Below are positions 1 to 17,839 of a DNA stretch of 17,839 nucleotides, in pieces. The position numbers and the translations under genes were made by a program. How positions within the stretch are numbered: the first letter of the stretch is position 1; each line of letters starts with the position of its first letter. The DNA lies in NCBI GenBank assembly GCA_964474885.1, contig CAYYWO010000013.1, positions 1-17,839 on the forward strand, written 5' to 3'. This DNA comes from Candidatus Hadarchaeota archaeon. GTDB lineage: Archaea > Hadarchaeota > Hadarchaeia > Hadarchaeales > JAWBSP01. The notes under the pieces were generated by a model. The model made no database searches. It saw nothing but the letters and a program-made list of their open reading frames with translations, and was not told the origin of the DNA.

Positions 1-29
1 TCGATGATGAATTCGAATTCCTAGATTAA
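1..29 (+). CDS. Possible 3' end of an upstream gene (..DDEFEFLD*)
   Basis: Open frame 3-26 ending in TAA at 27-29, then a T-rich tract and the next RBS. Confidence 0.35.
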
Positions 30-57
30 TTTTCTATTTTTAAGGAGGTCGATTCTG

Positions 58-423
58 ATGGCTAAGAAGTGGGTTTGTTTCGGAAATGAGGAAATAAGCA
101 TAATGCTAATTGCATTTGAGTATGCATATGACGAAGAAAGATATTTCTCTGGAATAGACGAACTTGAGGGTGCAGTGGTTGACAAGAGCTACACGAACAT
201 ACTCGAAGCTCTGAAAGATTTTCAGGATTGCTTAGATAGGGATTTTGAATCTGTTGAGCTTACAATACTTACTAAGCACAAGAAAGAAGGTATTAGAGTT
301 ATAAGAATTACTATATCTGAAAATGGGGAAACGACAATCTGTTTATCTATAGATTTAGATGACATAAACAAAGAATTATCTAAAAAGATAGATAAAATTA
401 AAGAAATTATTTCAAATCTATAG
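58..423 (+). CDS. Hypothetical acidic protein, 121 aa
   Basis: AAGGAGGT RBS at 42-49; no motif recognised. Confidence 0.8.
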   Translation: MAKKWVCFGNEEISIMLIAFEYAYDEERYFSGIDELEGAVVDKSYTNILEALKDFQDCLDRDFESVELTILTKHKKEGIRVIRITISENGETTICLSIDLDDINKELSKKIDKIKEIISNL

Positions 424-435
424 TGGGGGATTCTG

Positions 436-588
436 ATGTATAAGCTAGTTATCAATCCCGAATATAAGGTTAAGGCTGGGAAACCAGAATGCAATCATGA
501 AAGAACTGTAATACAGCTAGGAAATGTGATTTACGAGTTCTGCGATGAATGTAGAACCGTTTGGATCCGCAAGGAGGAACAAACATGA
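436..588 (+). CDS. Small Zn-ribbon-like protein, 50 aa (not in ORF track)
   Basis: MYKLVINPEYKVKAGKPECNHERTVIQLGNVIYEFCDECRTVWIRKEEQT; CxH...CxxC; G-rich RBS upstream; ATGA overlap with the next gene. Confidence 0.8.
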   Translation: MYKLVINPEYKVKAGKPECNHERTVIQLGNVIYEFCDECRTVWIRKEEQT

Positions 589-1157
589 GAAGGTGTGATT
601 TATTAAAATATCATGATTATATTTCTTTTATTATTGACAAGTTATTGGAACGGTTATACAACCTGCTTAGGAAGACTGAGGATGAGATGACGGTGATGGC
701 CGTAAAGCATGTTATAAACGTACTGGAGGAGGAGAAGAGGAGTTTATGGTTTTCATCTCTGTGTAAGAAGGTATTCAGTGGTTATAGGATAGGGATGACG
801 GATTTGGATAAGGTTGTTGTTCTTAACGGAGAAATTAGGGCCTTAATCGAATATAAGTTCCGAAAGGAGGATTTTGATAAGGCCATACCTGTGAATGCGT
901 TCCAACTTATAACATTACAGGAATTATCCAAGTTGTCTGGCATTCCGTTGTACTACATAGTGGAGATAGGAGAATACAGTGAAAAGTGGTTCAGGATTTT
1001 TAAGGTCAATCCTGATAAAAGATACAGGATAAAGAGATGCGGCAATGGCAATGCAAGAGATACCTATTCATTAATCAATCTTAATAACACTATTTTAATG
1101 AATGAGTTAGAATTTAAGTCATGGCTCAAGGAGGTCATGACAAATGGAAAGAGATAA
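585..1157 (+). CDS. PD-(D/E)xK-fold nuclease-like protein, 190 aa
   Basis: TDLD...ALIEYK motif followed by QLITLQELSKLSGIPLYYIV; start moved to ATG 585 using AAGGAGG at 571-577. Confidence 0.7.
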   Translation: MRRCDLLKYHDYISFIIDKLLERLYNLLRKTEDEMTVMAVKHVINVLEEEKRSLWFSSLCKKVFSGYRIGMTDLDKVVVLNGEIRALIEYKFRKEDFDKAIPVNAFQLITLQELSKLSGIPLYYIVEIGEYSEKWFRIFKVNPDKRYRIKRCGNGNARDTYSLINLNNTILMNELEFKSWLKEVMTNGKR

Positions 1158-2211
1158 TTTTTATTCTCCCCCGAGAATTAATGTGGGAAGGCGACCTTCA
1201 GGTAGGATCGATTTTACATTAAGAATTGATAAGCAGCTATACGAGAGATTGAAGGAAATAAGCCAGTCTACTGGAAAATCCATAGCAGATCTCTTAGAAC
1301 CAAAGATTATTGAGTTAATAGCATTATACGATTCAAATTTGAAGAATAGTAAGAGTGGGCTCGCCCGGATTCGAACCGGGGACCTTCGCCTCGTAAGGGT
1401 ATCGTTGAAAGACCTCTACACCAAACATAAGAAGAAATTCATAGAGTATATGCGAAAGAGAGTGAAAAAAGGAGAAATCTCAGAAGAGACTGTGGATGAT
1501 TACATATCAGCGCTTGATAAGAACTTATCTCATGTAATGCATCCAGATGAGCTTGAGGAATTGGTTCTAAAGGTAAAGGGTGACAAATTCGCTAAGGGTC
1601 TTAGAAATTTCTTCAACTACTTGGAGGATAGAGGAATCACGGATATAAATGGCTATGATCTTGACAAGTGGCGAAAGAAGACACCAATAAAGAAATATGG
1701 CTCGAGAGAAATCTTCATTAGTGATGATGAGCTAAAAGAAGCTTATTATTCTCACATCAGAAAACAAAACGACGAAGAGCTTGAATTGGTATTCCTGTTA
1801 TTAGTTTACAGCGGACTTAGACTTAAACATCTCTGGAGAGCCTTGAAAGCTTTCGATCCTCAAAATGTTGTTCAAGTAAATGAAAAAGTGATAAGATATC
1901 CTGTTTTCTCTGTTTCAAGAGGAAAGAAGAAAGCTTATTGGCTTTATTGTCCATCAAGCATCAAATTGAGAAAAATAACACAAGGATATGACTATTTTGA
2001 AGAGAATATTATTTACAAGAGAGTTTCAGCGATAACGATCAGAAGTTGGAATTATAATTTCTTGATTTTCAAAGGCGTTCCAGAATCTGTTGCTGATTTC
2101 ATTCAAGGCAGAGCAAGTGTAACAGTCGGTTCAAGACATTACTTGGCAAAGACTAAGCAAGCTGATGAGTGGTATACCCAAGTTGTTGATAAGTTTCCTC
2201 TGGAGGGTTGA
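1144..2211 (+). CDS. int: SSV-type tyrosine integrase with N-terminal ribbon-helix-helix (RHH) domain
   Basis: YSGLR, TIRSW, ADFIQGR and RHYL catalytic motifs; FTLRIDKQLYERLKEISQSTGKSIADLL RHH pattern; attP inside the coding sequence. Confidence 0.93.
   Translation: MERDNFYSPPRINVGRRPSGRIDFTLRIDKQLYERLKEISQSTGKSIADLLEPKIIELIALYDSNLKNSKSGLARIRTGDLRLVRVSLKDLYTKHKKKFIEYMRKRVKKGEISEETVDDYISALDKNLSHVMHPDELEELVLKVKGDKFAKGLRNFFNYLEDRGITDINGYDLDKWRKKTPIKKYGSREIFISDDELKEAYYSHIRKQNDEELELVFLLLVYSGLRLKHLWRALKAFDPQNVVQVNEKVIRYPVFSVSRGKKKAYWLYCPSSIKLRKITQGYDYFEENIIYKRVSAITIRSWNYNFLIFKGVPESVADFIQGRASVTVGSRHYLAKTKQADEWYTQVVDKFPLEG
1356..1399 (-). other. attP: attP: 3' half of tRNA-Val(TAC)
   Basis: Minus strand reads CC-CTTACGA-GGCGA-AGGTC-CCCGG-TTCGAAT-CCGGG-CGAGCCC-A: anticodon loop with TAC, T-arm, 3' acceptor strand and discriminator. 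The 5' half is absent. Confidence 0.92.
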
Positions 2212-2236
2212 GCAATGCAAATGTTGGGGCATAGGG

Positions 2237-2545
2237 TTATTTAACTGGAACCAAGACAATTATCTCATCTCCCAATTTTTTAACTCTCGAAATTAATTCT
2301 ACAAAACTTTTAGCTTTAATTAAAATACCACCATCAACCATTTCAGCTTCAAGATCGGTAGCTTTGAATAATCGCAATTGGTAGGCTGGAGCGGTTATCC
2401 AACTTTTAGGCAACGTTATTCCTTGACCATTTCCCATTCTACAAACCTTTCTTACATCATATCCAAACAGCTCCATATACCTAACCATGGGCCTTTCAGA
2501 TTTAAACTCCAAACAACATTCGAATTGTTCTGATAGTTCTAACAT
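2237..2545 (-). CDS. AbrB/MazE/SpoVT-like DNA-binding protein
   Basis: VRKVCRMGNGQGITLPKSWI signature; exact start uncertain. Confidence 0.72.
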   Translation of the reverse strand: MLELSEQFECCLEFKSERPMVRYMELFGYDVRKVCRMGNGQGITLPKSWITAPAYQLRLFKATDLEAEMVDGGILIKAKSFVELISRVKKLGDEIIVLVPVK

Positions 2546-2621
2546 TTATTACGATCGTCTTATTATTTATTCTTTTACATTGTTTACGCCAATATATTGG
2601 TTGGTTTTTGCAAGGGGGTGA
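2546..2621. promoter_or_regulatory. Divergent promoter region (AbrB gene / structural operon)
   Basis: AT-rich gap between divergent genes; perfect palindrome CCAATATATTGG at 2589-2600; GGTGA RBS at 2617-2621. Confidence 0.5.
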
Positions 2622-2628
2622 GATCAAG

Positions 2629-2991
2629 GTGTTGAAGAGCGTGAGGGCTAAGCTCGCTTTAAAGTTGGCCAAGAAATTCGGCATCACAAAAGAAATGATC
2701 GAAGAAAGGAAGAAGGAGTTCTTGGCATGGCTTTCTGAGCGAGGATTGCAGCCAAGCTGGGAGAACTATGTTGCATTCATAAAAGATACGAGGGGACAAG
2801 GGAACCTAATTGATTGGGTCATAGGTGTCATTCTTTTGGCAATTCTCGGCGTTGGCGTGGCACTTCCGATCGTCATAGACACTGTTAATCAAATATCGCC
2901 AAATCTGTCGGGCACAACGGCCATGATCGTCGGAATTATTCCGACGATCGTGGTGGTAGTAATACTACTGATGTTCCTTGGCAGGCGTTGA
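2629..2991 (+). CDS. Major capsid protein candidate (VP1-like hydrophobic hairpin, long leader, class III cleavage site)
   Basis: GTG start after GGTGA; about 56-aa charged leader ending FIKDTRG|Q; two hydrophobic helices with an NLS sequon in the loop; first gene of the structural block. Confidence 0.75.
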   Translation: MLKSVRAKLALKLAKKFGITKEMIEERKKEFLAWLSERGLQPSWENYVAFIKDTRGQGNLIDWVIGVILLAILGVGVALPIVIDTVNQISPNLSGTTAMIVGIIPTIVVVVILLMFLGRR

Positions 2992-2996
2992 TTAGC

Positions 2997-3311
2997 ATGG
3001 ACCTCACAATTTTTATTATTTCAATAATCATAACAATAATATTTGCGATATTTGGCATGAAATACTACGCCTACAGAGTACTGAGCACGATCTTGTTCAT
3101 TCTTCTTGGCGTAATAGTGCTTGCGGAGAACATAACAGTAACGAATTATTTCGTTGCTACGGTGAACAATTCGACGCAAATTGTCAATACTACAACTGTT
3201 CTGCTATCTCCACCGTTGAATTGGGTTATTCCAATAGCTTTGATATTCGGCGGTGTAGCTCAGCTGGGAGGAGGAAGAAGAGAAAGGTTTGGGGGATTAG
3301 TACATGGCTGA
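2997..3311 (+). CDS. Three-TM membrane protein
   Basis: Three hydrophobic segments; loop with NIT, NNS/NST and NTT sequons; ATG 2997 preferred over TTG 2988. Confidence 0.8.
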   Translation: MDLTIFIISIIITIIFAIFGMKYYAYRVLSTILFILLGVIVLAENITVTNYFVATVNNSTQIVNTTTVLLSPPLNWVIPIALIFGGVAQLGGGRRERFGGLVHG

Positions 3312-3696
3312 TGAAAGATATTCTCAAGCTCAGCATCAGCAGATGGTTTACAATTGGATTCAGTTCCAAAAGACTTTGAGTGAGCCTCAATCTCCTCTCA
3401 TAACTTCAGATGTTACGAGGGCAGTTTTATCTAAGCAGGGTTGTAATTTCATCCGCAGGCTAACGCTTTTTGCTAATATGCTCAAGACGAAAGGCTTTCA
3501 CAATTCAGCGAAGATGGTGATCGACCTTGCTGGTGCTTACGCAATCGCAACGCTCGGAATGGGCAACTATGCAATGCTTATCGCTCAATCAGTTTGGAGC
3601 GTCAGAGCTTTCATGTATCCAGAGGAGCAGAAGGAGGACGACATCATAAGTTCGATTTCTAAGCATTTACAAGGCTTTTTGAAGAAGAAGAGGTGA
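3304..3696 (+). CDS. Hypothetical protein, 130 aa
   Basis: Overlaps the previous gene, co-oriented; no motif recognised. Confidence 0.8.
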   Translation: MADERYSQAQHQQMVYNWIQFQKTLSEPQSPLITSDVTRAVLSKQGCNFIRRLTLFANMLKTKGFHNSAKMVIDLAGAYAIATLGMGNYAMLIAQSVWSVRAFMYPEEQKEDDIISSISKHLQGFLKKKR

Positions 3697-3700
3697 GATT

Positions 3701-4411
3701 ATGAAGATTAACGCCGAGAAAGTTATGCTGTTGGTTTTCGGGCGGGATAGAACCGTCAGATTTGAGAAAGGGCTGAAGCTCAAGGACGACATAATATTGA
3801 ACGGAGATAGAGCTTACTTGAGAAGAAACAGTGGGAGAAACAGCTTAATGCTGTTTTTACAATCTTGCGTTGTGCCAGCGAAAGGCGAAAGCGTCAAAAT
3901 CGAAGATTTGTATAAGGCCTACGTCGATTTCTGCGAAGAATATGGCTTTGATATTCTCAACACTCAGAAGTTTGTGGACATCATCGACGACTACCTCGAA
4001 GTAGATGCTATGAATGGCGTTGTTAAGGACATAGAAATCGCCGATAAAAGGGTGAAAGTCGAGAAAGATGCTGATATCTACATCTACGAAAGGCAAAGCA
4101 TTTTCAGGAAGAGAAAGATACCGGTTTTCGTAGTCGTCGAAGGAGTGCCAAAGACGATTACTTTCGATGAGCTTAAGAGCTACGCAATTGGAACTAATGG
4201 CGAAGTTATCAGCTTGGACGATTTTACCTTAGGACAGATGCTAAGCGAGAGCATGTTCATAGGAGCGACCATTGGAACTCAAAAGCTATTTTCAGACATG
4301 AAATTCATGATCATAGTTACCTTAGCGATGGCTCTAATAGCTGTAATACTGTGTAGCTACAACCTGTACTATGTACAACAGATTTTGAATATTCTGCAGA
4401 AGATACTATGA
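3701..4411 (+). CDS. C-terminally membrane-anchored protein with internal D5-type winged-helix domain
   Basis: GAGGTGA RBS; internal FLQSCV...VKIEDLYKAYVDFCEEYGFDILNTQKF pattern; C-terminal TM FMIIVTLAMALIAVILCSY. Confidence 0.7.
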   Translation: MKINAEKVMLLVFGRDRTVRFEKGLKLKDDIILNGDRAYLRRNSGRNSLMLFLQSCVVPAKGESVKIEDLYKAYVDFCEEYGFDILNTQKFVDIIDDYLEVDAMNGVVKDIEIADKRVKVEKDADIYIYERQSIFRKRKIPVFVVVEGVPKTITFDELKSYAIGTNGEVISLDDFTLGQMLSESMFIGATIGTQKLFSDMKFMIIVTLAMALIAVILCSYNLYYVQQILNILQKIL

Positions 4412-4491
4412 CGAGAAACGAGCTCGCCGTTGCGATTTGGCTTGGATTCTGTTTGTTGCTGATGTTCATGTATTTTGTATTGGTGGTGTAG
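4408..4491 (+). CDS. 27-aa single-TM microprotein (not in ORF track)
   Basis: MTRNELAVAIWLGFCLLLMFMYFVLVV; ATGA overlap upstream and stop abutting ATG 4492, filling the gap exactly. Confidence 0.72.
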   Translation: MTRNELAVAIWLGFCLLLMFMYFVLVV

Positions 4492-4872
4492 ATGCAAGCG
4501 CAGAATCAGACTGAAAAAACAACTTTGGAAATTTACGGTGAGAAGATTGAGCAGTTAGATAGGATTTTCACATTCACATCGTCAGTTGAAGTGAAAGCCA
4601 AAGTATTATTCCAAATGGTAGAAATCTGCAAAAGACTAGAAGAACGTGGAATTCTTGAGCTTAGCACTGAAATCGACGAAAATGAGCTGAAGGAATTGTA
4701 TGTACATGCGATTCTAGCATCTAGCAACTTCCAGATCGATGCTGAAGCTGAGATTGTTAAGAGATTGTGCCAGATCGAATCTGACTTGGTGCTAGATTGT
4801 ATTGAGGCTGGTTTGATCGTGAGGTTTCATGTTCCTGAAGAGGATGTCTGGAGTATGTTGGGTGATAGATAA
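4492..4872 (+). CDS. Hypothetical acidic helical protein preceding the ATPase
   Basis: GGTGGTG RBS; TAATG overlap with the ATPase. Confidence 0.8.
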   Translation: MQAQNQTEKTTLEIYGEKIEQLDRIFTFTSSVEVKAKVLFQMVEICKRLEERGILELSTEIDENELKELYVHAILASSNFQIDAEAEIVKRLCQIESDLVLDCIEAGLIVRFHVPEEDVWSMLGDR

Positions 4873-5801
4873 TGACTCTTATTGCTAAACTAGCTGAAAA
4901 AGCGTATGAAATCGATGGATATGTAGATGCATTAATATATGGGGATAAGGGAGCTGGTAAAAGCGTATATGCGCTTATATCTGCATTTAAGATATACAAT
5001 GATTGGGATACAGTCTTAAAACACCTCTTTTTTAGCCCTAAAGAAGCTATAGATTTCATACTTGAAAAGCACGAACGTGGTGAAAGAGTTAAGATGATAA
5101 TATTAGATGATGCTGGGTTATGGCTTGGGAAATTAAGGTGGTGGGAGAAAGAAAAGGTCGAATTTGCAGACTTCTATGATGTTATAAGAGAAGTATGCGC
5201 ATGTGTTGTTTTTACGGCTCCCTCAGACAACATAATGAGAAAGATTGTAAAAGATATACAATTGAGGCTTCACGTTCAAATTATTAACGATATTAAATCT
5301 AAAATCAGGATATATAAGAGAAAGCTACTTCCAAGTTTTAAGGAGATTGTAAAGACTGTAAAAGATGAAACATTCGATAGATGGATTCCTGATGAGGTTT
5401 ATCAAAAGTATAAGGACATGAAAAGAAAAGCAACGTATGAGAAATTACTGAAAGTTAAAGAATCATTAGATAAGTCCGAAAAGGGGGAAAAGGAAGAAAT
5501 TGTTCAAAATATTATAAAAGAATATTATATTATCAAGAACGGTAAGGAAATAAAATTCGAAAGAATTGCTGTTAGTCATGCCGTTAGTAATGCTCGATAC
5601 ACTTATCGTTTAACAATTCCAAGACAAGTCAGGAAGATTTATGGTGATTCGATTGTGGACATTCCTATGATTTGGATTCGTTTAACTAATGATGTCTTTG
5701 ATTTCCCAATTATAGTCCCTGATCCTTATTATGAAGATTTTATAAATATATTTCTAGAAAAGAAAGGAGGTGATTCATCATCAGCTTCTACGACATCTTA
5801 A
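4872..5801 (+). CDS. P-loop ATPase (SSV1 B251-like) with C-terminal AbrB-like segment
   Basis: Walker A GDKGAGKS, Walker B MIILDDAG; C-terminal YRLTIPRQVRK. Confidence 0.85.
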   Translation: MTLIAKLAEKAYEIDGYVDALIYGDKGAGKSVYALISAFKIYNDWDTVLKHLFFSPKEAIDFILEKHERGERVKMIILDDAGLWLGKLRWWEKEKVEFADFYDVIREVCACVVFTAPSDNIMRKIVKDIQLRLHVQIINDIKSKIRIYKRKLLPSFKEIVKTVKDETFDRWIPDEVYQKYKDMKRKATYEKLLKVKESLDKSEKGEKEEIVQNIIKEYYIIKNGKEIKFERIAVSHAVSNARYTYRLTIPRQVRKIYGDSIVDIPMIWIRLTNDVFDFPIIVPDPYYEDFINIFLEKKGGDSSSASTTS

Positions 5802-6058
5802 CCATTCGAGTTCCAACAGAATACTTAGTAATTTATTCGTTGTTTATTATATTTTTGTGGGTATTAAATGGTATCTTCCTAGCTAGAGATTTCATGCACT
5901 TTCAGAGAGCTTGTGAGAAGTATAAGCTCGATGATGTTGATGTTTTCCTTCATCCGACAGAGGATTATCCCGATGATGTGAAAAAAGCCGTTGGGAGAGC
6001 TTGGAAAAGTTTGATAATTTGGTGTGCGGTTACAGTCCTACTATTCGTTGGTTGTTAG
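5780..6058 (+). CDS. Two-TM membrane protein; probable start at ATC 5780 (fallback TTG 5840)
   Basis: AGGAGGTGA at 5765-5773; frame open from 5774 to 6058; two hydrophobic segments. Confidence 0.65.
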   Translation: MSFYDILTIRVPTEYLVIYSLFIIFLWVLNGIFLARDFMHFQRACEKYKLDDVDVFLHPTEDYPDDVKKAVGRAWKSLIIWCAVTVLLFVGC

Positions 6059-6073
6059 CGAGGAGGTGATAAT

Positions 6074-6253
6074 TTGGCAAGAAGGGGAAGGAAAGGAAGA
6101 AGGAAAGGAAGAAGAGGAAGAAGTGGAAAAAGAAGAGTGAGTTGGAAAACTGTGATGGCTAAGATAAGGAAAGGGCAGAGATTGACCAGAAGGGAGAGAG
6201 AGTTCCTTTCTAGAGCATTAGACAGAAGAAAGAAAGCCAAAGATGAAAGATAG
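6074..6253 (+). CDS. Protamine-like basic protein, 59 aa (not in ORF track); VP2-like DNA-binding candidate
   Basis: AGGAGGTGA at 6061-6069, TTG start; MARRGRKGRRKGRRGRSGKRRVSWKTVMAKIRKGQRLTRREREFLSRALDRRKKAKDER; 28 of 59 residues are K/R. Confidence 0.85.
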   Translation: MARRGRKGRRKGRRGRSGKRRVSWKTVMAKIRKGQRLTRREREFLSRALDRRKKAKDER

Positions 6254-6255
6254 CT

Positions 6256-6768
6256 ATGTCGCTCTTAAGCAAGCTTAAGGAAAAGGTTAGGAGAAAGAGA
6301 GAAGAGGTAGAAATCCAGGGAGTTAGCAGACCGAAGAAAACCGAGAAGATAAAGCGGTTTTTCACTATTGGAAGAGGGATAGCAAAGGAAGAGAAAAGAA
6401 GAGTGAGACGAGTTGAAGAGCTGCTTGAAGAAGCAGAGATCAAGGAGGAAGCTAGAAAGATCGTTAGTAAAGCTAAGAAAGCGGGTGTAGAAATCTCGCT
6501 TTTGGAAGCTGAGAGCTATGTGAGGCATAAGAAGAGGCAGAAAGAGCGAGAGAAGAAAATACAGATGGTAAAAAGCTTGGTTTCGAAAGGTTTTAGCAAT
6601 TTCTTAGAGGCTACAGGTTTTCCAGAGGAATATAGACCTAAGAAGGGTAAATCCAAGAAGAAGGGGAAGAATAAAGCGAAGAGGAATAGTGGAAGAAGAA
6701 AAGGGAAGAAGACAATTGTTAGAAGAAGTAAAGGAAGAAAGAGCACACCTATGATTCTAAGGTGGTGA
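6256..6768 (+). CDS. Highly basic K/R-rich protein, 170 aa
   Basis: Begins 2 nt after the previous stop; charged helical core and a K/R/G tail. Confidence 0.82.
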   Translation: MSLLSKLKEKVRRKREEVEIQGVSRPKKTEKIKRFFTIGRGIAKEEKRRVRRVEELLEEAEIKEEARKIVSKAKKAGVEISLLEAESYVRHKKRQKEREKKIQMVKSLVSKGFSNFLEATGFPEEYRPKKGKSKKKGKNKAKRNSGRRKGKKTIVRRSKGRKSTPMILRW

Positions 6769-6843
6769 AAAATGATTTGCTTTAAATTATATTTTTTAAT
6801 TGTTAAATTGCTTGAAAAGTTAAACTTGATCGAAAAGAGGTGA
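6769..6843 (+). promoter_or_regulatory. AT-rich gap, possible terminator and internal promoter
   Basis: Only sizeable gap in the + block; T-run and TTTAAA/TTAAA boxes; GAGGTGA RBS at 6837-6843. Confidence 0.4.
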
Positions 6844-6849
6844 TTGATC

Positions 6850-9264
6850 ATGATCATTTCATCAAAACTCTTCCGGTTGAGTCTGATCATCTTGGGAATG
6901 ATATTGGTGATAGGAACAGTGAATGCTACTGAATTGGTAGACATCAACTACACTCAGATGAAAGAAATATATCCGAAGCCAAATTGGTCAGTATTTCATG
7001 GTTTTGGATCTGATGATGCACCAAACTTATGCCTTGATGCAAGCGTGGAGGATGGAACGAATTGGTTCTTTGGTGATGGTGCAAGCAAGTCATCGGAGAT
7101 CGTTCATAGTGGTAACTACTCAGCTAAGTTAGATAGTACTGGTTACGTTAGTACGACATACACGGCTATTGCAACATCGCCTTATTTCAATGTGGAGAAT
7201 GACACCTTGTATGAAGTATCGTTTTGGGTATATTCGTACAGTAAAGGTGACACAAGGTATGCTACAGTACTATGGTACAACGCCACTGGAGCGTATTTGG
7301 GCAGAAGTGTGGACATACCTTTGGACAACCCACGCCATGAATGGGTTAAAATTATGTTCTTGGTCAGGTCACCTACTGATGCCGCTAAGGCAAGGATAAG
7401 AGTGAGTCAAATCAATTCTGAAAGTGGTATGATCGCATATTTAGATGACTTTGAGTTCAGGAAGTATACAGCGCTAATGTTGAGATATGGTAGCTATCAA
7501 GTGCCTTTGGTGATATTAGTTGACGATCTGCCCAAGACCGTCACTTTGCAAGCCAAGGTAAACATTGGTGGCAATTGGATCACGACCAACGTGACCAATT
7601 GGTCTGTAAAATTGGAAGATCAAACACTAACAGTTATATCTGCAAGCTACAACACTACATCTGGTTGGTGGGAAATCGTAACGACTATTCCAACTCTCGA
7701 TGTTGATATATACAACTTAACAGTCGAATGTGACCACACTGATACAGGGTATCACTTTTACACCAAAGGCAAGGTTTGGATTTACGAGCCAAAAGAGCTT
7801 GAGGATTTGGTAATTATCCACGTAAGCGATATGCACTTCTACGATAAGCTCGATCCGAGAAGATACGAAAACGACACCAATCTCATCAATGCGTTTTATA
7901 TTGCTGATCAAATAATAAACATCAAACCAGACATTGTAATTGACACAGGAGACTTGGGAGACAGCTATCAAGAACCACTCGAATATCTAACATGGATCGA
8001 TTACTTGAATGCGCATGGAATACCCGTATTCTACGTAACTGGCAACCATGAAGGGCATCCGAAAGGTCACTGGGAATTTAACCAAGATTACTATTGGAAG
8101 TGGGTAAAGTTCATGGGCGATCCAGACAGATACTACAGCGTCGATTTTGGAAATTACCGTTTAATAGCTATCTGGACCGATGAGAACAACACAGGTACAA
8201 CCAGCACCACAGCGGCGATGTATAATTCTCAGCTAGTGTGGTTCAAATCAGAACTTGAGGAAGCCACATCCCAAGGTAGGAAGATAATTGTTGCGATGCA
8301 TGTTCCTGCAATCTTGCCAAATGTAGGGCTTGGTACATCTTGGGCAAACATAACACAGAGAGATCTTATAATAAATTATGTGAACAACAGCAATGTTTTG
8401 ATAGTGTTACAAGGACACGAACACAACACAGAACCAGACAGTGAATTTATAAATGGAACGCTTTGGGTATTTACTCTCAGCTATGGTAAAGTTGTAAATG
8501 GCTTGGGAACTTGTGCTGATCCTGGATTTAGGATTGTGAGAATTGACGACTCTGGTGTTTATACATGGTATGTTCCTACATTCTATTACACACACATGGT
8601 TGACACGAAGAACCTATACGAGAATTGTACATTCTCTATTGACAGATTTGCAAATAAAATAGTTGTAGTGACTGAATTAGGTGAATTCTCAGAGCTTCCA
8701 ATTCAAACCGTTGAGAACGCCATGTGGCTCGGTGCTACGTTACAGTACCATCCAGACCAAGCTAATGTGCTGTTGCTCAAGGACATCAAGATTGGTAGCA
8801 AAGAATTCGTAAAGGTTCCAGCCTATGTTTCGGCTAACTGCGATGTCAATGTTACCTTGAACGAATACTCCTCCTCAAGGATTTCATTCACAGCGGATGC
8901 ACCAGAAGGAGAGAGTGTAATGTTCACAATTGGGGGATTATATCCAGATACTCTCTACAAGATCTTGGTGGATGGTAATTTAGCTAAGCTGAGAAAGAGT
9001 GATACTTCTGGAACTATAATCTTCAATTGGTCGGATTGGTCTACTCATACTTTCATAATTACGTCCTCTGAAGCTATAACCTACTCAAGCAATGTCTTAT
9101 TACCGTTAATACTTGGGGTTGGTATCGCATTATTAATACTTGCTGTAATCGCCCAAGCAACTCCAATGAGAATAGATGATATGATCTTCAAGAAGATTGG
9201 AGCTTTAGTCTTCGTTCTGATAATAGTGCTACTCGGTATGTCGTATTTCACACTTAATTGGTAA
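6850..9264 (+). CDS. Secreted, membrane-anchored carbohydrate-binding module + calcineurin-like metallophosphoesterase fusion
   Basis: Signal peptide; CBM4/9-like pattern (NLCLDASVEDG, HSGNYSAKL, YEVSFWV, YLDDFEF); all five metallophosphoesterase motifs (SDMH, GDLGD, GNHE, MHVP, GHEH); many N-x-S/T sequons; two C-terminal TM helices. Confidence 0.88.
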   Translation: MIISSKLFRLSLIILGMILVIGTVNATELVDINYTQMKEIYPKPNWSVFHGFGSDDAPNLCLDASVEDGTNWFFGDGASKSSEIVHSGNYSAKLDSTGYVSTTYTAIATSPYFNVENDTLYEVSFWVYSYSKGDTRYATVLWYNATGAYLGRSVDIPLDNPRHEWVKIMFLVRSPTDAAKARIRVSQINSESGMIAYLDDFEFRKYTALMLRYGSYQVPLVILVDDLPKTVTLQAKVNIGGNWITTNVTNWSVKLEDQTLTVISASYNTTSGWWEIVTTIPTLDVDIYNLTVECDHTDTGYHFYTKGKVWIYEPKELEDLVIIHVSDMHFYDKLDPRRYENDTNLINAFYIADQIINIKPDIVIDTGDLGDSYQEPLEYLTWIDYLNAHGIPVFYVTGNHEGHPKGHWEFNQDYYWKWVKFMGDPDRYYSVDFGNYRLIAIWTDENNTGTTSTTAAMYNSQLVWFKSELEEATSQGRKIIVAMHVPAILPNVGLGTSWANITQRDLIINYVNNSNVLIVLQGHEHNTEPDSEFINGTLWVFTLSYGKVVNGLGTCADPGFRIVRIDDSGVYTWYVPTFYYTHMVDTKNLYENCTFSIDRFANKIVVVTELGEFSELPIQTVENAMWLGATLQYHPDQANVLLLKDIKIGSKEFVKVPAYVSANCDVNVTLNEYSSSRISFTADAPEGESVMFTIGGLYPDTLYKILVDGNLAKLRKSDTSGTIIFNWSDWSTHTFIITSSEAITYSSNVLLPLILGVGIALLILAVIAQATPMRIDDMIFKKIGALVFVLIIVLLGMSYFTLNW

Positions 9265-9278
9265 GGAGGTGAGGTGTT

Positions 9279-9626
9279 TTGGCTAGAAGAGGAGGGAAAG
9301 GAGGAAGGAAAAAGAAAAGGAGTAGAAAAGGAGGAGGATTATTCAAGCCTCCGAGACATAAGGATCTCGCAAAAATTGTAACTTTCGAATCAGTTAGCGG
9401 TGCGAGGCAAGCCGCTAGGAAGCTCAAGCAATTATTCAAAAATGCCAGCTGTGAGAGAAAGCTGATAATTTTAAGAGCAACCCAATATGCGGCAAACAGA
9501 GCAAAAGCTGGTGCCAAAAACCCCAAATTCTCAGCTTCAACGAAAAGGAAGTGGTTGCAGGTCAGCAGAATTTACGAAAAAGCGTCTGATTGGATGGAAA
9601 AGAGATACATCCCTTGCAAGAGGTGA
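9279..9626 (+). CDS. Basic protein, 115 aa, putative nucleoprotein
   Basis: AGGAGGTGA RBS and TTG start; MARRGGKGGRKKKRSRK tail followed by an A/K/R-rich helical domain. Confidence 0.82.
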   Translation: MARRGGKGGRKKKRSRKGGGLFKPPRHKDLAKIVTFESVSGARQAARKLKQLFKNASCERKLIILRATQYAANRAKAGAKNPKFSASTKRKWLQVSRIYEKASDWMEKRYIPCKR

Positions 9627-11738
9627 ATGCTAGTGAAAACAGGAATTTACACTCCCTACGGATATTTCCCAAACGAAGAAGCTTATCATGAATTCCTGCG
9701 TAGGAAATTCCCAGAAATTTATGGTTCGCAGAGACCTACTCATTCTCCTCCTCAAACAACCCATAAACCAAATCAAACTGAAATAAACAGAGAATTGAGA
9801 AAACTAGTTGCTCAGGGAGTTCCACCTGAAAAAGCCGCTCAAATAGTATCGGAACGATACGGTGTCAAAGCGGAGGTTTACAAGGTACATATCCCTTCCT
9901 TGACAAAAATACATCCGAAACCAGTTAAAAGACAATTGTCTCCTTTAGAACGAATTAAGCTAGAAATTGCAAAAAGAAGGGTGGCCATCGAGCGGAAGGG
10001 AGATATCGAAAGAAGCATCCCAATGCGATTGATCTATGGTGCTGAATTGGCTGGGTTAGGATTTGTCCAAGGAGGTTTAAATGTCGCTGAGAGCTTGAAA
10101 GACTTGGCCAATTTGGCAAGAAAAAATCCAGCAGATTTTGGCAAAAACTTAGTCACTGGCTCAATCGAATGGGCAAAATCCATACCAGAGAGAGTTAAGC
10201 TTGGATTCACCGAATCTCCGTTTTTCGTTGGCACAGTAGCATCTGAAATTGCCATAGCAGAAGCTGGGGGAAGGTTGCTTGGCAAAGCAATTCCCGAATC
10301 TGTAAAAACAAAAATACCCGTAAAAACGCCAATCGAGCAGATTAGAAGAAGATTGACTGAATTTAAGCCAGCATTTACAGTAATCGAAATAGGAAAACAA
10401 AAGACGATAATGAAAGGAAAAACACCCTCAGAAGTTGCAATAGTCGGAATGAAAGATTTTGGCAAGATTCAAGAGATTAAGCCAATCTCAGCGACCGTCA
10501 TCGAAACTGGATTCAAGCTCGAAGAGGGGGAAGGATTAGGAGTTGGAAGAATACGACAGAGGCTAGGTTGGGAACTGAGAACTGAGAAAGGTGAACCAAT
10601 CCGAATTACAACAGTTTACAAGAATCTTTTAGGAAAAAGAGCTATGATCACTTCTGAGTTCGGAGAAAAAGCTATTAGGATCTTAGCTAAGAAGGCAAAA
10701 GGAGAAGAAGTCAAAGGATTCGGAATAAGGATCGGTGAAATACATCCCATCAGATCCCAAGAGATGACGGAAAAGCCAGTTATCAGAGCCATCGGAACGC
10801 CGAAAGAGTTTATTCCGAAGGAGGAAACAAAACCACCGAAAGTAATAGATGTCAGAGGATTAATCGGAGAAGCTCCAATTACAAGACCGACGAGAAGAAA
10901 AACGATCGAAGTCGGAAGGAGAATCGAGCAAATCGTAAAAGCAGAGAAAGAAGCTAAGAGTATTGCAATCGTCGATGTCAGCAAAGAGGTTAAAGCTTTG
11001 GAGAGAGCTATAACTGAGACCAAGCCAATGGTTGGCTTTGCGCCAACTATGCCTTTGGTAGTTCCACCTGTGTTCACACCGCCAACCTTTAGCTACGCTC
11101 CGCCAACATTTTCAGTTCCAACCGTGCCAGTAGAATTGGAGTTAATCAGACCAAAACCAAAGACCGAATTATTTACACCTTTGGAAGTTGGCATTCAACC
11201 AACTGTTGGATTAAAAACATCATTTGTAACAACACCAAGCCTAGTAACTAGTGTTAAACCTCTCACAACCCCCATCGAAATTATAAAGCCAAGCATTAAG
11301 CCATTAATCGAAACCAAACCTCTGGTGGAACCAATTGTGAAAGTCGAACCCATTATAATCCCCGAAACAAAACCGATCGCAAGGCCGATCACAAGTCTTA
11401 AACCGATAAGCGTTCCAATTACAAGCATTGGAATCCCGTTAATACCAATTATCAATATTCCCATACCAAATCTTGGCTTTAGCTTAGGATTTGGAGCTTC
11501 ATCGTTTGTAGTGGGCAAGCCAAGCAAAAAGAAAGGAAAGAAGAAATACATAGGATTGCTCGCTGGTCTTACGGAGGTAACGCTCACAGAGCTTTTAACT
11601 GGTCGTAAGGCCCATCATCTGATGGTTCCATCTAAAATGGCCAAGTTCTGGAAACAGACGCTCAAAACTGGCGGTATAATCGAAGTTCCGACATTTGAGC
11701 AGATTATAGGCAAAACTCGAAGGAGAGGATTGTTATGA
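9627..11738 (+). CDS. Large basic Pro/Ile/Thr-rich protein, 703 aa, putative virion protein
   Basis: GAGGTGA upstream; long ORF coupled to both neighbours; Gly/Ala-rich amphipathic region and periodic Pro-rich region. Confidence 0.8.
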   Translation: MLVKTGIYTPYGYFPNEEAYHEFLRRKFPEIYGSQRPTHSPPQTTHKPNQTEINRELRKLVAQGVPPEKAAQIVSERYGVKAEVYKVHIPSLTKIHPKPVKRQLSPLERIKLEIAKRRVAIERKGDIERSIPMRLIYGAELAGLGFVQGGLNVAESLKDLANLARKNPADFGKNLVTGSIEWAKSIPERVKLGFTESPFFVGTVASEIAIAEAGGRLLGKAIPESVKTKIPVKTPIEQIRRRLTEFKPAFTVIEIGKQKTIMKGKTPSEVAIVGMKDFGKIQEIKPISATVIETGFKLEEGEGLGVGRIRQRLGWELRTEKGEPIRITTVYKNLLGKRAMITSEFGEKAIRILAKKAKGEEVKGFGIRIGEIHPIRSQEMTEKPVIRAIGTPKEFIPKEETKPPKVIDVRGLIGEAPITRPTRRKTIEVGRRIEQIVKAEKEAKSIAIVDVSKEVKALERAITETKPMVGFAPTMPLVVPPVFTPPTFSYAPPTFSVPTVPVELELIRPKPKTELFTPLEVGIQPTVGLKTSFVTTPSLVTSVKPLTTPIEIIKPSIKPLIETKPLVEPIVKVEPIIIPETKPIARPITSLKPISVPITSIGIPLIPIINIPIPNLGFSLGFGASSFVVGKPSKKKGKKKYIGLLAGLTEVTLTELLTGRKAHHLMVPSKMAKFWKQTLKTGGIIEVPTFEQIIGKTRRRGLL

Positions 11739-11980
11739 GAAAGGATAAGAAAGGGCAGTTTACAATCTTGGCTTTATTTACTCTATTTATAACGTTGGTC
11801 GTGACAGTGCAATTTTTGCCAATGATCTACGATATATGTTACAACATAAGTCAAGTGTGCGAAGAAAAGGGAGATTATGTAGCAGCCTTTTTGGTCAGAT
11901 TAATTCCAGTTAGCATAGTAATAGTCGAATTGGCCAGTATATTCTACTATGCAAAACCATATATAATAAAGGAGGAATAG
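11735..11980 (+). CDS. Second capsid-like hairpin protein (VP3-like) with class III signal peptide
   Basis: MRKDKKG|QFTILALF...LP; NIS sequon in the loop; second helix LVRLIPVSIVIV parallels IVGIIPTIVVVV of the 2629 gene. Confidence 0.72.
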   Translation: MRKDKKGQFTILALFTLFITLVVTVQFLPMIYDICYNISQVCEEKGDYVAAFLVRLIPVSIVIVELASIFYYAKPYIIKEE

Positions 11981-11983
11981 ATT

Positions 11984-14383
11984 ATGAGATGGCTGAGCAT
12001 AATTGTGGCATTAATATTCATCTGTGCGATTGGATTGGCTGATGCCAAAATATTGGAGGATTTCGACGATGGTAGCAATGATTTTTTCGCAGTATCAAGC
12101 AATCCGAGCTATGCCCACTCGGAGGAAATAAAGAATGATGGTTTTACCAAATATTTGCGTGTTAGTTATAAATTAGTAGATGATTATCAAGAAATATATT
12201 TAACAAATAATTCATTACATACTAGAACGATAAGCTTTGAAATAAGAAAAGCTTGGTATATGGCATCTTCTGCTACAGTATATATAAAAATAACTTTGAA
12301 TAACGGATATTATACGCAGGTCAGCAGCAGCGGCGGCGGCTGGTGGTATATAACCATGATCGGAGACTCAATTTTATTCTACAAGAATGGTGCACTGGTA
12401 AATCAAGTTGACAACACTGGTGGAGATTACATAAAAGGCATCAAAATAACAGTGCGAGCTGGTAAATATTACTCCGGATACAGCATGGGCATAGACATAG
12501 ACAACATAGCCGACTACGATTTCGTAGAAATTCACGATTACGATCAAATCCTCTACAAAACTCCAACGAGCGATACAATCCTTTATCTGAAATATATAGC
12601 CAAACCTTGGGCTAATAGCGTCAAAATAAACATAAGAGATTACGACGCTGGAATCGTCGTCGATACGATCGATCTAGGCAATACAACTTATGGCAAAGTT
12701 TCTACGAACATAACTGATTGGGATCTCGGATTGTATCAAGTAGAATTGATCGTCGACGGCCAGACCGAATCGACAAACTATTTCTTCTACGCCGACGGCT
12801 TGGCAAATCACTCCGTCGCTTTGGATAAGGAATCTTATCTATCCAATGAAAATATGCAAGCAAATTACAACATAGATCCCTACTATGCTTCTTACGATTA
12901 CTTTCTCAAGATCTACGATTCGAACGGGAACTTAATAGCGACCTATCCCGTATCTGGTTCAAGCGGTGTAAAATCCGTTCCCGCTCCCGAGAAAGGTGGA
13001 ACATATTACATTATCCTAACGAGATCCGACAATGTCGAATTGGCTTATGATGTATTCGGCGTCGTCGAGCAAGTAGTTATTAAAGGATACGTGAAAGATC
13101 AGTACGGAAATCCCATCTCAAACGCAACAGTAACTTTTAATCAGCTCACCAACATTTACAACGATACGACCGACTTCAATGGCTACTACGAATCGCCAGC
13201 TCTTTACGTAGGTGCAACGATCTACGTCAAAGCCAATAAAACAGGATATCAGCCCTACGATACGAGATTTACCCCCAAGAGCGGAGGAATCTATTGGCTT
13301 AACATGACGTTGGTAAACGATTCCGAAGCTTACGGCGTCTGGGGTATAGTAAAGCAAAAACCGCTGGGAAACCCTTTGGTTGGTGTCAAAGTGGTCATCG
13401 CAAACGAGACCTACAACAATACGGTGTACACGAACGATTACGGTTTCTACCGCTTTGACAGCATAGCTAATGGAACATACACCATTACGGCATCCAAGAA
13501 CAATTATACCTCTGAAAGTAAAACGATAACCGTAAGCGGCGATTGCAGAGTAGATTTTACCCTTACACCTATATACAAGCTAACTATACTCGCAAGAACT
13601 TCGTTTGGACTTTACCTCAACGAATTTCAGTGTACCATCGAAGATCAAACAACAGGTAAGCGTTATACATTTAACACCACAAAAGGCAATGTGATTGCAT
13701 TTTTGCAAACTGGTTGGTATTCGATCTATGTTACAACCGACAGATACTATGGTTCAGCAACTGTCTATCTGTATGGTGATAAGGTTGTAACCGTAACTGT
13801 AGCCGAGCTGCCGAGTGGGTTGCAAAAACAGGTTGTAGTTTACCCTCCCTTACATGCAATAACGCTTAAGATTGTAAAAGGACTGAAACCCCTAGTAGAT
13901 GTTCCCATTGTAATTACGGATCAGTATGGCAACAGCACAACTGTTTACACCGATTCGTACGGAAGAGCGGTATTCTGGGGCAACAAGACGATAAAATACA
14001 CGATAAACGTGAACAACAGCGAGAAGGTTGTGGAGCTTTATCCTTCCGAATCTGAATACATAATCGTGATTCCGAAGGGTTTAAACTACACGGTTAATCA
14101 AACAGTTCAGCAATATACGGTTGTAAACGGAACTTGGCAATGGGGGCTGACTGGGATTGCTGGTAACTTATCAAAGCAACTGTCCCCCTCGGCAAAAGGA
14201 ATAATAACAGCCATAGTAGTTTGGTTGGCGATGTTCGGAACCGCAAGATTTATGCAGAATGCGAGCGTTGTCGGATTGATTACTTTGGTTATATTGGCTG
14301 TTATCGGCTTCGCAGATATTATAACCGCCGTATTCTGCGGCCTATTCGTCGTAGGCATGTATGTTTTGAAGAGGTGGTTATGA
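11984..14383 (+). CDS. Large adhesin/tail protein with carboxypeptidase-regulatory-like beta-sandwich repeats, probably glycosylated
   Basis: Signal peptide; repeats IKGYVKDQYGNPISNATVTF...TDFNGYY and VWGIVKQKPLGNPLVGVKV...TNDYGFY; about 20 sequons; C-terminal TM helices. Architecture is analogous to SSV1 C792/VP4. Confidence 0.82.
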   Translation: MRWLSIIVALIFICAIGLADAKILEDFDDGSNDFFAVSSNPSYAHSEEIKNDGFTKYLRVSYKLVDDYQEIYLTNNSLHTRTISFEIRKAWYMASSATVYIKITLNNGYYTQVSSSGGGWWYITMIGDSILFYKNGALVNQVDNTGGDYIKGIKITVRAGKYYSGYSMGIDIDNIADYDFVEIHDYDQILYKTPTSDTILYLKYIAKPWANSVKINIRDYDAGIVVDTIDLGNTTYGKVSTNITDWDLGLYQVELIVDGQTESTNYFFYADGLANHSVALDKESYLSNENMQANYNIDPYYASYDYFLKIYDSNGNLIATYPVSGSSGVKSVPAPEKGGTYYIILTRSDNVELAYDVFGVVEQVVIKGYVKDQYGNPISNATVTFNQLTNIYNDTTDFNGYYESPALYVGATIYVKANKTGYQPYDTRFTPKSGGIYWLNMTLVNDSEAYGVWGIVKQKPLGNPLVGVKVVIANETYNNTVYTNDYGFYRFDSIANGTYTITASKNNYTSESKTITVSGDCRVDFTLTPIYKLTILARTSFGLYLNEFQCTIEDQTTGKRYTFNTTKGNVIAFLQTGWYSIYVTTDRYYGSATVYLYGDKVVTVTVAELPSGLQKQVVVYPPLHAITLKIVKGLKPLVDVPIVITDQYGNSTTVYTDSYGRAVFWGNKTIKYTINVNNSEKVVELYPSESEYIIVIPKGLNYTVNQTVQQYTVVNGTWQWGLTGIAGNLSKQLSPSAKGIITAIVVWLAMFGTARFMQNASVVGLITLVILAVIGFADIITAVFCGLFVVGMYVLKRWL

Positions 14384-14667
14384 TGGGTAGTACAGGGACA
14401 AAATCGCTGATAATCATGCTAACGATAAACATTTTCTTGGTTTTAGGAGGATTCACCATAGTGGATGTCGATCTGATGGGTATGTTTCAAGATCCGAGTA
14501 AATTCATAGCTGAGATATTGAAGCTTGGAATTGGCATCGCTGGGGCTCCCTTGGCATTGCTCGCAAACGCAGGCATTCCTGCCGAGATAAGGTTGGTATT
14601 TGGCCTACCTCTCACAGCCGCTTATACTTTAGCTTGGATACAATTTATCAGGGGCAAACCCCTTTAA
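14380..14667 (+). CDS. Small membrane protein, about 95 aa
   Basis: Start moved to ATG 14380/14383 (GAGGTG RBS, ATGA overlap); hydrophobic. Confidence 0.8.
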   Translation: MMGSTGTKSLIIMLTINIFLVLGGFTIVDVDLMGMFQDPSKFIAEILKLGIGIAGAPLALLANAGIPAEIRLVFGLPLTAAYTLAWIQFIRGKPL

Positions 14668-14681
14668 GGAGGTGTATAAGG

Positions 14682-14966
14682 GTGGCGGATTGGCTTAATA
14701 TAACCATGATCGAGGATTTGTTTTTCCAAGGATTCGTGGATGTATTCGGGAGCAGCTTAATAGTGTTCATATTCTTGTTAGGATTTTTCGCTTTCTTATG
14801 TTACAGCGGTAGGTTGAGCGTCGAAGAAAGTGCTTTGGTGTTCATCCCGTTGATATTTGGCGTTATTCAAGACGGTTGGTTGCCATTGTGGGTTAAAGCT
14901 TTGTTTATAATTGCAATAGCGGTTATATGGGCGATGGCAATTCTTAGAATCATCAGAGAGGGGTGA
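14682..14966 (+). CDS. Three-TM membrane protein, 94 aa
   Basis: AAGGAGGTG RBS and GTG at 14682; three hydrophobic segments. Confidence 0.8.
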   Translation: MADWLNITMIEDLFFQGFVDVFGSSLIVFIFLLGFFAFLCYSGRLSVEESALVFIPLIFGVIQDGWLPLWVKALFIIAIAVIWAMAILRIIREG

Positions 14967-14970
14967 TAGC

Positions 14971-15120
14971 ATGAGTAAAAAGAGAAAGAAGAAGAATAAA
15001 GGCATAATCGCAGATATAAAGCTGTGGGAAAGCCACAATCATACTCCCCTATTCAAGGGGAGAATCGAGGTCCCAACGATTGAGGAGTTAGTTGAGCTGC
15101 TTAAACGTAAGTTTGGGTGA
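14971..15120 (+). CDS. Small basic protein, 49 aa (not in ORF track)
   Basis: GGGTGA RBS; MSKKRKKKNKGIIADIKLWESHNHTPLFKGRIEVPTIEELVELLKRKFG; fills the gap. Confidence 0.75.
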   Translation: MSKKRKKKNKGIIADIKLWESHNHTPLFKGRIEVPTIEELVELLKRKFG

Positions 15121-15124
15121 TAGT

Positions 15125-15322
15125 ATGGTCTGGTTGAAAATTGAGGGAGAAGATGAAAGTATCAATCTCATCGAAGTGCACAGCATCAAAGCTATTTCAA
15201 TTAAGCCGCTGAGGAACGGCTTGGGAATTATCATAATGTCTGATGTTGTCGAAATCAAGCAGACTTTAGAAAGTGATGCGGATCCTGAAGAATTCGCCAA
15301 AGCTTTAATTGAAGCCTCTTAA
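15125..15322 (+). CDS. Small acidic hypothetical protein, 65 aa
   Basis: GGGTGA RBS ending at 15120, ATG 15125. Confidence 0.72.
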   Translation: MVWLKIEGEDESINLIEVHSIKAISIKPLRNGLGIIIMSDVVEIKQTLESDADPEEFAKALIEAS

Positions 15323-15812
15323 TAGCATCAAGATGATTATTGAGATAGTTCATATATAACCTCTTGAACTCTTCAAACTTTATATTTTTATCTTTCAATT
15401 CATGTCTTAGATCTTTTGGAGCGCCCAGCTCCTTAAATGATACATACTCTATTCCAACCTTGTTTAGTGCTTCCTTTAGCTTAGTCTTTGAAAATCCATT
15501 CTTCCTGCTTAAAGGCAACTCTCTAACATCTACAAGCAACTTTATTCCATGCTTCTGAAGGATATCTATAAAGTTGCTTACGGTCTTGCCTTCATAGCCT
15601 ATCGTATATATAACGGACTTTGCCTCTTCTTGATCTTTTAAAAGCTCTAAGGCTGACCTAAAGTTGTTTTTTGAGACCAAGTCTATATACAGCTTTAGAG
15701 CTTCTTCAACAGCTTTCCCAACAAAACCTCTTATACCACCATACCTTTTCTTAACAACATCTCTGAACTTAAACCAAAGTTCATCGTCAATTTCTACCTT
15801 TAATTCTGCCAT
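15255..15812 (-). CDS. RHH + DUF488 fusion, apparently C-terminally truncated
   Basis: N-terminal LKVEIDDELWFKFR...VEEALKLYI (RHH); IYTIGYEG, LVDVRELPLSRKNGFSK, IEYVSFKELG (DUF488); the usual C-terminal CxE...CHR is missing. Confidence 0.8.
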   Translation of the reverse strand: MAELKVEIDDELWFKFRDVVKKRYGGIRGFVGKAVEEALKLYIDLVSKNNFRSALELLKDQEEAKSVIYTIGYEGKTVSNFIDILQKHGIKLLVDVRELPLSRKNGFSKTKLKEALNKVGIEYVSFKELGAPKDLRHELKDKNIKFEEFKRLYMNYLNNHLDAIKRLQLKLWRILQDPHHFLKSA

Positions 15813-15844
15813 AATACCACATTACAAATCTTAAAATTTCTACT

Positions 15845-15873
15845 TTTCGATTTTTCGAAAATTCGAAATTTCG
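15845..15873. promoter_or_regulatory. TTCG(A) palindrome cluster, candidate operator of the RHH-DUF488 gene
   Basis: TTTTCGATTTTTCGAAAATTCGAAATTTCG contains TTTTCGAAAA and CGAAATTTCG palindromes 30-60 nt upstream of the ATG. Confidence 0.5.
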
Positions 15874-15959
15874 GCTTGCCTCAACATCCGGACGTTAATG
15901 GGTTAAAACAATTTTACAAATCACTTTTATAATGAATAACGAAAACTGATAAAATTCGA

Positions 15960-16090
15960 GATCCATTGGATCCTGTTACAGGATCCTGTATTGGTCCAAT
16001 CTGAAGGAGGTTATAAACTATAACAGCAGCGCTTTAATAACTATAAGATCTGGTGGCTGGTACCAGCCCTTTAAGGTTATAGGTTATAAG
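15960..16090. repeat. Dense cluster of overlapping palindromes
   Basis: GATCCA-T-TGGATC, GGATCCTGT-T-ACAGGATCC, TACAGGATCCTGTA, ATTGG-T-CCAAT, GTTATA-AAC-TATAAC, GGCTGGTACCAGCC, plus three GGTTATA copies. Confidence 0.85.
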
Positions 16091-16104
16091 GTCGAAGGTT
16101 AGTG

Positions 16105-16290
16105 TTACTCTCCTCTAAGAGCATGAATAGCAAGGTATAGTATAACAGCACCAAACACAACTCCAGCGACAAGCGTTATAATCCCGTAAAGAGTTTGTAA
16201 TAGAAGTTTATAAACACCAAAACCTATCAAAACAATAAAGAAGATGACAATACCAATAATTGTTTTGATCGGATCTATTTCGTCTTCCAT
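16105..16290 (-). CDS. Two-TM membrane protein, 61 aa
   Basis: ATG directly abuts the HNH stop; two hydrophobic helices. Confidence 0.8.
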   Translation of the reverse strand: MEDEIDPIKTIIGIVIFFIVLIGFGVYKLLLQTLYGIITLVAGVVFGAVILYLAIHALRGE

Positions 16291-16833
16291 TCACCAGATC
16301 CTCCAGAAATCGTCGCTTTTCTTTTTTCTCTTGCGCTTGCTTGAGGATGAGTCACCCCAAAGAGATGGAACGTTTATTCCTAAGTCGAAGGATGACGATG
16401 ATTTCTTCTTTCGAGAGGATTCGCTTTTCTTAGAGGATTTTCCCCTCTTTGAGCTTGTTAAGGATGGAATATCAATCCCTAAGTCAAAAGATGATTCCTT
16501 CTTCCTTCGGGAAGATCTCCTTGAGCTTGTTAGGGATGGGATCTCGATCTCCAAGCTGAATCCAGAGGATTCTTTCTTAGCTTTAACAATCTTATGCCTG
16601 TCTCTCTTAGTTTTGATATGATGACATTCTGGGCAAAGCGCTTGAATGTTGCTTATGTCATCTTCTCCACCCAAAGCAAGCGGTTTCTTGTGATCAAAAT
16701 GAATAACACCTGGCTTGAGCCGCTTACCACACATTGCACACCTGTAATTCTGCCTTTCAAGAATAACTTGCTTCTCCCATTCAGAAAGCTTCTTTCTTTT
16801 CTTTTTCTTTTCACCAAATAGAAAATCAAACAT
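16291..16833 (-). CDS. HNH endonuclease with Ser/Lys-rich repeat tail
   Basis: CAMC...HFDHKKPLALGGEDDISNIQALCPECH; AAGGAG RBS favours ATG 16833; three FxLxIx[IV]PSL repeats. Confidence 0.9.
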   Translation of the reverse strand: MFDFLFGEKKKKRKKLSEWEKQVILERQNYRCAMCGKRLKPGVIHFDHKKPLALGGEDDISNIQALCPECHHIKTKRDRHKIVKAKKESSGFSLEIEIPSLTSSRRSSRRKKESSFDLGIDIPSLTSSKRGKSSKKSESSRKKKSSSSFDLGINVPSLWGDSSSSKRKRKKKSDDFWRIW

Positions 16834-16863
16834 TCCTATCAACTCCTTTCGTTAATTAAGCAA

Positions 16864-16989
16864 AGTTACTTCATAGTTACTTAAGAGTTACTGAACCGTA
16901 ACGGAATAGTTCGATCTTATTTATATAATATGATTAATAATGTAATATTATAGTCGATATAGTAACTCAATCGTAACGTTTAAGTAACT
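16864..16989. promoter_or_regulatory. Two inverted 11-bp-phased GTWAC arrays around an AT-rich core in a divergent promoter
   Basis: GTTAC at 16865, 16876, 16887; GTAAC at 16898, then 16962, 16973, 16984; TATA-like boxes lie between the arrays. Confidence 0.8.
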
Positions 16990-17018
16990 GTTGATCATAA
17001 ATAAGATTGGTGAGAAAG

Positions 17019-17171
17019 ATGGCAGTGTCAGTTAAAATCGAAATTCCAGAGGGAATGTATGAGGAAATTAAGAAGTTAGTCGACAGAAAGTTATTCAGGA
17101 ATGTAGCAGACTTCTTTTACATTGCAGGCCATGAAAAACTGTTTAGCATCAAAAGCTTGGAGAAAGAGTAA
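17019..17171 (+). CDS. CopG/Arc/MetJ-type RHH regulator, 50 aa (not in ORF track)
   Basis: GGTGA RBS at 17009-17013; MAVSVKIEIPEGMYEEIKKLVDRKLFRNVADFFYIAGHEKLFSIKSLEKE. Confidence 0.85.
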   Translation: MAVSVKIEIPEGMYEEIKKLVDRKLFRNVADFFYIAGHEKLFSIKSLEKE

Positions 17172-17180
17172 TTCTAATCA

Positions 17181-17187
17181 TTTTTTT
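17181..17187 (+). terminator. Oligo-T archaeal terminator
   Basis: T7 run about 10 nt after the RHH stop codon. Confidence 0.5.
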
Positions 17188-17313
17188 CATTGAAGATGTT
17201 GCTGAAACCGTTGTTAAAACTCCTTTCTACTTTTTTATCTTCTCAGAACGAAGAAAAAGGAGAGACGAGTTTGAGCGAATTGGAGAGATGGGTTGTTGGA
17301 AGATTGTGTTGAT

Positions 17314-17491
17314 GTTGCATGCAACTGTATGCTATAATATATGCATGCAACTGCATGCAATTAGAGTTAAATGTATGCGATACTATAAAAATACTTTATT
17401 CTCTTCTTTTCTCTCATACTTTATTCTACGATTTTCTTTTGAGGAGTGAATAATAAACCAAGTTATCTAAGTTGCATGCAACTGCATGCAA
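17314..17491. repeat. Three copies of a tandem TGCATGCA palindrome unit
   Basis: TGCATGCAACTG(C/T)ATGC at 17316, 17342 and 17473; ATACTTTATTCT direct repeat at 17391 and 17416. Confidence 0.85.
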
Positions 17492-17493
17492 GG

Positions 17494-17679
17494 CTAAGCC
17501 TTCGCCACTTCTTCAACTTGCTCTTTCTTTAACTCTCGTTCTTTATAATAATTTATTAAGTATCTAAGAACTTCTACATCGTGCTTTACACCTATTTTTT
17601 CTTTGATAAGTTCGAATATCTTTGCAACTTCCTCATCAGTTTTTATTTTCAGCTGAATATATTTTTTGGATCGCCCCAT
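17494..17679 (-). CDS. RHH-like DNA-binding protein, 61 aa
   Basis: IQLKIKTDEEVAKIFELIKEKIGVKHDVEVLRYLINYY strand-helix-helix pattern. Confidence 0.72.
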   Translation of the reverse strand: MGRSKKYIQLKIKTDEEVAKIFELIKEKIGVKHDVEVLRYLINYYKERELKKEQVEEVAKA

Positions 17680-17772
17680 TACAGAAAGTCGCTAAGAAAG
17701 CCTCGCTTTTCAAAGCGGGGATGAATTAGGGGAGGAGGGAGGGGGAGGTTGGTAGTAGGTTTTTATTAGACT

Positions 17773-17786
17773 AAAACTTTTAAATA
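17773..17786 (+). promoter_or_regulatory. BRE/TATA promoter of tnpA (leaderless)
   Basis: AAAAC-T-TTTAAATA centred about 26 nt upstream of ATG 17808; no RBS. Confidence 0.6.
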
Positions 17787-17807
17787 AATTGATGCACAAT
17801 TTAAACC

Positions 17808-17839
17808 ATGCAACTAAAATCAACGAGACACGCTAAATA
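17808..17839 (+). CDS. tnpA: Y1 transposase TnpA, first 10-11 codons
   Basis: MQLKSTRHAK(Y) fits the typical TnpA N-terminus preceding YHxVWxPKYR; lies next to the left-end hairpin. Confidence 0.72.
   Translation, partial: MQLKSTRHAK

Follow-up and report, generated by a model that had tools for sequence, protein, structure and literature searches.

Gene content of the contig

The window analysed here is a whole contig of 17,839 nt (17.8 kb), deposited with the assembly of Candidatus Hadarchaeota archaeon (GCA_964474885.1). It contains 25 ORFs, at least 8 of which have GGAGG or AGAGGTGA motifs 5' of their starts, as the original prediction had noted when describing the ribosome-binding sites. 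Three Archaeoglobi genomes hold syntenic proviruses (L101, L102 and L103), each matching 13 of the 25 ORFs; homologs at these and other loci are given with the features below.

58..423, +, ORF of 121 aa, GGAGG 5' of the start
561..1157, +, Holliday-junction-resolvase-type nuclease-like protein (phrog_27407, E 5.1e-9)
1144..2211, +, SSV-type ("suicidal") tyrosine integrase, unsplit, 355 aa, N-terminal RHH (PF16795, phrog_5127, RHH_3)
1356..1399, -, attP, the 3' half of tRNA-Val(TAC), inside the integrase gene (sequence reading, BLAST and exact 43-mer searches)
2237..2545, -, small divergent ORF of 102 aa, possible DNA-binding regulator (motif seen by eye)
2608..2991, +, major capsid protein candidate, a VP1-like precursor whose N-terminal part is followed by a hydrophobic hairpin of two helices (family A2, VP1 matches)
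2988..3311, +, small membrane protein, family core gene (L101 has a 39% identical counterpart in this position)
3304..3696, +, core protein of 130 aa (39-46% identical to homologs in L024, L101, L102, L103 and L104)
3701..4411, +, core protein with winged-helix domain and C-terminal membrane helix (Pfam; homologs of 35-37% in L101-L103)
4492..4872, +, small core protein just before the ATPase (homologs directly 5' of the ATPase in L009, L010, L021, L023, L101, L102 and L104)
4872..5801, +, AAA+ ATPase of the SSV B251 / pleolipovirus NTPase type (phrog_5484, hhalign to B251)
5840..6058, +, small membrane protein of 72 aa (30% identical homolog in L101, 43% in L102)
6256..6768, +, Lys/Arg-rich protein of 170 aa (matched in part in L102 and L103)
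6844..9264, +, accessory 806-aa membrane-anchored protein with a carbohydrate-binding-like domain (CBM_4_9, E 5e-4) and a calcineurin-type metallophosphoesterase (Metallophos, E 2.5e-16)
9279..9626, +, small, very basic protein of 115 aa, also found in thalassapleoviruses (phmmer)
9627..11738, +, large core protein of 703 aa (42% identical over 523 aa to a homolog in L101; 27% in L102)
11735..11980, +, small membrane protein of 81 aa, core gene (homologs of 51-58% in L101-L103)
11984..14383, +, adhesin-like protein of 799 aa with signal helix, chain of beta-sandwich domains and conserved C-terminal membrane anchor (Pfam and model)
14221..14966, +, two small membrane proteins, 148 and 110 aa by longest frames, core genes (homologs of 33-59% in L101-L103)
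15255..15812, -, DUF488 protein with N-terminal extension, accessory (PF04343, E 3.2e-24)
16291..16842, -, HNH endonuclease with repetitive Ser/Lys-rich tail, accessory (PF01844, E 4.6e-12)
16850..17491, no strand, control region: AT-rich spacer, GTTAC/GTAAC repeats, RHH-like gene and 19-nt repeats (sequence and repeat search)
17007..17171, +, small RHH-like gene of 54 aa within the control region (RHH seen by eye)
17494..17679, -, small regulator-like gene of 61 aa (85% identical homolog inside a thalassapleovirus provirus in genome G019)
17680..17839, no strand, conserved non-coding stretch 5' of the 61-aa gene (nucleotide identity in Archaeoglobi)

About 12 genes, from that of the hairpin protein to those of the pair of small membrane proteins, form a conserved block. 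Within it, the winged helix of the 3701-4411 product (residues about 47-101) matches Pox_D5 (E 7.5e-6) and Cdc6_C (E 6.9e-5). The ATPase matches phrog_5484, the SSV "DnaA-like" family, with an E value of 2.4e-36 and aligns with SSV1 B251 at an hhalign probability of 99.7%; its identity to thalassapleoviruses and SSVs is 25-31%. The 703-aa protein combines a helical bundle and a beta region with a long stretch rich in Pro, Thr and Val, and its C-terminus is conserved; it has just 15 cluster representatives among 1.84 billion proteins, and its model (pLDDT 50) is confident only at residues about 105-220. The ATPase and adhesin of the original prediction were both recovered, the latter as the 799-aa protein, which carries a CarboxypepD_reg domain (E 4.8e-24) plus Ig-like domains and is modelled with a signal helix, an all-beta ectodomain and four C-terminal (membrane) helices. 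Only its last 143-194 aa are kept in L101-L103. The accessory 806-aa protein has no tblastn match in L101 or L102, and its C-terminal 147 aa find a homolog of 44% identity in G423 (contig C131); a DUF488 homolog of 52% identity lies near the provirus in L103, and the HNH gene contains a 39-nt direct repeat (16445-16555).

Neither the 58-423 product nor that of 2237-2545 has a match in Pfam, PHROGs or NCBIfam; we take the latter to be possibly a regulator solely from an AbrB-like motif seen by eye. The same three collections name no replication gene, as had been anticipated. The control region includes three copies of a 19-nt palindrome-containing repeat (family D3; 17316, 17342 and 17473) and an inverted repeat (I23; 16875/16973), and has an 81% identical homolog in G002 (contig C34). 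An IS had been placed at the right end and is rejected: 17680-17839 holds neither an ORF nor a terminal inverted repeat. Among the matches listed, at least 7 of the 96 Archaeoglobi genomes carry this stretch at 81-92% nucleotide identity; it has no match in Rfam.

An intact integrase gene and its attachment site

The integrase is encoded in a single continuous frame (1144-2211) that covers positions 2-161 of the 161 in the Pfam profile PF16795, "Archaeal phage integrase" (E 8.7e-45), and matches phrog_5127 at E 1.7e-45. It is 39.5% identical to the integrase of ApPV1, 33% to that of TPV1, and 64-85% to split copies in Archaeoglobi genomes. Read on the opposite strand, positions 1357-1399 correspond to a tRNA segment that reaches from the anticodon stem (anticodon TAC) to the discriminator base, and ARAGORN calls no whole tRNA in the window. 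This 43-mer occurs with zero mismatches inside ARAGORN-called tRNA-Val(TAC) genes of other genomes, and BLAST lengthens the match to 44 nt, 100% identical in at least five genomes among the matches listed; its coordinates, 1356-1399, are exactly those first proposed for a tRNA-Val attP.

Integration of relatives cuts the integrase gene into two parts, Int(N) and Int(C), at the two ends of the provirus. In G019 (contig C31), two att copies bracket a provirus that has Int(N) and the nuclease at one end and Int(C) at a distance of 15 kb; in G001, Int(N) stands with a tRNA-Val(GAC) on contig C16 and Int(C) on C10; in G423, the halves lie on C111 and C99 (80-82% nucleotide identity). Judging from homologs of 63-79% amino acid identity in five genomes (G019, G001, G002, G423 and G126), the nuclease is always found beside Int(N). 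Since related integrases are split around proviruses and the gene is whole here, the contig represents an excised form, and the original prediction is upheld on both counts.

The contig has no terminal overlap. A circular map is nevertheless supported by gene order across its ends, which is kept in two other genomes: G126 (contig C5) carries homologs of 17226-17451 and 17679-17839 followed, 1.56 kb on, by a homolog of 671-1139, while in G002 (C34) a homolog of 16831-17171 precedes one of 442-994. The molecule would probably close into a circle.

A hairpin protein with likeness to fusellovirus VP1

"Capsid-like hairpins" had been proposed. In the product of 2608-2991, two hydrophobic helices follow a soluble N-terminal part; the product of 2988-3311 has three hydrophobic stretches. 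The former matches SSV1 VP1 (phmmer E 6e-8, hmmsearch E 1.8e-6, values that relate to local databases of 1801 and 2361 ORFs). It finds all five fusellovirus VP1 sequences of the local database and no other membrane protein there, and phrog_11172, the SSV VP1 family, is matched by 9 of the 17 members of its own family (best E 0.0011). The two families align at an hhalign probability of 39.9%. In the reverse search, an HMM of SSV VP1/VP3 finds no hairpin-family member at E <= 1; the hairpin family profile finds nothing at E <= 10 among PDB sequences, and tblastn with the protein finds nothing at E <= 1 among deposited viruses. The likeness to VP1 is weak and one-directional, yet specific. Hydrophobic hairpins can arise by convergence. 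Some members of the hairpin family are 87-88% identical where the ATPase, apparently on the same 10,720-bp contig, is 53% identical; this makes the hairpin protein the most conserved gene of the group, as expected of a capsid protein.

Host range and bin assignment

The attP 43-mer is found exactly in two Archaeoglobaceae MAGs (G001 and G002) and is absent, within 3 mismatches, from both Desulfurococcales MAGs tested. Across a sample of 401 genomes of the phylum it occurs exactly in 14 and with at most one mismatch in 16, all 16 being among the 96 Archaeoglobi genomes; the sites are tRNA-Val(TAC) genes at five of six loci checked. The MCP (hairpin) profile matches 8 of the 96 Archaeoglobi genomes, the three with syntenic proviruses being among them, none of the 151 genomes of the Thermoprotei-class sample, and none of 64 other genomes from the class of the MAG that holds the contig. 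Because the attP matches exactly and syntenic proviruses occur in that class, the host belongs to Archaeoglobi, which the original prediction had offered as a possibility. The contig is misbinned, its host differing from the organism of its MAG: its GC content is 0.39 against 0.52-0.56, and Archaeoglobaceae fragments are present in the same bin. Among these, an EF-1alpha-like GTPase encoded on C37, a contig of low GC, shows 90-92% identity to G001, G002 and G094. The aEF-2 of the bin is just 52-57% identical to Archaeoglobaceae and Desulfurococcales alike. CRISPR spacers within the bin do not match the contig. The sequencing run that covers the contig best, from a hydrothermal vent metagenome, contains 98% of sampled words from the first 10 kb and may be the source sample.

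Relationship with known elements

We favour the view that this dsDNA contig is an episome, most likely circular, and represents the complete or nearly complete genome of a temperate virus of Archaeoglobaceae belonging to an undescribed group found in Archaeoglobi; to this explanation as a whole we give a probability of roughly 0.7. Near-identity to a described virus and a pleolipovirus-type fusogen had been named as findings that would speak against a new virus. Likeness to deposited viruses is confined to the integrase, the ATPase and one small basic protein, and a fusogen was found neither by profile nor in the fold of the 799-aa protein. The original proposal of a new spindle-type virus agrees with the VP1 matches within the limits given above; a spindle shape would be deduced from the capsid gene.

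With Fuselloviridae (SSV1 and relatives of Sulfolobales), the contig shares a hairpin MCP precursor with a Lys-Gly-Glu-like motif ahead of the first helix (seen by eye), a B251-type ATPase, an integrase with attP in its own gene and a tRNA target, a genome of 15-18 kb, a large C-terminally anchored protein and the lack of a recognisable replicase. The host phylum differs, and detectable sharing extends to three genes only (hairpin MCP, ATPase and integrase): phmmer with all SSV1 ORFs reveals no likeness beyond these, nor does hhalign of SSV1 B277, A291, C166, C124, C102 and B78 with the family proteins. Thermococcus prieurii virus 1 (TPV1) and PAV1 share marine hyperthermophile hosts and a similar gene order of nuclease, integrase, small membrane proteins, ATPase and large surface proteins with lectin-like domains, but no protein-level likeness beyond the integrase, the sole tblastn match of the contig to them; the TPV1 ATPase reaches an hhalign probability of 1.8%. 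Of 27 pairings of SSV1, TPV1 and PAV1 proteins with family proteins, 25 stay below 6%; apart from the ATPase, none of the proteins tested resembles a family protein, PAV1 ORF375 reaching 77.5% over only 23 columns around the P-loop.

Thalassapleoviridae (AvPV1, ApPV1, GahPV1 and ThalV2) share the host class, the habitat and the closest integrase, and the split integrase of their provirus in G019 is 68-73% identical and uses the same tRNA-Val site. Their virions are pleomorphic, not spindles. The contig could belong to a temperate enveloped Archaeoglobaceae virus with a pleomorphic or vesicle-like virion, the hairpin being an envelope membrane protein and its VP1 likeness a matter of composition or very deep ancestry. 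In its favour, the full-length ATPase matches (96% coverage) are thalassapleoviruses; the regulator, nuclease and integrase type are common to them, as is the small basic protein (ApPV1 gp13, E 6.3e-12; G019 provirus, E 3.7e-11; AvPV1 gp07, E 7.3e-8); and the VP1 similarity is weak and one-directional. However, the VP4, VP3, ORF6-like and gp09-like profiles give only E > 1 with all ORFs of the window and with L101-L104, although thalassapleovirus profiles recover the G019 provirus at E 2e-36 to 6e-198; a VP1-like hairpin and other large proteins stand in place of the VP4-like fusogen, VP3 and ORF6-like protein. Moreover, the best 50 Foldseek matches of the 799-aa model are multi-domain beta-sandwich proteins and include no pleolipovirus fusogen, and, outside its own family, the hairpin protein matches nothing but fusellovirus VP1s in the local databases at E <= 0.01. 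We consider such a virion unlikely.

Still less probable is a non-viral integrative plasmid or vesicle-borne element (pT26-2-like or pSSV-like) that borrowed its SSV-type integrase and ATPase and uses membrane proteins for transfer, with no capsid. The ATPase's only match in the plasmid collection is a 5.7-kb Sulfolobus plasmid, and integrases of this cluster are described on plasmids as well as viruses (PMC7253208). Archaeoglobales elements with pT26-2-type suicidal integrases, which share the integrase cluster, tRNA targets and split genes with the contig, are filed as unidentified "IE" by Badel et al. 2020, whose catalogue is by integrase only and gives no family (PMC7253208); some may be members of the present group. 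Against a plasmid, the conservation of the hairpin protein and its VP1 precursor-plus-hairpin layout suit a capsid, the 703-aa protein is unmatched in 72,556 plasmids, and Pfam, PHROGs and NCBIfam reveal no relaxase, conjugation ATPase or plasmid replicase. A third reading, in which the contig is a piece of an integrated or defective element, or else a chimeric assembly, with an integrase intact by chance, is very improbable: terminal overlap is lacking and the right-arm DUF488 and HNH genes occur elsewhere in Archaeoglobi genomes, but the integrase is split at the att site in all integrated relatives examined, neither end bears a host gene (Pfam, PHROGs, NCBIfam), order across the ends is kept in G126 and G002, and a single run, possibly the source itself, contains nearly all sampled words of the first 10 kb.

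Proposed mode of life

For the temperate virus that we favour, the hairpin protein would arise from a precursor by cleavage immediately ahead of the first helix, by analogy with SSV1 VP1, and would then assemble into a lipid-associated coat of spindle shape. At the membrane, the B251-type ATPase and the winged-helix protein tethered there could serve in genome delivery or in assembly. The 799-aa protein would be anchored by its conserved C-terminus and bind the host through its variable ectodomain, perhaps aided by the accessory 806-aa phosphoesterase. Replication presumably relies on host enzymes, and small RHH-type regulators acting on the repeated palindromes would govern how carrier state and production are balanced. 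Virions probably bud from the cell without lysing it, as those of fuselloviruses do. The group to which this virus belongs would live in Archaeoglobi of deep-sea vents.

Gene content

The window constitutes the entire contig C13 of G000, a metagenome-assembled genome (MAG) of 60 contigs and 1.18 Mb. Nearly all long frames lie on the forward strand between 58 and 14966, and the minus-strand genes and repeats occupy the right arm (15.0-17.8 kb). The genes named by family searches are listed below.

Genes of the window named by family searches (coordinates, strand, description, source)
561-1157, forward: resolvase-like nuclease (family scan)
1144-2211, forward: ribbon-helix-helix (RHH) domain and SSV-type integrase (PF16795, E 8.7e-45)
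3701-4411, forward: winged-helix protein with a membrane tail (family scan)
4872-5801, forward: AAA+ ATPase of the SSV B251 family (phrog_5484, E 2.4e-36)
6844-9264, forward: 806-aa protein with a carbohydrate-binding-like domain and a calcineurin-type phosphoesterase (family scan)
11984-14383, forward: 799-aa protein with CarboxypepD_reg and Ig-like domains (family scan)
15255-15812, reverse: DUF488 protein (family scan)
16291-16842, reverse: HNH endonuclease (family scan)

An NCBIfam scan of the window added nothing to the Pfam and PHROGs assignments, and none of these three collections named a polymerase, primase, helicase or Rep protein there, in agreement with the original prediction of a virus with no recognisable replication gene. 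A hidden replicase of the Rep-Arvir type (DUF7845), as presented in the accessible text of PMC13107129, was rejected because it gave no Pfam match at E <= 0.01 in the window. Rfam returned a single, chance-level match over the whole window, and a scan for sigma-70 promoters and terminators, a model ill-suited to archaea, performed no better than on shuffled sequences. Within the HNH gene, a 39-nt direct repeat (16445-16555; copies 82% identical, 72 nt apart) encodes a repeated Ser/Lys-rich peptide in the tail of the protein.

Integrase, attachment site and integration

The integrase gene is one whole frame, and the predicted attP lies inside it at 1356-1399. Read on the opposite strand, positions 1357-1399 give the 3' part of a tRNA whose anticodon is TAC; ARAGORN found no whole tRNA in the window. 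The tRNA-Val genes of G000 itself are only 80-86% identical to this stretch, and the 43-mer is letter-perfect in the Archaeoglobaceae MAGs G001 and G002. It was not found within 3 mismatches in the two Desulfurococcales MAGs tested. In an even draw of 401 genomes from the phylum of G001, the 43-mer occurred with at most one mismatch in 16 and exactly in 14, and all 16 recur among the 96 genomes of the class of G001. The match fell inside an ARAGORN-called tRNA-Val(TAC) gene at five of the six loci checked, the sixth being a partial att copy beside the C-terminal integrase half, Int(C). The comparison of this stretch with archaeal tRNAs thus recovered exact copies in tRNA-Val(TAC) genes of Archaeoglobi.

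Relatives of the integrase are split by integration. On contig C31 of the Archaeoglobi genome G019, 15 kb separate two att copies: after one come a homolog of the nuclease, at 71% identity, and Int(N), which covers residues 1-87; after the other comes Int(C), which covers residues 85-353 at 68.5% identity. Contig C16 of G001 has a tRNA-Val(GAC) at its end, adjoined by Int(N) and the nuclease, and Int(C) is on C10; in G423 the halves are on C111 and C99, with 80-82% nucleotide identity to the window. Since the gene is whole here and split in these integrated relatives, the window represents the unintegrated form, as had been proposed.

Related integrases (47% and 33% identical) were seen on two small low-GC contigs of G000, C54 (148-248, 1027-1545) and C36 (598-1551), the former also carrying a copy of a small RHH-like gene 94-97% identical in nucleotides to window 17073-17173; both contigs probably represent other elements harboured by the same host population. 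In several Archaeoglobi MAGs a tRNA-Val att is no more than a few hundred bases away from the end of a contig: G188 (C48), G249 (C27, C127), G030 (C36), G349 (C38) and G359 (C18 and C58), with two exact att copies in G359. Assembly apparently breaks at this hot spot of integration.

The hairpin capsid candidate

VP1-type capsid proteins are characterised by a hydrophobic hairpin of two helices, in many cases together with an N-terminal part that is cleaved. The 127-aa product of ORF 2608-2991 has a soluble N-terminal part followed by two hydrophobic helices with an Asn-x-Ser/Thr site in the loop. Its gene is the best conserved of the group, with 87-88% identity to relatives. One of these is located on a contig of 10,720 bp, apparently the same one on which an ATPase of only 53% identity is listed.

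In a phmmer search of 1801 ORFs from the viruses and loci compared, the hairpin protein matched SSV1 VP1 (E 6e-8) as well as the VP1 proteins of ASV1, SSV6, SMF1 and SSV2, and no other membrane protein. The profile of its 17-member family (A2) recovered SSV1 VP1 among 2361 ORFs (E 1.8e-6), and 9 of the 17 members matched the SSV VP1 PHROG, phrog_11172 (best E 0.0011), to which SSV1 VP1 itself scores E 1.9e-73. The capsid-like hairpin of the original prediction is accordingly borne out by five fusellovirus VP1 proteins and their PHROG, at the level of a weak match: hhalign of the family against SSV VP1 was weak (39.9%), and in the reverse direction the SSV VP1 HMM found no member of the hairpin family. 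Neither PDB sequences, searched with the family, nor 50,697 deposited virus records, searched by tblastn with the protein, yielded a match. By eye, a Lys/Arg-Gly-Glu/Gln motif directly precedes the first helix in the hairpin and VP1 families alike, at the position that we take to be the cleavage point of SSV1 VP1. Homology of the hairpin protein to SSV VP1 is probable on these sequence comparisons.

Related proviruses in Archaeoglobi

The capsid profile matched 8 of the 96 genomes of the class of G001, none in a sample of 151 from the class to which a Desulfurococcales MAG belongs, and none of the 64 other genomes of the class of G000. Around three of these matches, in loci L101 (in a named Archaeoglobaceae MAG), L102 (in a single-contig genome of 1.56 Mb) and L103, 13 of the 25 window ORFs have homologs in the same order. 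The order comprises the capsid protein, a small membrane protein, a 130-aa protein, the winged-helix/membrane protein, a 126-aa protein and the ATPase, then a small membrane protein, the homolog of the 703-aa protein (ORF 9627-11738), an 81-aa protein, the adhesin, matched at its C-terminus only, and finally two small membrane proteins. Among single-contig genomes, G094 has a full provirus and G052 a small remnant. At the ends of the L102 provirus, neither a tRNA nor a flanking repeat of at least 20 nt was found within the 20 kb examined.

A further element type was observed in Archaeoglobaceae MAGs (L009, L010, L014). Its ATPase is 41% identical to that of the window and is preceded by the same small gene; a related integrase is present, and no hairpin capsid gene lies within the stretch examined. 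It encodes a protein of 600-650 aa that resembles GahPV1 gp04 over a short stretch and, in the L014 fragment, also the Rep gene region of ThalV2.

Host and binning

The GC content of the window contig is 0.39, against 0.52-0.56 for the large contigs of G000, and many of its small contigs (C16, C17, C18, C24, C27-C29, C34-C60) are also low in GC (0.33-0.46). The aEF-2 of G000 (on C14) is 52-57% identical to those of Archaeoglobaceae and Desulfurococcales alike, and an EF-1alpha-like GTPase (422 aa) on the low-GC contig C37 (736-2004 of locus L116) is 90-92% identical to those of G001, G002 and G094. The GC split and these identities imply that the bin mixes fragments of an Archaeoglobaceae genome with another archaeon, and the Archaeoglobaceae in the bin are likely the host population. 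An Archaeoglobi host, suggested from the outset, agrees with the exact attP and the syntenic proviruses found in that class. No CRISPR spacer in its own bin matched the window.

Right arm and putative circular map

An AT-rich spacer with GTTAC/GTAAC repeats separates the HNH gene from a 54-aa RHH-like gene. Between the latter and a 61-aa regulator-like gene (17494-17679), which lie on opposite strands, a 19-nt repeat containing the palindrome TGCATGCA occurs three times (17316-17334, 17342-17360, 17473-17491); these repeats are candidate operator sites.

An insertion sequence (IS) had been proposed at the right end. None was found, and the IS reading of 17680-17839 was rejected; this 160-nt stretch is non-coding and conserved in Archaeoglobi. 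In the nucleotide comparison of the window with Archaeoglobi genomes (three candidates scored per genome), its identity was 81-92% in no fewer than 7 of the 96 genomes among the matches listed, sometimes with more than one homolog per genome; on contig C8 of G019, about 480 nt separate a homolog from the 3' end of an integrase gene upstream of it. No Rfam family matched it. We read this end of the right arm as a putative shared control region.

The contig has no terminal overlap. On contig C5 of G126, homologs of window 17226-17451 and 17679-17839 are followed after 1.56 kb by a homolog of 671-1139, and on contig C34 of G002 a homolog of 16831-17171 precedes that of 442-994. This colinearity in relatives, kept across the contig ends, points to a putatively circular map and would fit either a complete circle or one lacking no more than about 1 kb.

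The large proteins

The 799-aa protein, predicted to be an adhesin, combines its CarboxypepD_reg and Ig-like domains with a model (pLDDT 65) comprising a signal helix, a beta-sandwich chain and four C-terminal helices; adhesin-like and macroglobulin-like beta-sandwich arrays make up its top 50 Foldseek matches, which upholds that assignment. It has five relatives, one of which (45% identical, listed on a 69,036-bp contig) was not found in the last 20 kb of contig C13 of G001. For the 703-aa protein, a search of 1.84 billion proteins gave only 15 cluster representatives, and the ESM Atlas gave no match of 0.8 or more. Its model (mean pLDDT 50), which VIA-align matched to generic helical bundles (Z <= 7.7), is too poor for a judgement on a fusogen fold.

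Neither L101 nor L102 has a match to the 806-aa phosphoesterase, which is therefore considered accessory. It is membrane-anchored, and its DxH, GDxxD, GNHE and GHxH motifs, the usual metal-binding motifs of calcineurin-type phosphoesterases, look intact by eye. It is an unusual candidate surface or virion enzyme for an archaeal virus.

Relationship to known viruses and plasmids

Megablast of the whole window against the 50,697 virus records found nothing, so near-identity to a described virus was not encountered. In the same records tblastn of the 703-aa protein gave nothing, nor did it match any of 72,556 plasmids, among which the ATPase matched one Sulfolobus plasmid only; these two plasmid searches are what the comparison with the pT26-2 plasmid family covered. 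IMG/VR scans with the ATPase, the ATPase alignment and the 703-aa protein found no relatives. By integrase and ATPase, the closest deposited viruses are SSVs and the pleomorphic viruses of Archaeoglobi presented in PMC10919331.

With Fuselloviridae the window shares the VP1-type major capsid protein (MCP), by the weak match described, the B251 ('DnaA-like') AAA+ ATPase (hhalign against SSV1 B251 99.7%, E 4.5e-27) and an SSV-type integrase with attP inside the gene, split on integration in relatives. The other conserved fusellovirus core genes were not recovered. When the 25 window ORFs were compared by phmmer with all ORFs of SSV1, SSV2, SSV6, ASV1 and SMF1, only the MCP was matched among the matches listed, which do not include the integrase and ATPase, together with a marginal match of the 81-aa membrane protein to SSV2 VP1 (E 0.0043). 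Comparisons by hhalign with SSV1 B277, A291, C166, C124, C102 and B78 all remained under 1%, within a set of 27 pairs that also covered TPV1 and PAV1 proteins.

With Thalassapleoviridae, the pleomorphic viruses of Archaeoglobi, the window has in common the NTPase (25-31% identity, coverage up to 96%, to ThalV2, GahPV1, AvPV1 and ApPV1), a basic 115-aa protein and the 61-aa regulator. Their structural genes are a different matter. The VP4-like fusogen profile, built from four proteins, gave at best E 7 on a window ORF against E 2.2e-36 on the G019 provirus, and the VP3 profile E 7.2 and 8.6 against E 8e-51; the HRPV1 ORF6-like profile hit no window ORF at E <= 10 and the G019 provirus at E 6e-198. 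Together with the gp09-like profile, all scored E > 1 on every ORF of the window and of the related proviruses L101-L104. No sign of a pleolipovirus-type fusogen was seen, either with the VP4 profile or in the fold of the 799-aa model, which matched beta-sandwich arrays.

Because these profiles recover it so strongly, the G019 provirus is a thalassapleovirus with a window-like integrase. This 15-kb element (L086), integrated in tRNA-Val(TAC), has profile matches for VP4, VP3, the ORF6-like and the gp09-like proteins, and its split integrase shares 68-73% identity with that of the window. The integration module is thus common to two virus kinds.

TPV1 resembles the window in gene order and shows no protein likeness beyond the integrase, and no counterpart of the structural proteins shared by the TPV1/PAV1 group (proposed 'Deltafusellovirus'), namely the capsid protein, the ATPase and the large lectin-domain proteins, was recovered in the window. 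Comparisons by hhalign with TPV1 gp15-gp20, gp24 and gp25 and with PAV1 ORFs stayed under 6% except for a P-loop-only match to PAV1 ORF375; these were shallow (3-4 sequences against single sequences) and distant homology could escape them.

A proposed spindle-type virus lineage of Archaeoglobi

These results support the overall reading of the original prediction, a temperate virus of spindle type in excised form. We interpret the window as the free form of a new family-level, fusellovirus-like virus with an Archaeoglobaceae host, a putative spindle shape and a putatively circular genome, the last two being inferred.

Full-text literature searches turned up no description of a spindle-type virus or provirus from Archaeoglobi, and a prior listing is possible in Krupovic et al. 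2014 (J Virol) or in the supplements of PMC7253208. The accessible text of PMC10919331 dates the first description of a virus infecting any of the Archaeoglobi to no earlier than 2024, and that virus is pleomorphic; the portion of the ICTV 2025 summary available (PMC12451623) gives spindle families for other hosts only and none for this class. Badel et al. 2020 report, in the sections available, that integrases of this kind occur in 4 of the 8 closed chromosomes of Archaeoglobales, the elements being labelled 'IE', for unidentified (PMC7253208), and an available part of Nigro et al. 2017 reports lemon-shaped particles in crustal fluids rich in Archaeoglobi (PMC5340873).

We further propose, tentatively and at roughly one chance in three, that the window is the type genome of a new family-level spindle-shaped lineage specific to Archaeoglobi, which swaps integration, regulation, ATPase and basic-protein modules with co-resident thalassapleoviruses. 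Such a lineage would connect the fusellovirus-like and pleolipovirus-like worlds as a living link, and the proviruses that it has in complete Archaeoglobi genomes might be inducible in culture. As full proviruses reside in single-contig genomes, the predicted spindle particles of the hairpin protein are directly testable.

For curation, the window contig and several low-GC contigs are foreign to the MAG of their bin. The finding would also name elements earlier left as 'unidentified integrated elements'. Both virus types use the same integrase type and tRNA site and have several genes in common, and if these hosts carry a second morphogenetic type unrelated to the first, this would illustrate the movement of modules between virus kinds in deep-sea hyperthermophiles.

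Follow-up and report, generated by a model that had tools for sequence, protein, structure and literature searches.

A conserved class III-like site ahead of the hydrophobic hairpin of a putative VP1-type capsid protein precursor, and a host prepilin peptidase as the candidate maturation protease

A short gene of a small archaeal element encodes a protein whose N-terminal leader ends in Arg-Gly just before a hydrophobic hairpin, which raises the questions of whether the product is a capsid protein, whether the leader is removed at this pair and, if so, which protease makes the cut. The element is contained in the window, which here means the whole of a 17.8-kb contig from a metagenomic bin of 1.18 Mb in 60 contigs. 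The reading frame is open on the + strand from 2608 (TTG) or 2629 (GTG) to 2991, and a public protein collection holds the exact 120-aa product (P0002) with its start at GTG 2629. The codons across the Arg-Gly pair (Table 1) agree with the initial annotation, which had placed a Gln codon at 2797 and divided the product into a 56-aa leader and a 64-aa remainder. This remainder consists of two hydrophobic helices and a short loop, and the sequence after the predicted cut reads Q-G-N-L-I-D-W before helix 1 begins. An AlphaFold2 model built on a 17-sequence alignment has a mean pLDDT of 67.7, with the best blocks (83-90) in the leader (aa 21-50); it places the hairpin helices at 60-72/79-92 and 96-117.

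Table 1. Coordinates of the putative capsid precursor gene, its parts and neighboring genes in the window
Feature	Position	Strand	Remarks
Shine-Dalgarno-like GGGGGTGAG	2614-2622	+	6 nt 5' of the GTG start at 2629; direct reading of the sequence
Putative VP1-type major capsid protein precursor gene, 120 aa	2629..2991	+	stop included (2989-2991)
Leader, 56 aa	2629..2796	+	three predicted helices, 2-16, 21-38 and 44-55 (AlphaFold2)
R55-G56-Q57, codons AGG GGA CAA; predicted maturation site after Gly56	2791..2799	+	
Hydrophobic helix 1 of the hairpin, ~aa 63-83	2815..2877	+	D62-W63 before the helix, invariant
N92-L-S94 N-glycosylation sequon, loop between the helices	2902..2910	+	
Hydrophobic helix 2, ~aa 96-117	2914..2979	+	basic C-terminus G-R-R after the helix
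SSV-type tyrosine integrase, intact	1144..2211	+	PF16795, E 8.7e-45; just 5' of the capsid gene
Membrane protein, 130-aa protein and 236-aa protein (three genes 3' of the capsid gene)	2997..4411	+	
DnaA-like AAA+ ATPase	4872..5801	+	phrog_5484, E 2.4e-36

Comparison of the protein and its family with known capsid proteins revealed consistent similarity to SSV1 VP1. BLASTP aligned the window protein with SSV1 VP1 over 118 aa (E 4e-10, 26% identity), and hhalign scored the close family of 17 sequences against SSV1 VP1 at 81.7% (E 1.1e-5). When 1.84 billion representatives were searched with a profile, 88 proteins scored at E ≤ 0.001, and an 85-sequence alignment was obtained from these; this larger family matched SSV1 VP1 at 96.6% (E 6.1e-10) and His1 VP21 of the Halspiviridae at 70% (E 3.9e-5). 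Among the 85 relatives, 14 carry the Pfam domain His1_capsid (PF25665) and two carry VP1_VP3, and two hydrophobic segments are present in 100 of 102 family proteins. The window protein is thus probably a VP1/VP21-type alpha-helical hairpin major capsid protein and a new VP1-family member from an Archaeoglobi-type virus, which bears out its first description as capsid-like. A PDB sequence search with the family profile returned nothing, and Foldseek found no PDB entry for the AlphaFold2 model at E ≤ 0.001, the top row being SSV19 VP1 at a non-significant E of 3.7.

It is highly improbable that the product has nothing to do with capsids and is a small membrane protein from a plasmid or an integrated element. 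Such a reading could draw on the results for the protein alone, which had no match in Pfam (E ≤ 0.01), in the phage collection (tblastn, low-complexity filter on) or in a pattern scan of IMG/VR viral contigs, and on the fact that virions of this element are not known. PAV1 ORF121, which occupies an analogous position in a Thermococcales spindle virus, has no detectable similarity to it and was rejected as a relative (hhalign 4%). The profile similarity to two capsid proteins and the capsid domains among the relatives speak against a non-capsid role, however, as do the SSV-type integrase, the fusellovirus-type ATPase and the large anchored lectin/Ig-domain proteins that adjoin the gene. A pilin is also not indicated, because the second transmembrane helix and the basic C-terminus would bring the chain back to the cytoplasm. 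In contrast to pilins, the protein lacks a globular outer domain; neither it nor its relatives match Pilin_N or archaellin families in Pfam, and no pilB or pilC was found among the window ORFs scanned. The protein may nevertheless be processed like a pilin.

The gene content of the window is of the type seen in small spindle-type archaeal viruses. As in fuselloviruses, the capsid gene adjoins an SSV-type integrase and a DnaA-like ATPase, and the best matches of the latter in the phage collection (tblastn) are Archaeoglobi proviruses and fuselloviruses. Two large proteins of 806 and 799 aa have C-terminal transmembrane anchors and lectin/Ig-like domains, together with carbohydrate-binding, phosphoesterase or CarboxypepD_reg domains. 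The window as a whole had no match in the phage collection by megablast. A pattern scan covering one genome per species revealed four relatives of the capsid protein, each located on a contig from an Archaeoglobi MAG and syntenic with the window: the common order is capsid gene, membrane protein, 130-aa protein, 236-aa protein and ATPase, and the three genes 3' of the capsid gene occur in identical order in loci L007, L009 and L010. In L009, which is probably an integrated provirus since it lies within a 73-kb contig, the integrase directly 5' of the homologous capsid gene is 67% identical to the window integrase; the corresponding value for the TPV1 integrase is 33%. These relatives suggest that the host of the window's spindle virus or provirus probably belongs to the Archaeoglobi, whereas fuselloviruses infect Sulfolobales. 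The bin was rejected as the host, because its large contigs have a G+C content of 52-56% and the window contig one of 39%; many small contigs share the range of the window contig (36-43%), so the bin mixes populations and is unreliable in this respect. Neither a VP3 paralogue nor a VP2 gene lies directly 3' of the capsid gene, and the ORF at 2997-3311, which is the first of the three 3' genes and was considered as a VP3-like paralogue of VP1, was rejected (hhalign 0.4%).

The R-G↓Q site (arrow, predicted cut), proposed initially as the point of maturation, is kept in the family. The residue at -1 is Gly in 16 of the 17 close homologues and Ala in one, and the residue at -2 is Arg or Lys in 13 and Ala in four. 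Position +1 is more variable (Gln in seven, Glu in five, Ala in two, Arg in two and Thr in one). Near or full invariance is also seen for the Asp at -4 and for the Asp-Trp pair at +6/+7. Fusellovirus VP1 proteins lack this Asp-Trp pair. The wider family was assessed with the window protein and the 88 representatives, of which 84 of 89 were usable; the five dropped had at most one hydrophobic segment, or their helix lay right at the N-terminus. Motifs were counted from -12 to +3 around hairpin helix 1 and compared with 1000 shuffles of the same interval. [KR][GA] was found in 71 of the 84 (shuffle mean 35.6, maximum 48), [KR][GA][QE] in 49 (mean 4.2, maximum 12) and [KR][GA]Q in 40 (mean 2.2, maximum 7). 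The same test on a background of crude bin ORFs of at least 150 aa with a transmembrane segment gave 52/187 (28%) for [KR][GA] and 4/187 (2%) for [KR][GA][QE]. The full motif is therefore commoner than chance, at 58% in the family versus 2% in the background.

Columns of the 85-sequence alignment gave a similar picture, with Arg or Lys in 69 sequences at -2, Gly or Ala in 72 at -1 (plus Ser in two) and Gln or Glu in 52 at +1. [KR][GA] stands strictly in register in 60 of the 85; several of the remaining sequences miss it through slips of the alignment. The exceptions include about 10 representatives with Ser or Ala at -2 that retain G↓Q, and three of the four Archaeoglobi loci have Ala at -2 and read D-T-A-G↓A. 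When the last [KR][GA] is taken as the cut, the leader varies from 3 to 92 aa (median 34) and the remainder only from 59 to 83 aa (median 66), which is the pattern expected if the remainder alone is the building block. For the 56-aa leader of the window protein, a possible function of its own was suggested initially. Leaders of 15 aa or fewer occur in 18 of the 85. Those of 3-12 aa consist of a few basic residues followed by K-G or K-A, after which come Gln or Ala and the helix; by sequence, such N-termini resemble ordinary class III signal peptides.

Comparison with SSV1 VP1 placed the site at a known processing boundary. The window T-R-G↓Q falls on the SSV1 VP1 T-K-G↓E in both hhalign runs and with BLASTP and MAFFT; in the SSV1 VP1 frame, a leader of about 65-70 aa ends in T-K-G and is followed by Glu and then by the first hydrophobic helix. 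According to the 2017 study of this protein (Iverson 2017, PMC5748691), virion VP1 starts at the conserved Glu, and infectivity is lost when the leader, or the five residues before the cut alone, are deleted. The same study describes the E66Q and E66A variants as still infectious, with 57% and 81% abnormal particles respectively, so that +1 is not critical in SSV1; it also gives a leader of only 15 residues for SSV2 VP1. Ten fusellovirus VP1 frames were aligned, and that of SMF1 was set aside because the annotated frame begins inside helix 1 and has no leader. At the cut, all nine leader-bearing proteins have [KR][GA]E, in which the -1 residue is Gly in four and Ala in five; the "well-conserved residues" before the SSV1 cut, as worded in that study, therefore include the basic residue at -2 and the small residue at -1.

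The window protein shares several features with SSV1 VP1 and its homologues from SSV2, 4, 6, 7, 8 (Ragged Hills), 9 (Kamchatka 1) and 19 and ASV1, namely the hydrophobic hairpin, N-x-S/T sequons in the loop, a leader of variable length (13-17 aa in SSV2, 7, 8 and 19) and [KR][GA] directly ahead of the mature N-terminus. It differs at +1, where fusellovirus VP1 has an invariant Glu and the window protein has Gln. The basic/small pair that ends the leader of a processed VP1 precursor is also found in the window protein, as T-R-G↓Q. Homology of the leader itself to that of SSV1 is not claimed, because a leader-only BLASTP comparison was not significant (E 0.70). The exact alignment with the SSV1 K-G↓E boundary and the retention of the site in the family both fit the initial proposal of maturation at R-G↓Q; R55-G56↓Q57 is homologous to the SSV1 VP1 maturation cut, and cleavage of the precursor at G56↓Q57 is predicted as the probable outcome.

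Alternatively, the leader could be kept, or removed elsewhere, and [KR][GA][QE] could be a structural element that provides positive-inside charge and a helix-breaking Gly at the membrane edge, or a DNA-contacting N-terminal arm in the virion. By the positive-inside rule, Lys and Arg are common near cytoplasmic helix ends, and 28% of the background proteins do contain [KR][GA]. The authors of the SSV19 cryo-EM structure read the Arg-rich N-terminus of VP1 as DNA-binding and do not mention cleavage (PMC9351363), and the structure entry models 69 of 84 residues. His1 VP21, which begins 7 residues ahead of helix 1, functions without a leader and without a [KR][GA] site, and processing is therefore not obligatory for the hairpin fold. 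We nonetheless regard retention of the leader as unlikely: the aligned position is the very point at which SSV1 VP1 is cut, according to the study cited above, [KR][GA][QE] is enriched far beyond the background level, and leader lengths differ enormously while the mature length hardly changes, as would be predicted for a leader that is removed. A soluble three-helix domain of 56 aa per subunit would also fit poorly inside a lattice of 64-aa hairpins.

If the leader is removed at G56↓Q57, the side of the membrane on which this happens limits the choice of protease. The loop between the helices has an N-x-S/T sequon in all 17 close homologues and in 79 of the 85 representatives. N-glycosylation takes place outside the cell, and the conserved sequon therefore suggests that the loop faces outward and both ends of the chain face inward, so that the R-G↓Q site should lie on the cytoplasmic face, directly ahead of a membrane helix. 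Signal peptidase I acts at the outer face, after a helix, and would thus be excluded by this topology. The arrangement is consistent with the SSV19 structure, where the outside of the capsid is made up by the loop and the two termini point inward (PMC9351363), and with glycosylation of SSV1 VP1 at N-x-S/T motifs, as stated in a minireview citing Quemin 2015 (PMC9608457).

These features are shared with the substrates of type IV prepilin peptidases. Such enzymes cut ahead of the H-domain on the cytoplasmic side and require Gly, Ala or Ser at -1, with a charged residue at -2 that is critical in archaea (PMC4371748); according to reviews, -2, -1 and +1 weigh most (PMC4371748, PMC3387779, PMC10117864). 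EppA substrates need Gln at +1 (PMC4371748; PMC3387779), and the EppA sites of M. maripaludis read KGQ and RAQ (PMC4371748). The window site has the same Arg at -2, Gly at -1 and Gln at +1 as archaeal class III signal peptides cut by PibD, FlaK (ArlK) or EppA, and it shares their position on the predicted cytoplasmic side ahead of a hydrophobic helix; across the family, Gly, Ala or Ser is present at -1 in 74 of 85. Because of the Arg/Lys at -2, the Gly/Ala at -1, the frequent Gln at +1 and the placement before the helix, a prepilin peptidase is the likeliest protease. The bin has genes for A24 peptidases, and so does each of the four Archaeoglobi MAGs that contain relatives, although presence of the gene is not evidence of cleavage.

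Other features of the window protein fit this class less well. PibD accepts signal peptides down to 3 aa, those of archaellins have 11-12 aa, and the class III signal peptides described with them span 3-12 aa (PMC10117864), whereas the window leader has 56 aa. In the six-frame translations of the Archaeoglobi MAGs, 26 of 28 putative archaellin or pilin matches have a site recognizable by reading, and these proteins are hydrophobic from +1/+2; the window site is followed by three polar or small residues and the invariant Asp at +6. A FlaFind-type core pattern, distinct from FlaFind itself, does not match the window protein; it matches 16 of the 85 representatives, and in about 10 of these the match, as judged by reading, falls on the predicted cut. 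The long leader, the polar spacer with its Asp at +6 and the Ala at -2 of some relatives all count against a prepilin peptidase. As to the last of these, 19 of the 26 host sites have Lys or Arg at -2 and the other seven have Asp, Ala, Met (three) or Ser (two), so a non-basic -2 does occur in presumed natural substrates. Complex prediction for an Archaeoglobaceae A24 peptidase and the precursor gave ipSAE values of 0.02 and 0.01 against a mark of 0.32 in a controls-free run, which speaks neither for nor against cleavage.

Cleavage at G56↓Q57 in another way, whether by some other protease of the host membrane or cytoplasm, by an unrecognized viral protease or by the precursor itself, is rather unlikely but has to be weighed. 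The likeness to class III sites would then be convergent, or would amount to a basic and a small residue at the start of a helix. In favor of this reading count traits unusual for class III substrates, namely the length of the leader, which reaches 92 aa in relatives, the polar spacer, the minority with Ala or Ser at -2 and the mismatch to the FlaFind-type pattern, as well as the Glu that is always found at +1 in fuselloviruses, unlike in the pilins and archaellins of the Archaeoglobi sample. Viral, cellular and self-cleavage were all left possible for SSV1 VP1 in the 2017 study (PMC5748691), and several window ORFs have no family match in Pfam or PHROGs. However, Pfam scans of 24 window ORFs (13 + 11) and PHROGs scans of nine detected no peptidase family, in line with the initial annotation, which saw no viral peptidase, and signal peptidase I conflicts with the predicted topology. 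We know of no other archaeal protease described with a preference for [KR][GA]↓ directly ahead of a transmembrane helix. The same site is moreover found across viruses of very different hosts, which favors a universally present host enzyme.

We propose a maturation pathway that would begin with insertion of the precursor in the host membrane, its glycosylatable loop exposed to the outside and its two termini left in the cytoplasm. Cleavage would then follow on the cytoplasmic side, after Gly56 (T-R-G↓Q), where the homologous cut of SSV1 VP1 lies, and the released 64-aa hairpin with an N-terminal Gln would build the capsid. The protease would most likely be the type IV prepilin or pre-archaellin peptidase of the host (PibD, FlaK or ArlK; family A24). 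Provided that the precursor is cleaved, we consider this enzyme the cutter with slightly better than even confidence; the pathway as a whole, in which topology, cleavage and protease identity are all inferred, we put somewhat below even. Of the initial proposal that the capsid protein matures through the host pilin peptidase, the capsid identity and the conserved site thus hold, and the peptidase stays a candidate for the cut. Processing of VP1-type precursors by a prepilin peptidase is plausible and apparently unpublished: a full-text literature search found no paper that joins prepilin peptidases or class III signals to VP1 or spindle-virus capsids, although priority is uncertain because key subscription papers lay outside its scope. 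The finding that SSV9 does not replicate in ΔpibD S. islandicus, which its authors tied to the missing pilins (PMC7217056), was considered as a test of VP1 processing and rejected, since it is silent on this point.

The comparison shows the SSV1 cut site to belong to a [KR][GA]↓[QE] motif that is conserved far more widely, in distant relatives from other archaeal lineages, and that lies at the place where prepilin peptidases act. Of more interest than a single gene is the occurrence throughout the family of a class III-like site at the very cut for which the protease was called unknown in 2017 (PMC5748691). Tentatively, and falling short of an even chance, the host type IV prepilin peptidase could be the maturation protease of VP1-type capsid proteins generally, acting on a class III-type [KR][GA]↓[QE] site in spindle viruses of the Sulfolobales, of the Archaeoglobi and among the salt-lake-like relatives found here. 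The pilin-processing machinery would then be needed for capsids to assemble at the membrane, and the capsid hairpin might share ancestry with the pilin N-terminal helix or mimic it. If PibD/FlaK does cut VP1-type precursors, virion assembly in the most widespread archaea-specific virus morphotype would need a host enzyme of pilus and archaellum biogenesis, the resistance of peptidase mutants would gain a second explanation beside loss of the pilus receptor, and signal-peptide predictors would become usable for annotating the genes of capsid proteins in metagenomes. Otherwise, the window protein would be an ordinary new VP1-family member from an Archaeoglobi-type virus.

A similar layout is seen in the Thermococcales spindle viruses, where TPV1 gp15 and PAV1 ORF121, which we take to be capsid proteins, are small hairpin membrane proteins that, like the window protein, head a module with large lectin-domain proteins. 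PAV1 ORF121 has no R-G directly ahead of its helix; TPV1 gp15, judged by eye and unaligned, has a basic leader of about 30 aa that ends in R-G ahead of the first helix.

Among the fusellovirus VP1 frames compared with the capsid protein (loci L048–L055, L004 and L006), [KR][GA]E stands at the known or presumed cut in all nine that bear a leader, with Gly in four and Ala in five. VP1 has no listed CDS in the SSV1 RefSeq record, and the annotated start of the SMF1 VP1 CDS falls within helix 1. A two-helix hairpin with a layout matching that of the window's capsid protein was also recognized, by eye only, in gp15 of the Thermococcales spindle virus TPV1 (L056, 8215–8553), which is annotated simply as "membrane protein"; its leader, likewise read only by eye, is very basic, comprises about 30 aa and ends in R-R-R-R-G immediately ahead of helix 1.

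The leader itself varies among relatives of the capsid protein. P0007 and P0025, the latter encoded at 5911–6282 of the Archaeoglobi MAG locus L009, feature an additional hydrophobic helix at the extreme N-terminus of the leader, and some precursors may thus have a three-helix anchor prior to processing. Many of the distant relatives among profile-search representatives P0028–P0104, whose sources are metagenome assemblies, have an acidic leader that ends in D-R-[GA]-Q and is followed by x(1-6)-N-L; these proteins probably originate from haloarchaeal spindle-virus-like elements.

The metagenome bin that holds the window has a completeness of 92% and a single A24 (prepilin/pre-archaellin) peptidase, which is located on contig C11 (47.5% G+C). 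Two G+C populations are mixed in this bin, 52–56% in the large contigs versus 33–43% in the window's contig and many small contigs, and neither the completeness nor the C11 peptidase is therefore very informative on the host of the virus.

The 236-aa protein gene is kept beside the capsid gene in the Archaeoglobi MAG loci L007, L009 and L010. The two ~800-aa proteins probably function in adsorption or belong to the tail: one features a calcineurin-like phosphoesterase domain and a weak CBM_4_9 match, and the other contains CarboxypepD_reg/Big_1 domains and has weak similarity to ORF27 of the Halspiviridae spindle virus His1.

Features of the window outside the capsid gene
Feature	Position	Strand	Details
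236-aa protein	3701–4411		Pox_D5/primase-C-terminal-like winged-helix match (PF03288, E 7.5e-6), then C-terminal TM helix
~800-aa protein	6844–9264		N-terminal signal-like helix, C-terminal anchor
~800-aa protein	11984–14383		N-terminal signal-like helix, C-terminal anchor
DUF488 protein	15255–15812	-	E 3.2e-24; adjoins HNH endonuclease
HNH endonuclease	16291–16842	-	PF01844, E 4.6e-12; repetitive Ser/Lys-rich tail
39-nt direct repeats	16445–16555		in Ser/Lys-rich tail of HNH endonuclease
20-nt repeat, three copies	17316–17492		consensus about TGCATGCAACTGYATGCWAN; spacing 26 and 131 nt; non-coding
22-nt repeat pair	17391–17437		close to 20-nt repeats

Towards the right end, 91 nt of the window (17079–17169) are 96.7% identical to positions 154–244 of C54, a 2.7 kb contig of the same bin with 39.7% G+C. 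This match could mean that the element is present twice or that both contigs carry the same att-like site, or it could be an assembly fragment; no tRNA was detected in the window by ARAGORN. The 20-nt and 22-nt repeats in the non-coding stretch look like iterons, and this stretch may thus be an origin or regulatory region. The HNH endonuclease and DUF488 genes lie on the strand opposite to that of the structural module.

Follow-up and report, generated by a model that had tools for sequence, protein, structure and literature searches.

A predicted glycan-targeted phosphodiesterase encoded by a virus-like element from hydrothermal vents

The window considered here (the whole stretch of DNA that was analysed, 17,839 nucleotides, positions 1 to 17,839 of contig CAYYWO010000013.1 in assembly GCA_964474885.1, which is labelled Candidatus Hadarchaeota archaeon) is an episomal virus-like element whose principal features are collected in Table 1. 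It encodes an SSV-type integrase (PF16795 at 8.7e-45), whose gene contains an attP-like copy of part of a tRNA gene, and a DnaA-like ATPase (phrog_5484 at 2.4e-36). Two DNA runs of hydrothermal vent metagenomes contain the stretch, and no RNA runs are listed as containing it; scans of the window for Rfam families and tRNAs gave no match, and a megablast comparison of the window with the phage collection gave no match.

Table 1. Features of the window, with the evidence or remarks that belong to each (CBM, carbohydrate-binding module; MPE, metallophosphoesterase)
Feature	Coordinates	Strand	Evidence or remark
attP-like copy of tRNA-Val(UAC) 3' half	1356..1399	-	inside integrase gene 1144-2211
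Capsid-like small protein (127 aa), two hydrophobic helices	2608..2991	+	family marker of the virus group
GAGGTGA, ribosome-binding-like motif	6837..6843	+	6 nt 5' of ATG 6850, read from sequence
Signal peptide, residues 1-26	6850..6927	+	hydropathy; hydrophobic, end GTVNA; predicted cleavage
CBM-like beta-jelly roll, residues ~64-212	7039..7485	+	Pfam CBM_4_9, phrog_24476, AlphaFold, Foldseek
Ig-like beta-sandwich 1, residues ~220-312	7507..7785	+	AlphaFold strands, pLDDT 95-98
Binuclear MPE domain, residues ~320-577	7807..8580	+	Pfam Metallophos, GpdQ alignment, motif table, Foldseek, VIA
Residues 580-658, beta-rich, pLDDT <50	8587..8823	+	collinear alignment with P0005
Ig-like beta-sandwich 2, residues ~660-739, stalk of anchor	8827..9066	+	pLDDT ~90; alignment A1
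Two-helix membrane hairpin, 746-770 and 778-803, short conserved loop	9085..9258	+	hydropathy, AlphaFold
115-aa basic protein	9279..9626	+	inserted along with MPE gene
703-aa conserved protein	9627..11738	+	adjoins cassette downstream; homologues in L060, L059, L061, L057, L042, L055
799-aa core surface glycoprotein, 22 sequons	11984..14383	+	C-terminal anchor conserved, ectodomain variable

The attP sequence is matched exactly at 21 loci in 20 genomes, 16 of the 20 belonging to the class Archaeoglobi, and one provirus (G041) is an integrated relative in which the integrase gene is split at the attP point. The bin that holds the contig was rejected as the host: its own tRNA-Val(GAC) is only an 86% match to attP, and 40 relatives of the bin contain no close homologue (weak partial matches in 5 of the 40, the best of them, to the CBM part, at E 4.2e-8). 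The 127-aa protein has 16 non-self relatives at 47-88% identity, and its profile matches 8 of 96 Archaeoglobi genomes, which ties the element to proviruses in those genomes. Its build, a hydrophilic N-terminus and two hydrophobic helices with a sequon in the loop, is as expected of an SSV1 VP1-type major capsid protein; BLASTP against TPV1 gp15 found no significant similarity (E 0.61), and the protein had no PHROG or Pfam match and no tblastn match in the phage collection. The 703-aa protein is 42% identical over 523 aa to its homologue in L060 (E 3e-97). The C-terminal ~190 aa of the 799-aa glycoprotein, for which tblastn found no match in the phage collection, are 43-51% identical in L057, L059 and L060, and the N-terminal parts of these counterparts are CBM_4_9, LamG and DUF2341 domains. 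The element belongs to an apparently undescribed family of Archaeoglobi (pro)viruses, in which one surface glycoprotein is modular and conserved and an accessory slot varies in content.

A first-pass annotation of this DNA had regarded the gene at 6850-9264 as encoded by a virus, and the integrase with its attP, the ATPase, the capsid-like family and the collinear proviruses L059 and L060 all agree with that view. Its 'spindle virus' label does not hold up in the same way: it can be used by analogy only, from the TPV1 gene order and the capsid-like two-helix protein. Other spindle-virus traits are present (the SSV-type integrase with internal attP and the DnaA-like ATPase), but such integrase, attP and ATPase genes are common to pleomorphic viruses too and so do not define morphology.

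The frame of interest is open on the + strand from 6844 to 9264, and its likely start, the ATG at 6850, gives a protein of 804 aa. From N- to C-terminus this protein has a signal peptide followed by a CBM-like jelly roll and an Ig-like domain, then the MPE domain, next a stretch that is modelled poorly, and finally another Ig-like domain with the two-helix hairpin behind it; mapping by Pfam, AlphaFold and Foldseek agrees with the domains that the first-pass annotation had noted. Residues 1-26, read there as a signal peptide, are indeed hydrophobic and end in VNA. The longer ending GTVNA is found in homologue P0003 as well. The CBM-like domain, previously placed at about 7020-7460, is matched by Pfam CBM_4_9 (PF02018) over residues 64-185 at E 5.3e-4 and 20.8 bits, under the gathering score of 25.9 (homologue P0006 scores 29.2 bits), by phrog_24476 at 3.2e-6, and in Foldseek by CBM16, CBM4, CBM22 and CBM61 structures at E 4e-8 to 1e-5, the best fold match being 2zex_B (E 3.9e-8, TM 0.78 on target; CBM16 range TM 0.72-0.78). 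The AlphaFold model of residues 28-327 has a pLDDT of 86.4, with the CBM-like domain mostly >90, and the modelled fold supports the CBM-like assignment despite the sub-threshold Pfam score; the CBM/MAM-plus-Ig arrangement has Foldseek counterparts in 8a1f and 2c9a. What had been described as flanking beta-rich domains are the two Ig-like sandwiches of Table 1, and the two-helix anchor is recovered as a pair of AlphaFold helices, with hydropathy placing the C-terminal hydrophobic segments at ~742-775 and 775-804. The many N-glycosylation sequons number 18, versus 7.3 +/- 2.4 expected from composition shuffles (at least 18 in 0 of 2000 shuffles); cytoplasmic ORFs of the window have 0-1, and the 799-aa surface protein 22. 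The prediction that the 804-aa protein is secreted, glycosylated and membrane-anchored is supported by its sequence.

The MPE domain is matched by Pfam Metallophos (PF00149) over residues 321-526 at E 2.5e-16 and 61.1 bits (cut-off 21.5), and the alignment covers profile positions 2-190 of 191. The full motif set claimed earlier for about 7816-8425 lies at nt 7828-8424 and consists of D327-x-H329, G367-D368-x-x-D371, G398-N-H-E, H484 and G522-H-E-H525. All eight catalytic positions checked (D327, H329, D368, N399, H400, H484, H523 and H525) are canonical; in this superfamily the five motifs supply seven metal ligands and the catalytic His, and the assignment of the eight residues to particular metal sites follows the GpdQ and Rv0805 literature. 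The complete motif set predicts a catalytically competent enzyme, and canonical ligands despite an identity of only 24-28% to the nearest relatives are the pattern expected under selection for catalysis.

The domain is thus predicted to be active, but what class of enzyme does it resemble? Its AlphaFold model is an alpha-beta-beta-alpha sandwich with 371 Foldseek matches in the PDB at E <= 1e-3, the best 50 of the 371 all being members of the MPE superfamily (Rv0805: E 9.5e-16, TM 0.80 on target). The VIA Z values were 25.3 for Rv0805, 24.1 for Lmo2642, 23.8 for GpdQ, 22.1 for SMPDL3A, 22.0 for Mre11 and 21.5 for purple acid phosphatase. The class III phosphodiesterase / GpdQ subgroup ranks first (Z 23.5-25.3) with the next classes close behind (Z 21.5-22.1), so that the fold scores of the model do not separate the enzyme classes sharply; by fold the enzyme would be nearest the Rv0805 / Lmo2642 / GpdQ type of phosphodiesterase. 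These three enzymes have the sandwich and all of the motifs (DxH, GDxxD, GNH[DE], H, GHxH) in common with the window's domain, at 16-21% identity; unlike them, it lies within a predicted secreted, glycosylated and anchored protein of 804 aa that also has CBM and Ig domains. The protein atlas returned only generic Metallophos clusters for it (score 0.82, below the 0.9 mark).

Homologue P0005 aligns with query residues 32-740 (E 5e-30, 24% identity), and it and four further uncultured proteins or pairs (P0154/P0011, P0031, P0015 and P0007) are collinear with the window's protein over the CBM, Ig, MPE, post-MPE and Ig-like parts. These CBM-Ig-MPE proteins are 24-28% identical to that of the window and are without the two-helix hairpin; P0154 ends in a TM anchor of one C-terminal helix and is probably cellular, since it lies on a 43.7-kb contig. 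The first-pass annotation knew of no such architecture in archaeal spindle viruses, and a comparison with described archaeal viruses (50,697 phage and archaeal-virus records by tblastn, IMG/VR scans and the literature) likewise gave no protein of this kind, but by these alignments the CBM-Ig-MPE unit occurs also in uncultured, apparently non-viral proteins and is not unique. Word-index searches with the whole 804-aa protein and with residues 655-804 alone returned only the protein itself, and IMG/VR scans with the 804-aa protein, P0003, the 703-aa protein, the ATPase and the capsid-like profile gave no relative. Locus scans could not be based on alignments A1 and A2 because of their divergence; a metagenome scan with P0006 gave nothing, and a second one, with A8, gave loci L054-L056. 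When candidate hosts with an exact att match were searched with the whole protein in three sets of five, matches were found in 0 of 5, in 5 of 5 (weak or partial) and in 1 of 5 (weak). In the second set the top match was the anchor of P0003, in G053; for the MPE part it was a 508-aa ORF (26% identity, E 1.2e-11).

The lectin protein P0003 shares with the 804-aa protein only the end of the signal peptide and residues 658-804, which are 44-45% identical, loop included. The C-terminal stalk is the only part matched in 29 of 150 homologues among the matches listed, and 10 of those 29 have two terminal hydrophobic segments. The related element L042 encodes a 688-aa LamG protein with the same anchor module (39% identity over the stalk), and in L054 and L055 module-bearing genes are immediately followed by a gene that, in L055, matches the 703-aa protein; the contig end truncates this gene in L054, where its N-terminus is nearly identical to that of the L055 copy. 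The module is sporadic, being found in 2 of 96 Archaeoglobi genomes. Because the Ig-plus-hairpin anchor is common to LamG-lectin proteins of related elements, the enzyme sits where the relatives carry lectins. The Ig-like stalk domain also occurs without viral context, in P0005 (no TM helix) and in P0089 (cohesin and dockerin domains), and by itself is therefore no mark of a virion protein.

To judge from its predicted domains, the 804-aa protein is most likely a glycan-targeted surface phosphodiesterase, and it is probably displayed on the surface of the virus or of the host. We infer its incorporation in virions, its enzymatic activity, its substrate and its biological role, and we give about even credence to the full reading, in which ORF 6850-9264 belongs to a temperate and non-tailed virus of hydrothermal-vent Archaeoglobi and encodes an accessory glycoprotein of the surface that acts as a glycan-targeted phosphodiesterase. 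The protein would be exported via its signal peptide and then N-glycosylated; the C-terminal Ig-like stalk and the two-helix hairpin would fix it in a membrane, on whose inner side the short conserved loop would lie, and the glycan-binding CBM-like module and the binuclear MPE would thereby lie outside. The CBM might then dock on the host envelope through a glycan, either of the S-layer glycoprotein or of the matrix, and the enzyme would cut a phosphoester near by. The bond would most likely be a phosphodiester, carried by a phosphoglycan, by a glycerophospho head group or by some comparable part of the envelope, and its cleavage could aid attachment or penetration, or could free progeny and block re-infection. 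The envelope chemistry of Archaeoglobi is little known, and a CBM-aimed phosphodiesterase on a virion or cell surface would suggest that these cells bear a receptor or barrier which contains a phosphoester.

Is the gene a regular member of the virion gene block, in the middle of which it had been placed? It is so by position, but it is an insertion without counterpart in collinear relatives: the closest two of these, L059 and L060, have neither the MPE gene nor its 115-aa neighbour, and L057 and L061 have a radical-SAM gene just upstream of the 703-like gene, near the position of the MPE gene. By this comparison of gene orders the MPE gene is an inserted accessory cassette and no conserved virion gene. 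Searches of five related loci (L057-L061) gave no match to the 115-aa protein, and a 117-aa gene next to the module protein of L042 was rejected as its homologue (E 8). By its sequence the MPE gene is no recent capture from a host, a possibility raised in the first-pass annotation: the CBM-Ig-MPE part has matches in 0 of 96 Archaeoglobi genomes at E <= 1e-5 and the GC and GC3 of the gene equal those of its neighbours.

With the cassette missing from L059 and L060, virions of the family evidently form without the 804-aa protein, and it may act in the host membrane only. We regard as unlikely, though as a serious contender, the corresponding explanation that it is a lysogenic-conversion enzyme and no virion component, which would be expressed by the chronic or integrated virus, would stay in the membrane of the host, and would remodel the host envelope for superinfection exclusion or release phosphate from organic phosphoesters for the host. 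The accessory status of the gene, the metabolic type of the radical-SAM gene in the corresponding region of L057 and L061, the resemblance of P0154-type homologues to ordinary cell-surface enzymes, and the non-lytic, chronic production of related Archaeoglobi viruses (PMC10919331) are all in its favour, whereas the Ig-plus-hairpin anchor with its inner loop is 44-45% identical to that of lectin proteins which adjoin conserved virion-block genes in three other elements, virions that bud through the cell membrane or derive their own from it would probably pick up a protein so anchored, and no phosphate-regulon context was seen.

A surface nuclease of the Mre11/SbcD or 5'-nucleotidase type, which would act on extracellular DNA or nucleotides of the biofilm matrix in path-clearing or nucleotide salvage, seems improbable. 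The best sequence-level PDB matches are in fact to Mre11 (E 2.4e-4, N-terminal motifs only), its Z value is near the top, and many BFVD neighbours are SbcD-like; however, the Mre11 sequence match does not extend beyond residues 320-402 (motifs I-III), neither the capping nor the DNA-binding domain of Mre11 found a match, TM values on target for the whole domain are 0.80 and 0.70 (Rv0805, Lmo2642, GpdQ) versus 0.45-0.52 (Mre11), and the fused module is of a glycan-binding and not a DNA-binding type. We give similarly little credence to a purely adhesive protein, a second lectin-type receptor-binding protein in which the MPE fold is a scaffold or binding domain without turnover. The relatives with the same anchor do carry non-catalytic LamG lectins, and H484E together with H523D is found in 5 of 37 aligned MPE-bearing homologues (P0005, P0031, P0007, P0046 and P0062), the first three of which are among the full-length CBM-Ig-MPE proteins, as is P0154 with H523D, so the fold tolerates change in this protein class. 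In the window's protein, in contrast, the seven metal ligands and the catalytic His400 are all canonical, at the low identity to the nearest relatives given above. That the gene is cellular and not viral, encoding a surface enzyme on a contig that is chimeric or was mis-binned, is very improbable: the bin is mixed in composition (contig GC 0.39 versus 0.52-0.56 for its large contigs), but both flanks on the one contig are genes collinear with Archaeoglobi proviruses, GC and GC3 are uniform over the gene and its neighbours, and one possible source run contains 0.99 of the sampled words of 6000-12000.

The reading as a viral surface phosphodiesterase can be set beside known viruses as follows. 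According to PMC12934983, the core genes of Thermococcales spindle viruses include two TM-anchored, highly modular lectin proteins (TPV1 gp22/gp23 and PAV1 homologues, 'ConA1/ConA2'). These resemble the protein predicted here in being large and secreted, in bearing glycan-binding modules of the jelly-roll type and in having TM helices at the C-terminus; their genes follow the ATPase gene in the same layout as in the window (integrase / small membrane protein / ATPase / large protein), and their ectodomains are swapped between close relatives. The window's protein differs in carrying an enzyme, the word 'phosphoesterase' occurring 0 times in that paper; TPV1 is similar in sequence to the window's proteins only in the integrase (3e-34) and resolvase (1e-3), and hosts of the TPV1 type are of a class different from that of the element's. 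Thalassapleoviridae (AvPV1 and ApPV1) share with it the integrase type, resolvase, NTPase, host class and the 115-aa gene (phmmer: ApPV1 1.6e-12, AvPV1 1.5e-8; also the G041 provirus, 1.2e-11), the homologue of which directly follows their membrane-anchored spike gene, that of the VP4 fusogen. Their virion module differs, however, and a thalassapleovirus virion module was rejected for the element: profiles of VP4, ORF6-like and VP3 proteins, compared by hhalign with the MPE, 799-, 703- and 127-aa proteins, gave probabilities <1%, and for a VP4-like fusogen or VP3-like protein the hhalign probabilities were 0.3-0.6% against profiles of four viruses, with no phmmer match. Tailed phages offer a precedent for an MPE fold within large virion-associated proteins (phrog_24476 'phosphodiesterase', and the BFVD match to the Enterococcus phage Idefix 'Virion protein with calcineurin-like phosphoesterase domain') and, with CBA120 TSP4 and mycobacteriophage Douge gp20, for receptor-binding proteins that contain jelly rolls of CBM-like type. 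Unlike the window's, these are Caudoviricetes tail or baseplate proteins without membrane anchors, and none of the tailed-phage MPE or CBM virion proteins found has its domain order; the first-pass annotation had named the presence of the same architecture in described viruses as a point to check, and it was not found there.

Entry and release are poorly understood in non-tailed archaeal viruses, and to our knowledge the known surface proteins of these viruses are lectin-like or fusogenic, not catalytic. A bolder proposal, which we put forward tentatively and think rather doubtful, is that the stalk-plus-hairpin anchor is a cassette holder for interchangeable ectodomains, real enzymes included, in non-tailed viruses of hyperthermophilic archaea; the ectodomains elsewhere include deacetylase-like and beta-helix domains. 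The window's protein would then be the first enzyme of a membrane-bearing archaeal virion that processes or destroys a receptor, and it may have come as a two-gene cassette with the 115-aa partner, which in thalassapleoviruses accompanies the fusogen. If this is true, it would be a functional analogue of phage depolymerases or of the neuraminidase/esterase of enveloped animal viruses. The 804-aa protein is a candidate thermostable enzyme that is directly testable, and, as the cassette is present in the window and in neither L059 nor L060, natural comparisons with and without it are available.

The gene that the first-pass annotation had read at this place is confirmed: on the plus strand an open frame spans 6844-9264, and an 804-aa protein begins at the ATG at 6850, which has GAGGTGA 6 nt upstream. 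Pfam matches Metallophos at residues 321-526 (E 2.5e-16, 61.1 bits), where the full metal-binding set that had been claimed is indeed canonical at all sites, and CBM_4_9 below threshold at residues 64-185 (E 5.3e-4, 20.8 vs 25.9 bits). In PHROGs a metallophosphoesterase (MPE) family is matched at 3.9e-8, and the match to a 1066-position "phosphodiesterase" family is confined to the carbohydrate-binding module (CBM) part. Hydropathy gives a signal-like N-terminal segment and two hydrophobic C-terminal segments. The many N-x-S/T sequons that had been noted number 18, against 7.3 +/- 2.4 expected (none of 2000 shuffles reaches 18); elsewhere in the window there are 0-1 in the integrase, ATPase, 703-aa, 236-aa and 170-aa ORFs and 22 in the 799-aa ORF.

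The structure was predicted in two overlapping halves (residues 28-327 and 301-804), with a homologue alignment supplied for each. The first half folds into a jelly roll with an Ig-like sandwich after it (pLDDT 86.4, pTM 0.81). For this half Foldseek ranks modules of the CBM16, CBM4-2, CBM22 and CBM61 types, together with MAM-Ig pairs, highest in the PDB (E 1e-8 to 1e-5, with TM on target reaching 0.78); some further matches are to CBM-like portions of receptor-binding proteins of phages. The second half (overall pLDDT 73.4) has the four parts listed in the table. Domain mapping, structure prediction and hydropathy bear out the CBM-like domain, the beta-rich domains on either side of the MPE core and the signal peptide with two-helix anchor that had been described. 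Foldseek matches the core to Rv0805 (E 9.5e-16, TM 0.80 on target), GpdQ (TM 0.69-0.70) and Lmo2642; VIA Z values are 25.3 for Rv0805, 24.1 for Lmo2642 and 23.8 for GpdQ, and in other classes 22.1 for SMPDL3A, 22.0 for Mre11 and 21.5 for purple acid phosphatase. The predicted fold is certainly that of an MPE, and comparison of the model mildly favours diesterases over other MPE classes.

Features of the window, of the MPE protein and of related loci
Feature	Position	Strand	Remark
att sequence (44-mer)	1356-1399		within integrase gene
127-aa protein gene	2608-2991	+	two-helix
MPE gene	6850-9264	+	804 aa
MPE core	residues about 320-577		well modelled
MPE motif residues	D327, H329, D368, N399, H400, H484, H523/H525		GDLGD (D368), GNHE (N399, H400), GHEH (H523/H525)
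Stretch after MPE core	residues 580-658		unmodelled
Second Ig-like sandwich	residues 660-739		confident
Two long helices	residues 746-770, 778-803		
115-aa gene	9279-9626	+	
703-aa gene	9627-11738	+	
799-aa gene	11984-14383	+	
799-aa type, relatives	L059:9155-11347; L060:2139-4826; L057:6913-8088		
Radical-SAM genes	L057:11261-12625; L061:3314-4798		
G041 provirus (L038)	G041:C31:83458-98510		thalassapleovirus-like
HNH endonuclease gene	16291-16842	-	
DNA repeat in HNH gene	16445-16555		
Stretch in common with C54	17073-17173		
TGCATGCAACTG-type 20-mer x3	17316-17492		non-coding, near contig end

An exhaustive homologue search with the MPE protein gave 259 matches at E <= 1e-3, and beyond itself the sole match reaching 1e-30 is P0003 (682 aa). 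The two proteins agree at the end of the signal peptide and over residues 658-804, where identity is 44% with the inter-helix loop included, and differ in the middle. In the related element L042, P0003 has a near homologue that carries LamG (PF13385, 2.2e-19); other L042 products are a fragment of an integrase, an HNH protein (84% identity to the core of the window's) and an 837-aa protein homologous to the 703-aa one. Among the 150 matches listed (259 in total), 29 cover the C-terminal part alone, 10 of these with a two-segment C-terminal anchor as in the MPE protein. In the MPE protein this C-terminal part is the anchor module (Ig-like stalk plus two-helix hairpin); the ectodomains that Pfam recognises among such matches include LamG (P0020, P0084, P0141), beta-helix/NosD (P0010 and its cluster member P0153, P0019, P0150, P0089), polysaccharide deacetylase (P0024, weak in P0008), BNR (P0018) and PKD. 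In metagenome loci L054 and L055 the module-bearing P0008 and P0037 genes lie directly upstream of a gene whose product in L055 matches the window's 703-aa protein (36% over 72 aa, E 8e-7); the L054 copy, truncated where its contig stops, has a nearly identical N-terminus. Within Archaeoglobi the module turns up sporadically (2/96 genomes). The Ig-like domain by itself is not specific to viruses, being present also in P0005, a protein that lacks a membrane anchor.

A match running unbroken from CBM into MPE occurs in four of the 150 matches listed (P0005, P0011, P0015, P0031). P0005 is collinear with residues 32-740 (24% identity, E 5e-30); P0154, the full-length P0011, is encoded on a contig of 43.7 kb and has a single TM helix, at its C-terminus. 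H484E and H523D are found in P0005, P0031, P0007, P0046 and P0062, and H523D in P0154. The CBM-Ig-MPE part is found in 0/96 Archaeoglobi genomes at E <= 1e-5, the best MPE match among the att-site genomes searched is a 508-aa ORF at 26% identity, and the gene's GC (0.41) and GC3 (0.42) are similar to those of adjoining genes and even across five sub-regions. The unit is therefore old in the window's lineage or from an unsampled donor, and not the recent host gene capture that had been named as a counter-case.

The 127-aa protein has 16 non-self relatives (47-88% identity), the profile of which matches 8/96 Archaeoglobi-class genomes (E down to 4.5e-54). Among the fetched loci, L060 and L059 (the latter within a contig of 1.56 Mb) keep the window's gene order: integrase, capsid-like, 130-, 236- and 126-aa genes, ATPase, 72-aa, 703-like, 81-aa, 799-like, 148- and 110-aa genes. 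Neither the MPE gene nor the 115-aa gene is present in L059 or L060. From the 72-aa homologue to the 703-like gene, L060 has a gap of 374 nt and L059 one of 867 nt, the latter with ORFs whose products, on visual inspection, look like the basic proteins of 59 and 170 aa in the window; in L057 and L061 a radical-SAM gene (PF04055, about 1e-23) lies directly upstream of the 703-like gene. Therefore 6850-9626, which holds the MPE and 115-aa genes, is a ~2.8-kb accessory cassette, present in one of the five family members examined. The radical-SAM genes, one with SPASM, lie within the morphogenetic block near the place of the window's MPE cassette.

The interpretation offered in the first-pass annotation is thus supported in part: the MPE gene does lie in the middle of the virion gene block, but it is not a kept virion gene. 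We prefer the reading in which the protein rides on virions, which we hold at even confidence; that it works solely at the host membrane, as a gene absent from two collinear relatives might, seems rather unlikely. The findings fit a surface enzyme whose anchor serves to hold lectins in related elements, with an MPE predicted to be under selection for catalysis and aimed by a putative glycan-binding module. The most economical proposal would be that it is a phosphodiesterase at the surface, with a phosphoglycan or head group of the envelope as its substrate. In kind it belongs with the modular glycan-binding proteins that vent archaeal viruses anchor in membranes, here with a predicted enzyme added. 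The 115-aa protein has homologues in the thalassapleoviruses ApPV1 and AvPV1 and in the G041 provirus (E 1.6e-12 to 1.5e-8), encoded in each directly after the VP4 fusogen, a recurring position from which one could speculate that it is a functional partner.

In the 799-aa type the C-terminal ~190 residues are 43-51% identical among relatives, and the ectodomain is LamG in L059, DUF2341 in L060 and CBM_4_9 in L057. It is the conserved surface glycoprotein of the window's virus family and probably its primary receptor-binding protein; its ectodomain swaps also include CarboxypepD_reg/Big_1. The 703-aa protein gave no family match; it is kept in all related elements examined (L042, L055, L057, L059, L060, L061) and is therefore a core protein. 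Its C-terminal third is Pro/Thr/Val-rich and its tail lysine-rich.

VP4, ORF6-like and VP3 profiles are unrelated to the window's large and small structural candidates by hhalign (probabilities under 1%). In PMC10919331 and PMC12451623, Thalassapleoviridae are the sole Archaeoglobi viruses described. The window's family of Archaeoglobi (pro)viruses (L057-L062), marked by a 120-aa two-helix capsid-like protein (8/96 class genomes) and a collinear 12-gene block, is apparently undescribed and distinct from these. The window's gene order resembles that of the Thermococcales spindle virus TPV1 (resolvase, integrase, small membrane proteins, ATPase, large proteins, which in TPV1 include ConA-like lectins), with sequence similarity detectable in integrase and resolvase only. 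According to a 2026 preprint (PMC12934983), spindle viruses of Thermococcales have among their core genes two for TM-anchored, highly modular lectin proteins, proposed to track host glycans; phosphoesterases are not mentioned in it. An MPE is listed as an auxiliary gene of a tailed Poseidoniales virus. Literature searches on MPEs and envelope phosphodiesterases of archaeal viruses and on calcineurin-like virion proteins of phages, as judged from their listings, brought up no description of such a surface enzyme. BFVD holds many phage MPE proteins, one named as a virion protein.

The window is the entire 17,839-bp contig in a 1.18-Mb bin, with GC 0.39 vs 0.52-0.56 in the bin's large contigs. 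Among its products are an SSV-type integrase (PF16795, 8.7e-45), a DnaA-like ATPase (phrog_5484, 2.4e-36), a resolvase-like protein, small membrane proteins, and HNH and DUF488 proteins. The att sequence, within the intact integrase gene, is the reverse complement of a tRNA-Val(UAC) 3' half, and the bin's own tRNA-Val(GAC) matches it at 86%; an attP inside the gene is a known habit of SSV-type integrases. Exact copies of the 44-mer occur at 21 loci in 20 genomes (titles: Archaeoglobaceae/Archaeoglobales 7, Thermoplasmatota/Thermoplasmatales 3, "archaeon" only 11), and 16/20 of these genomes are in a class-level list built around an Archaeoglobaceae genome. In G041, one of the 20, a provirus sits at a tRNA bearing the 44-mer; its integrase is in two pieces, residues 1-70 and 85-353 (69-73% identity), and its virion module is of thalassapleovirus type. 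Its resolvase and RHH protein are 71% and 85% identical to the window's, the integration module being in common and the virion module different. The bin (G000) is compositionally mixed (contigs C28, C34, C36, C43, C47, C51 and C54 flagged), and its small low-GC contigs carry duplicate tRNAs and thalassapleovirus gene homologues (integrases, XerC, AvPV1 gp16); C54 has 101 bp in common with the window at 94% identity. The C-terminal half of the HNH endonuclease has a tandem repeat, and the TGCATGCAACTG-type 20-mers may be origin or regulatory iterons.
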